Shown here: one piece after another, positions 1 to 64,000 of the stretch
How the letters are laid out: every line of letters begins with the position of its first letter
Position numbering within the stretch: position 1 is the stretch's first letter
Assembly (NCBI GenBank): GCA_003971905.1
Contig: RSEE01000006.1
Span: forward strand, 620,001-684,000
DNA length: 64,000 nucleotides
From: Moniliella sp. 'wahieum'
Lineage: Eukaryota
Direction of reading: 5' to 3'
Made by a program: the position numbers and the translations under genes
The notes under the pieces: model-generated
Seen by the model: the letters and a program-made list of their open reading frames with translations, nothing else
What the model was told of the DNA's origin: nothing
The model's database searches: none

Positions 1-2625
1 GTCGCACCGGCCCCGCATGGGCGAGGCGGCATACGAACACTACAAAGTTGCGTACAACCGTCGTGCTCTGTTGTACGAGTGGATCGGTGCGCTGTTGGGT
101 GCAATCAAGACAGCCTACAGTTCTTCGGACCGGCTGGCGATTCTGGAAAGTATGGGATGCTGCTCGAGGCGCGCAACTTTAGTGCGGCCGTGTTTGATGC
201 GCCCGAGACTGGGGCCGAGGAGAAGAAAAAGTACCAGGATACGCTGTACCAGTGTCTTGTGTATGCCTTGAATGAGCTCAACAAAAAGGGCGTGTACCAC
301 AACAACCTCATCTTTGCTGGCCGCCTCCTTGCCCATGCTTTGTTCCGCATCCCCTCGGTCGAGAGCAATTGCTGCGGGCCCTCCCGGTACATAAAACGTC
401 GCTCGAGCGGGTGGCCACGAGGCAAAATGGGACGAAAACAGGCCGGTAGGCGAGGCGTGGGACTCCTTCCTCGCCTGCTTTCCTGACCATCTGCGTGTGT
501 TTTGTTTCCAGGACGCTGGGACTTACCTTGCTCAGGTGGGCGCGCAGCCAGCGCCCAAGGAGCCCGAGGAAGAGAGGAGCAGTAAGCACGTTCCCAAACC
601 ACCTACCTATCTCGTCCAGTGCGACGGGGGTGGAATTGAGATGAGCGGCAACTGGCTTCGGAGGTGGCAGAGCGATGACTCGGAAGTGGTGTTTAGCTTC
701 TTCCGCAACTTTCATCGGCAACTCGATCGACTGATCCAGATTAGCTTGCCGCCCGAGGCTCATGGGTTGTTCTTTGGTGCACCGGCTTATGCTCACATTG
801 CTGCTTCGATCCATCACAAGTGCGTCTCGCTTGTCCACCGCTCGCTCAACTCGGTCACGACCCAGCAAAGTCAGAACAGCTTGTATGTGACCCTCCCTCC
901 TGTTTCCATCGAAAGCGATTCCCCGCTAACTTTGTTGTTCCGGTTGCATAGCAACCCAGGCGAGACGGCCAACGTATTGCTGGGAAGCTCGAATGGCAAA
1001 CCCAAACACCTCGACATGGCCACCACCCGATGCGTCTCGGCAGTGGTAGAATCGGTAACCTATGGCGAACCACGCACGTCTCCCCGCCAAGCGCATCTCT
1101 TTCTCCCCAGCATCCAACTCCACCTCACTGTCTTGTCAAGCGTACCTCCCTCTATGATGTGCAAGGCGTGTTTTGTCTGTGGGACTGGATCGACGCCCTG
1201 ATGGAGCAGGTTGCGGCCGTGGGGCTACCGATCCCCGCGGTGATGGATCTGGAATGGGTGATTGGTGTCGCGCGAATGATTTGCAGGAGGCGGACCATGC
1301 GGTAGCGTTGATGCGTACGCTGGCGTTTTGTTACGGCAACTTTGGCCTGTTGATGTCCTCGACGCGTCTGCGGCGTGCCCTGGGAAGAAACGCTGCTGGC
1401 GCCGCTCATCTTTACCAAGCTCTTCCTCTCTTGGTCCTACACGATTCGCGCCTACTTTCTCCACACCCTGGTCTTCCGCATCGGCCACATCACCGACTTC
1501 CCTGCCCCCGCCGACGATCCAGCCAACAACTCTGCCAGTCAGATCGCGCACCTACTCCATACACGTCTCGACGATGTACGCACGTGCTACGAAGAACTCC
1601 TTTCCGATTCTGGCCGGGACAGTAGCAGCAGCGACAGCGGCCGGCGCTCCCCCTCGATCTACTCGGCCATCCGGACCATTGTGGTGGGCACCAGCGCGAC
1701 CTCCCGCTCCCCGCACCTTACCATCGATTCCGACACGGACGCATCCAATTCGAACGAATCGCTTCTGTCTGCTTCGCCAGTTGGCACGCCCCTCGGCACC
1801 CCCTTGGCAACACCTACCTCATCCCCCTCGGGCCTGGGCAAAGCGAACGGATCTTAGGTCTCTCCTCCGTCGGGGGCAACACGAGTGGCAGTGCGGAGCC
1901 GAGCAAGCGGCGTGGTTTCTCGGCCTGGGCAAGCGACACAAGGATTCTGCCGACCCCACGCCTGCTCGCTCTGCCAGCTTGGCCGCACGGCGAGAGGCAC
2001 GCAAAGGTCTCGTTCCTCCAGTGGCGCGCACCTGCGCCTCGCCTCGACCCCGGCGTTGTCCAAAGTGGGCGGCAAGGCCGCCACGAGCAACGAGCACTTG
2101 GCGCGTAACGCGTCTTTTGATCTCCAATCCGACCGTGCACCGACGAGTGCCAGTGCACCCTACCTTCGTTCCCACTCGTCCGATGGTCTCCGCGTCCCAC
2201 CAAGCCTCCCCGTGTATCGCGCGACTTTGCCAACCGTCCGAGTCTGGTGCCCGGCCCGGCGGCCGACTTGGTCGCAGGCGAGCGGAGGAGCGAGGATCCG
2301 GCCCGAGCCAGCTCGGTATCCGCCCGACGCGCATCGACGGTAGACGAGCGCGCGTTCCCGCGTGCGCTCCAGCCGTATGCAATGCAAAGCTTACGCGAGT
2401 ACGAACAGACAGTCAACGTACGTCCCCCTCGAACCCCCCCCCCCACCCATCCCCACTATGTGACCCGTAGGCCTGTCTTTGGCCGGACCTGACCTGACCT
2501 GACCCCCGTTTTCCTTTTTTTCGCCGCAGGAACACGATGAGTTCATCTCCAGTCTTCCGCTAGACCAGAGGACGGACGTGCCGCGCTTGGCGGTCGCTTG
2601 GCCGGCCATGTGGCAGGGCGAGTGA
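1..2625 (+). CDS. DUF1765 / UPF0592-family fungal protein, 5' end outside the window, frameshifted, with a 3' intron at ~2418-2529
   Basis: Segments in successive frames: YQCLVYALNELNKKGVYHNNLIFAGRLLAHALFRIP; RTSLYDVQGVFCLWDWIDALM..DLEWVIGVARMI; EETLLAPLIFTKLFLSWSYTIRAYFLHTLVFRI; LQPYAMQSLREYEQTV, then a GTACGT..CAG intron and EHDEF..VPRLAVAWPAMWQGE* (TGA 2623-2625). Family recognised from memory, not by search. Confidence 0.65.
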
Positions 2626-2774
2626 TTGGTTTCTCCTCTACCACCCCCTCCCCCTATACAGTTCCCTGATCTCCTCTCTTCCCATCACGCTCACTTTCTC
2701 CCCCTTCTATCTGCTCTGCTTGCCTGTTCCGCTTGCTACTAGGATTTGTTTGCGTTGGATCGAATATCATTTTA

Positions 2775-2794
2775 CCCCCCCCCCCCCCCCCCCC
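2775..2794. repeat. poly-C homopolymer (~20 nt)
   Basis: Directly visible run of C. Confidence 0.9.
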
Positions 2795-3000
2795 ACCTCC
2801 CTGTTCTTTTTGTCTGGTGGTTTGCGTCTCCTAGGTGGAGATTCGGCGGTGCATGTACCTAGCTAAGACCAAAGATCTAAGAATGGATGTAGGGCATGGC
2901 CAGTGCCGAGCCATGCGACGCCAGCGGCCAGCGTCGCTACTGTACCGTGCCAAGGATGCGCGATGCTCCAGTAGGAACAGAGAAGGCGGCGTTGGGAAGA

Positions 3001-4867
3001 TCAATCACGAGGTACTAGGGGTAGGTAGGTAGCCCGATCCATGGCATCTGCTCTGCTCTGCTTTCTACTCGAACCAGCTCGTGCCGGGACGGAACCAGTG
3101 GCTAACACACGCTGGCAGCCAACGGCCCCAGACGCAACACACGGCACCACAATCGAGGGAAACAAACGAGGGGAGCGGGACAAGACAAAAGCGAAGCGAG
3201 GTAGAAGGGTGAGACAAGCGACCAGCGCGGACGGGTCGGAACAAAGAACAGAGGAAAGAGCCAGCACGACTGGTACCAGTCCAGCCAGATCGTCAGGGGC
3301 GGGATGGGCAAGGGAGCATGCAAAGGGATGAGGGGTATGCAAAGTTGGCGGTTGCGAGCTTGTATGGCAAGGGAAGCGAGGGTGCGAGAGGGGGCTACTG
3401 AGTCGTATGGGATGAAGGCGGGAGAGTGCGAACGCGTAACAAGGGTTGGTCCTCGTGTACGGGGAGGAGACTAGGCGAACCAAGAGGGGATGGGCGAGCG
3501 GAATGAGCGGAGACGAGGTGAGGGAGGAAAAAGGGTGGGCGGGGGTGGAGGCCGACGCCGAGCGGGCACGTGTGACTACGGCCGCAGAGGCAGGCACCGA
3601 AGATGGAGCGGGTTTGCCATTGGCCAAGGGCAACAGATGCGCGGGAAACCGTCCCTGGCAATACCAGAGGAAATGGAAGCGGCGCGAGCGGCACGGGCTT
3701 TGCGTGCGGCGGCAGCCGCGGCGGCGACAGAACTGCGCCGCTCGAGAGGTGGACCTTCACTGCCAGACGAAGCGGTGGTCCCGGCGCGCGGCCGTGTAGC
3801 CGCTTGAGCCGAAGGAACGGGCGACATGCGCGGGGACGCAGCGGGCGAAGCGGTCATGGGTGTCAAGCCTAACCCCGACCCACCAAAGGGGGTGCGGGCA
3901 CGACCGATCGAGCCAAAGCGACGTAGGGTAATGGGTTGATGGTGGGGCCGCGGAGGTGGGTGGGAGGAAGTGGATTCAGTATCGGACACCTCATCCTCTG
4001 AGGGCGGGTAGGAGCGGTGTTGGGCCACGCGACGCCGTGCAGAGAGACGCGCTTGCATCTGCTCGGCGCCCACGCCAAACCGAAAGGGGCGGTTCGACAT
4101 GGAGTGGAGGTAGAAGCAGTCGTCGCCAAAGGGACAAAAGGGGCCTCGTGACGAAGAGAGGGATTTGGTAAAATAGCGGCACGGGGTTGAACTTTTCGGG
4201 GCCAAGGCGTGGTCGATGCGGGCTTTTTGGCTTCGCCCGTAACAAATCGGGGGAGCGGACGCAAAGGAGGGACTGGGTGCGGCACAGCGGGCAGCACTTG
4301 AAGTTGCTTGTCAGTTCCTTTTCATCGTCAGTCGAGCCCTGTTGGCGCCAGTTGCGCAAACAGTCAACGCAAAAGGCATGGTCGCAGTTTTGCAACAAGC
4401 CGTACGCAATAGGCTGGTCGCCACAGATTGCGCAGGGTGGACGCGGCAGAGTGGGATCTGACACCTCGTCGATGATGATGATGATGATGATGATGACGAT
4501 GATGGTGACGGCGGGAACGGTGAGGGTGCGCAGACTGTCTGACGACGCGTCTTCGTCGTCATCAACAGATTGGGATTTGGGGAGAAGGCTGCCCAAAGGC
4601 CGGATCCGCTCGGGATAGGCGGGCACGGTGCGCGCCGCGGGCCCAATGGGCGGGGGACGCGGGTGGACACGGCATGGTCATCCAGATTGACGCCTTCTCC
4701 GTCAGAGGAGGAGCTGCTGCTGCTGCTGCCGCTGCGGCTGCTATCGGACGAAGCATCGCTGGGCGGCGGGAGGCGTGTGGAGAGCCAGGGCGACGAGAGG
4801 GGGAGGGCGGGCATGAGGGAGTGCGTGATGGGGTGCATGAGGGGGCGGTGGACGAGGGCGTGGACAT
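3001..4867 (-). CDS. Makorin-like RING finger + CCCH zinc finger protein (putative RNA-binding E3 ubiquitin ligase); both ends approximate
   Basis: RING CAICGDQPIAYGLLQNCDHAFCVDCLRNWR..CCPLCR (ORF 3991..4626) followed in another frame by CCCH PCRYFTKS..FCPFGDDCFYLH (ORF 3576..4205), the makorin domain order. Candidate ATG at 4867; the C-terminal end is uncertain. Confidence 0.75.
4471..4504. repeat. (GAT)n trinucleotide microsatellite inside the makorin-like gene
   Basis: gatgatgatgatgatgatgatgatgacgatgatg visible directly. Confidence 0.9.
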
Positions 4868-5409
4868 GGGTGGTGGTGGTTGGTGGTGGTGGTGGGCGGC
4901 GGGCAGACAGATGGCCGTGGGGCTGCGCCACCGGTGTCGGGGGGACTCGGCGGCAGCCAAGGGGTGGTGCGATTCTGGATGGCCAGGAGAAGCGAACTGA
5001 ATGTACGGGCGAATATAATCGCCGGTGTCTGCTTCGCTGGGGCGTGCGACACCGCCCTTGCCTGCCCCCTGCGCTCGCCCGGCGCCTGTCTGTGCGGCTG
5101 GGATCTCGATCATCGTCATCGATCATCTCGATCATCCAGCATCGGCCCACTCGCCCTGCCACTGCCCCCGTGCGCCCCAGCGCCCCTCCCAGTGTGCCCC
5201 TCGCTGCTTTCAAATTCAATTCACCAGGGCTCCCATTGAAAGTTGAAATGCCCCTGCCCTGGCGTTGCACCGAGCCTAGCCCCATTCCGCCGCCGCCACC
5301 GCCCTCATTTTTTTTTTGCCCGCTCAGCCGCAGCGCCGCTGGTTGGCCTCGGATCCAAGTCAGGTGTGCCTGCCCCCCCCACCACCACCACCTCTCTCTC
5401 TCCTCCCCA

Positions 5410-7557
5410 ATGGTGGCCACAACCAACGGCAAGGGCAAAGCCTCTGCCCCCGGCATCAAGAAAGTCAAGGGCGAGAACTTTTACCGCGACGCCAAAGGTG
5501 CCCGGCGGGTCAAGCTCCTCTCCAAGGATGGCATCGCCAGCAAGGGCATCCGCGACCGCAAGGGCAACCTCATCCGTGCTGCCCAGTTCCAGAGCAGCGA
5601 GGCCAAGCCAGGCCGTGTCCACCGGACCGCCGCTGGTTCGGCAACACGCGCGTGATCAGCCAAGATGCGCTCGCCCATTTCCGCGAGGCCCTCGGAGCCC
5701 GGTCAACGACCCGTACAGTGTCCTCCTCCGCCGCAACAAGCTCCCTATGAGTTTGATTACCGATCAAAAACCGAGCGAGACGACGCAGGGAATTGGCGGC
5801 TCTCGTCTTACCGAAGTCGAGAGCTTTTCTGACACGTTTGGGCCCTCGTCCCGCCGTAAGCGTCCCCGTTTGGACCCGAATGCCGTCAGCTCGTTTGCCG
5901 ACTTTGCCGCCTCCGGTACGACGGCCGTCGAGGTATCGGAGGCCAAGGTGCGCGAGGAGGAGGAAAAAGCCCGAGGTGCTCATCTCGTCTCGGACGATCG
6001 CGAAATCCCCATTCTGGCCCCCGAGGAGAACCCGTATGAGATCCCCGTGGAGCGGGGTCGCTCGCAGCCGGCGTACTCCAAGGGTCAATCGCGCCGGATT
6101 TGGGCCGAGCTGTACAAGTTGATTGATTCGTCTGACGTTGTGATCCATGTGCTCGACGCGCGTGACCCCGAAGGAACGCGCTGCCGTACTGTTGAAAAGC
6201 ACATTCGCGACGAAAAGCCGCACAAGCACCTTGTCTTCTTGCTCAACAAGGTAGACCTTGTTCCCACCTGGGTCACGGCCAAGTGGGTCAAGCATCTGTC
6301 CAAGACGGCGCCTACGCTTGCGTTTCATGCTTCCATCAACAACTCGTTTGGCAAGGGCTCGCTCATCAGTCTCTTGCGTCAGTTTTCCCGTCTGCATTCG
6401 GACAAGAAACAGATCTCGGTTGGGTTTGTCGGATACCCCAATGCGGGTAGAGCAGCATCATCAATACCCTCAAAGCCAAGAAGGTCTGCACCGTTGCCCC
6501 CATCCCGGGCGAGACCAAGGTGTGGCAGTACATCTCGCTCATGCGGCGCATTTACCTGGTTGATTGCCCCGGGATTGTGCCGGTCGGGATGAAGGATACG
6601 GAGACGGCGACTGTACTCAAGGGGGTGGTGCGAGTGGAGAATCTGAGACGCCTGCGGAGCACATTCCCACCCTGATGACCCGGGTGGAACCGGTGCACCT
6701 GCAAAAGACCTATGGTTTGGCCAAGTGGAAGGATGCGGAAGATTTCCTGGGCCAGTTGGCCCGCAAGATGGGCAAGTTGGTCAAGGGTGGCGAGCCCGAC
6801 CATCAGGCTGCTGCCAAGATTGTGCTCAACGACTGGATTCGGGGCCGCATCCCCTTCTTCGTCCCTCCGCCCGGGTTTGAACAGATGCCTTCCAAATTCT
6901 CCAACAAGGCTGCCAAGGCCGAACTTTTGACGGTTCCCTCCGTCTCGGCGAAGGATGTCACCAAGCTAGCCCGGTCGGCGGCCCAGGCGGACGACGAAGA
7001 GACTGGTGGCGAGTTTACCAAGTTTGGCGACACGGACGACGAGGAAGTGGCCGTGGCTGAGGAGGATGAGGAACAGGAGGATGAAGACGAGGACGAGGAT
7101 GAGGACGAAGATGGCTCGTCGGACGACGAGGACGGTCTGCAGCAGCTCAAGTGGACCGACGTATTTGGCGCTGGCGCTGGTCCCTCGTCCCGTCCTGCGG
7201 ACGGCGAAGAGGGGAGGAAGATGTGGGTGGACGTGGACGTGTGGATGTGGGACAAGATGAGGACGAGACGAGGGTGAAGAGCTGGATGCTGCCTCCTCGG
7301 GTGCGGAAGTGACGATGACCACCGAGGCTGGGCCGAGTGAGTCGGAAGACGAGGCGCAGCAAACGTCAAGGCACCGCGGATGACCACGTCGAAGCGCAAG
7401 GCGGAGAATTACTACACGCATGCCAATGTCAAGAACAAGAACCGGGCGCGGGCGGCGCAGAATGTTGACCGCGTGGCATGCCCAGGCCGCGCGTCCCAAT
7501 CGCGTTGGTGCCAACGGGCGGGCAGCCCGGACGCAAAAGAACAAGAAGCGCAGGTAA
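5410..7557 (+). CDS. NOG2: Nucleolar GTP-binding protein 2 (60S biogenesis GTPase), frameshifted
   Basis: [124 protein letters not shown], an acidic tract, and C-terminal [23 protein letters not shown]. Confidence 0.95.
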
Positions 7558-8041
7558 CCCACCCACCTTTAACCTTCACTCTACGTGTCGTTCTACTACA
7601 CTTTCACTTGATTTGCTCATACCTCTCCAACAGGCAAGATGGTTCCATAGTGTAGACTTTTGGGGGGGTCAAAAAGACAGAAGGGCCACGTGTAGCATAG
7701 CATGAGCACTGGGCAGACGAGAGCGCTTGCATGGACAGAAGAGAGCAATGGGCAGAGAGGGCTTGGTCTGGTGGATGCACTGCGCAAGGGAAGAAATCTG
7801 GTGGCTGTGGGGCGCTGCCCCCCGACCACAATGCAGAAAGAAGTAATACAGTCGAAGTGGGGCCTGGCGTGGAGTCGGTCCCATGGGGTCGTTTTAGTGG
7901 GAGCGCGAGCGGTGGCGCAGTCAGAGGATGCAGAGGGAGAGGACCAGAAGAAGGCGGGGTGGCCAAGGGGTCGCGGAGGTTGGTTGGGCCTCTGCGATGG
8001 AGCAAGAGACGCTTTTGATGGGCCAGTTTCATCCTAGCTCT

Positions 8042-9532
8042 TTACTCCTCTGGGACGCCCTGGTCGCCCGAGGTGCGAGACCGCTTGACGCGAGCCCAGA
8101 TGCCCGCGTCGGTGCCAAAGACAAACTGAGCCGTGACCAAAGGCCACGAGGGTGTTGCGGCAGACAGTCATAAAACTCGGGGCACATCTTGCGCAGCGCA
8201 GGCAGCTTGCTCCACGCGACCGAGGGGAAGTCGTGGTGCTCATTGTGGTAGCCGACATTGTAGTGAACCAGTTGAGCGGGCCATAGTACGACCAGGTTTC
8301 TTGCTGAATGTCACCAAAGAGGTAGTGTTCGGCGATAAAGTGACCAGCACAGGGGTGCCAGCTGCCGGCCAAGAAGGCCGAGAGGGCGAAATAATACAAG
8401 GGGGTGAAGCCAAAGTTGCGCGCAATGACCACATCAAACACAACACCTGCACCGGCATTGAGCAATGCCAGGATGTTAGCCGCTGGGAACGGATGAAGGT
8501 GGGACGCAAAGCATAAAAGAAGATTTGGAAGGTACTAAAAGGCAACGAAGCAGGTTAGCCGGGCTGTCCACATCCTTGCCCCGTCCCAGGCGATTCGAAC
8601 TTACGCAAAAAAGGCCTTGCCAAGTACATTGTTCAAGCACAGCAACTCCAACCTCGAGGGAAGATCGGTGTCAACGCCATCCTCGCCCATACTTGTGGTG
8701 CTCCATGTGTATCGTTTGAACATCATGGCGTACGGGACGCCAATCGGCAAGTTGGTCACAATGGCCCAGAGCCGATTGGCATCGATCGACTGGAAGGCAA
8801 GGTTTGGGTGATCTCATGAATGGCCAAGAAAAGATTGTGCGTCGCCGTCGCACCCACCACATAGGCAATCAGCAAAAGCCGCCAGTCGAGCCACCCCCAC
8901 CCCGTGTACGACAGACCGATGGCAATGCCAATCTGAAGCAGCGTAACCGCGCCGCTGATCCACTTGGTCAGCGGTTCGTAGCCCATCAGCGTCTTGACCT
9001 CAGGTGAGCCTTCAAGATCGCCCAACGACGACTTCGGTGTGGCTCCTCGGTCAACAGCCACAGAAAATCGTCGGCCGGAGGCGGCGTAACGCGTTTCTTG
9101 GGGACCCAAGGGTAGCCCGACGGCAGCGTATGGTTCTCCTTGGCCTGCTGCGCATCCGGGACAAGGCCAATTTCAGAGGGCTTGACACCAGCCGCAAGCT
9201 GCTCGCGCTTCTGCTGCGCCCGCCAGTCGGTTGCAGCAGGAAAGGGGAAGGCCTTTCCTCGTCGCTGGTCGGGGGCGTCGCCGTGCCACCGCCCAGGCCA
9301 TCCGACCCGGATCCAGCCGAGTTCAACGGGGCAGTGGCACGGTGGCGCAAGGCAGCGGCAGCGAGCCATCGGCGGACGGTGCTTTGGAGGCGAGGGACGC
9401 CTTGGCAGCTGCAGCTTCGGCTGCGAGGGAGCTGCGCGTAGGAATGTCGCCGTACAGGTGAGGCGGCAGCTGCTCCAGGCCGCCAAAGAAGGACCAGTCG
9501 ACGCTGGGGGGCTGAGCGCCGAATCCAAACAT
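8042..9532 (-). CDS. DES1: Sphingolipid delta(4)-desaturase (dihydroceramide desaturase), intron ~8535-8604, frameshifted
   Basis: DDFLWLLTEEPHRSRRWAILKAH, PEVKTLMGYEPLTKW, His box HNLFLAIHEI, FQIFFYALRP, WHPCAGHFIAEHY, ETWSYYGPLN. The start at MFGFGAQ (ATG 9532) is inferred. Confidence 0.92.
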
Positions 9533-10610
9533 CGCCGCAGACAGGCAGGAGACGGAGGAGAAGAAGAGACGGGAGGAAAGGCCGGGAAGACGGGGCAACA
9601 AGAGAAGTGGGCGCCTAAAGAACAGCCACGCAAGACAAGTGCCGGCGGCGCCTCTCTTGAGCTTGAAGCCTGCAGCTTCAGTACTCCGTCTGCTTCCCGC
9701 CTCGCCCAGCGCCAATCGCCCCATCTGCCCTGGGCGCCGCAGCAGGGCACCGCGCCAGTCTTACCTGGCGCTCTCTTCGGCCGCACTTGAAACTTTTCTG
9801 TGCTGAGCAGCGTTGTTGAGCGCTGGGCGGATGCGCTGATCCGCAGATTATCAATTGACGCGCTTGGCAAGGCTCCACGGGCGCAAGTAAGTCCCCGGCG
9901 AGTCGCCGATACAAAACACCCGGGGATCGGCTGGACAGTTGTTGCTCAGCCCATCCGGTGTCTCCAGCTGCTGAGCTTCAGCTTCAAGCTTCAGAGCTTC
10001 AGCAGGCTCCAGCGTCGGCACGAGCCCCTCTGCCACCTGTCTACGCCGCTGGCAACATCGCAACACCACACCATCCATGCGCGCTACTGACTACCCGCCC
10101 GCTGTTCGCCAGTCTATATTCAGTGTGCCGGGGATGCACGCGAGTGGATCCACTCCCTTCTTTTGGCCATTCGAGGAGTGTGCGTACGGATAGTACGTGT
10201 TTGTCTCTCCAGAATGTGCCTGCAAGAGAATTAATGATACCTTGGTGAAAGGCATTCCAGTGGCATAGCTCTACCATGAACAGATTTGGGAAGCATCCAT
10301 CTCGTCGGGGTATGAACGTGAACGTTGAACTGTGTGGAGCAAGATAAAAAAAACCTTCCTCGCTCTTTTCCCCCTCACACTGTCTTCCCACAGCTCTTCT
10401 CCACATTGAGGGCTCTGATTTATGATAGGCAACCGATGCTATACTGCACGGGTTTTCTTCGGCTATGGGCATCAAACTCGTCACACTTGAAGGAAGAGAC
10501 ATTTGATATTCATACGAAGTACATTTTGTACTTGTGCCAGGCGCTAGTTTCTCGCCGTGCGCGCTACAGTATGCCCTCGGTTTTCCGAGGGCACGGAAAA
10601 CGAGAGCCGT

Positions 10611-11788
10611 TTACTTGTCAACATCGAGGACGATGCGGCCGGCCAGTTTGCCATGGTGCATGTCGGTGTACACCTGGTTGAGCTCTGAAAGCCCCTTGAG
10701 CTGGTATGACCTTGACCTTGCCCCGCTCGGCGAGACGAAGCGATTCCAGCGCATCCTGCCGGTTGCCCACGATCGATCCCACAATCTTCTTGGCAGTAAC
10801 CGTCGTGTCAAACACGTCGGCCTTGATCACCGTGCCGGGGGGCATGCCCACAGTGACGAGGGTGCCACGGGCCGGATGTAGCGAGGCCTTGGGTGTAAGC
10901 CGAGTCGCTCGCAGCGGCCACGACCGCGCCGTGTGCACCCAGCCCGCCAGTCAGTGCCTTAATGTCGGCAACAATGTCCTTGGACACCTTAAAGTCGAGC
11001 CATGCGTCCGCGCCCAGCTTCTCCACCAGCGCCTTCTTCTCAGCTCCCGTGTCAATCGCAATGACGCGGTAGCCAAACGCGGCAGCATATTGCACACCCA
11101 AGTGGCCCAGTCCACCCCCAGCACCGGGAATGACGACCCACTCGCCCGGTTGCAGGTTGGCCTCCTTCAGGGCGCGGTAGATCGTCACACCAGCGCACAA
11201 GATGGGCGCCGCATCGACCAAGGCCAGGCCGTCGGGATCTTGGTCATACTTGGCCGAGGAGACCACGTACTGCTGGAAGGTACCGTCCACAGAGTAGCCC
11301 GAGTTCTGGATGTGGATGCAGTTCGACTCAAATCCTACGCGGCAGTAGTCGCAGTTCAGGCAGGCGTCGGCCACCCACTTGATGCCCACGCGGTCGCCGC
11401 GCGCAACCCATTGGTCGGCACCGGGGCCAAGCTTGACAACAACGCCGGCGCCCTCGTGGCCACCGACGAGAGGCTCGCCCGTGGCCTGTTGCTTGGTGGC
11501 CAGGGGCCAGTCGCCGAGCATGGCGTGCAAGTCGCTGTGAGAAAGACGAGGAGATCAGAGGCCGGGTGCAAAGGCGGGAGAGCAAGAGCAAAAGAATAAT
11601 AGAGACAGAACATACGTGTGGCAGACACCCGAGTAGGTGATGCGGACCAAGACTTCGCCTTCCTTGAGCTGAATGGCGCTTGGGTTGTACTTGACAAACT
11701 CAATGGGGCCGCCCGTCTTGGTAAAGACGGCCTTGGTAGCGGCAGCAGGCACCTCGAGCTGCTTCTCACGAACGTCGACAGAGGCCAT
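10611..11788 (-). CDS. ADH1: Zinc-dependent medium-chain alcohol dehydrogenase (ADH1-like), intron ~11537-11614
   Basis: YSGVCHT|DLHAMLGDWP, GGHEGAGVVV, GDRVGIKWVADACLNCDYC..ESNC, APILCAGVTIYRALK, GAGGGLGHLGVQYA, GSIVGNRQD, GKLAGRIVLDVDK*. Confidence 0.93.
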
Positions 11789-11879
11789 GGTGGTGATGGT
11801 GGTGGGAGTGGTTGAGGGCGGTAGAGGAAGTAGGATGTAGGGGGGTGGGGAGAGGAGAGGAGGAGGGACGCGAGAGAGG

Positions 11880-11889
11880 GTATATATAC
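11880..11889 (-). promoter_or_regulatory. TATA box of the ADH gene
   Basis: GTATATATAC about 92 bp upstream of the ADH ATG, followed on the minus strand by a pyrimidine-rich tract, in otherwise GC-rich sequence. Confidence 0.7.
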
Positions 11890-11982
11890 GGCATTTTAGT
11901 TGGCGCTTGGCCCTGGATGGAGGGCACGAGCGCAGGAGCGGCAGGGGCACTTGTGGTGGTCATGCGGATAGTAGGGCTCCCG

Positions 11983-12025
11983 CTGGTGCTGGTGCTGGTG
12001 CTGGTGCTGGTGCCGGTGCTGGTGC
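11983..12025. repeat. (CTGGTG)n hexanucleotide tandem repeat upstream of ADH
   Basis: About 7 copies with one variant, visible directly. Confidence 0.85.
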
Positions 12026-13354
12026 GGATGGAGGGCGTGGCCTGCGCCATCTTCGGCTCAGGCAGGCAGCGCGGCGACGCCAACCACAGCGGGACCCCAG
12101 ACGACACTTAAGTCCACACTGGCCCTGTGCGGGGCTCCGGTCTGTGTGTGGGGCTCCGCACTTTGGGCGCCTTGCCCGACGGGTTAACGCCGCCTGCTGG
12201 CGGAACGGCTGGTGTGGATGGCGATGCAGCCGAGGCGGCAGGGTAGGACAGCAGCGTCTGGCAGGGACGCCGACGGTTCAGCCGAGCCTCGGCCAGCGTC
12301 TTCTGTGTCCCTGGCACGCCCCGGCAGCAGCCCATCAGGCCTGCCGCTGGCAGATCCGCCCATGCCATCGCAGCAGTTAGCCGCAATCCGCAGCACGAGC
12401 GCAGTGCATACCTATCCCACTGTGGGCGCGGTGTCGGCAGCTGTGTCCCACGACATGCCCCTCTCCACATCGGCTCCAGCTCCATCGCTGCCCAACTCAC
12501 CCGGCCCCCGGGGGCACGACAATGACACAATGAATGGAGAGCCGCGAAACCACAAAGCCGTCTGACACACACTCTGTTGCGCCTCTGGCAGCACATGTTT
12601 GGTTTTGGTGTCGGTCACCCTGTCCCTGGAAGGCTGATCCGCCTTGTGCAGCGCACGCAGAGGCGGGGTGCGGGCTTAAGTCGGCCACGTTAGAATCCAT
12701 TCCGCGGCAGCCGGCAGCCGCGTGTCTTGGGAGGGTTCCCAGCAACCCTACTGCGCTTGCGCAGCTGGGGACGACATCTCGGCTGCCCGCTGCTGGACAC
12801 TCGACTACTGTGGGTGTGTCAAGCGACACCCCGCTCTGGCCCATTCGCCCATTCGTCATCGGCGCCCGGGTCGCCGCCCCCAACCCCCGCCCCCAGACCC
12901 CCATTCTTCTTACCCCCTCGCACGGGCCTCCCTCGGCGGCGGGGTTCCCTGCCTTCCCCACACCTCTATCGGAGCCGCTGCAGTCTGCCCACCAGTGGTG
13001 ATCGATGATGCACTGGTGTGTGGGCCGTACCCGACCTACCTACTAACTATATGTTTGTGCCTTGGCAAAGACCCCTGCGTGGGGGGCCGAGTGGGAATGG
13101 GGTGACCGGGGCGTTTCTTATTCTCTTGTCCTAGGCCGGGCGGAGGGATACTACAACCCCGCCACATCTCGAGCTTCGACTTGTGCTATAGCCCGCTGCC
13201 ATCGCACATTATCTTCCCACCCCTCCACCATCACCATATGCTTCAACAGGAACCCCTCATTAGGGCAAGTGACCGAATCCATTACAGGGACCGTACCCAC
13301 TGGGGATGGGCTTGTGCATTATTTGGCCACGGCCAGGGGTCAAGGTCTCAAGGC

Positions 13355-14059
13355 TCAAGGCAACAGCAACCCTCCTTTGCTCTTCTGATACGTGGCGGAC
13401 AGTTGGTCGTACACGTTGTGGAGGTGTGACACGAGCGGCGAGTTGCGCATCGCCCATTTCTTCGATGGTCGGTTTGAGCAGGACGCCGGTAAACATTTTG
13501 TTTTTGCGGTTGTACAGCGGACGGTTGGGATCCACCTCGCGGCCCGGGTCAGGCACTTGGAAGACGGCTTGAAGAATGTCAATGTCGTAAGGCGTTCCGA
13601 ACGAATCCTTCGAATCATTGTAGTCAAACAGAGTGCACCACGAGCTGAATCCGCTCCAGGCGAGCGAGCTGAGGCACAGGCAACACGGCTCGTGGGTCGA
13701 CACAAAGAGGCAGTCCTTGGCCGCCGGCCGGTCGGCCGCGGGCAACGCATAGAACGCATTGATCGCAGTCACCTCCCCGTGCAACAGTGGGTTGGCTGTT
13801 TCCGTGTTGGTTGCTGCCACCACAACGGACAGATCCGACTTTTTGAGACTGGATACCAACGGAAACGGTCAGCCATCTAAGGATGCTGGATGCTCTGGCA
13901 CCAGGCAGGGCAACGAGTGGGAGAGAGAGGAGGGGGAGAAGAGAGTGCGTACACAGCAGCCCCAAATAGCTTGCATCCGGACTCGACTCCCTTCTGGGTC
14001 AAGGGAACAATGTCCTGCTCGATGACGTCGAGCACACGAGAGATCGTAGCGCGGTCCAT
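13355..14059 (-). CDS. Cytidine/deoxycytidylate deaminase-fold nucleoside deaminase, one intron (~13851-13952), frameshift near the 3' end
   Basis: MDRATISRVLDVIEQDIVPLTQKGVESGCKLFGAA..LKKSDLSVVVAATNTETANPLLHGEV (HxE) ..STHEPCCLCLS (PCxxC): the canonical Zn deaminase motifs. Confidence 0.85.
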
Positions 14060-14667
14060 GGTGTGTGGAGGTGGGCGAAGGAAGGAGGGGTGCAACTGGA
14101 CTGGAGTTGGGGTTGATGCAAATGGGCAAGTGGAGTTAAATTAGTGTGCATCTCCGGCGGCCCGGAACGAATCCCGGACGGGGCGGCAACAGGGGCGGTG
14201 AAAAAGCGGACACGATAGCCGGCCTAGGTGCCGGCTTGGCACAAGTTGCAATTTTTAGTCAATTCAACCTGATTGCGGTTATCGAATCGACTCGACTATC
14301 GCCCTAGCTTCAAGTTGGGCAAGACAGTTGTGGCCACACTGAGGATCAAGCTTTAAGCAGGCAGGCCAGGCCTAAGGCCAGACCTAAGGCCTAAGGCCGC
14401 GGCCCGAGGACTCACATCACTAGTCACTATCACTCATCTCCGAATCGCTCCGTTATCAAGTTGATACTGGCATGTTATCGATTACCGAGATTATCGGCAT
14501 CCGTTTTTCATGCACGCGACATCCCCTCACATTTCCGAGGTGGGGAAGCAAATGGTACCGAAGAGTGTGTACATAAACATCTCCCGTACCCCATCGGCTC
14601 GCTTTGCCTCCACCCGCTCCCTCCTGCAACCTCGATCCTATCGGAAACGGCGAGCACAGTTTTTGTC

Positions 14668-15758
14668 ATGGCGGCCCCTGCATCAACTCTCCCTGAGCTC
14701 CAAGCCGAAGCTGTCATGGGCGGCGAAGGCATCACGGTCCATCGTGCAGTGCCCGTGATTGACCTTAGCGAACTGGAACGCGACGCAAGGAGATTGGCGA
14801 CCAACTCTGGGCGGCCGCAACCGAGGTGGGCTTCTTTCAACTAAAAAACCATGGGATCAGCCCCAAGACGATCGATGGGGCGTTTGCCAATGCCCAACGA
14901 TTCTTCAGCCTTTCCGAAGAGACCAAGGCGCAGTATCCTCTTGCCAACAATGCCGGTTTTGAGTCACGTGGGCAAGTACGTCCGAGCACGGGAAAGACGA
15001 CCAAAAGGAATCGTTCCAAATCACTCGGCCGCGCATGCAAGGTCTCTGGCCATCGGAGGAGGAACTGCCAGGATGGAAGGAAGAGATGCTGAGTTTGAGC
15101 GGCAAAACTGGGAGCTAGCCCAGCGTGTCCTGAGTTTGTTTGAAGAGCGTCTTGGTCTTCCGCTGGGCACCATGCGTGCTGCCCACGACGCAAGCAAGAA
15201 GGAGTACCAGAGCACCTTGCGCATGCTTCACTACTTTGCCCAAACCCCGGACGACATCAAGCAGCGGTACGTCGCTGTCCACGCCCCCCCATTTTCTCCG
15301 TGCGAGATGGTTCTGACCTTTTGCGCTTGCCTCCTTTCCTTGCAGCTCCCTCGCGCCGGCCCGCACACTGACTGACTTTGACGTGTAACCTGCCTCCATC
15401 AACGGGACGGCCAGTTCGGGTTGGAAGTGGCGTCGGATTGGACTGGAAGCAGGGCAGCCCAGTGGCCTGGACGCCCGTGGAACCCGTTTCGTACCTGGTT
15501 ACCTGCAATGTGGGGGACATGCTGGCGCGTTGGTCCGATGGCAAGCTCAAGTCCACCCTGCACCGGGTTCGCAGCCCCAAGCTGGGAGAATCGCTGGACG
15601 CGCGCTACTCGCTTGTCTTTTTTGCCCAGGCCAACACAGACGTGCCGCTGGCCTGCAACTCGCAGCCCACCATCACTGCGGGCGAGTATATCCAGCAACG
15701 CGTGGCAGCCAACTATGCTGCGATCCAAGCAGCCCAGCAACAGGCGTCGAGAGCCTAG
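14668..15758 (+). CDS. 2-oxoglutarate/Fe(II)-dependent oxygenase (IPNS/DIOX_N family), intron ~15267-15345, frameshifted
   Basis: VPVIDLS, GFFQLKNHGI, QSTLRMLHYF, RAGPHTD (HxD), TCNVGDMLARWSDGKLKSTLHRV (distal His), RYSLVFF (RxS), ITAGEYIQQR. Confidence 0.9.
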
Positions 15759-17745
15759 CTTCCTACTAGTTGCGTGGGCTACATGGGGGCAGGATGCGGC
15801 TCAATCCGCCCGGCGCTGGTGGGACATCTCTTCCCGTTTGGGCGATGATCGGTCTGTGGTAGCACGTCTCAGGCATGAGCTCAGACCTCATGGACAACCG
15901 TAGACAGAAAGGGTGCGCCAAAGACGAGATGGCGATTGGAGATAACGTTTTCTTTTGTGCCAGACAATTTGGAGGGTTGGCATTGATCGTGGCCGCGAGG
16001 CCAGAATCGATGACGTGGCCAGTCGTGGCATCCACTTTCGATGGGTTACCGGTTCCGCGTTCCGCGTGATGACTGGATCACAACTATCTGGTGGTATTCG
16101 TGCAATGAAAAGCCGTAGTCGCCCGAGTATAGCAACAGAATGGTGCAACCCCCTGAAGCGGGGGCAGAGCGAGGACGCGTAGGTAGAACGAGGCAGACTT
16201 GGATGGTGGTGCGGCTGACGTAACGAGACGCTGAGCGTCTGAACGGAACGCTGGAAGGTGGAGACAAAGCTTATGCGCCCATCTGAGCGGCGCCGCAGCT
16301 TGTCCAGCATGGTTCCGACGCGGGGCCGCATGCTAGCGGGCACCCAAGCATGTGCAGCCGAGAGCGGGCCCTGGCAGCGCAGAGTGTAGCTCCCCACCCC
16401 CACTGGGCCACTGTCACCCAGTTGTTAGTTACTCGTCACTCTTCAGTACCTTCAGTGCCTCAGCGCTTCAGCGCTCAGCGCCACCACTCCCTCATCCCCG
16501 ACATGGCCCCGTCCCAGATCCCGATCCCAGATCCCACCATTGAAACGTGCAACCTGCACTAGGGTGCTGCTGCCCCCCCCCCTCACAGCGGGGCCTAGCG
16601 GGGCCTGGTGACGGAGGCGTGTGGACACTCGCGCTGTGCGGGGAGGCGGGCGGATCGGGGCAGGGCCGGGAGCAGTACCGGTGTGGGTTTGATGGATCGC
16701 AGGGGTGGGGGCCGGTGGGAACACACTGGTGGATGCGGGCGGGGGCTGCGCCTGACAGGCATCGCAGACAGACTGGCGTGTGGGCTGGGGGCTGGGCTGG
16801 GCAAGGCGCCACACTCCCACCGCAGTTGTGACGGGGCACCACACGGGGGGCGTTAGGCGTTAGGCGCCGGCCTGGGCAGCACACTGGCGCCCGGCGGGCC
16901 GTCGAAGCGGGTTGGACCAGCACAGAGGCGCGGTGCAGGGGCGGGCGCAGTGCGTGGGTGCTGCTGCTGGCAGCAAGCAGGGTATGTATATGCCGTGCGA
17001 AGGATATGTGCCGGCCAGTATTTGTCGGTGGCAGCAGCGGGTGAGACGGGACAGCACCGACGCACAACTATGCAGATTCCGACGAAGCACCGAGCAGAGT
17101 GGCGCTGTGCGGAGCACCTGCGCTCGGCTGGGCCAAGCAGCCCAGCGCAGAGCCAGCCGCGCAACGCCTCCAGTCCGGGTCTGGTGTTAAAATCCTGCCA
17201 CGCCTGCCTCCTTCTCCGCCCCCACCACCGCTTGTGAGTACGCCCCCCCCCCCTAACCCCCTGCCCCTCCCGCGGCCAAGCCGTGGTGGCGTGCCCGTCC
17301 CTGTCCCTGCCGTGGCTTGTTGTCCACGGTGCGGGCAGAGCTCGCCCAGTACTCACATCTCTCCCTCGCTGCGTATACCCCCTCGATGATCTCACGATGG
17401 GCGCAGCGCGGCCACCCCCTCTCCTCGCTGAATGCAAGTGTTCCTCTCGTGCTGACCAGCTTAAACTTGCTCTCTTCTGCCTCCTGCCGATCCACGCGCT
17501 TTGAAGACGGCTTGAAAAAGCGACGGCTCAGCGCCCCCTCTCCCCGGCCTCTCCCCTACTAATCCGTCACCTAGAAGACTTCAAGATTGATCTCCCCTTT
17601 GGGTGAACGATCTCTTGACTGGCTCGGTGTACACTCGCATCTCCCAACTTTTTCTCACCTCTCTACCGACTTCTCCCGCTCTCCTTTCTCCCCCCCACCC
17701 CCGACCACCTCCCTCCCCCTTTCCACCCCTGCAACCTATCCAACC

Positions 17746-18829
17746 ATGGCTATTGTCCCCACCCAAACCAACCTTTTTGCCGCGCCTTCCCGCCCCGCCT
17801 CATCCGGCAAGGCCCCCCGCCGTGTGAGCAGCTCGACGGCAGCAGCTGGCAACCGTAAGGCCAGCCAGGACAAGCGGGCGAACCACAATGCAATTGAACG
17901 TGCTCGCCGGGAAAGTCTCAACCAGCGCTTCTTGGTACGCTCTCCTCCCAATATATTGGATGGCGCTGTATGTGCCCCCACAATGTGTGATCACTGACCA
18001 TTTGCTTGTCTAGGTCTTGGCGTCCAAGATCCCGGCCATTTCCGAAGTGCGGCGTCCGTCCAAGTCGCTGATTGTCAATCGCTGCCTGCAATTTGTCGCA
18101 GACTCGCTCGCGCGCGAGGCACTGTACCGCAAGATGCTGATTGAACTGCACGACCGTACGCGCGTGCTGACGGAGCAGCTGAACGAATACCGTCTCGCCA
18201 ACGGTCTGCAGAACTATGTCGAGGCGGTGCCGGACTTGGTGCTGCCCGTGGCGCTGGCTGATGTGGCCAAGACAAGCCTACGGCCCGTATTGTTAGCCGT
18301 AAGGGCGCTATGAATGCCGCTGGCATCGATGACCTCGGCTTGGCGGAGGAGGAGTATGGGATGGACGACTATGACGACGCCCCTTTCTGCGCCGACGGTT
18401 TGACTGTGACATCGGACGAGCCGGCCTTCTTGCCCCACCTGCCATCTACTCGAACAAATCATCCGCATCCGTCTCGGCGCCCTTGCCAGCGCCTTACGGC
18501 GCGTTGCCTCCCCGGGCTTACGCTTCCGCCCGTCGACGATGGATATGAATGCCACCCCCTTCTTCCACCTTCCCGGGGCGGGATCAGAGATGACTGCCTC
18601 GCCAGAGAGCCAACCGGATCTGTCTGCCTCTCCTTCTACGGACTCGCACATAACTGATTCGTCCTACAGTCCTGGCGCGCTGCCTGTTCATCAGTTCGAG
18701 ATGCCGAACCAGTTTGGCAAGATGTTCCCCATGTTCAACCTGGATGCCGGGGCCGGGGGGTACGCAACGCCGACGGAGCTGACGACCGAGTTGTCCACCT
18801 TTCTCGGTGCACAGAGCTACCGTCCCTAA
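17746..18829 (+). CDS. bHLH transcription factor, intron 17935-18013, frameshifted C-terminal half
   Basis: Basic region KRANHNAIERARRESLNQRFL, a GTACGC..TAG intron, then LASKIPAISEVRRPSKSLIVNRCLQFV and a coiled-coil segment. Confidence 0.88.
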
Positions 18830-19798
18830 GTCCTAACGCGCACCCTGTGTCCCGTCTTCCTTTTCTCGTCTCCGTCCTGGCCCCACTTTGCCTTTCGGCT
18901 TTCTTGCTGTTCCGTTGCTTCTGCCTTCTGTTCTCGTTTGTCCATCGCGTCTAGCCATGCTTGCTCCCTTACGATGGACCATGGGTCACTGTCCCCCCCT
19001 CCTCGGTTTCCACCTCCTCTCTGTTCCTCACCGGACCGCTCTCTGGCTGCCCGCCACATTCGTTTTCTCTCTCCCCCATGTCCCCCACCACTGGCTACGC
19101 TGCGCGTGCCCCTCTCCACTATCTTGAATCTCCCTTTCCTTACATCCGTCTGCTTTCTCGCTAGTCTTCCTTAGGTATAGCTTTCGCATGCAAAGGAGAG
19201 GCGTCGGATGCCGAACGCGTGAGAGTGCGGTGGAATGTGAGATGTGGGATGTGGGATGGTCGATGGTATCAGGTGTGGCTCGCTAACCGAACCACCGGGT
19301 CAACGGCAATCAACGTCATCATCGAATCAGTGCCTCCCCCCCCCCCCCTCCACCCCTGCCGTATTAAGCACTAAGTGCTACTAGGCGCCCATTGCGCCCA
19401 TTGAATGGACAAGCGCTAAACCTTAGCTCTATGCGGTTCACTTTCTCTTCTCTGGGGCGATATAGTCCTTTTTTGCTCTCGACCTTATCGTTCCCTCGGC
19501 AAGCTTTCCTTTCGGTGCTCAGCTGAGCATGATGCAACGGTCGAGAGAGGAGCATTACTACCCCCGCCGGAGGCCTGACCGACCTGACCGTCACCGATCA
19601 CCCTTGGATCCACCCCGATGCTCGCTCTACACCGTGGAACGCACGAGAACGCAGAGGGCGAGGGATTCGATAACCGATAATCGATAACACCATCAGTCCC
19701 TCTGGCCCTACCGCTACCCTTTGGATGCACATGGCTTCAACTGTGCCTCGTCTCGGTACGCGTAACGCGGTCCATGTTACAACGCCATCTTGGCTCCA

Positions 19799-19824
19799 TT
19801 GAAGCTTGAAGCTTGAAGCTTCAA
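19799..19824. repeat. 7-bp-period array (TGA AGCT)x3 TCA
   Basis: ttgaagcttgaagcttgaagcttcaa. Confidence 0.9.
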
Positions 19825-20779
19825 GTGACAAGCAGCATGCTTATCATCGTGCACCTTCGGCGCAGTAGCAGCGCGCCAAACAGCTTCTTTTTCTCCCTAC
19901 GGCCACGTACAGCGTTCAAAAGGGACGTGACGTGACGGTTGGCAGTGGATCATTTGATTAATCAAAAGGGCTCAGCGCTCAAGGCTAACTTAGCAAATGT
20001 GTGCCTGCCCGAGACTAACAATGTGTGCTTCAGATGATCAGTCCTGGTAAGGTTTACTGTTACAGGGGTGCTTTGGGGTGTTTTGTGGGCGAGCCGGTGG
20101 CGGGAAAGGTGGTTTGAGAGGAATGGTTGTGTGCGTGCATGTGGGGGGCCTGTGTGGCCGGAGGCAGGCAAGACAAGGCAAAAGGCAAGGCAAGAAGAAA
20201 AGACCGTCTGATGGCTCGCATTTCCATTGCATAGAGCGCGGCCTTCTACCTACTTACGACCCTGGCGTTGACGTGCTATTGGTGATGTATTTACCATCTG
20301 TCGGCGCCTACGGACGCTATCGACACGAAAGGGTACCCTGGCTGCGCCTCATACACGAGGAGCACCTGAACATTCGGGTCAATATCAAACGCAAGACGTT
20401 GTTCCTCAGAAACGTCTCGGTCGTGCGCCAAGCTGCCCATCAGTCTTTCGCTTTCGTACATGCCCGAGCCGCATTGACATGTTGGCATTGAGCGCGCTGT
20501 GGGGGAACGGTTTTCGTTGCGGGTACGGTGCGCATTTGGACTTGGTGCACGTCCGTGTCCAAGAGAGGGAGCGGGTACGTAGCGGCTGGATCCTGTTGCA
20601 TATTGCATCTCGACCAGCTCGACGAGGGAGCATAGGACGGCGGACGTAAGCCTTCCCCCGAACCAGTTCTTGGACGCCTAGCGGAGCCAAAGCGAGCTAG
20701 CTTGGGGCTGGTTGGAAGTTGGATAGCAGGGCCCTGATGGGCCCTGGCCACTCCCCCTGTCAAAAGGATCGAATGGGGA

Positions 20780-20799
20780 TGATCGATGATCGATGATCG
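20780..20799. repeat. 7-bp-period array (TGA TCGA)n
   Basis: tgatcgatgatcgatgatcg. Confidence 0.85.
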
Positions 20800-21364
20800 G
20801 CCGATGATCCAATAGATGTGATGTATGGCGAGGCTCATCCAGCGCAGGAGACCACTCCCAGGTCTTCTGGGTCTGGGAGTCACGGTAACCGGTGACTGGC
20901 GACGTGACCAACTGGCTCTCGATCCTATCTATAGCCCTAAGGTTAGCGGCTAAGCTTGACGTTAAGGCTTAACGCTCTCCTCGACTCGAATTCATCTGAA
21001 TAGTGAATCCATATAGGGCCTAATCCCGACCTAATGCACAGCCCCCTCTGCCCGTTGCGACGCTGGTGGCTCCTCCCGCGGGAACCTGTTGGATACCCGC
21101 AGCGTTACACATCATTTACCACGTACTATGATGTCGGGCTATTATAATAACTTACTGTCCCCTGTGGCCCAATATGATTGACCCCCCGAACCGTAGCTGA
21201 AGAACGCTTAGAATTTGAACCCAAAACACCTTTGTGTCCTTCTCGCTGTAGGGTCGATTGACCTCCATCAGCCATCGGGCATGGTGGGATCGTGTCACGG
21301 ACGTGGGAGGGAACATATGGTTCGTCCCTGCGACACATGCGTTTGCAACATGTAATCCACAAGG

Positions 21365-21385
21365 GGCCTAAGGCCTAAGGCCTAA
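21365..21385. repeat. 7-bp-period array (GGCC TAA)x3
   Basis: ggcctaaggcctaaggcctaa; the same unit also occurs at 14368-14398. Confidence 0.85.
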
Positions 21386-22042
21386 CGGAGGATCAGCGCC
21401 AGCACCAAGTACTTATTAACGATGCGTGACGCCCACACGAGCTATGTGGGACTGCGAAAGATGTTGGATACCCACCCACGTCAACCGATACGGCATAGGC
21501 GAGGATCAGCGCTCAGCGCTCAGGTCCTCGCCCAACACTACGTTCCCTTGAAGGTACTTGGCCCACCATAGGAGGTAAAATGCAAGAACCAAGGCAAGTG
21601 AGCAAGCTCGTGAGGGTGAATGGCACAAGGTGGTTATAACATTCTTAGACGCATAGGGAAAAGATGAGAGGGAAGAGGGGGGCGGGGGGGGGGAGTTGTA
21701 CAGGCACAAGGGAGACAAAAAACGGTATGGTACAAACAAAAAGCTCGCAAGCACTCCCGGAAGACCAAAATCCAACATCCCAGGATCTTCTCCCCTCAAG
21801 CAGGGGGCGTCTTGGGCCCAACCTACCTAGCAAGGAAAGCGAGGAAAAGAACAGCTAGACGGGCTGGTATGCAGTTGGGAGCAAAGCATGGAGGGGGGAG
21901 CCATAGTGCATAGGTAAGTCCGTCAAAGGATGAGACAGGAAACGGGCGGGCCACGAGACAGATGCTTGAAAACAGGAAGGAGGGAACAGTGAAACACCAA
22001 GATACGTCCTTCTTCGATATGGTACAAGGAGGGGGGGGCGTG

Positions 22043-23047
22043 CTAGGTGCTGCGCAAGTCCAACTTGACCACCTTAGACACCAAAGGCCAGGCGCCTTGT
22101 TTTTGGCTGGGGGTTCCCGGGACATCACACAGGTCGGGGGACGCGGTAGAGTCGAGACTGCTGGGAGGCGAGGGATGAGCTTTGGCCATGGTCCCCCTCA
22201 GCGCCTCGGTCGATGCACTGGACCTGGACCCGAGGCTTCGCCCCGATAGCGATTCCATCGATGGACGGTACATTGGTGAGACGGGGGTGGAGGCCGAGGC
22301 CGACCAGGCGGTGGGCAAGCCACGGCGTAAGCTGATGTGCTGGACGGACACTCGTGCTGGGAAAAATCAATGACGCCCTCCCTATCGGATCCAGACCGGA
22401 GTTTGACACCCGATCGAGGCACCGCGGCGCCCCCGCCGTCAGTCCCGACGGTGCTTGGCGTGAGAAGAGAAGGGATTGCATGTCGAGGCCAGAGGAGGAC
22501 CGGTCCAGCAGGGGTTCGGGCGGGTGAGGCGGGGTGGCGGTTGCCCAGAGCGGGCCAGGAAGTGGCTCCTCGGCGATGGCCAAATACACGTGGGGGTGGG
22601 AGAAGATGAAGCGCATTCAGTTCGGAAGTGGGAACGGTGCGACGGAGTAGGGGGGAGGGTACCTTGGGGCCAAGAGAGGATAGATGATGGGGTTTGGTTT
22701 TGGATTGGCGGGGGGACGGGAAGGTAAACCCAGCGTTGATGTGGGTGGGGCCTGGGGCAGAGCCGGTGGAGCCATGAGAAGAAGAGGAGCTCGCATTGTC
22801 GTTGGCTCGAACCTGGTCTCACATGGGGTCCCCGGTGTAGGGGGCAACAGCCATCCGCTGGACAGGCTCGATCCACGGCGCATCCGACCGGAGCGACGAG
22901 GTGGTGTACCAGGGGACCCAGTCCCAGGACCCTTGGGAACGAAAATATATGCGCTGTGCAAAGACACCAGATGGCTGATCAGTACCGTGTGGAGAGAGAG
23001 GGGGGTTAGGAGACAGAGATGGGGACGCACTCGTTCCACTTGGTCAT
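22043..23047 (-). CDS. Hypothetical Ser/Pro-rich protein with an intron at 22954-23030; frameshifted
   Basis: ATG 23047 gives MTKWN; the GTGCGT..ACTGAT..CAG intron joins in frame to DAYIFVPKGPGTGSPGTPPRRSGRMRRGSSLSSGWLLPPTPGTP; downstream pieces end at VVKLDLRST* (22043). No family recognised. Confidence 0.5.
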
Positions 23048-24479
23048 GGTGCGGATCAGCACATCACTGGGAACAGTGGAGGGAGGAGCCAAGGCGGGAC
23101 TAGGCGTGAGGGATGGGGGATATGCTGGGTGAAGACGCAACAAGAGGAGGAAGGCAGGCGTGACAAGGAGGGGCGTTCGGTCCTGGTTGGGCAGGCGCGG
23201 GCGGAGTGGCATGGTGTTTGGCGCGGAATGGGGGGGGGGAAGATGGGTGTTGTAAGGGCGAAAATGACAAGGAAAGAGCCAGGTGAGGGGATAGCGCAGG
23301 GGGATGAAGACGGGGGAAAGAGGCGAAAGTAGGGATCGATGAGCGGGGACGTGGGAGCGGGGGGGGAAGAGAAAGAAGAAACGGCCACGCGCCCACGGCA
23401 GCGTGCCGCGGCGCCCACAGGAACGAAGGAAGAAAAGAACAGCCGAGCCGCAGCTGCGGTGGAGGCGAAGAAGAAGAAAACGGAGGGGCGGGAGGTGGTG
23501 GGGATCAGGAAAGCAAAGCGGGGGCGGTGCTAGCGCCGGCAGATAATGGCGATGCATGCGGGTGGGAAGAGACGCGCAGTGGCTATCGACTATCGTCGCC
23601 AGCTCGCAGGGGGTGTTTTGGCGAAGACGAGGGCACGACAGGGCAGCATCGTTGCTCAGGCTCAGGCCCCAGGGTTCGCTATCTACGCGCTACGAGATAC
23701 GGGGGACAGGGCGGGGTGGGTGGGTAAGATATAGCGCTGTCGCATCTAGCATCGCCTCCGGGGCGACCAGAGGGCTGAGTCACTAGCCACTAGTCACTGG
23801 TCACTGTAGTCATAGTCATAGTCACCTAGTCACCGACCATGCAATAGATCTGAGATCTGAGACTCCGATCTCAGCCCAGCCTCAGGCTGAGCGCTGGGAT
23901 AGACTGCACCCCTGCTAGTCTCCGACATGCTCGCCTGTCACACAGTCACTAGTCACCAGTGATGATGACTAGTGCCTGGTCATCAATGGATCGATGAACA
24001 CGCGTCACGCGTCACCTGCCCCCGGGCGTCAGGCCAGGGTGCTGTCTTGTGCTGGCGCTTGCACCCATGCATGTTGGGCTGCGCAGGCACTAGCACCAGC
24101 CTGCAGGCTGCAACAGCTCCCCCATGCACACATCTTCTGTGAGAAAGTGGAGCGTGCGTTGAGCGTGCGATTGATTGAACATTGCGTTGGGGAGTCCACT
24201 CTGCTGTGACATTTCACACTGTCACGTGCTACAGTGTCCGATTGGTACTGCCCACGCACGAGTGCCATTACCTCATCGCCACGCCACACGTCCTCCCAGA
24301 TGCCATGATGCATGCCTGCTGCGGCAGGTCACGTGGGTGGTGCATGTTCTTGAAACCGGCCGCAAGGGCTGCGTGGCTCCCCGTCGGATGCGCCGCGCCA
24401 GGACAGAGGTGCGGCGCGCCCTCCTACCACGCCCAGCCTCCGCGCCGTCCGCAGTCAGCCGTCCCCGCGCCCAGCCCCC

Positions 24480-26172
24480 ATGCCTGACCCGCCGCTCTGC
24501 TGCGCCCGGCGCAGTGTTTCCTGTGCGTACCCCCTCCCCTCCGCACCCTCCGACGCACCCCATCCCACCCATCTCATCTCCCCCCCGCCCTCTGACCCCC
24601 CCCCCCCCCCCCAGGCCGTCTATGCGCACATCGACGTCTTCGAGATCATTGTCGACGGCAACAGCGTCATGCGCCGTCAGGACGACTCGTGGGTCAACGC
24701 AACCCAGCTTCTCCGCGCCGGCGGAATCGAACGCTCGAGCCGCGCACGCATCCTTGCTCCGTACTTTGCCTCCGAAGCCACCCACCGCCGCGTCCAGGGT
24801 GGCTTTGGCAAGTTCCAGGGCACCTGGGTCCCTCTGCCGATCGCCATCCATCTTGCCGAGGAAATCCACTTTGCTGACCAGCTGAGGCCTTGCTCCAACC
24901 CAGCCCGCAGCTCGGCCAGGGTACGCAGCCGCCCTCGATCCCCCGCGGGGATGCCGACAATGAGCCACCAACACGTCGCCGCTCCCGCCCGCGCCCGCGC
25001 CCCAGCACCAGCACCAGCGTCCACCTTAATGCCATGTTGCTACCACCCCTGGTGCGGCCCGTTCCCCGCAGCCCGGGTCACGACGAGCATCGCCAACCCC
25101 CTCTTCCATTCTGCCTCACCTCTGCCCATGCCTTTGCAAATGCAAGTGCAGATGCCCATGTCGGTGCCCATGCCGGGGCACATGCCCCATCCCAACCTGC
25201 ACCTGCCGCTACCTCCTGCCATGTCCACGCCCCTGTCCCGTGCCCCTAGCTCGCACCTCTCCGTCCCCCTACTTAATATGCCCCCGTCTCGCCCCCTGCA
25301 TTGAGCCCAGGTGGTTCGCTTGTCAATTCCGCGGCGGCCCCTACCCTCACCCGCACCCGCACCCTGTCTTTCCCTCCACCAAGCCCGACTTGGCATTCGC
25401 TTCTTCTGTCCCCCACCCCCGCTCCACACCCGACTACCCTTCCTACACGGTCCAACCCGACCCCCCAGCAACAGAGTCAGCTGCGCTTCTTGCTGCGATT
25501 GTCCAGGCAGGTGAAGAAGGGGAGGGACAAGCTACCCCGTTGCCCTTGGCGGGCGACGTGACCATGCCTCTGGATGCAATGGGCAACACGGCGCTGCACT
25601 GGGCTGCCGCGTACGGACTAGCGGAGATGGTGGAGGAACTGAAGAAGCGCGGTGCGCTGATCAACCAGCGCAACGCCCAGGGCCAAACCGCATTGATGTT
25701 GGTGTGCAGGACAGCGTACGCTCGTCAACGCGACACGTTTCCTGCGTTGTTCCTTGGTTTGGCCCAGTGGGCTGCGTCGGACACGCGTTTCGCCCTGGCC
25801 TGGGCCTACGACCAAGACGGCAACACGCTCTTGCACCACATTGCGCTTCTGGCCGGCACCCAACCCGCCGTGGCAGGCGCCTACCTCCGCCCCTTGCTGG
25901 CAGCACTCAAGCAAGATGCGCTAGCCTCCACAGGGCAGCATGTCAAGCAACTTCTCGACTATCAAAATGCCCAGGGACAGACCGCACTGCTGATTGTCGC
26001 CCAGCACCAACAATGGCAGCTTGCCACCAGCCTGGTCGAAGCGGGCGCCAGCACTACCTTGCCAGACTTGTATGGCCTCATGCCCGCCACGCTCCTGCCC
26101 GCGCAGGAGGAGGACCTGTCGGTGCTGGCTCCGCCTCCCCCGCTGGCACCTGTAAAGGCAGGACCTGCCTAA
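24480..26172 (+). CDS. APSES (KilA-N) DNA-binding domain + ankyrin repeats, Mbp1/Swi4/Res1-like cell-cycle transcription factor
   Basis: AVYAHIDVFEIIVDGNSVMRRQDDSWVNATQLLRAGG..RRVQGGFGKFQGTWVPL (APSES); LDAMGNTALHWAAAYG, NAQGQTALM, DQDGNTLLHHIA, QNAQGQTALLIVA (ankyrin). One frameshift near 25250-25300; probable early intron ~24527-24614. Confidence 0.88.
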
Positions 26173-28327
26173 CCAAACGTGTCGTGTGTTTGGTTCCACC
26201 CCCCTCCCCGGCTGGAGGACTGGGGCGTACACAAAATCCTCTTCTTCCATACTGGAGATCCCTTTTTGTTCAAGTAGACCGACCACGAGATAGAGACTTT
26301 TGGACCTTGAAGCTTGAAGCTACATGACTTTGTGTTCTGCTCGTGGGCTAAAAACGCGCTAAAGTCTTCGTATTAGGGAGTGCGGCACGAAGTCAGAAGC
26401 GAAACTACTACCATGATGGCCTATCATATCCCTATTGTTCCTCGCACGACTATAACAGAGGCATGATGGGGGCGCCGCAGTTGTCCCCTCTGCGAATGGA
26501 TGGAACGTTGACAATGTCTGCGAAGCAAGCTTTTTCATCATCACTCAACGGTTGGCCCTCGGGTTTCGCTCCCTGTCAAACAGACACGCGGCAGTGAGAG
26601 GTACCAGGTATCTCAGCCCCCCCGGCCGGCATAGATTCCTGGGATCCATTCGTTCCTGTTGACCTCACCCTCTGGTTCTTGATTCATCTTCTTCGCCCTC
26701 TTTCCCCCTCTAAAACCGGTCTGGCTTTGTTCCATTCTTCGAACTGCGATCCCAATCCCGACCACCCTCCTGCAATCTGGCGTTTCACGGCGGTAAGGCA
26801 CGCCGGGGGAGAAACAGAGACGCAGGATGCCGACTCCGTGCAGGGCTGGGGCTGGAAGGGTACGGTGGACGCGCGCGCAGGAGCGCGCGACGGGGCCGGC
26901 CGTGTCGGCTACCCAGCGACTGAAGGCCAATACTCGGGGAAGAACGGCGGTACCGGTCCGGGGAAGAGGAAGATGGGTGGAATCGCACGTGATGCGAGGT
27001 GGTTGTGGACCAGATCGGACCTTCTTCGGGGTGTTGGGATGGTAGACTAACCGATGGTCTGCCCTCCGTCGGGAATCGAGCGCCCGGGGAAACATCATTA
27101 TCCAGTGCGGAACCAACGAAGACAGTGGTTTGGTTTCTGGCCAGGAGTAGGGAGCGTTGAATGCGTGTCCAACGGGCAGAAGGGGAGAAGGGGACAGCGC
27201 CCCCCACCGGCCCCCTCTGGGGCGCATCAAAGCCAACCGTGGGGTGGGCAGTTCTCTCCTGCCCCGGCAGAGGGGGTGGAAATAGAGTGCTATGCTCTTT
27301 CGTAGGTGCGGGGGGGGGGGCATCAGCCAACGACGTGCCTCCATTGCATGCATCCATTGCTGCTTATACACAGAGTACTGTGCGCGGGAAAAAGGTGGAA
27401 GCGGGACGACGTACCATGGATCAAGAGCTTGGTGTTGTCTCCCCCTTGGACGGGAGAAGAATACACTGCGATTCGACCTCTCCTATCGGGATTGGGAGAG
27501 GAAAAGAGGCGCATGAGGCGCATGGCGGCTTGGGAGGCGCTTGGTGGAGTAGGAGTATTGTTTACAGAAGGCTGAGAGGAGAGGAGAGGCAGCTCTGGAT
27601 GCAGGTACGCGCGGATGGGTTTGGGACAGGAGGGAATGGAGACGGCCGATTTCAAGACCTGGGGGGAGGGGGTCAGAAAGACGGGCGGCCCAGCTAGCAA
27701 CAGAGGGGTTGAAGGTGGGCAAGCCGCGTCCTCTTCGCTTGGGAGATGCGCCACCAATGCTGTGTTGGGCCTGGGTTGGGGGATGGATGCATGCCAGTTT
27801 CTTGACCCTCTGCTGTTGTCGAGCGCTGGGATGGGGCGAGGGGTTGGCATGACGGTCGGGGGAATGTGGGAGAAGGGCATATGGGGGGGGGCGCGGTGTG
27901 GAGAGAAATGGAGATGTCGGGGTAGGCAGAATGCGAGAAAAGGGAAGGCCCCAGATGGTCGACGCTAGTGTTGCCCCATGCAAAGTAAATGCCAAAAGGG
28001 ACGCGCGCAGATCCGACCAAAAGCGTTATGCGCGAGCGAATGAGCCCCGGCAATAATAGAGCAAGGGAACATCGCTATCGAGAGGGCATAGGCAATCCTC
28101 TTGTGATGGGCGTGTGTCCAGTAGCGACATCCAGCTTGACGCTTCTAAAGAGAGCCGGCCATCAGTACTTCAATACTTACTTACTCGACAGTCGCCCCAT
28201 GACCAATTGATAACATCGCACGGATCGGAGTCGCGGGAGATAATTCACGACGAGGAACCACATGTCTGGTTGATGCAACGACGGGCTGAAATGTAAAAGT
28301 TGAAACTTGAAGCATGGAGGACATGTA

Positions 28328-28360
28328 TCATGCATCATGCATCATGCATCATGCATCATG
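28328..28360. repeat. 7-bp-period array (TCA TGCA)x4+
   Basis: tcatgcatcatgcatcatgcatcatgcatcatg. Confidence 0.9.
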
Positions 28361-28760
28361 GGCCATGCCCATTTCAAATTTCAGGTGACGTAGGGCTGAC
28401 GCGCTGACGCAGCGCAACTTGGTCACAAGAGCCTCTTGTCTGCCCTCCATCTAACACCAATGACTAAGACGTGCCTCTGAGATTTGACGGACGGCTCGGA
28501 ACTCGGCGAGTACTGGTACTGGAACTGACCGGGGCCTGTTCGACGGTTCCGATGGCAAAGGTTCCCAATGAATGGTGCTGCTGCGTTGCAGGCCTGGTCG
28601 ATACAAGAGGCATGATGCTGATGCACTTGATGGATGGAGCGTGGGTTTGAAATCAAGCTAATCAAGACAAGTGCAGTATCCGGTCATCGTCATCGAGGTC
28701 GTCGCTGATTGATACCGGGAGCAGGCTGCCATGTGGGTGGGAAGGGGTGGGGCCTGGGGG

Positions 28761-28798
28761 CGCGTGACGCGTGACGCGCGGGGCGGCGTGACGCGTGA
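28761..28798. repeat. 7-bp-period array (TGA CGCG)n upstream of syntaxin
   Basis: cgcgtgacgcgtgacgcg ... gtgacgcgtga. Confidence 0.8.
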
Positions 28799-29284
28799 GG
28801 TAACGCCTGAGGCGGTGGCTCAACATGACTGCACCGTCACGCGTCAGCGTCACTGCGGGGCGCCCGCCATGCGGCCGCCGGCCACTGCCATCCGCCCTCG
28901 GCGAACCTCGCCCAAAAGTGGCAGCGCAACGCCCTCGCGCCACGGGGGCAGTATCCCCTTGCGCGCGCTGGCTGGCAGGCACTGCAGGCCCCCCGGGCAC
29001 GGTGGGCGCATCCCCAGGAGGGTGCCACAGGGTGCCGCGCAGCGCCGCGCGCCGTCCCCGCTTAGCTCAGCGGTGCCCCACACTGCCCCCCTGCGCACCC
29101 GCCAAACCAAACCTTTTCGCCCCGGCTTCTTCTGCGCCCGCGTCAACAGCGCCGATCAGCTCAGCCACAGCAGCCAAGCAGGTGAGTACGAGGAGCTCGC
29201 ACGCCAGTTGCCCATTCGGCCGCCACCACCACCACCCCCACCCCCGCCCACCCCTCCCCGCTTCTCCCTCCCTGCATCTTCCCC

Positions 29285-30390
29285 ATGGCGCGCGACCGCT
29301 TGGCCGCCATGCGCGCCCAGCAGCAGGTCCACTCGGACCTGCGTACGACGCCCCCGCTGCCGGTGGCTACGCTGCTCCTAACTACGACACGCCCGCCGCT
29401 GCTCCCTATGCCCCGACGCAGGCCTACGGCACCCCGCAAGAGTACGAGATGCGTCCTGTCGATGGTGCTGGTGGCGCCGCCCCAATGCGGCCGTCTCGTT
29501 CCTCAACGAGATTACCGAGCTCCAGACCACCCTCTCTGCCATCGACGGCAACATTGCCAAGATTGCCGACGCGCATTCGCGCAGCCTCAACGGCGCCGAC
29601 GAGGCTGCCTCGGCTGCGGCCGAAGCTGAGCTGGTGACACTTACGTCTCAAACCAGGGGGCTGACCAATGCGACCAAGACCCGAATCCAAGTCCTGGCTA
29701 CGCGGGCCAACAAGCTCCCCGCCGGCAAGGACAAGAACATGCAAGAGTCGCAGCTGAAAGCGATTAAGAGTCGGTTTAAGGATGCCATCCGTCGGTACCA
29801 ACAGCTGGAGAACGACTACCAGCGCAAGTACCGTGCTCGCGCTGAGCGTCAGTTTAAGATTGTCAATCCTTCTGCCACTCAACAAGAGATTGACGCTGCG
29901 ATGGACGAGCCCAACTCTCAGCTCTTTGCGCAAGCCCTCCTCTCCTCCAACCGACACGGCCACCCACACTTCGCGAGGTGCAGGACCGCCATGCAGAGAT
30001 CAAAAAGATCGAACAGACTATGGCCGAGCTGGCACAGCTCTTCAATGATGTCGACATTCTTCTTACCGAACAAGACGAACAAATTGATGTGGTCGCTGGC
30101 CATGGTCAAGATGTGGAACGTCACATGAACCAAGGTCTTGACTCGACCAAGAAGGCTGTTGTTCGGCCCGCAAGGCCCGCAAAAAGAGGATCATTTGCTT
30201 CTGGATCGTACGTTTGTTTTCCCGCGTCTTAAGGGGTCCCACTGACTTGGTTGCCTTTGCTATTGCCTTGGTCAAACATAGCTTGTCATCCTGGTGGTCA
30301 TTATTCTCGCTGTTGTTCTGGGTGCCGTTTGCGGATCGGGCAACTGCTCTTCCAGCCACCATGACAATACAACAATAACAACAACAACTA
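29285..30390 (+). CDS. SSO1: Plasma-membrane syntaxin t-SNARE (Sso1/Sso2), intron 30208-30281, frameshifted; stop approximate
   Basis: MARDRLAAMRAQQ, RFKDAIRRYQQLENDYQRKYRARAERQFKIVNPSAT, QLFAQALL, SNARE motif EVQDRHAEIKKIEQTMAELAQLFNDVDILLTEQDEQID, C-terminal TM ICFWI|LVILVVIILAVVLG. Confidence 0.92.
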
Positions 30391-31288
30391 ACCTCTTTGC
30401 ACCTTCGACCTGGGGGCATCGGTCCTTCCTCCTCGTTGTCTCGTGCTCTTTTTTTTTTCTGCACTCATTTTCTCTGTGTGGGCCCTTGTCATTCCTCTCG
30501 CTTTCTTTTTCCTTGGCGAAGGTTGGCACGCTCTCTTGCTCATCCAATCGTTTTTACCTTGGAGGACGCACAACGGGCATACCTGAGGCCTTATACCTGG
30601 CTCGCCACTTATTTCTATCCAAGACCATTCCTGTTGTTCCATGGTGTCTGGTGTCTGGTGCTCTAGTGGCTCTGCCCTCGCTCCAATGGATGCGTCTAGG
30701 CTGTGGGTCGGCACGCTGGTGTTGTGATCGCGCGGAAGCTGGTATGCGCCTCACCGGTTTACCGGGTCCTTCTTTCCTCCTTTGATGGCTTCCTTTATTG
30801 GTCATGTCCCCAGTGTACGACCAGCAACAGACTTTTTTACTTTTCCTGCCTCTCCCATCCCTTCACGAGTACTTGGATAGACGTGACGTATGCCCGCCCC
30901 GCGCACTTCCGGCATAGGCCCCACATAATCGTTCGTTTTTCTCGCGGCTTCGAGAGGGAGAGACGTCTATACTGATGTCCGGATGAGCGTGTACACTGCA
31001 TGTGTGAGGCACCGGACGCCCCTGCAGCTCCCATATTTTCAGTCAAGCTTCAAGCTGCAACAAGGCTTGCCTTGTTTGGGAGTCAGAGTTGGGGCACGTT
31101 CCTACATGGATGATGCCAACTCAGCGTGCTTAGCCTGACCGCCCGACGCTCTAAATCGCTCAACATATAGCCGACCCCCAGTTTTAGGCGACATCAGGTG
31201 CTCAGGGCCTCAGCCTGAGAGGCCGGAGGCCAGGATCGGGCCCCAGGGCGATGTTGCGCGACGACTTGCGCTGCTTTTGCAGTTGGGG

Positions 31289-31307
31289 TGACCGGTGACC
31301 GGTGACC
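31289..31307. repeat. 7-bp-period array (TGA CCGG)n
   Basis: tgaccggtgaccggtgacc. Confidence 0.85.
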
Positions 31308-31670
31308 CGCTGACCTACGGGCCGCTCTTTCTAGCCCCACCAAGCCCCACCTCCTGTAACAGTCGGGGCTAAACGAGGGAGACCAAGGTCCTGTCAGAGG
31401 CGGGGGGAAAGGCAAGATCGTTCGTGGGAGGAAACAGAAGGCATCAGGCAGAGAACAGAAGCAAAAGGGAAGGGAAGAGCGAGAGACACAGGATGCGGAA
31501 TTGGAAATTGGAGCGAGCTTAGTCATTCGGTGACACCTCCATCGCATCACTCAAACTGTGGCTTGCGTGTGGGGTGTGTGAAGGATTGTGTGCAAAGGGC
31601 GACCAAAGCATGCATAAACCGTACCATTGCAATAGCCTATGAACCCACGTTAGCCAGCTCACTCATGAAA

Positions 31671-31766
31671 GCGGCTGTAGTTTAAAGGTAGAATTTTAGC
31701 CTTCCAAGTTGGTTATGAACTGGCAGGGGGCAGCTGAAGGTTCGGGTTCGATTCCCGGCGGCCGCA
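31671..31766 (+). tRNA. tRNA-Gly(TCC) with a 25-nt canonical intron (31707-31731)
   Basis: Acceptor GCGGCTG/CGGCCGC with discriminator A; anticodon stem TTAGC/GCTGA; loop CT-TCC-A|intron|A; T arm TCGGG-TTCGATT-CCCGG. Confidence 0.92.
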
Positions 31767-31768
31767 CA

Positions 31769-31774
31769 TTTTTT
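31769..31774 (+). terminator. RNA polymerase III terminator (T6) of tRNA-Gly
   Basis: TTTTTT 2 nt downstream of the tRNA 3' end. Confidence 0.85.
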
Positions 31775-32482
31775 GCTTTTGCTGTGCAACCCCACCACAA
31801 TGCTGCTTCTTTTTCATCTTGTTTTTGGTAGTGAATCTGTTCCCTTCGCAAGACCCATGCCAGAACATATGAAGTGGACGCTTCGCATTCGTGGATCGCT
31901 GATCCGGCGTTTGTTGGTTAAGACGCCAAAATGGCATTCCCAATATGGACTAGGGCTGCTTGAATGGCACTGGCCATATGGTTCCGTCGTTTCCAAAAAC
32001 TGGCCGGGTGGAGCATTGTGCGCCGGCAGAAAAGTACGGAAGAGTAGGAGGGCGTGGACGCGTAGAGCGGCGTGAATCAGATTACACTTTGGGCGAGATG
32101 GACCGGCAACCCTGCTTCAAGCTTCAAGTGGCTTGACTAGCGACGAGTGCCAGCGGAACCACCGAGTGGCGGAATGGAGCACGTGATGGTTATCTCGCTG
32201 GCACTGATCATTGATCTGCTGGCCGATTGCGGGGGGGCAGGCCTAGGCCGCCTGGCCCTATCGAGAGGACAACCGAGGAACGCGACCCTTCCTGCTGCCT
32301 CTCCAGCCCACCATCCTCACCATCTCCACCATCCCCACCATCCCCTACTCCATCGCCATCTCATCGTCGCCATCCCAATCCCAATTCAAATCCCCATTCA
32401 AATCCCAGTCCCAGTGCTGACGCACACCGCCCTCCCCCATTGGCCCGCGGTGTGCGTTTGACGACACCTACATCGCTTTGGC

Positions 32483-35400
32483 ATGCACGTCTACAGCGCC
32501 CACGATGGGGCCATCATCCACGCGGTCGACCAGCCCCTTCGCGCATTTGGCTCCGTCAATGCCTTGGCCGATGTTATATCTCTCGTCACTGGCATTGTCG
32601 CTGATGCCGTCATTCTCATCACCGACGATGGTGCACAACTAACCGACGACCTCCTCGCCCAGCTCACGGATGCACCATCGCCCGCTGCATCTCAGCCGAT
32701 ACCTCCTCTGCGTTCTGACCCGACCTCTTTGTATTTTCTCGACATCTTGTCTGCTGAGCCCGAACTTGTTGCCCCTTCGCTCCAGGAACCCCTTGCTCTT
32801 GAACCTGTCCTAGGAGGTACGCTGTGCTGCTTTCCTTGCTTTGCACCATGGCGCGATCTGACATTACCCATTACCCCCCTGTTCACAGCAATGCAAGTTG
32901 CCCGCCCTCCAACACCCAACTCGCTCCAGGAATTGTTGGTCTATGCAGAACGTGCTACGGCCATCATTGTTGTTCATGCTGAGCGCGCTCATGCCTTGCT
33001 CAACAGTATGGAGGTCGTCCGCAAGGGCTCCCAGGTGGCCTTGTACAATTTGATACAACACGCTGAGAGCATTCAACAGGCATCCAATGTGTTGCAAAGT
33101 TCATGTCGCCTTGAGCTATCTCGCATGCGTGCACTGCTTGATGCCTGCGAGGGAGCCTTGGCTGCCTTGGACCTTGTCAACGTCCGCCACGAGCTGCTTG
33201 TATCTGCTCCGTACCATGGGACCGGGTCCAGCAGTACTGAGAGCACATTCCAATCTCCTCCTCCAGTGCGCACGCTCAGCAGCTGGATTAACAAAGACCG
33301 CATGCGCAGCGTGGCGGCGCAAGGACAAGTCGTGTACGAGAAAATATTGCACCAAATTGAGGTGATTGAGGAGAATGGGAGGCAGCATCAAGCTGCCATG
33401 GCGGCCTTGCAAGACGAGGCGGGTCCTGCATCGACTCAGTTTGCCAGCGACTCGCGCGATGAGGCAATTCAAGCGTCGAGCCGAACCCAAGAGTTGGCCC
33501 AGTACATGTTTGGGGTTGCCTCTCCCGACCAGAATGGATGGCCTGTGGCGCATAAGCTCAATGATGCCGAACTTGGATCTTTGGCTATGGCAACCGATGA
33601 GCTGATTCTGTGTGACGAGGTGGCCCGCGACGCCATCCGACGTCTCACTACCGAGCTCAACACGGCTCGCACTGCTGCGGTTCACCATCTTTCCGACATC
33701 TCCCACCTGCAGAGCGTTTATGCTGACTATGGCGGAGAAATCGCCATGGCTCAAAATACGCTTCCTATTCCCCCTACGCCTGACGGACCAATCAAGGTCG
33801 AGTACTTTCGCTATCTGCAACGGCTTATCTCCATCCTCCCTGCATATGGAGCTACAGTGGCAGAGGGTCCGCCGCGCTGAGTTTACCCAAGCGTTCCTAG
33901 ACTACTCCACGTCCTTTGCTCAGTTGATGGTCGACTTCAGTATGGATGATCACCGCAAGCGCCAACGATACGACCACGATCATCGCAAACACTTACCTTG
34001 GGAAATACGCGGTCTTGATAAGGATCCACCCAGCTTGCACATCAAGACGGAACGCACCGAATCTGAACCACCCAGTACACGGCCCACCCGGGAGCACATT
34101 TACGAGCTGTTGGAGCTTCTCGGGCGTATCGATGAAGCTTGGGTATTCCCCCTCCTCAACGATCTCGTGCTGGTCTCGGAAAGGGACTAACACTGCTGTT
34201 GTCATTGTCCCTGATGGTACCAGTAGTGACATCCAAGACCGTCCTCCATCTCCTGCCCGGCAATCTGTCGCGGCGGGAGTGGGACCGAGCCCGACCCAAG
34301 CTACACGCGACCTCTTGAACGAGCTCTTGGTCGAGATGGACGGCGTAGCTGATCGGTTTGAGCAACTTGTTGAGGCACACTGCTCGGCGAGGGTTCGATT
34401 GACTCTTCGGCTTCCGGCACCACGGAAAGTCATTCCAGCCCTGACGCTCAGTCGGACCCGTTCGACGTGCGCATCAACAAACCAGTTGATGAGAACTTCC
34501 TACTCGCCCTCGTGCACTCAAACGGCTTTTGCTGCAGGAGCGCAAGGAACACAAGAAGCGAATCCAGGCGATTCAGGAAGAGCGGGATGGCTTTGGAAGC
34601 AAGCCCGGGACCGAGGGGAAGCACACCGCAAAGCGGCTGAGATGGAGGAGCTCCAGGCGACCGTGCGTCATCTTCGTGTGCAGGCGGACACAAACCACCA
34701 ACGCCATCTGAATATGGTGGATGCAGTGACAGCCCAACGAAGGGAGCTCGAGGCTCTCCGTCGCGCCGACCGGGATGCCCGACAGGCTGCAGACGAAGAT
34801 GCGGTGCGCATCGCCGAGCTGGAAGAATCTCTCGCCGCGGCTCAAGCCGAGGTGCAAGTTCAAGTCGACTAGTCTCGACAGCTCAGGCCGCCCAAGCTGC
34901 TGCGGAAGCCAAGGCCCAAGAAATCCCCGAGAATCACCTTTGCACCGCGCTGAACTGGTCGCCGCCCAGACTGAGGCGGCCGAGCTTCGTGCCGAAGTGG
35001 CTTCTCTTCGTACTCAACTCGCCCGTCAGCAAGAGGCTACAAGGAACGCTGAGCATGAGAAGGAACGAATCAAACGATCGGCACGAGCTGAGGCAGATGC
35101 TGACGCTGCACTCGTTGCGAGTGCAGCAGTGTATTGGTCGGCCGCCCGCGATTTGGGTTCTGCACGCCGGGCAGCCCGTGTAGCAGCAGCAGACGCGGAT
35201 GCATTGACGGAAGCTTTGGCTGCTTTGCGCACACAGCTTGCTGCTGCAGACGAGGACCATGTCCAGTTGACTCGACGGGTCGACTCTGCCGAACGGGCAA
35301 GGCAAGCGGCAAACACGGCAGCAGCAACTGCCAATGAAAGGTACATAGCTCTTTTGTCCCCAGCAGCTCAATGGGCCCATTCACTCCTGGCAGTGCGAGC

Positions 35401-38117
35401 AGCACTGCTAGCCATGCCGCGATGGCGAGCCGGTCTTCTGCGCATTCCACTACGGTTCCCATTTCTGCCGCAACGTCTCCGTCGCGAGATGCACTGATTG
35501 CTGCACCTGGCGTGGCTGCAGAAGAGAATGACCGTCTGCACCAAGTTCAAGACCGGGCTTTAGATGAATTCCTTACAGCCTTGATGGCCGCTGCGCCAAA
35601 GATGGGTCTATCGACTGCTGCTCTGGCAGGGCCTGCAAAGGATTCCTCGCAGGTTGTTCGCCAACGCTCTGCATCGGCGGTAGATGCTTCCGGCCGGAGG
35701 CACATCAACGGTGTGGATACGTCTTTGCCTGGCTCACCAACCGTTTCGCCCAAGTCGGTCCCAGTCATGCATCAAACCTTAACCTGCTCCTTTGACGACT
35801 AACTCCGGAGGTTCCTCTTCCCCAATGCTGGCCGACGGTTTGGAAGCAAAGACCCCGTCCATGGTGCGACCGGATGGTCGCAAGACCGTCTTCGCGCATC
35901 TCGAGGACGAAATGGAGAACAGTATCAGTCGGACGCTTTATCATGAATAAGGCTGGCTTGGTGACTGCCTCGGATCCTGAAGGGGTGGACGAGCGCTTGG
36001 AATTTGGCATCATGGATCAAGAGTTGCTCGAGCTCGAATCAGCGCTGGGGCATGTGTTCTCTGTATTTGCACCGTCGACCATCTCCTCTGAGGCCAAGGG
36101 CAAGCTGGAAAGCCTAGTGCGTGTGGTAAAGAAGTGGATGAAGGCCTACCGCTCGGTCAAGGACAACCTCGACCGCGTGCGCACTCGCACTGGAGCAGCC
36201 CCTTCGGCGGCGTCGGTACCCGTGGGCACCGGAACGACCATGAGTGCTTCCATTGTATCTCAGCCACAGCACACACCAGCCAGTCGGGCCCTTGTGCACG
36301 CACTTCCTGTACACGCTCGTCCGTTTTTCTCTCGGCCAGATGGAGACCATTTGGCCTTTACCTCTTTCCTTCCTGGCGATTTGGCACTCTTCCTCCCCAC
36401 ACGCGAACCCGGCTCGCGCCCGACCCCCTAACCCTCTCACCTGCTGGGCCGCCTTCAACGTTTCAGCTCCGCACCACTTTTTGAACACGCTCCCCTCAAG
36501 TCTCAGCTGGACCTGAGGAGAGTGCCGCACACACCGCATCTCTTGTCCAGGGGAAGCAGTGGCTTGTCCCGCGTGACGCGAGTGGCGGTCTATGCTGCTG
36601 GGTCCCCGAGCCTCTAGTGGTGGTGCCCAGCATGGATGACTCGAAGCCCCTCATTCCTCACCCCGAGTACCACCGAATCGGAACCATTCATGACGAACCC
36701 CTTCCGCCTGCCTGTGGGGCTCACATACTTTATACTCGATGCGGTGGAGTACCACGCACCTCCTAATCCAGCTGCTGCGTTACCCCCCGCCTTGCCTGCC
36801 CCGTCAACGCCGGCACACGTGAGAGGCTCAAGCCCTCCGCCTCGCCCCCGGACCACACCCCCTGGAAACAAGGGCCCCACCTCTGTCCACCACTCCGCTG
36901 CCGCCGTCGTCCCATGTGGCTTCCACCCCGGAACTAGATCGTCAACTGCCCGGATCCTGTTACGCCCGTGGCCAGTGCGACATTGGATGACGCGCCAGCG
37001 GAGATTAAACCCGAGCTACCCAGGAGGCTCACCAACCCTGCTGGAGTGGGTACAGTTGGACTGAGGGCATTCCTCCCCTCGCTTGGGGAATGCCGGGGCC
37101 CCTCTGTAGCGGTAGGAGGGGCAACCCACGGCGGAGGGCATTCTAGTGGGGGGCTTTTGGATGCCATGCGGCCGCCTCCTTTGCGCCCCCTATCTGCCCC
37201 ATTGGCTGCATTCGATCGCCGCCAGCACCGGACTCCTTCAGAGTGCGGGGCGGTGCCCGATGACGCCCCGGGTGCAGTAGCTGTCCCGATCCCCCGTCGA
37301 GTCAGGGTGCCTCCATACCGGCCAATGTAACAAACCCTTTTTCATCATCACCTGCCACGGTGCTTCCACCAGTTGTGACTGATGTGGGTACATCTGCATC
37401 CCCCCTTGGTGCAACATCGACATACGCGGGTGTGCTGGGTGGGGTACCACAACCCATTCGGTGCACTCTTCGCCTAACGCCGATTTGCTCCCCTCCAGAG
37501 ACAACACCATCATCCAGGCACTAGGAACCGCAGGCCCGTCGTCGGGATTTCCGGCGCCGCCACACGCTGCCACCCTCTCAGTCGTTCAAAGCGGAGCAAG
37601 CGGAAGCAACATTCCAGCCACTCGGGAAGTGCCCAGGCTCCTATGGTACGCGCTCGCATTCAGGCCAGTCGACAGTCAGTGCGGTCCACAGTGTTGTTTC
37701 CATCTCAGCCAAAAGCGCGAAGGCGGTTGCTCAGCTGGCCTTGACGTCGACCTCGGGACCGTCAGGCCACGTTCGGGCGCCATGGGTCTCTCAGAGAGCT
37801 ACAACTTGCGTGCTCCACCCCTTTGCAGGGCCTAGCTTGGCTACTCCGCAAGAAGGACACGAGCTAGAGTCGTTGTCACTCGAGGCACGTGTTCCTTCGA
37901 AGGGTGGCAAGGAGGCTCTCGTTTGTCGGCTTCCCATCTGGCTGCGGCCCAGGGCGGTTTGGCTTTCAAACGACCCGCTCAGACTTTGCCTACTCGTCGT
38001 CCTTCCACCGCATTGAATCGTTGCGGCGACTTTTGCCGCCCGAGTGAGCGAGGTATTCAAGTCGGTTCTCAAGACGGCGCTCGAGAAGTGGCCTGCGCAC
38101 CAAGTGACTTGCTCTGA
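32483..38117 (+). CDS. ATG11: Autophagy-related protein 11 (Atg11/FIP200 family), multi-exon, frameshifted; 3' end uncertain beyond ~36800
   Basis: N-terminal MHVYSAHDG..ISLVTGIVADAVILITDDGAQL; Atg17-like helical region (ILPAYGATVAE.., HRKHLPWEIRGLD); long coiled coils; C-terminal claw motifs HLAFTSFLPGDLALFLPTR, WAAFNVSAPHHFL, NPFRLPVGLTYFILDA. Confidence 0.85.
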
Positions 38118-38772
38118 TAGGTGCAGCACCATACTTATGCATGCGCACATTTCCCGTTTCTAGCATGGATGGTAGGTATAGATACGGGAGCAGGCGTGGG
38201 CTATTTTGCTCCTGAGCCAAAGGTAACTGCCACAGGAGACAACCAAAGTAATAGCTGCTGTGGGCCCACATTTGATCGAGTTATACGCTCGGAAACCCCG
38301 CGCCTTCTACGTCGACTGGAGTCACCAAACAGGGCATCCACCCCCCCCACCCAACATCAGGAATCAAAAAGGCGGTTCGACGCTTTAAGTAACCGTATTG
38401 TTGAACCAGACCAGTAAACTTAAACGTTGTCCAATCAAGTCGACCTTTTGCCCGCGTCTTTGCTACCCACCATCTGGTCCATTCGGGTTGAGCGGCTTGG
38501 GATGACGGCGGTCCTGCACTTGCAAGGCCAGACGCTCCAACCTGTCTGTGGATACTGTCCTTCGTGCGCTACTGGGCTTGAAGGATGAAGTTCAAGCTTG
38601 ACACGTTGACGACAGAAGTAGGAGGTAGATGCTGGCAGGTCCATCGGGCCGATCAGGCTGTGTTCATCGAATCTGTTCGACCGTCGAGTATTGATCCCCT
38701 GCGAGAAACACATTTCAATCCACTCGGCAAGATTGAACAAAACGTCCATCGATTGCAACCAGGCAGGGCAAC

Positions 38773-38846
38773 TCGAAACCCTAACGCAGGGGGGTGTCGA
38801 AACCCTAGCACACCTTGCTGCGGCGTGTTTTCGTTTCCAACCCTAG
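38773..38846 (+). promoter_or_regulatory. Three telo-box-like motifs (AAACCCTA / AACCCTAG) in the RPS24 promoter
   Basis: TCGAAACCCTA at 38773-38783 and 38797-38807, AACCCTAG at 38839-38846, 70-145 bp upstream of the ATG. Confidence 0.7.
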
Positions 38847-38917
38847 TGGGGGACGGCATGGCCACCGCCTCCGCCTCCGCCGGGTTGGCACCGCCGTGTC
38901 TCCACCAAGCACTCAAG

Positions 38918-39475
38918 ATGGTACGTTGCATGCCCTGTCTGCATCGGTTTGGAGCCACCCATTCCGGTCCTTACGTCGCGCCGCTCGTCTTCGGTGGCCG
39001 TAAGGATTGTATGGTCTGCCTGGGTCACTTGGGTGGCAGAGCGATGAGGGCACACGACTGACAAATCTGGTGGCCAGGACCCCAACTCGCCCGTGACACT
39101 GCGCACGCGCAAGTTTATGCGCAACGCTCTCCTCCAGCGTCGCCAGTGCGTCCAGGTCATCCACCCGCTCGCCCCAACGTGAGCCGCGCTGAGCTGTCGG
39201 AGAAGCTCGGTGCGCTGTACAAGGCGCCGGCCGAGCAGGTGGTCACCTTTGGCCTCCGCACCCACTTTGGTGGTGGCCGCACCACTGGCTTTGCTCTCAT
39301 CTACGACTCGGCTGAGGCGCAGAAGAAGTTCGAGCCCAAGTTCCGCCTCGTCCGCTCGGGTCTGGCCGAGAAGGTTGAGGGCGCCGGTCGCAAGCTCAGG
39401 AAGGAGCGCAAGAACCGCGCCAAGAAGTTCTTTGGCACGGCTAAGAACAAGGCGTCGGACAACAAGAAGAAGTAA
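38918..39475 (+). CDS. RPS24: 40S ribosomal protein S24 (eS24); ATG-only first exon, intron 38921-39077
   Basis: [90 protein letters not shown]. Confidence 0.95.
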
Positions 39476-40585
39476 ACGGGCTTCTCTTGTGTTATGGCCA
39501 TGGCAGCCATGGCATGGCATGGCATGGTTCCTCCCCGGGTTCCGTTTTATGCGCTTTCTGCTTTGTCGGCTTGGATCGTTCTTGATCTTTGGCGCGAAGC
39601 ATCAAAACCACGCACTGCTCTGTTTGGGCGGCGAGCCTCTTTGTTCTGGCCGTGCTGCTGGACGTCCCTCTTCCCTAGTACCCGTCACGAACTTGTTTGG
39701 TGACGGTCTCCCTCTGCTCCTCTCTCGCCTCCCTACTTTGCATGCGCTCCCATGGCAATGAAACCGGCCTTCGGCTACGCTTTCCTTTTGTAGGTCCGAC
39801 CCCAGTCAGCTTTTGATGGCGGCTCGGCGGTCTTATAGATGGACACGCGGTGCGGGGTGCGTTCTTGGTGTTTGTGTACAAGTAGTTGCCGATTGACGGG
39901 CGTGTGAGAGGGCAGAGGGACGGTTCACCGGCGTCCTGGCGCCACTGGCCGCCTATCACCTGAATTCAGGCCTCAGGGCCGCATGGAGTGCCAGTGGCAC
40001 TTACTGTTGCCAAGAAGGGTGCTGCTGGTTCCGCCCGATGAACCTCCCTGGTGGCATCGGGTGGGAAAATGAGAAGCCAGACAATGCTGGTAGGCATGCG
40101 GCGACTACTGTATAATAGACGAAGTGGCCGCGGTTCCTCCCCAATAGCAGCCTGTCGTGGGGCATCCGCGCCCGCTATTTGAGATGCGGCTAGGTTCCTA
40201 TATTGCTAGCCGCTACATGGGAAGCATAATGTTGGCAGTGGATAGTCCAACGATGAAAGGTGTTATTCAGGAAGTAGAACGCGAGCCGCAGAAGCGTCCA
40301 CAAGACCAGGCGCAACAAGCCGAAAAATGGCAAAGAAATGAGAGTAAAACTATATGAGAACCAGGGGGATGGGAGAGGCAAGTAGGTTTGCTATATGAGA
40401 TGGCTGCACACCAAACCTAATCCCTTTGCTGTCCATCGATGATGAATGGAAAGAAAAGAGTGTCGGGGGGCAAGGGGAGCAGCGAGCCAAGCCACAGGCA
40501 TATGGTACCAGCAACCAGCACCAATAAAGGGAGGAAAAGTGAAAATGTTATTGGAAGATGAGATGCGGCCAGGAGATAGGGTAGA

Positions 40586-43500
40586 TCAGTCTTCTGGATG
40601 ATCTGGAAGGAGACAGTGGCCATACAGATATCCTCGTCGTCTTTTGCACGGAGCGTGTATCGGACGGGCATGTCCCCTGCGAAAAACCGTCGCACATTCA
40701 TCCTGACGATCCCGATGGCCAAATCAAACGTGTTGAACTGGATGCGGAGGAGTGGGTCAGTACAGCCCCAATCATCAGCGAGCACGCAAAACGTACATCC
40801 ATCACGTTGGAGAAAAATGAAGTCGAGTAAACCACATCGGGGTCGTAAACAAAGTCTTCCTGGTGCTTCAACGACCCAAAATACTTTCTCCGCTCGGGAA
40901 CGGTCATCGACTTGTTGAGCAGAACAAAGCTGTTGTCTTCAATCATGTCCACCAGTGGGTCGGTAAAGCGCCACGGGCCTAGCTCTGCATCCAACATGGG
41001 GCGCCAAGTTTGGCTTGACTGGCGGACCAAACGCTCTGCGACTGAGGGTTTGGGCGCCTGCGTTGGCTCTCGCTTCGACCTGCCCACTCGGCTGGTAGTC
41101 CCGCGGCGGCGCAGCGCCGTCTCGGATGCCGTCGGATCCTCGTGCACGGTCAGAGTGGAGTGTGCTGGCCCCCGCACAACATCGCGACGCGAGGTAGAAG
41201 GGGCGGGGCAGAGGGGCTGCGTGGTAGGGTACGGTGCCGTTTCTGGCTCCCTCTCCTGTCCGGCAAACCGAGGGGAGTTTCAGACACGGGCGTTGAAGAA
41301 AAGATCCGAGGCACCGATCCGCCAGGCAGAACACTTCCTTCCCATCTCCCGCGCTCTCGTGCTGCATGGAGTGCATCAGATTCGAGGTGACGGGTTGCAG
41401 CTCGCTCCCTCCTGCCAGCCAGGGATGGGTGTGGTAGATCTCCTCTGCCGTTTTGGGACGGGGCAGGTCGGTGGAGATTCGAGGCAGTAACTGGGAGGTA
41501 GTAGGGGAGGTGGCGTCAGTAGTAGCAGAAAGATCGACAGACGCGGTGGGCTTGTCGTGCTTCGGGCTAGGAGCAGACAAGGTATTTCTTCCTGAACTGG
41601 CGGGCGTTAAGGGATTCGGATCGTCCTCGTCCTCGTCGTCATCCGAGTGCGTCCCGAACTGAAGAGGAGCCTGCCGTGGCTTGGGATGGACCAGCTGAGG
41701 TGTGACGGCAGGGATTGTGAGGGAGGGCGGACGGGAGCGGCGCAAAGGAAGAAGCGCTACTCTCGAGCCCTTGCTCAAGCACAACATTGTCTTCGGCAGA
41801 GAGCAGAGGTGTAGGGGACGTAGTCACAGGAATGGGCTGGCTAGGAAGACCAACGTAAGTAGATAAGGGTTGAGGAGCCGGAGGCTGCGGACTCGACCTG
41901 AGGAACGGCAAGTCAACCGACAACGATGGCCTGTGGGTCGTGTTCAATTGCGAAGAGGGACGACGACGGAGGGCGGAGAGTCGACGTTTTGGCGGGGCAG
42001 AAGTAGACTCTTTGGTCTCCTTGGTGCCCTCTGTAATGTCAACGACAGACGGTGCTTCCGCTTGACCCGTTCAACACCCGGCTCCTCCTGAGGCTCCCCT
42101 CCATTAGGAAAACTACCCTGAGATCGAGAATGAGAGGAGGGTAAAGGAATGGACGACACTCCATCCGCTGAGGCCCTGCCGGGCAAAGCAACTTTGGGGG
42201 CCAACGAACTTGCCTGTGCCTTGCTATTTGTCTCTTCTTTTGAGGGTCTCTGGCGGTGGTGGAGGTCAGCGTCCGTCTCCGAACCCGAAACCTTCCCAGC
42301 CCCTTCCCGACGACGACGGTGCTTCCCTTGAGGAGGTAGGTCCTGGTCGTTCGCCGAGCCATGGGGACGGGATAAAGATGCATGTTTCTGTTTCCCCCCC
42401 CGGTCCAGGTTCGCTTCCGTTCCGTGCTTCGACGGCAGTCTCTTGGAGTGCCTTTTGCTCTTCTTCCGCCCCACTGACGAGTCGATCTTGCCTCCAACGC
42501 CCGGTCCCGGTTTGGAGGTCTACCACACCTGGGGATATACAGGATCCGCCTCGATGGTGACCTGACCCGTCCTTATTGTCATTACCCAAGAGATTGAGTG
42601 GGTTCATTTTCTTCAATAGAGTACCGGATGATGTGTAAAAGGGACGCTTTTCCTTGGACTCTTTCGCAGAAACTGGTTCGGGCATTGTTAAACCGTTGGG
42701 CGTCGTTGCTGGAGCTTGATCGATCTTCTCCAAGGACTGCACCGCAAGGGTGCCGAATTCGGTCGACGCAGCTGGCTTAGACACCGCAGGAGTTACGCTC
42801 TTCACCGTCACCTCTGGCACGGTTTGGTTCGGGGGCACAGTAGACGCAGGGAGCAGGTCTGCCGGAATCCGTGCACGAGAAAAGCCAAGCGAAGTAGAGA
42901 GGGATCGACTGAGCGACTTGCGTCCGTGAACGAACCCTTCGCGGCCCTGCAAAATCTCAGCCAACTCGGCCCCATCCTCATCGTCCGTAGGCCCAAAGGG
43001 AGACGTATTGTCCATCCGACGTCGCGAAAGATCAAGGGACCTGCCCAAGCCAAACCGGTCACGCGAGCGTGCCTTGGGCCGCGTCTTGTCAGTTTCCGTC
43101 TCTTTGTCCTTTTCCTTATCCTTGTCCTTGTCCTTGTCCCTACTTCCCATGCTAAGCCGACGGATCATGTTGGACCCCCGCCTCTTCGGCTTTTCCTTAC
43201 TACCCCCTTTCTCGTTCTCCTCGGGCTCTTCGATCTGCACCAAATGGTTGTGTCGGGACGAGGATGAGCGCTCGGGAATAACCAGTGGGTCATGTGAGGA
43301 CACCTTGGGTGGCGGTACATTTGGGGAGACCGAGAGAGCCCTTGGTACAGGCGTCGGGGTGGCCACACTCGATGAAGAATTAAGAAGTGGGGTGGGTTCT
43401 TCCTCTGGAAGGGGTGGTTGCTGGGTGGGGCGCGGGGGAGCTCTTCAAACGAGTGGAAGGGGGTAGACGGGGCGGTGGTCATCAAGAGCGCGTCCAGTTC

Positions 43501-44712
43501 CTCTTCATCAATCTCATTCAGTTGATTGTCTCCCCCCGGGGTGATCGAGGCAGACAGACGGCGGTATAGCTCCTTTTGCGTCACCGAGAGCATTTTGACT
43601 GGATCCGGCGTTTGGCCCCCTGCCTCATGGGCTCCCAACCCAAGTTTTTGGAGAAGGCGAGAGGTGCTCATATCTTCGGAAGGACCCGTTACGAAAGGCC
43701 GGCTAGTACTACTGGGCGATGCAGACCTCGACCCACTACCGATTGCAGAACCCAAGCCCAAGTCGCCGGAATGAGAGATGCGTCGCCGGTCGTCAGCCAA
43801 GCGGGGCGAGGGGAGCGGCGCAGGAAGCGACGAATGCGTGGGCTGGAGCGATCCGAGACTAGCACTAGGACGTTGCTTGTGGTACAAGGGGCGGGGGTGA
43901 GGATGTGCATGAATGGGCTGGCGGGCCAAAGCGTCAAAGGAGGTATGGTGAGCGGCGAGAAAGGCGCGTACTCTGGGGTCTTGGATGAAACCCAAAAGCG
44001 CCAGTAACTCTTGATCTTGCGCTCATCCTTGTTGCCACCCAGAGACAGCCAGCCGCGCCGCTTCGTGGGAGCGTTGGCTACGGACTTGTCCAGGGCCTGG
44101 AGGGGCACCACGTCGTCCCCGGCCCCTTGGTCGGCATGGGTCGGGGTCGGAAGGGAGAGGGCGCTGCTGTCGGTAGGATGGGGGCAGTCCAAGCTCGTCG
44201 TTCGGGAGGACATGGTGGAAGCAGATGTCGACGCCCCTGGCTCGGCACCTTGGAGAACAACGACAGCATCGTGTGCGCGGGCTGGCGCGGGCCATGCACA
44301 GAGAGTGTTGACGCATGCACAGTAGGGCGACATGATGAAGGGCCGGCCAGAGGGTGGTCGCTCCTGGTAGTACACACAGGGATCAATCATGCGCGCCACG
44401 CCATGCCGGCATTGAAGGGGCGGCGGGGAAGTCGATGAGGCGGTCAAAGTCGGAGCCAAAGATGATCTCGGAGCCTCGCCAGGGGCGGGTGAAGCGCCCC
44501 TCGATCTGGATGGAAAAGCGGCGGGAGCGGTCGCGAAAGTACTCGTAGCCGGGGTCTCCCACGCGAGCGCCGGGCGCGTCGAGGATGCGGATGAGGACGC
44601 GGCCGACAAAGTGCTCGGAGCGGATCTCGTGGGGGTGCTGGACGTCATTGAGGCGGGCGACCTCCATGTTGAAGCGGTCGGGGCCGACCATGACGACGAG
44701 TTTGGCGGGCAT
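40586..44712 (-). CDS. DUF1769-domain protein with a long low-complexity central insertion; intron near 40739-40796; frameshifted
   Basis: N-terminal MPAKLVVMVGPDR..EIRSEHFVGRVLIRI..YEYFRDRSRRFSIQIEGRF..EIIFGSDFDR..IDP..RPFIMSP; C-terminal RRKYF..FVYDPDVVYSTSFFSNVMD|FNTFDL..PVRYTLRAK..ICMATVSF. Confidence 0.75.
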
Positions 44713-46080
44713 GGGGGCGGGGGGCAGGGGTGCTGGACGTGGGGGCGGAGACGGATGGGATGGGATGGGATGGGATGGGGAGGCGTGCGGCGGTGGCTGC
44801 GCCCTGGGCGGCACTCTGGCACCAACACAACACCAACGCTTCCACCGAGGCGACGCCTCTGCCGCAGCTCCGCACCTGCGGTCAGAGGCCCTGGCCGAGA
44901 TGCCATTTATGACATGCATGCATGACATATGACATGCAGCAGCCAGTGCCCCCGCACATGCGCCACTGCCCCGGCCTGCCCGCCCATGCTCCGCTCCGCC
45001 CGAGCGCGAGCACCCGCGTGCGGCAGGCCGCACCTCGCCACACTCCCCGCCCACCTCGGCTGTCTGCCGCAGGGCCACAGAGCCACACTGCGGCCTCCTG
45101 CCGCCTGCCATCGCAGCAGCCGCGTCATAACAGGCTGACCGGTCGCAGCCTCAGGCGCAGCGCTGGGAATATGAATAGGAATGTGTGAATGAGCATGACA
45201 TGCGCTTCATGAGACCACCGTCGCCGCCCCAATTCTCCTGGGCACCGCGTGAGTCCTCTTCGCCGCCAAGGCATCCCCGCTCGAGGCCAAGCCCACTATC
45301 ATCCAATCCATTCAGCCCACCTGGAGCAACATGCCGCAGACAGGCTGAGATTCAGATCATGCGTCTCCACCGCAGACGTGGAGCAATGCATATTTGGCGG
45401 TTTGGTGCATGCGCCTCTCCCCCAACTCTCTGGAATCTCTGAAAAGAACCTGCGTCAGGATGATGCTGCGCACGTCGGGCTGGTCGCTAAGCAACAACCG
45501 AGCTTGTCTTCGCCATTGAATATTGATCAGTGTCCCCCGTTCTCAGTTCTCAACAATGCTGATTAATGATTGCTCATCGCATCCTCTCCTGCTCAGCTGT
45601 TAATGCGAGGACAAAGGCCTACGAAAGAAAGACAGAGGGAGGTGATGGATCTATTCCAAGAAGGAGCCCGTTAGGGGCAGAACATAGAGGAGAGTCGGAT
45701 AGAACAGCGTGATGCGTGATGCGTGATCAGCATGCATGATGGCGCTGACATCAGCATCCTGAGCTGACTTGGTTGGAAGCGCGGAGATCGTGTGCAGCAA
45801 CCCAACGCGCGAGCCGGCGAACGTGGCGGTGGACAAAGCGCACGCGCTGGCGCTGTGACGCGTGGAATGGGACGTGGCTCTCATGCGCATGCCGCCCGAG
45901 GGAAGCACCACACCGTGTCTGGCATTCTCCCAGTGCAAGCTGCTAAGCTCAGCAGAACAAGCTCAGCCGCTGACACAACCTTGCTGCGTCAGCGTGTCGG
46001 CCTAACCACTGAGTCTCATCGATCACCCATCCAGTATATCATGCCTCAGGGCCTCCGCCTCCTGCTTTGGCTTTGCTCAG

Positions 46081-46157
46081 CCGCTCATGGTGAAGCGGGT
46101 TTACGCGTTACGACGTTTGCCCGCTCATGGTGAAGCGGGTTTACGCGTTACGACGTT
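46081..46157. repeat. Exact 37-bp direct duplication (period 40)
   Basis: ccgctcatggtgaagcgggtttacgcgttacgacgtt at 46081-46117 and 46121-46157. Confidence 0.92.
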
Positions 46158-46554
46158 GCGCGTTACGAAACCCAGCCAGCCAAAGGAGGCCGACAAGATA
46201 CAACAGCTATAAGAAACTCGAACAGCCAAGGTCTAGCGTGAACATCGCGAACACAGACTGCACTCCTAGCACTACGATTCCAACCGCGGTAGTGGGTGTG
46301 GGCATAGGACCGTGGTACATTTTGTTTACACCGGGCAAGGCCTGCCGGGCAGAGAATGTGCACGAAAACACACGTACATAAAGGAAGCCAACATAAAAGG
46401 GCAGGCTTGGGGCCTGATCAACGTGGCCTCGCCCGGTGAGAAGGGGCCAACGAGCAGGCGCCAAAGTGATCGCCACGATGGAGGAAGAGCACAAGGATGG
46501 GGCCACCAGGTTGCGTCTGAGCTCCATTAGAGAAACACAAAGCAAGCGAACAAC

Positions 46555-47294
46555 TTAAGCCGACACCAGGGCCTTCTGGGCGGCAGCGTTGCGGCGGATG
46601 GCAAGCTGGCGCTTGTTGAGGCGGGGCGCAGCCACCTCGACCTCTCTGGGCACGGCGGAACCCTGCTCAACGAGGTGGATCCCACGTGGCAAGGAGAGCC
46701 TTGTAGGGGTTGATACGGCCGTGGGCGCGGTAGGTGCGGCGGTAGGTGTGGGGGCGCGGGTGGATGAACAATGTGCTTGATCAGCAGGTTCTCCACCTCC
46801 AGGCCCTTTTGGTCGGCGTTCGACTCGGCGTTCTTCCAGCGCAACCAAAAACTTGGCACTCTTGTGGGCCAGCGACCCTGCGTGACCGACCCCCACTGCT
46901 TGGCTTGCGAGGTACGGCCGACGTGCTTGTTTGCCGCCGGAAGGGCACGCACTGCTTCTTCTCCTGCACATCGGCAAGGAAAGCGTACGCCTTGGACAGC
47001 TTCATGCCCTGGATCGTGGCAGCGGTCTCGCGCGTGTTCTTGTAGTGAACACGCAGGTAGTCCCCACGGCTCTTGGAGCTCTTCTCGGCCAGGTCCGAGT
47101 CACGGATAGCGTATTGCTAAAACAAAAGAAAGGTCAGCACACTTGCCAGACAGAATGTGTCTTCCAGCGCCACCCAGGCAAGGACGTCCGTCGCTGCGCG
47201 GAAACCATCGCGCAGCATGCCGGATTTGGCCGCGGCAGCAGAAAGTGGCGCAATCCAAGTGAAGAGCATGAACGAGGGGCATACGCACAACCAT
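46555..47294 (-). CDS. RPL17: 60S ribosomal protein L17 (uL22), intron 47117-47288, frameshifted
   Basis: [105 protein letters not shown], ..KALVSA*. Confidence 0.95.
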
Positions 47295-47382
47295 TGCAAA
47301 GGGGGGTCTTGGCGACGACGGTTAGGTGGGCGACAGAGCGGACGAGAAGCCCAGGACGCAGTATAGAGCAGAACATGGAGCA

Positions 47383-47391
47383 TTAGGGTTT
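47383..47391 (-). promoter_or_regulatory. Telo-box (AAACCCTAA on the minus strand) in the RPL17/RPL25 bidirectional promoter
   Basis: TTAGGGTTT between the two divergent ATGs (47294 and 47588). Confidence 0.65.
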
Positions 47392-47587
47392 AACTCGCAC
47401 CTACTTCCGGTCGTCTAAAAGGCATTGTCTTTACACTGTCCCTCTTGCCGTTGCGCGCGCAAGACTGCGGGTGATGCTACAGTGCCAATTCCTGGGACAC
47501 TGCCCCCGCGCGACGTGCGTCTGCCTGCGGACGCAAGCGAGCTACCCAGCCTGCAGCGCGCCTCTCCACCACACCAACCTCGACAAG

Positions 47588-48156
47588 ATGTCGATCGTCA
47601 AGAGTGAGTCTGCATCGCTGCTTCCTGGCGCTCCGCTTGGGTACCTTATGTTACCCTCTGGCGTCTGTTCAGTTGCCCTGGGCATCTTTACCCTTCACCG
47701 GGATGAATGCTAACTTGTCCCTGTCTGTGCAGCTGAGAAGAAGTCGTGGCTCTTGCTGCCAAGAAGGCTGCCTCAAGGGCCAGCAGGGCACCCGCGTCAA
47801 GAAGGTCCGCCGCAATGTGACCTTCCACCGTCCCAAGACCCTGGCGCTCCCCGCAAGCCTAAGTACCTGCGGAAGAGCATCCCTTCGACTCCCCGGATGG
47901 ACGCGTACCAAGTGTTGCAGTTCCCCCTCAACACCGAGTCGGCGATGAAGAAGATTGAGGATTCAACACCCGTTTTTCATTGTTTGACCGTCGTGCCAAC
48001 CAGCACCAGATCAAGGCTGCTCTCAAGAAGGCCTACTCGGTCGAGGCGGCCAAGATCAACACCCTCATCCGCCCCGACGGCAAGAAGAATGGCCTACATC
48101 CCGCCTGCACAAGGACCAGGCGCGCTTGACGTGTCCAACAGATTGGCCTCATCTAA
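47588..48156 (+). CDS. RPL25: 60S ribosomal protein L25 (uL23), intron ~47604-47732, frameshifted
   Basis: MSIVK|..[85 protein letters not shown].. Confidence 0.95.
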
Positions 48157-49302
48157 ACGGGCGCTTTGCCTTGACGAGGTAGGTGGTCAGCGCCCCCCTC
48201 GGGTGTCGCCCTGCATCTGGACTGGCTTGCGTTCATTGTGGGCCCCTGCTGGTCTTGGCCAGCACCAGCTCACCTTGTAGCGTGCGAGCCACAAAAATGC
48301 TCCTCTACCCCGGCGTGGCTCGGGCGTAGTGGACAAGCGCATATGACATGTATCCATAGGTTCAATCATTGGCGTATGCAAACCCCCAAAGAAGCGAATC
48401 CTCATGTCGGGTGGGAGGCGATAATCAACCCGTTTGTCAGATTGTTACCCCCTGCTGATTGCTGTTCAGTGCCAGAGATGGAGGCAGGAAGGGCCCTGCG
48501 CGCTGAGCATATCATTTCTAGAAGGATCACTCCGGCTCCAATGGGGTTCCTCTCGGCCGTCTCTGCCTTGGTGAGTACAACTTTGAGTATAACATGTAAC
48601 ACCACAGTTTCGCCATGATGCATGTCACCTCAGGCCTCAACGGCCTCAACGCATGACTTTTCTACCAATCGCTTGGCCTCTTGTTTCGGGGTCAAAGATG
48701 CCTTCTGTTGACGAGACATCGAAGATGCATGCAGCACGGGTAGGATCCGTGCTGTGAACTGCACCACCACCACAGCCACTTTTCGCGCAGCCGTCCGTCG
48801 ACTCTGATCCGAAACCCGTCATCAGAATGGATTGTCAGAGAAGCTACCAGTGTTGGGGGGATTCGGCTACCGCGCCTCGATGTTCATGATGAAAGCCCTG
48901 CAGTCCTGATGGTCCTCGATGATGGTGATGCAGTCGCACTAGCCTGAGTGGCGGTGGTGGTCCAAACCCACCAGTAACGCTTGCAGAGGATCATCGAGCG
49001 CATCAGCCATTCGCCACCATGTAGGGGCTAAGCTGCGGAACAAGGAAAGCAGTCGGGAGGAAATACCGGAACTCGTAGGCCTGTGACATCTCTGAGGCCT
49101 GCAAAAGGGACTTTTGCGAAAAGAACACACGAGCCACCCGGTGGCTCAACAGCGGTTCACTCATATACATCTTCCAGCATTCAGGCCACTCCTCCGAAGA
49201 CATGTGGTCCTGTCCCCATTGCGGGGGGGCTGATTTCAAGGCGTCTCTCAGATCTCATGCAGGCTGAGGTATAGTGATGTGCTCTCGGTTGTTCATTAAT
49301 CG

Positions 49303-49328
49303 TTGAGCTTCAAGCTTCAAGCTTCAAG
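49303..49328. repeat. 7-bp-period array (TCA AGCT)n
   Basis: ttgagcttcaagcttcaagcttcaag; the same unit occurs at 31043, 32114 and 56683. Confidence 0.9.
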
Positions 49329-49473
49329 AGCGACTATATAGTGTTGTGGGACCCGCGATCCCGTACATAGGCCAAGGCGCCTTATCACCCTTTGCCCTTA
49401 TTTGACCTCCGAAGCCTGCACGTGTATATTCAGGCCTGTTTGAACCCCTGTCTCCTGTAGGGTGCCACTGGCA

Positions 49474-49520
49474 TAAGGCCTAGGCATTAACCCTTAGGCC
49501 TTAACCCTTAACCCTTAACC
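49474..49520. repeat. 7-bp-period array of TAA/TTA with GGCC and CCCT cores (telomere-like TTAACCC)
   Basis: taaggcctaggcattaacccttaggccttaacccttaacccttaacc. Confidence 0.85.
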
Positions 49521-50516
49521 ACCAACACCATGGCGATTGCATTGCTCTTGATCACCAGAGGTTCATCACCCAACTCCTTGGATTCCTCCGGTCTTACATC
49601 TAGGAACTTGGGCGACGGACCACCATCAAGATTGACCTACGCTGTCAGCCCAATTTCAAGTACTTGTGGCGAGATGTCGAGCTAGTAGTGCTAGCGCCGT
49701 GTGCCTCATGCCCTCGCTGGCTCGCCCCACAGCCACGGTGTGGCCTTGCGAACACGCGGATAACGGCCACAGCCCAGTGTCGAAGTGTGCTCAAACATTT
49801 TGCACCTACTGTTCTCGCCCTGTTTGTGCCACGAAGCCACTCTGCATGTCTCCGAGCCAGTTGGAGACAAGGGAGGAAAGAAAACGAGCAAGGGCGGCAT
49901 GATGGCCCAATGTCCAACCGAGTTGTCCCATCGCATGTGTCTTGGTCCGTCTGCTAAACCCTTCTTCTGTGGAGTCGTGAGAGTGTGGTGGGTTGTCTCA
50001 TCGCGTTAAGGAATGAGAAGTATTGTTCGTCCTACCCCCACAGCTCGTTATATGGCGACACAAAAGAGCTGCCTTTTCAGCTTCAACAACACTGAGGCCG
50101 GCAACGAAGCAGCAGTAACACGAGGCGCTTCGGTCGAGCCAACAGTGCTGCCCATGGCGCAGGATTGCTGAGAGGCTATGCCTTTGTTTACGTGGCATGC
50201 AGGGAGAGGGGGGGGGTGGGGGGTAAAAGGCCGAAGAGCAAGATCATCGAGTCTAAGAAGTAAGGTAGGCGTGTCAACATGTCAACACAGACAGAGGAGA
50301 CGAAGAAGGAGTCAGATCTCAGATGGCAGTCGGCCAGTGGGTGGGGACACGGGCATGGCGCCGGCATGTCAAGCTCAAGAAGATCAGTGTGACTTGGGAA
50401 GTAGCTGGCCCTGGATGATGGCTATGACTAGATGACTGCAGTACTGGGCCGCAATGACAGACAGTGGCTGATGACGATGAATATGAATGGGCAACCGGTA
50501 ACCTTGGGTAACCCAG

Positions 50517-50538
50517 TGACGCGTTACGCGTTACGCGT
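50517..50538. repeat. 7-bp-period array (TNA CGCG)x3
   Basis: tgacgcgttacgcgttacgcgt. Confidence 0.85.
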
Positions 50539-51143
50539 CCCTCGTACCTGGTGCTAGTGGCTCGCGCAAGCGTGGCCGATGGGCTAGCCGCTGCCCGGCC
50601 TAGCCCGGGGCAGCGCACGGCCAGTCGATGCCGGAGCAGGACGGGTGGACGAGGAATCGGTAGAAGCATCGGAGCTGGATTTGTAACCGGCATGACCAGC
50701 CGGCAGAAGGCAGGCAGGCTGGCCGTATGGTGAGCAGTGCTTAGTGAGCTAGTGACCACTGACCAGGCACGGGCCAGAGCGGTGGGAAGATGGCCAGCCA
50801 GCCGTCAGGCGCGCTGACCGCCCCCGGCCACGTGCGGAAGGTGCGTGGCCAGATGCTGCGCACAGGGGCAGTGTCGCGCCCTGTGTCCTGGCGCCCAAGC
50901 GGCGCCACGCAGCCTCCACCACGCAACCCTAGCGTGGATGCGTCGATGCGTGTGCCTTGCAGAGGCAGCGTCCAGCGTTCAGGCTCAGCGGTCACGCTCA
51001 GCAGTCACGCGTCACACGTCACGCCCAGTGTTCGCCCCCGGCTGGCCCCTGCATGCTAAGCCTGCACTCGGCTGCCCCTCCTCTCCTCCCCTCCCCCGGC
51101 CGCTTCCTCGTCTCCCCCACCACCGCTGGGCTCTGCTCTAGCC

Positions 51144-54100
51144 ATGCTTCCTCCCTCCTGCGCTCGGCGTCCACGCGCCCGCCAGTGCGCCCCCGCTCCG
51201 CCGCCCTCCTCGCGGCGCGCGCTGCCTCCCCCGCCGCTGCCCGTCTGCTGGCCACCTCGGCCACTCTCCGCCAGGCCACCGCCGCCGACCCCCCCTCGGC
51301 CAACGACAAGTTCCTTACCTCCAACAACGCCTACTATGTCGAGGAGATGCACCGCCAGTGGCAGAGAGATCCGTCCTCGGTCCACTCCAGCTGGAACGCC
51401 TACTTTTCCGGCCTGAGCAAGGGGCTCCGCTCGCAAGATGCTATTGTGCTGCCGCCAGCGCTCAGCGACAGCTCCCTTATCCAGGCCCCCCTCACTTCGG
51501 CACAGGTTCAGGGTGTTGACGCCCAGCTCAAAGTGCGTTGACTTCTTGGCTCTCCGTTCTCATACTGACTCCCCTCTTTCTCTCCCCAAACAGGTGCAGC
51601 TTCTGGTCCGTGCGTTCCAAGTTCGTGGTCACCGTCTGGCTGATCTGGACCCTCTCGGCATCACCCCTCGTAATGAGATTCCCGAGGAGCTAACGCTCGA
51701 GTACTATGGCATTACCGAAGCCGATTTGGGCAAAACAATCAAGGTCAGCCATGCCTTGCTGCCCCACTTTCCCAGTGCCAAGTCGGAGATGACGATTGGG
51801 GAGCTGATTGACACTTGCAAGAAGATCTACTGTGGCTCGATTGGTTACCAGTACATGCACATTCCTGACCGTGAGCGCTGCGACTGGCTGCGCGCTCGCA
51901 TCGAGCGCCCGGACCCCTACAAGTACACCCCGAGGAGAAGAAGCGCATCCTAGACCGTCTTATGTGGTCGGACAATTTCGAGCGTTTCATTGCCAGCAAG
52001 TTCCCCACCGACAAGCGCTTTGGTCTGGAAGGCGGCGAATCCCTCATTCCCGGCGTGAAGGCTCTGATTGACCGACTCGTTGACCACGGTGCTAGCAGCG
52101 TGACGATTGGTATGCCCCATCGCGGTCGTCTGAATGTGCTCGCCAACGTTATTCGTCGCCCCGTCGAAGGTATTCTGAACCAATTCAAGGGTGCCGACGA
52201 TGGCTCGGATGGGGGTGGAGACGTCAAATACCACTTGGGCGCCAACTATGTCCGTCCTACACCCGGTGGCCGCAAGGTTGCTCTTTCGTTGGTGGCCAAC
52301 CCGTCCCACTTGGAGGCCGAGGACCCCGTCGTGACAGGCAAGACCCGTGCTCTGCAAGACTTTGCCGGTGACAAGGACCAAAAGACATCGGTCGCTCTCT
52401 TGCTCCACGGTGATGCTGCCTTTGCGGGCCAGGGTGTGGTGTACGAGACGATGGGCATGTACAACTTGCCCAACTACTCCACCGGCGGTACGATTCACAT
52501 CATTGTGAACAACCAAATTGGCTTTACCACCGACCCTCGCTTCTCCCGCTCGACGCCTTACCCCTCTGACCTGGCCAAGGCCATTGACGCTCCATTTTCC
52601 ACGTCAACGGTGACGACGCCGAAGCAGTCACGTTCGTCTGCCAACTGGCGGCTGACTGGCGGTACAAGTTCAAGAAGGACGTGGTAATTGACCTGGTGTG
52701 CTACCGTCGCTATGGGCACAATGAGACGGATCAACCCTCGTTCACACAGCCACGGATGTATGATGCGATTGCCAAGAAGCCTACGACGCTCAAGCTCTAC
52801 GCCGAAGAGCTGATCAAGGAAGGTACCTTTACCCAACAGCAAGTTGACGAGCACGAAAAGTGGGTATGGGGCATGCTGGAAGAGTCGGCTGTCAAGGCCA
52901 AGGACTACAACCCTGGTGAGCGTGAATGGCTTTCGTCTGCCTGGGAGGGCTTCCCATCGCCCAAGGAGCTTAAGGAGAAGATCCTTGACCACAAGGAAAC
53001 GGGTGTGGACAAGGACCTTTTGCTCCACATCGGAAAGACGGTATCGTCCTATCCTGAAGGCTTTAACGTGCACAGCAACCTTGGCCGTATTCTCCGCAAC
53101 CGCATGAAGACGGTTGAAACTGGTGAGGGTATCGACATGTCGACAGGTGAGGCTATGGCGTTTGGTTCCCTCGTCAAGGAAGGGTACTATGTACGCGTGA
53201 GCGGTGAGGACGTTGAGCGTGGTACATTCTCCCAGCGTCACGCTGTCCTCCACGACCAAAAAACCGAGGAGACTACACCCTATTGAGCACATTGATGCTC
53301 ACCAGGCCCCCTTCAAGATTTGCAACTCGTCGCTGTCAGAGTATGGTGCACTTGGATTCGAGCTTGGTTTCTCGCTCGTTGACCCCAAGAACCTGACGAT
53401 GTGGGAGGCACAGTTCGGTGACTTCGCCAACACCGCGCAGTGCATCATCGATCAGTTCATTGCCTCGGGTGAGCGCAAGTGGCTCCAACGCACGGGTTTG
53501 GTGCTGAGTTTGCCCCACGGGTACGACGGTCAAGGCCCCGAACATTCGTCGGCCCGTATTGAGCGCTTCCTCCAGCTCTGCGATGACACCCCCTTCCACT
53601 TCCCCACCCCGGCTGAGATGAACCGTCAGCACCAGGACTGCAACATGCAGTTGGTTTACACAACCACTCCGGCCAACTACTTCCACGTGCTCCGTCGCCA
53701 AGTCCACCGTGACTTCCGCAAGCCATTGATCCATTTCATGTCCAAGTCGCTTCTTCGTCACCCCATGGCCCGTTCGGAGCTCAAAGACTTCCTGCCCGGC
53801 GCTGGTGGATTCAAGAAGTACATTGCCGACCCCCACGAGGCCGAAGGCGAGGACGCGCTTGTGGAGCCTGACAAGATCCGCCGGCATATCATCTGCACGG
53901 GTCAAGTGTATTACGAGCTGCTGAAGCGTCGCCGTGACCAGGGTATCAAGGACGTAGCCATCAGCCGTCTTGAGCAAATTTCGCCCTTCCCCTATGACGA
54001 GTTGACGCCTCACCTGGACAAGTACCCGAACGCCGACCTTGCCTGGGTGCAGGAGGAGCCGCTGAACAACGGCTGCTGGTTCTACGTTAGCCCTCGTCTG

Positions 54101-54259
54101 CGTACTGCTGCCCTGCACACGGAACATCACCGGAACACGTTCCCCCGGTGCGCCTCGCGCCCTCCTTCGGCATCGGTTGCGACCGGTATCAAGAAGCATC
54201 ACCTGCGTGAACTGGAGAACCTGCTTCACGATGCCTTTGACCCGGCCCTTGCTCACTGA
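51144..54259 (+). CDS. KGD1: Mitochondrial 2-oxoglutarate dehydrogenase E1 component, intron 51533-51593, frameshifted
   Basis: Arg/Ala/Ser-rich presequence; [90 protein letters not shown] (TPP motif); [48 protein letters not shown]. Confidence 0.97.
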
Positions 54260-55436
54260 CTAGCTCGCTCCCCGCGCGACCGGCCGGCTCAACCGGATGG
54301 GAAACCTAGTGGACGTCCTCCTTTGATGTCCAGTCAAGAGACCGTTCTGCCCCCCTTCCTGCTGAGCCAGTCACAATCGCTTCCCCTACTCTCAATGAGA
54401 AGACGAGTACCCCTCCTCTCCCTCCTAGTCAGGATCCTACTCCAACCCATATCCCGACCCCGAACTCGAACTCAACCAACCCCAACCCCAGCGTCAGCTC
54501 CGTCCCCCTCAACGCTACCCTTCCCGTTCGGAACCTGCGCCACTGCCGTGGTGCACGTACGTTCTGGGTTCTCACAAAAACTCTTTGGGGCCTTGTACGA
54601 CTTTTTGAGTCGGTTCGAGTGGTTGGAGGGGGGTCGCGGCGGTGGCCCTAGTCTGTGTCCATTTCATTTCCCTTTCCCTCCTTGCACTGGCAGGGAAAGG
54701 TTGTTGCTCTTGTCACAAATTTTCTCTGCCTCGTTATCAACCCCCCCACCCCACTCTCTCACCTGCCCTCCCCCTGGCCAGGCCAAAGGCTGTGATCACC
54801 CACTTTGGCACTGATGCTCCTCCTTTCAAAAATTAATTCTTTCGGGTTGCTTTCCTTTTTTTCGGCTGCATTGTTCCTAGTGTTGTAACTGGCCGTTTTG
54901 AGGTTTCACCGGCACCCGCGCTGGGAATCGTCGCAGTGCAGCCGGGCGGCAGAGAACTGCGGCTGTGCGCTATCTCCATCCAGCCTTTCTATGCACCTCC
55001 TCTTGGGCTGATGCCTCTCACATAGTACCATGGTAGGCCAACAACTGATGACCATAGCTTTGGGGGTCTTACATCGAACATGCGACACGGGGAAGGCGAC
55101 CTTGCCCATGGGGAGGAATGAAAACGTCGGAAGAATGGATAGCAAAGGCAAAAAGGGCCCAACTGGATGTCATGCATGGAACCTATTGTCGGAACGAATG
55201 GGCGTCTAAATGGCTCAACATCTTGAATATCGACGCTGCTTGCGAGTCTTGGTGCATGTGGATCGTCCGTGGCCAAACGTCAAACGCCAAACGCCGGGGT
55301 CAAGCCCCGAGGCGGGCGCACGGAAAAGAAGGAAGCAAAGTGTCAACGATGAAAGGGCGGGTGCCAACTCGCTTCCCCGGTAACGGCCGTCACGCAGTAG
55401 ACTGCTTCTCGGGGTGCATCGGTAAATACAGTTGGG

Positions 55437-56440
55437 TCAAACTCGAGGGCTTAAGGCAGGGTCGTTGGGTGGTTCGGAGGAACCATTGGAAGCAGAGGCC
55501 TGGAGCGGATGCGGGTGCGGAGCGGTTGTTGGGAAAGCCCACCGGTGAAGGTGTGCACGCAGCCAACGCCGCACAACGTGGCGCTGATACACGAGCAGCG
55601 CCCGCGCCAGCTGGGCCGCCCCAAACGCAGGCCAATTGGTATCGTCAAATAAAAGGAGAGCGCCTTCTGGAACCTGTCTGGGACCCATCTGGACCAGATG
55701 TTGCCGAGTCGGCCGAAGGGCGCAGGCCTGCCACAACAAAAAGTCGGACAATCGCTTGACCCCGCTGGTGCGTACCAGCAGGTCTAAAGGATTGGTCGTC
55801 GGTACCCACAGATGGGCCGCAATGTCGGCCGAGGTGATTTCGTCCGCCTTTCCGTTAGCTTGCTGCGCCAGCTTGTCCTCCACGGCCAACCGGATGGCAC
55901 GCGCCATCTCTTCCTGGGCGTAGGGCATGCAAATGTTCAGCGTGGCGCGATCAAACGACGCGGTGGCCAACTGGATCCGCTCCGCCGCACGTCGTACGTC
56001 GTCCGGCAATAGGTCTAGCCTTCCCGCCACGCGTACGCGGATACGTGGGTGAGATCCAGGCGTCCTGCTTGGCCAACTCGCTTAACGCTTCGCGCGCCAG
56101 CCGCATCAAAGCCTCCACCTCTTCTTGAGGCCGGGATAAATTTTGATGGCCAAGGTGTAGACGCTGACCTCTTTCAGCCGCGGGCCGAGCGCCAAGCAGG
56201 CCCTCAATACCCCAAGCAGTGCCTTGTACCCACCTTGGTGTCCGACCATGACGGCTTGTCCACGAGAACGAGCATACCGCCGGTTGCCATCCATGATGAA
56301 TGCCACGTGCGCGGTACGGGGCCAACGCTGAATGCGGCCGACCAACGCGGGCAGCCCACCGCCTCCAAAGACGAGCGCGACCACCGCACGAACGCCCAGG
56401 CGCCGAGCGCCAGACCAAGAAGCATCGCAATCCCTGGCAT
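55437..56440 (-). CDS. RER2: cis-prenyltransferase (dehydrodolichyl diphosphate synthase catalytic subunit, Rer2/Srt1 family), frameshifted; stop approximate
   Basis: HVAFIMDGNRRYAR, GHQGGY, EVSVYT, NLSRPQEEVEALMRLA, GRLDLLP, LNICMPY, PLDLLVRTSGVKRLSDFLLWQ, NWPAF. Confidence 0.9.
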
Positions 56441-56994
56441 TGGGGGCGGGAGGACTCTGGGGGCGGGCCACGCCAGGGACCTGCGAAGCGTAGGGAGCCG
56501 ACGACCGGAGGCGGGGACGATGCCAACGTCAAGCTTCAACAGTCTGAAAGAAACAAGGCCAAGGCCCCGCCGCCCAGATCGAGTCGCAGTCACGTGCGGG
56601 CGGGCGCCTCGCCGATTTCAAACGTGCATCGCCTCGATCACTTCGTCGTACGTGTCAAAACGCAAACGAGCGCTGAGCCGCGTCAAGCTTCAAGCTTCAA
56701 GTATTCGATTGCCTCTACTCGTTTCCGGTCGTCTGGTAGCATCGCCTTCCGCAGGGGTGCAACCGTAACGCGCGATTGCGCTGCTCTCTAATGGCCGATG
56801 CCTGTATCCCGCCGAGGGGGTCTCTTTCTATCAACTCCCAGGAAGCAGAACGCTTTTGCCCTCGGGGGGAGACAACTATATGATGAGGCACGATGAACAG
56901 GAAAGTACAACCGAACGAGATAGAATGAGCAGGCCACTGAAAGAGTGTGCTCCTCTCCGGCATAGAATATCGATCTGGGTAGCACGTACCCGCG

Positions 56995-57974
56995 TTACCA
57001 CAATTGGTTCATCACAGCCAGCGAGTACTCGACACCAACAAAGTGGCCGCGTTGGCGGGGAAGGCACGTGCCATGGCAGGCCAAAAGCCGCGGAACAGGG
57101 CACTGACTCCATCCGCCGCAACAGTCTTGCGCACACAGTCGGCAAAGCCCGAATATGTCCCAGGAGGGCCCCCTGGATACGGGACTTGATCACATCCGGT
57201 GGAATGGCCAGCGACCACATGGCCATGCCTGCCATCCCACAGCGAGAATGACGTTGACCAAGCTCAACGACTCGCCCGGCTTGGCATCAGCTGGGGTAAG
57301 GCCCTTTTTGACAGCCTCGTAGGCACAGAAATAGGCGGCACTTCCGGGTCCATCACGCGCCAGTGTGGCACCCGCACCACGGAAAATGGACTTGACTCCG
57401 CCCTCGGCATAGAGCTTTTTCAGCACGTCACCCACCCCATTGTACTTGGGTCCATCGCCACCCTGGCCCTGCAGTTGAAGGAGCACTTGACCCGTTCAGC
57501 CGGGGCAGTGACCAGTGTTGTGGGCACAGCACTGAAGAATCCAGCAAAGGCAAGCTCGGGAGCGACAGTGCAGTGTCGGTCCGGTTGGGAGTAACAGCAT
57601 AGACAAGCTTCTTACCAATGTCGTAGGACCAAAAGGAAAGGGCAAAGATGGGGTGACACCAAGCAGAGGGGGCAACATGCCACGATACATGCTTTGCACG
57701 ACAAGAGTTAGTCAAACACAAAGGAATGACAAAAGAAAGAAAACGCACCCGCGAATGCCATCCGCCGCAATCGTCTTCTTGACCACGTCGAGACCGCCAG
57801 TGTAGGTGCCTGGGGGGGCCGTCTGGAGACGCGTCTTGGTCAAATCAAAAGGCTGGCCAACAAGCACGGCAGCCACGCCGCCAAACCCGCCCGAGATGAA
57901 GGACTGATCTGGTCCGTGTCGGTGCGCTGCTGCTCGTAGTTGACCGAGGCATCTTCAACGGAGGGGTCGGACAT
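56995..57974 (-). CDS. CRC1: Mitochondrial carnitine/acylcarnitine carrier (SLC25), intron ~57692-57748, frameshifted
   Basis: SFISGGFGGVAAVLVGQPFDLTKTRLQ; YRGMLPPLLGVTPIFALSFWSYDIGKKL; IFRGAGATLARDGPGSAAYF; MAMWSLAIPPDVIKSRIQ; GFWPAMARAFPANAAT. Confidence 0.92.
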
Positions 57975-60900
57975 GGTGGCCGAGAGGAACGGAGGCTGAA
58001 GGAGAAGGGGAGATGGTAGGGGGAAGCGAAGCGGAGGAGGCTCTGATAAATGCGCCCAGCTATCGCCCTAGCTCAGCACTTGAAGCTTCACCTCACCAGC
58101 CAGGTCACTGATCACCCTTGGTCAATCATTGATCAGCGATCAGGGATCATCCCGGGGCAGAGGGCGTGAGTACGTGAGGACGTGAGGACGTGAGTGGGGC
58201 GGTGGGTGATCATCGATCAAGGAGCGTGGAAACCCCGCTCCCCCCGGCCCGAAGCTGGCCCGGTCCGCCCGCTCGGGCGGGGAGCAGCAGGGGCCCCGCT
58301 TGGCGGCCCCGGTTGGGCCGGCGGCCGCAGCATGTTGGCTGCATGTGGTTGCGCCGCCGGCAACGTTCATTGTTCGGGTGCCGCCCGGGCGCAAAACGCT
58401 GGCTGGCGGCCCGGATGGAAGAGGAGTTGCCCTCGCTATAGTCATCGTGTAACCATGTATGAACCCCCCAAAATGCCTCTGTTACTTCTCAGGACGCTCG
58501 AGACCCTCTCTAAGGGCTGGCCGCAACTCAATGTTCAGCAAGCCCAACACCTCTCAGTGTCTCAACGAACGTTCAGGATGACGTTCACAACGCTCGGTAC
58601 TGTTTTCCCACAGAAAAACAAGGTACAAGCACCAGGCACATATATCCGTCTACGACAGGAATCATTCTGTCATCAGACTTGATAGGGGTTTCTCTCATCG
58701 CTCTTTCCAGATGTGCTGCTTTTTTGTCAAAGAGCGAGCAAACTGGGCTGGCAATGCAGCCACAAGACCTCACCATCAACAATGAATATCCGGGGTAAAT
58801 CCACACCCTGGGTCCACTGAGCTTACATAACCAGCCGAGAAGTGGAACGCTTGCGGTTGCGGGTCAACCTCTGTGTACCACTCTGCGCCACCCCCCGTTC
58901 ACAGCCATGCCTAACGTCTTTGACTAGTCCATCGGGCGCTTGTTACGGGTCTTGCCGGTGCGAGCGTTGGAGGTGTTGGTATGTTTGCTTTGGTATGCCG
59001 GATCATCCAAGCAACGGGCAGAGGTATGCTTGCCATGTTTGGGGTTTATGATGGGGTCACCGGCTACCCAGCTTCCGGGGCCCCATTTGCGTCAACTACT
59101 GACCATCTCGTTGTGTTTGGACAGACGCGCAAGATCCAAGTGCAAGAGGCGATCGATGCTGGGGATTATGTGGAGCCAGTGCCACCGCCTAAGCCCGAGG
59201 GATTAGCGGCACCACCGCGACCCCAAGACACGCCACTGAATGACACGGGCGCTTGATCTACCAGCTGGCCGAAGAGATGATCAAAGGAGTTTTTGAGCAA
59301 GACAAACCGCGCTCATAACCGATGCAAGAACTGCGCTGATTAATGATTGCTGCCCATGTATTCTTCCAACTCCCCTCCCATTTTCTTCCGCTCGACTGGC
59401 CATAGAACCATCCATACCCACTCACCCAATGGTGCCCTGGTGGGCTCAATGTTCACCTAAGCATGCTTCACAGCATGCATAAGGTCGAAGCGCTGGAGAG
59501 TTGTGCATTTCCTTCAAGATATGGGAGGCAATGCCAGACCAAAATGATGTTTCGATGCTCTCCTGTTTTTCGTGTACCTCAGCCAGACTCGATGGTACCT
59601 AGATTGTTTTGGTGTCCGTGTAGATGTCGTTGTTGACTGGATTTCCCCGCTACGGTCACCACTAATGATACGATTGCATCACCCTCGAGAGTCAACAGGA
59701 CTTCCGCGGTCTCAATACCGTATGTGTAGTGCCGGTAATGGTATAAAAGGTGTCGTATTGATATCTCAGGTGGGGCCGTACGCTGCTCGATTGGGGGGTA
59801 TGAGCTGGACAAAGACAATAGAAGTTGGAGCAGCGTGGGGGGACCGACGAGAGAATGTTGGGAGAAGGAGACTTGGCCAAGAGGAGACGGGAGGTGTCGA
59901 TCGACCCAAATGTTTTTTGCTAGAGACGCAACTAATGATACACACTTGTGACTTATTGTCAAGAGCACAGAAAGAAAGTCAAAAGGCGGCAGGCGGTACA
60001 ATGTATTGCTTATTGGCGGCAAAAGAGACATGAGAGAGAAGGACAGGTCCTTATGTATGGACACCAGAAATTGTTGTATTATAAAAGATGCACTATATGG
60101 CGAAGAAAGCGAGGGGATAATGAGCTACTGGCCAATAAGATGAAGCACGTTTAGGTGAGTATAGTATGCGATGATGCGGAGAGAGTGCGCCGTTTCACGC
60201 CTTCGTTTGGAATGTCTTCCCTTCCTGAGGACGGCCTTCTAGTCTCAGACTTGCTTGGCCCTGGACAAGGCTTGCTCTGGCGCTGGCTTCTTCTCCATCA
60301 GCTCTTGGTACTTGTAAGGACACCCAACTTTCGCACATTGCGGCAGCAACTCGCCGGAGCAACTCGTCTCTCGCCCATCTGGCTAAGGCTCAACTGAAAT
60401 CCAATGTTTCAAACCGACGTGCCGTATGGCTTGGATTTTGAAACATGCACACTTGAAAGGTGGGCGGGGAACGTGGACCGATGATCGGGTGATCGGTGTG
60501 CCATTGAATATTGACTGCTTGACCCCACAGCCAGGCCGAGCCCAGGGAATCGGCACAGCGCCTGTCACGTGTCACGTGTCGCAAGGCTGCGACGGCGTGG
60601 GACCGGTGGGCTTCGGGGGGGCGGGGATGCAAAGCACAATGGGGCTTGGAGAGGCTGCCGATAGACAGCGAGTCGCTGGTGTCGAGTGCCGAGTGCCGAG
60701 CGATCCAGCCGATCGATGATTCGGCGCCTCGGTGATAGGGGATGTAGCGACTAGTGATGCATGATGTGTATGATGAGTGATGCCACCGCAAACGGATTTC
60801 TCAAACGCAGCTTCTGGCTCCTCTGAAGCGGCACTGCCCCTTCGGCGGCAGCGGAGTGCTGCGTGGGCCGGCAGGCAAGCAGCCAAGCATGTGGACGACC

Positions 60901-61338
60901 GGCCTCGCACGAGGCCAGTGCATGTCTCCAGGCACCACTGCGCATGGCCCTGGCTGGGCGGCGCCGTGCCCCCCGCCCCCCCCCATGATTGCATAATCGC
61001 TGGCTATGATTGTGATGGGAGTCATTCGAGTGCGTGCAGTCCCGCCACACTGCCCCCGTCCCGCGCAAGGGGTACGCCCACCAGCTGCACAGCGCCAGTG
61101 TGTTGGTGCACCGCATGCCTGCTCTTCCTCCTTAAAAGCCGGCGTCCGCAGCCGTCGGTAGCGCCCCCCCCCACCCCCCCCCCCCTTCCGCTCCCCCTCC
61201 CCTGTCCTCCCAGCCCTCCCCCGCGCGCCCCTCGGCGACGACCGACCTGCTCGTCGCTTGCCGCCTGCCCCCCTAGCGTCCCCCCCCGCTCCCAATCCCG
61301 CTTCTGGCCCAGCACCGGTCTTCTAGTCCGTGGCCTCC

Positions 61339-61356
61339 ATGGTTTTCTACGCCTAA
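61339..61356 (+). promoter_or_regulatory. uORF1 (MVFYA*) in the bZIP leader
   Basis: ATG GTT TTC TAC GCC TAA; first AUG after the TTAAAA element at ~61132. Confidence 0.7.
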
Positions 61357-61498
61357 TTCGCTTGGTCATCCCGACCATCGGTTGTCTCCCCCACAAGATT
61401 CGCTTCAAACAACCACCCCCCGCGTCGCCTGGTTCTTCTCCAGTAGCGTCGCTCCCTTCCCCAAAACCCCCTAGCCACCAGGGAAAGCCTAGCTCGTC

Positions 61499-61675
61499 AT
61501 GGCTTACTCTCGTGTCATCCCATTTGGGCCTTCCGGGGCCCACGGGCTTGGGGCGCGCAGCAGCTCCGTCTGCAGCGCTGCCAGACTTTGCCCTGCTCTC
61601 CCCTACCGAGCGACTCGTCCTCGAAGCCTCGAGAGCCATTCTCCTTTCCCGCTCCCCAAGCCACCCGATCACTAG
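61499..61675 (+). promoter_or_regulatory. uORF2 (58 codons, MAYSRVIPFGPSG..LPKPPDH*) in the bZIP leader
   Basis: GTC ATG G context; read manually to TAG at 61673-61675; the only other AUG before the main ATG at 61822. Confidence 0.7.
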
Positions 61676-61821
61676 CCCCTCTGCTTCAGCGCAACCGCCG
61701 CCTCCCTCCCAATCTACTACCTCTAGTGCATCTGTTCCATCGGATTCGTCGGAGCACGCGAAGACGCACCCTTGTCTTCATCCCCTTGCACCACACAGTC
61801 TCCGCCCCTTCCCCCGCAAAC

Positions 61822-62664
61822 ATGTCTCATGATCTGCAACAGCTGATCGACTCGGTTATGCCGACGATCTCGAGCCCTACCCAACTCCCTGCCCTCCCCG
61901 CTTCCGCGGCGTCCGTCGGCAATGCCAGTCCCACTCGTGAGAGTGAGGATGGGTATGTGACGACGGCTGATCCGGAGGACCTTCTCCTTGGGCTGTCCGA
62001 CTTTTCTTTTGATCCCAGCCTCAAGTCGGCGGATGCTCAGGCGGCTCTCAACTTTATTGGTGTGCCACCTGCGTCCGTTTCGAATGATGATTTGTCCCCC
62101 ACGTCCTCTTTCCCTATCAATTTGACCCAATGGCGGCATCTACGGTTCCGTTTGCTCCGGCACTGCCCTTGCCGACGGATCCGGTTGCTCTCTGGGCTTC
62201 ACTCACCTCCACCCCTCCCAATGGGGGAGACGTCCAGCGCATGCAGCGGCTCGACTTCTCCTCCTTGTCCCACGCAAGCCGTGCGTGGGGAAAAGCGCAA
62301 GCGTCGTACTCGCGAGGCTTCTGAGCTTTTGCCAGTGGATGCGCCGGTGCAAAAGCGTACCTACATCGGCCCGAGCCAGACGTCTCGTCGGGATTACGGC
62401 GCTGCGCCGGAGACGACGGAGGCGGGTGAGGTGGCTGCCACCCCGTCAAACGCCGCGATGGAAGCTCTTTTGGAGAAGCGGCACAAGAACACCATCTCCG
62501 CTCGCCAGTCTCGGAAGAGGAAGGCGGAGGAGCTTACGCAGCTCAAGACTGAGAATGCTCAGCTGCGTGCAGGCAATGATGCCATGGCTGCTGAATTGGC
62601 CTGTGTCCGTGCTGAATTGGCTGCGTTCCAAGCTCGCTTTGCCATGATGTTCCCTGGCATGTGA
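61822..62664 (+). CDS. Gcn4/CPC-1-like bZIP transcription factor (cross-pathway amino-acid control)
   Basis: C-terminal basic region EKRHKNTISARQSRKRK plus leucine zipper, preceded by LLPVDAPVQKRTYIGPSQTSRR (a motif I recall from basidiomycete Gcn4-like proteins) and by a two-uORF leader. Probable compensated frameshift at ~62125-62225. Confidence 0.8.
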   Translation: MSHDLQQLIDSVMPTISSPTQLPALPASAASVGNASPTRESEDGYVTTADPEDLLLGLSDFSFDPSLKSADAQAALNFIGVPPASVSNDDLSPTSSFPINLTQWRHLRFRLLRHCPCRRIRLLSGLHSPPPLPMGETSSACSGSTSPPCPTQAVRGEKRKRRTREASELLPVDAPVQKRTYIGPSQTSRRDYGAAPETTEAGEVAATPSNAAMEALLEKRHKNTISARQSRKRKAEELTQLKTENAQLRAGNDAMAAELACVRAELAAFQARFAMMFPGM

Positions 62665-63278
62665 TGTGGTTTTTTTCCCTGTTCTCTTTCTTTTCTTTGC
62701 TTTTCTTCTCTTTGCGTCTCGGCTGGCTCTCCGAAGCCTTTGTTCCCTTTTTTTCTTTAGATCAAACCCAAGAAAAATGCAGTGATTGACTCCTTGAGGT
62801 TTTTACGGCGCTGAAGTAGAAGGAAGGGAGAAGAGGGGCGGGAAGACTGAGGTGCAATAGATGAGAGATTATGCCTCGTCCGACGTACGCCGATGTTAGG
62901 GACGGCTGGGATGACGGAGCTCTGGCGTCTGATGTCGGGGGTTCCTCTATTGGTATGGCGATTGCTTGGGATGGGTATGGTTTGGTGTCACGCTGTACGG
63001 GGCTTGTCCGGGTCTTATTGGCTTGGGCCGCGCCCCCTCCACCGGAGCAAGCAAACGCCAGTGACGCTTGTGCTACAGCACCGGTACAATGCCCCCGGCT
63101 TTTCGCTCTCCTTGCGGTGGTGTCTCCGCTGCGCGACTAATATACTGCGGGTGTGTGCACGGACAACTCCCGTAGTGCCCCTCCCCTCCGCCTTCCCACC
63201 GCCACACAGCCTGCAACCGAGGGCTCCCTCCACCCTCACCTGCGCTTTTCGGCCACCATCTACTCACAGTCCCCGGAC

Positions 63279-64000
63279 ATGGGCCAGTTCATCTCCCGCC
63301 CAACACGGCCCGCCCCCCCCTCGCCCCCCCTCACCGACCTGACCTTCGACTTTGGCCCCCAGTCTCGGCATCATCCTTGCCCCGCCCCTCGCGCCGTTAT
63401 TGTCACCCCACTCTCCGTCACGACGCTCGCCGCCTCCGCCGCCACCTCCCGGCGTATCTCGAACACCTGGACAGAGAAGAAGGGATGGACCATCTGTGCC
63501 ACCATCCACGCCTCAAATCGCACTCTTCCAACGCATCTCCAGCAGCCCTCTTCGCCATCCCATCCACATCTGACGTCTAGACGGCCCACGAGACCTCCCC
63601 CTGCGCCCCCCCAACACCCCAGAAGGGACCCTATTCTGGCCCTCTTGTACGAAGAAAACACCGCCTCGCCTCATCCCGGGTTCTACGCTGCCCTGCGGGA
63701 TGCTGTCCCCATCCACGCTGAGAAAGAGGGCGGGTTAGAGCACATTTACGCTGCCCCATTTGCCTCGGATTTTTGTCAAACCCTATACCTCCTCCAAATG
63801 CTCCACACATACTGTCAGGCTTGTGTGCTCCATACCTTCCTTGCGGCCGAGGAACAGATGCATAACGGGCAAGCACAAAGAGACGACCAAGTGTTTGCGG
63901 AGCAAGGCCAATTATTTGCCAGTCTTGCCCCTGCGCTTGACGATGCTCACGTGGGTTATGATGCCGGCACCCCTCCGGTGAAAACGTGGCCGGTAGAGAT
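63279..64000 (+). CDS. Possible hypothetical gene start (MGQFIS.., N-myristoylation-like), runs off the window end
   Basis: ATG GGC CAG TTC ATC TCC after a C/T-rich leader; the frame breaks in C runs; downstream protein-like pieces (LYEENTASPHPGFYAALRDAVPIHAEKEGGLEHIY). Confidence 0.3.
   Translation, partial: MGQFISRPTRPAPPSPPLTDLTFDFGPQSRHHPCPAPRAVIVTPLSVTTLAASAATSRRISNTWTEKKGWTICATIHASNRTLPTHLQQPSSPSHPHLTSRRPTRPPPAPPQHPRRDPILALLYEENTASPHPGFYAALRDAVPIHAEKEGGLEHIYAAPFASDFCQTLYLLQMLHTYCQACVLHTFLAAEEQMHNGQAQRDDQVFAEQGQLFASLAPALDDAHVGYDAGTPPVKTWPVE

Follow-up and report, generated by a model that had tools for sequence, protein, structure and literature searches.

The window, as we call the whole 64-kb stretch of DNA analysed, was eukaryotic DNA with introns. 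Its host is a smut-related fungus, and 7-base repeats are numerous in the DNA between its genes. All statistics refer to this one window and to a rough, self-trained exon map with introns unresolved, which covered 48% of the window (strong exons, 37%). The initial annotation had listed tandem arrays of a T-N-A triplet plus four bases, and such a unit was present in tandem at 25 of 25 coordinates, the array at 58079 having only ~1.4 copies with its centre base flipped. The elementary form was a 12-mer, T-N-A-a-b / b'-a' / T-N-A-a-b, consisting of a 5-base direct repeat and 2 bases that are an inverted copy of their neighbours. Such forms are called putative scars, or scars for short.

In the first third of the window, an isolated 12-base scar in L phase (5116–5127), at the edge of an NGP1/NOG2-like gene, was the only one within a strong predicted exon. 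An isolated R-phase scar with an AGCT core (9982–9993) lay within a mixed period 6/8 array (9974–10002), and another isolated scar, with an ACGT core, was at 10319–10330. A compound region between divergent genes (14363–14434) held a GGCC-core array, including two perfect units (14383–14396), and a CTAG-core scar (14417–14428). At 16441–16481 a period-9 variant was followed by a GCGC-core scar (16468–16479). An isolated TCGA-core scar with a T-A-A centre (19676–19687) preceded an AGCT-core array in 7n+5 phase (19799–19825; centre base of the last unit flipped from G to C), an isolated GCGC-core scar (19970–19981), three perfect TCGA-core units followed by a 4-base insertion and a fourth unit (20778–20799), a three-unit GGCC-core array with a T-A-A centre (21365–21385) and a GCGC-core array of 2.6 units (21506–21523).

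The gap between divergent genes that lies upstream of an APSES/KilA-N gene was a hot spot (23778–24015). It comprised a degenerate CTAG-core array, which includes stretches of period 6, 7 and 8, as well as a GATC-core array (23846–23862), a CTAG scar (23944–23955) and a CGCG-core array of ACGCGT repeats (23999–24015). Two perfect AGCT-core units were found at 26306–26321. The longest array (28327–28383; TGCA core, 4.9 units) was in 7n+5 phase plus one base and was followed by an isolated AATT-core scar (28372–28383). Beyond a second period-9 variant (28651–28666) were three CGCG-core scars or arrays (28761–28846, at 28763–28776, 28787–28798 and 28835–28846), an isolated AGCT-core scar (31043–31054), three perfect CCGG-core units (31287–31307), two perfect AGCT-core units (32114–32128) and, in the gap downstream of an S24e ribosomal protein gene, an isolated GGCC-core scar (39966–39977).

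Two isolated scars with AT-only cores (45515–45571, at 45515–45526 and 45560–45571) recurred as 12-mers at 60503 and 59337. A CGCG-core scar with a T-T-A centre was present twice at 46101–46152 through an exact 40-base tandem duplication (46081–46157). Isolated scars followed with CATG and GGCC cores (48590–48639) and with a GATC core (49246–49257), then three perfect AGCT-core units (49306–49328) and a compound array (49481–49520) in which a canonical GGCC-core scar (49492–49503) adjoins a non-canonical period-7 array of TTAACCC units. After another isolated GATC-core scar (50312–50323), a CGCG-core array with a T-T-A centre and three ACGCGT copies (50519–50538) lay upstream of a 2-oxoglutarate dehydrogenase gene, and an AGCT-core array of exactly 19 bases in 7n+5 phase (56683–56701) upstream of a cis-prenyltransferase gene. 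The remaining loci were a 12-mer whose core is AGCT and whose centre base is flipped (58079–58090) and isolated scars with TCGA (58208–58219), TTAA (59337–59348), ATAT (60503–60514) and TGCA (60755–60766) cores. Two further non-canonical period-7 arrays, one of three units (45707–45727) and one of CACGTG plus T (60563–60580), had a filler one base off the inverted-copy rule.

Tandem Repeats Finder (score of at least 30) assigned 40 of 141 rows to period 7 by hand count, and 17, 12 and 17 rows to periods 6, 8 and 9. The 7-base grammar proposed in the initial annotation was borne out by the pattern (TNA N4)x2 TNA, found 29 times versus 5.0 ± 2.5 in 50 dinucleotide shuffles; the counterparts at periods 4, 5, 8, 9 and 10 gave 1, 4, 7, 7 and 2 versus ~4 expected, and that at period 6 gave 14. 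Exact tandem match-runs are comparable between periods because runs of equal length share one chance expectation. At periods 5 to 10, runs of at least 10 bases numbered 5, 8, 19, 1, 4 and 2, with the peak at period 7, and runs of at least 8 bases numbered 10, 17, 28, 8, 10 and 10; in shuffles no run length from 10 upwards exceeded 0.1, and at length 8 the highest value was 0.9.

Self-complementarity at six of seven positions (odd palindromes) was found in 17 of the 28 period-7 units (null 0.11, binomial p = 3 × 10−10), with the consensus S-N-T-S-A-N-S, and self-complementary units were not in excess at periods 5, 6, 8, 9 and 10 (2/10, 0/17, 0/8, 1/10 and 0/10). Without the palindromic class, the 11 period-7 arrays left are at the background level of the other periods, so that class makes up the entire period-7 excess. 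The T-N-A 12-mer signature occurred at 69 positions versus 0.23 in shuffles; with G-N-C, C-N-G and A-N-T centres the counts were 7 versus 0.93, 5 versus 1.37 and 0 versus 0.23. The 69 positions fell into 41 loci, 27 of 12 bases, six of 14, one of 17, three each of 19 and 21, and one of 33.

The 2-base filler was the reverse complement of the adjoining 2 bases in 31 of 94 exact period-7 match-runs of length 5, versus 5.3 ± 2.1 of 41 such runs in 40 shuffles. Relative to the number of runs, inverted filler was not enriched at the (period, filler) combinations (5,1), (5,2), (6,1), (6,2), (7,1) and (8,1–3). Isolated palindromic T-N-A 12-mers started at T or ended at A in 17 of 22 cases (p = 3 × 10−6), as nine and eight mirror images, and all six match-runs of length 6 were compatible with a one-base chance extension. 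Among the five arrays of at least 19 bases whose length is not divisible by 7, four held the 7n+5 phase (56683, 28328, 19800 and 21367). The elementary event is the addition of 7 bases at p1-p2-T-N-A-a-b, where N is usually C or G, giving p1-p2-T-N-A-a-b / b'-a'-T-N-A-a-b or its mirror image; the insertion at these nnT-N-Ann sites is a direct copy of 4–5 bases plus an inverted copy of 2–3. In 27 reconstructed target sites, counted by eye, p1/p7 were complementary in three and p2/p6 in two, and the centre base was C or G in 22. The palindrome is a product of the event and was absent from the target beforehand. The core is palindromic because the inverted copy of adjacent bases creates it, and being made by the event, cores are interchangeable whereas period and triplet stay constant. 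The period-9 variants at 16441 and 28651 had 7-base direct repeats with central T-C-A and a 2-base inverted filler between them; such scars numbered three versus 0.5 expected, and two of the three had a central T-N-A (p = 0.005).

Plain 7-base duplication, by staggered cutting and fill-in without any hairpin, of S-N-T-S-A-N-S targets that were already palindromic is an improbable source of the arrays. It would account for exactly two perfect units at six loci and exactly three at three, and for arrays ending at the core centre (10 of 34 by hand count, versus 4.9 expected). However, T-N-A palindromic match-runs of exactly 7 and 6 numbered only three and six, about as many as expected if the 17 in-phase 12-mers were extended by chance, and the outer dinucleotide did not match in the dominant class of 27 loci. 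Single-copy palindromic NNT-N-ANN sites in the window, which stay unduplicated, were at background level (184 versus 175 ± 14), so the sequence preference sits in the array-making process.

The same count bears on the view, offered first in the initial annotation, that the arrays are a recognition code. On this account, a cis-regulatory or chromatin code is kept in promoters by selection, and is read either by an abundant factor recognizing phased T-N-A triplets or by homodimeric transcription factors recognizing 6-base palindromes. Loci were found almost exclusively outside predicted exons on the rough map, several in divergent promoter gaps, and the two recurring AT-core 12-mers have similar flanks. 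The ACGCGT repeats at 23999, 28761, 46141 and 50519, one of them upstream of the APSES/KilA-N gene, resemble MluI cell-cycle boxes and were counted in favour of a code. The description of the arrays as intergenic held approximately, not strictly: four of the 41 signature loci fell in the rough exon map (p = 1.8 × 10−7) and one in strong exons. A specific link to start codons did not emerge, since by our reading of the exon map divergent, tandem and apparently convergent gaps (the last at 19161–22046, 26145–26781 and 39749–40420) contained arrays alike. This presence in every kind of gap, the use of at least nine of the 16 possible 4-base palindromic cores, the single sites at background and the fixed asymmetric phase of isolated 12-mers, needless for a binding site, argue against a code, and the 7-base centre-to-centre spacing is probably too tight for adjacent dimers. 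We therefore consider a code very unlikely.

Replication slippage helped by hairpins, with no transposase, deserves somewhat more weight, though we still doubt it. Odd-palindromic 7-base units would fold out into mini-hairpins whose triloop is T-N-A, and these would evade mismatch repair, so that such units expand preferentially, period 7 being the shortest foldable unit. Palindromic loops were reportedly found by Nag, White and Petes in 1989 to escape mismatch repair in yeast, which we counted for slippage. Fifteen arrays folded with T-N-A triloops at −0.9 to −8.2 kcal/mol versus −0.2 to −2.3 when shuffled, the outer unit positions were C or G in 15 of 17 exact palindromic arrays (C in 12), some arrays consisted of exactly two or exactly three perfect units, and arrays of the same unit were found in unrelated organisms, bacteria included. 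However, slippage must start from two copies, whereas the 12-mer signature already exceeded shuffles some 69 to 0.23, and it leaves unexplained the phase of the isolated 12-mers (17/22), the mismatched outer two bases of the first unit and the period-9 variants with their 7-base repeat and inverted filler. The triloop T and A need no complementarity, yet T-N-A was preferred ~40-fold over other centres by our own ratio; arrays versus single sites were ~20 versus 184 for T-N-A and 2 versus 764 for the remaining centres. Self-complementary units also lacked an excess at periods 5 and 9.

The arrays may well have been left by the repair of breaks that were staggered by 7 bases and capped by hairpins, the simplest case being the excision footprints of a cut-and-paste transposon, and we hold this reading at about even confidence. 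It favours the second suggestion of the initial annotation, that the arrays are what a specific mutational process left behind, and the anatomy of the 7-base insertion sharpens that suggestion. A DNA piece flanked by a 7-base target duplication would be cut out, leaving the flanking ends as covalently closed hairpins. Each hairpin would be opened ~2 bases off its tip to give P nucleotides, one 3′ overhang would be retained and the other removed, and the ends would then be joined. This chemistry would be of the flank-hairpin type of MULE, hAT and Transib transposases and RAG. The simplest agent would be a cut-and-paste transposon that duplicates 7 bases of target around a T-S-A centre; an identical scar would be left by a host nuclease descended from such a transposon. 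The new unit would itself be a perfect 7-base palindromic target, and further rounds, or slippage aided by small hairpins with T-N-A loops, would add whole units to give arrays of 2–5. Scars would survive only where a 7-base insertion is tolerated, between genes. Excision scarring is supported by the filler rule, the T-N-A 12-mer excess, the asymmetric phase, the non-palindromic targets, the period-9 duplications, the background level of single sites, exon avoidance and the 7n+5 phase. If it is true, 6-base palindromes such as ACGCGT arise in promoters as a by-product.

Several observations ran against excision scars in their simple form. The 64-kb window held no donor element with terminal inverted repeats and 7-base flanking repeats, and no repeated element family was found in it. 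Exactly three perfect units were present at 20778, 31287 and 49308 and exactly two in six arrays, where the simple model would predict one imperfect end unit. More than one event was found at 14 of 41 loci, versus ~9% by a rough estimate for uniform targeting; hot spots or slippage must therefore join the model. Isolated 12-mers were not enriched in other eukaryote-like metagenome contigs (194 kb; 18 versus 16.5 ± 4.4). Multi-unit arrays of the commonest unit were also present in prokaryote-like metagenome contigs, so arrays of that unit can have other origins.

Bacterial intergenic heptamer repeats (STRR-like) share with the window period 7 and intergenic placement, and the AAGCTT-plus-one unit was common to the window and the prokaryote-like contigs. 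The bacterial arrays are longer (4–7 units) and adjoin arrays of related non-palindromic units, unlike those of the window, and on the bacterial side isolated 12-mer scars were not in excess (37 versus 37.7 ± 8.0). Like microsatellites born by slippage, the window arrays are short head-to-tail copies outside coding DNA that decay with age (Tandem Repeats Finder matches 75–100%); unlike them, they sharply favour a single period and also favour one centre triplet, their units are self-complementary, and the shortest of them keep a fixed phase. A literature search for heptanucleotide repeats in Ustilago found nothing.

The canonical footprint of Tc1/mariner elements (Sleeping Beauty) is TA + C(A/T)G + TA. 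It resembles the window scars in being an odd palindrome of 7 bases, ambiguous at its centre, that stays at the donor site, but its palindrome comes from the transposon ends and only the TA target is duplicated, whereas in the window it is the target that supplies the variable bases, and 5–7 target bases are duplicated. Periods are 8 for hAT, 8–10 for MULE and 5 for Transib elements, unlike the period 7 of the window scars, and the T-S-A target centre of the window differs from the hAT target consensus, nTnnnnAn.

The hAT7 families of Pucciniales (PMC12730594) duplicate 7 bases of target. They are similar in being a transposon lineage of basidiomycetes, in the 7-base stagger and in belonging to a superfamily that hairpins its flanks. 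That paper reports them from Puccinia and Melampsora only, and no word in its main text starts with 'Ustilag', 'Exobasidi' or 'Malassezia'. The window contained neither a copy nor a transposase of hAT7, and the classical odd-centred hAT footprint, in which the element-adjacent flank base becomes its complement, was not enriched there (9 of 94 versus 5.05 of 40.6 in shuffles). Because of this and of the even-centred palindromes, only the stagger length makes hAT7 a candidate. Ac/Ds excision in Candida albicans is described as leaving either short deletions or P-nucleotide insertions that form palindromes; Ac/Ds footprints are centred on the complement of the element-adjacent base (PMC5873905), unlike the even-centred palindromes of the window. 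The window scars also lie close together (41 loci in 64 kb) and are repeated to form arrays, unlike flank-hairpin footprints, for which a literature search found no description of such density or iteration. In flank-hairpin transposons (Ac/Ds, other hAT, MULE and Transib) and in V(D)J P nucleotides, two target copies are joined via a short inverted copy, as in the window. Two target copies joined via inverted bases are the outcome of hairpin opening and end joining as reported in PMC5873905 and PMC5499845, and the footprints in these papers, like the window scars, are dominated in each host by one or two types of joint.

Period-7 arrays, in which a T-N-A triplet alternates with a 4-base core, had been listed at 25 positions in the initial annotation, and an array of this kind was present at all 25. 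The regular expression given there occurred 29 times in the window against 5.0 ± 2.5 in a dinucleotide-type shuffle control; counts at periods 4, 5, 8, 9 and 10 were at background and period 6 gave 14. Tandem Repeats Finder assigned period 7 to 40 of 141 rows, and periods 6, 8 and 9 to 17, 12 and 17 rows (tallied by hand). Match-runs of equal length, for which the chance expectation is identical at all periods, were also counted: runs of 10 or more at periods 5 to 10 numbered 5, 8, 19, 1, 4 and 2, and shuffles gave at most 0.1 per run length.

Odd-palindromic units, with 6 of the 7 positions self-complementary (equivalently, a 6-base palindrome plus one base), were found in 17 of the 28 exact period-7 arrays (null 0.11, p 3e-10). 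The corresponding fractions at the other periods were 2/10, 0/17, 0/8, 1/10 and 0/10, and the 11 non-palindromic period-7 arrays matched the background of 8–10 arrays at other periods. The period-7 excess is a single class, the palindromic arrays. Units of this class had T at position 3 (15/17), C at position 1 (12/17) and mostly C or G at the centre, and the arrays were of 2–5 units with cores unrelated to one another.

The elementary form was a 12-mer, T-N-A-a-b | b'-a' | T-N-A-a-b, in which a direct repeat of 5 bases brackets a 2-base filler inverted from the adjacent bases (here called a scar). Palindromic units were present in 29 of 97 exact period-7 match-runs of length 5, and 17 of the 22 T-N-A-centred palindromic 12-mers lay in two mirror phases, starting at T (9) or ending at A (8), a bias with binomial p 3e-6 against 2/7. 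Counted with neither a palindrome nor a T-N-A filter, the filler rule held in 31 of 94 length-5 period-7 runs (shuffles, 5.3 ± 2.1 of 41); none of the other combinations of period and filler length tested was enriched when expressed as a fraction of runs. Signature positions with T-N-A centres numbered 69 against 0.23 in shuffles, compared with 7 against 0.93 for G-N-C, 5 against 1.37 for C-N-G and 0 against 0.23 for A-N-T, and the centre-flipped version occurred at two loci only. A further 10 positions carried the 11-mer minus its leading T (0.93 in shuffles), and the leading T is therefore favoured but not obligatory. Merging gave 41 loci: 27 of 12 bases, 6 of 14, 1 of 17, 3 of 19, 3 of 21 and 1 of 33. 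They included 21 of the 25 annotated positions, and 20 loci had not been listed. With T-N-A units, six match-runs of 6 and three of 7 were found, about the numbers that chance extension of 12-mers would give, so there is no distinct class of clean 14-mers.

Single palindromic NNT-N-ANN 7-mers outside arrays were not enriched in the window (184 against 175 ± 14), and the sequence preference therefore resides in the process that makes the arrays. The arrays had been proposed to be a recognition code for a DNA-binding factor. With single sites at background, varied cores and an asymmetric phase, we consider such a code most improbable; a cluster of transcription-factor sites, such as MluI cell-cycle boxes, would likewise call for conservation in relatives and for the single-site enrichment that was lacking. 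Individual products, for example the ACGCGT repeats at 23999, 28761, 46141 and 50519, may have been co-opted as binding sites.

Pre-event sites were reconstructed from 27 isolated 12-mers. The first and seventh bases were complementary in 3/27 and the second and sixth in 2/27 (counted by eye); the palindrome is created by the event and was absent from the original target. Simple duplication of 7-base targets that had been palindromic from the start is contradicted by these non-matching outer bases; we regard it as very unlikely. The reconstructed targets had T at position 3 and A at position 5, C or G at the centre in 22/27, and weak preferences elsewhere, the outer positions leaning toward C/G. 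Three period-9 cases obeyed the filler rule against 0.5 expected, and T-N-A was central in two of the three (p 0.005). In these two, at 16441 and 28651, T-C-A lies exactly in the middle of each 7-base direct repeat, and the repeats flank a 2-base filler that is an inverted copy of their final two bases. Together with the equal mirror 12-mers (9 and 8), the period-9 scars argue for a duplicated target of 7 bases, symmetric about N, rather than of 5.

From these features we infer a mechanism of hairpin-flanked excision. DNA between two copies of the 7-base target would be excised, with the flanking ends sealed covalently as hairpins. A nick about 2 bases off the tip of each hairpin would recess the opposite strand by 2 and give a 4-base 3' overhang, two of its bases being original and two P nucleotides; one overhang would be retained, the other removed, and the ends joined. 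The predicted joint is p1-p2-T-N-A-a-b | b'-a'-T-N-A-a-b or its mirror image, 14 bases with period 7, and opening of the second hairpin at its tip would yield the period-9 form. The new unit, b'-a'-T-N-A-a-b, would itself be a perfect palindrome of 7 bases centred on T-N-A, and re-insertion and excision there would add perfect units.

Growth by re-insertion and excision predicts a 7n+5 phase. Five of the longer arrays differ in length from an exact multiple of 7, and four of them (56683, 28328, 19800 and 21367) kept this phase; the end phase of longer arrays is only weakly informative. At a hot spot (23778–23835), one motif ran in mixed sub-runs of period 6, 7 and 8, which fits varied joints. 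Since the arrays fold into small hairpins with T-N-A triloops, slippage may add to their growth. Hairpin-assisted slippage on its own would account for that growth; it fails for the birth of the arrays, their phase and the period-9 forms. A slippage microsatellite should end in random phase, whereas the phase was fixed in 17 of 22 isolated 12-mers, and chance two-copy seeds would be expected at 0.23 positions, against 69 observed. Slippage as the sole explanation is therefore unlikely.

Fungal domains were found in long open frames of the window, split across several frames: 2-oxoglutarate dehydrogenase in at least four pieces, an ATG17-like domain in an ATG11-like frame, syntaxin, APSES/KilA-N with ankyrin, sphingolipid desaturase, cis-prenyltransferase, and ribosomal proteins S24e and L23. 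A protein search with the ATG11-like reading frame gave no match. For a dehydrogenase exon, the best named relatives were Ceraceosorus guamensis (75%), Tilletia horrida, Pseudozyma hubeiensis and Violaceomyces palustris (72% each), and one further protein matched at 90%. The split domains and these relatives place the window (59% G+C) in an intron-rich member of the Ustilaginomycotina.

Long open frames covered 79–94% of the window, too permissive for an exon map, and self-trained codon models, by GC3 or by sliding log-odds, gave too weak a signal for exon calling; a rough, greedy, self-trained map was used. Only 4 of the 41 loci fell within this map, which covered 48% of the window (p 1.8e-7), and 1 of 41 within strong exons (37% of the window). 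The long genes at 32.3–38.0, 40.4–45.2 and 51.0–54.5 kb held none. The arrays are thus largely intergenic, as had been claimed, but not exclusively so. Coding sequence would not tolerate a 7-base insertion, which would account for this location. The proposed tie to positions upstream of start codons found no support: loci lay in divergent, tandem and apparently convergent gaps alike, so no specific promoter link was seen.

Several local features were recorded alongside. A gap of about 2.9 kb (19161–22046), with weak coding signal between apparently convergent genes, contained six signature loci and several other arrays, and may conceal a gene or non-coding transcript that has escaped recognition. 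A 40-base stretch is exactly duplicated in tandem (46081–46157, 1.9 copies, 100% identity) and includes one scar, which is therefore counted twice among the 41 loci. Two AT-core 12-mers were each present twice, with similar flanks, at 45515 and 60503 and at 45560 and 59337 (45515–45571, 59337–59348 and 60503–60514); these could be independent scars of a like target type or genuine shared promoter motifs. Two ACGCGT arrays in different promoter gaps (23999–24027 and 28752–28778) are each followed by the same C-rich tail, 27 bases long and 89% complementary as an inverted pair. One of them lies upstream of the APSES/KilA-N gene, whose family binds ACGCGT-type boxes in yeasts. C tracts of 17–22 bases and C-rich repeats recur in gaps and gene starts (2775–2794, 24596–24612 and 61164–61185). 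At 49487–49520, a period-7 array of unit TTAACCC (4.9 copies) adjoins a canonical scar and breaks the inverted-filler rule; its unit differs from the canonical telomere unit, and a telomere-like origin was set aside by reasoning.

Several observations count against reading these sites as scars. Neither a donor element with terminal inverted repeats nor a transposase was found in the 64-kb window. Searches of the window and the loci for terminal-inverted-repeat elements with 5-, 7-, 8- or 9-base flanking repeats returned only self-matches of arrays and chance-level pairs, and, apart from C-rich tracts, the arrays were the only repeat families in the window. Nine loci consist of a whole number of perfect units, which a simple scar model does not predict, and 14 of the 41 need more than one event, above expectation for uniform targeting.

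Nearly all of these statistics were drawn from the same 64 kb. In comparison metagenome contigs, chosen for carrying three copies of the commonest unit, isolated P-type 12-mers (those whose filler inverts the adjacent bases) were at shuffle level, 18 against 16.5 in eukaryote-like contigs (194 kb) and 37 against 37.7 in prokaryote-like ones (345 kb), and the idea that dense scars are general to fungi was dropped. These contigs had multi-unit arrays only. An Agaricomycete-like contig (L045; best named match Thelephora terrestris, 64%) carried multi-unit arrays of other palindromic T-N-A heptamers, and a fungal-looking contig with an NLR-like gene (L060) had several such arrays. L060 also has an open frame of 1034 residues (16918–20019) whose reverse transcriptase and RNase H domains mark a retroelement. 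Many of the comparison arrays were of the known bacterial heptamer type, so arrays of the commonest unit can have other origins. Long AAGCTT-plus-one arrays adjoined arrays of related non-palindromic heptamers in the prokaryote-like L014, L016, L034, L035, L061 and L031, the last encoding the Bacteroidota-type proteins DUF5686 and CarboxypepD_reg.

The scar set is known from one window and its causal agent is putative. Tentatively, and at somewhat below even chances, it may reflect an undescribed, very active break-and-rejoin system in this basidiomycete lineage. The agent would be a cut-and-paste family of transposons whose 7-base target centres on T-S-A and whose flank hairpins are exact, as with RAG/Transib, or else a nuclease that the host has domesticated from such a transposon, and it would have struck about 1 in 20 intergenic T-S-A sites. 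If so, it would explain how heptamer repeats, as one class of short tandem repeat, are born. The signature (5-base repeat, 2-base inverted filler, T-N-A centre, period 7) would then record an unseen mobile element or nuclease, the scars alone revealing a target nnT-S-Ann, a 7-base stagger, and flank hairpins that are exact and are opened some 2 bases from the tip. Each scar would turn an arbitrary site into a perfect 6–7 base palindrome, so that, in a compact fungal genome, repair would steadily seed promoters with dimer-binding sites (ACGCGT and others). Period-7 arrays would be overlooked by standard microsatellite surveys, which go no further than units of 6 bases. Transposon footprints with P nucleotides are well known; in a literature survey of limited depth, no published description was found of window-wide, dense period-7 scars of T-S-A targets iterated into palindromic heptamer arrays.

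Among known systems, bacterial STRR-like heptamer repeats belong to prokaryotic genomes and form long arrays adjoining arrays of related units, whereas the window has intron-split fungal genes and 2–5-unit arrays with unrelated cores. Topoisomerase II (4-base stagger), Spo11 (2-base stagger), tyrosine recombinases (no duplication) and PIF/Harbinger, whose 3-base T-N-A duplication cannot yield the a-b copy after the second T-N-A, were set aside by reasoning. A flank-hairpin excision footprint leaves a fixed-length target duplication at the empty site and P nucleotides at the joint; the window showed period 7 throughout and fillers of P-nucleotide type (31/94 against 5.3/41; T-N-A 69 against 0.23), while the donor element of such a footprint was absent from the 64 kb. 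In support of the hairpin chemistry, Ac/Ds excision in Candida albicans leaves either a short deletion or a palindromic insertion of P nucleotides, and one or two joints predominate (PMC5873905). MULE duplications, given as 8–10 bases (PMC5499845), differ from period 7, and no P-type excess was seen at periods 8–10 save the three period-9 cases, themselves 7-base repeats plus filler. For hAT elements, period-8 scars of the 8-base duplication were not enriched in the window (3/18 against 1.4/10.6), nor was the signature of a flipped base on both sides (9/94 against 5.05/40.6). A hAT footprint is centred on the complement of the element-adjacent base, whereas the palindromes here are even-centred, and the 8-base hAT consensus is nTnnnnAn, whereas in the 7-base targets here T is at position 3 and A at position 5. 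The hAT7 lineage of Puccinia and Melampsora, a basidiomycete transposon lineage with a 7-base stagger (PMC12730594), has a target duplication equal to the window's period. Because the palindromes are even-centred, hAT7 fits by stagger length only. The Transib duplication is 5 bases long, which leaves unexplained the 7-base repeats at 16441 and 28651 and the symmetric centre; a Transib/RAG-like hairpin formed exactly at the flank end is compatible with the even-centred palindrome of the window.
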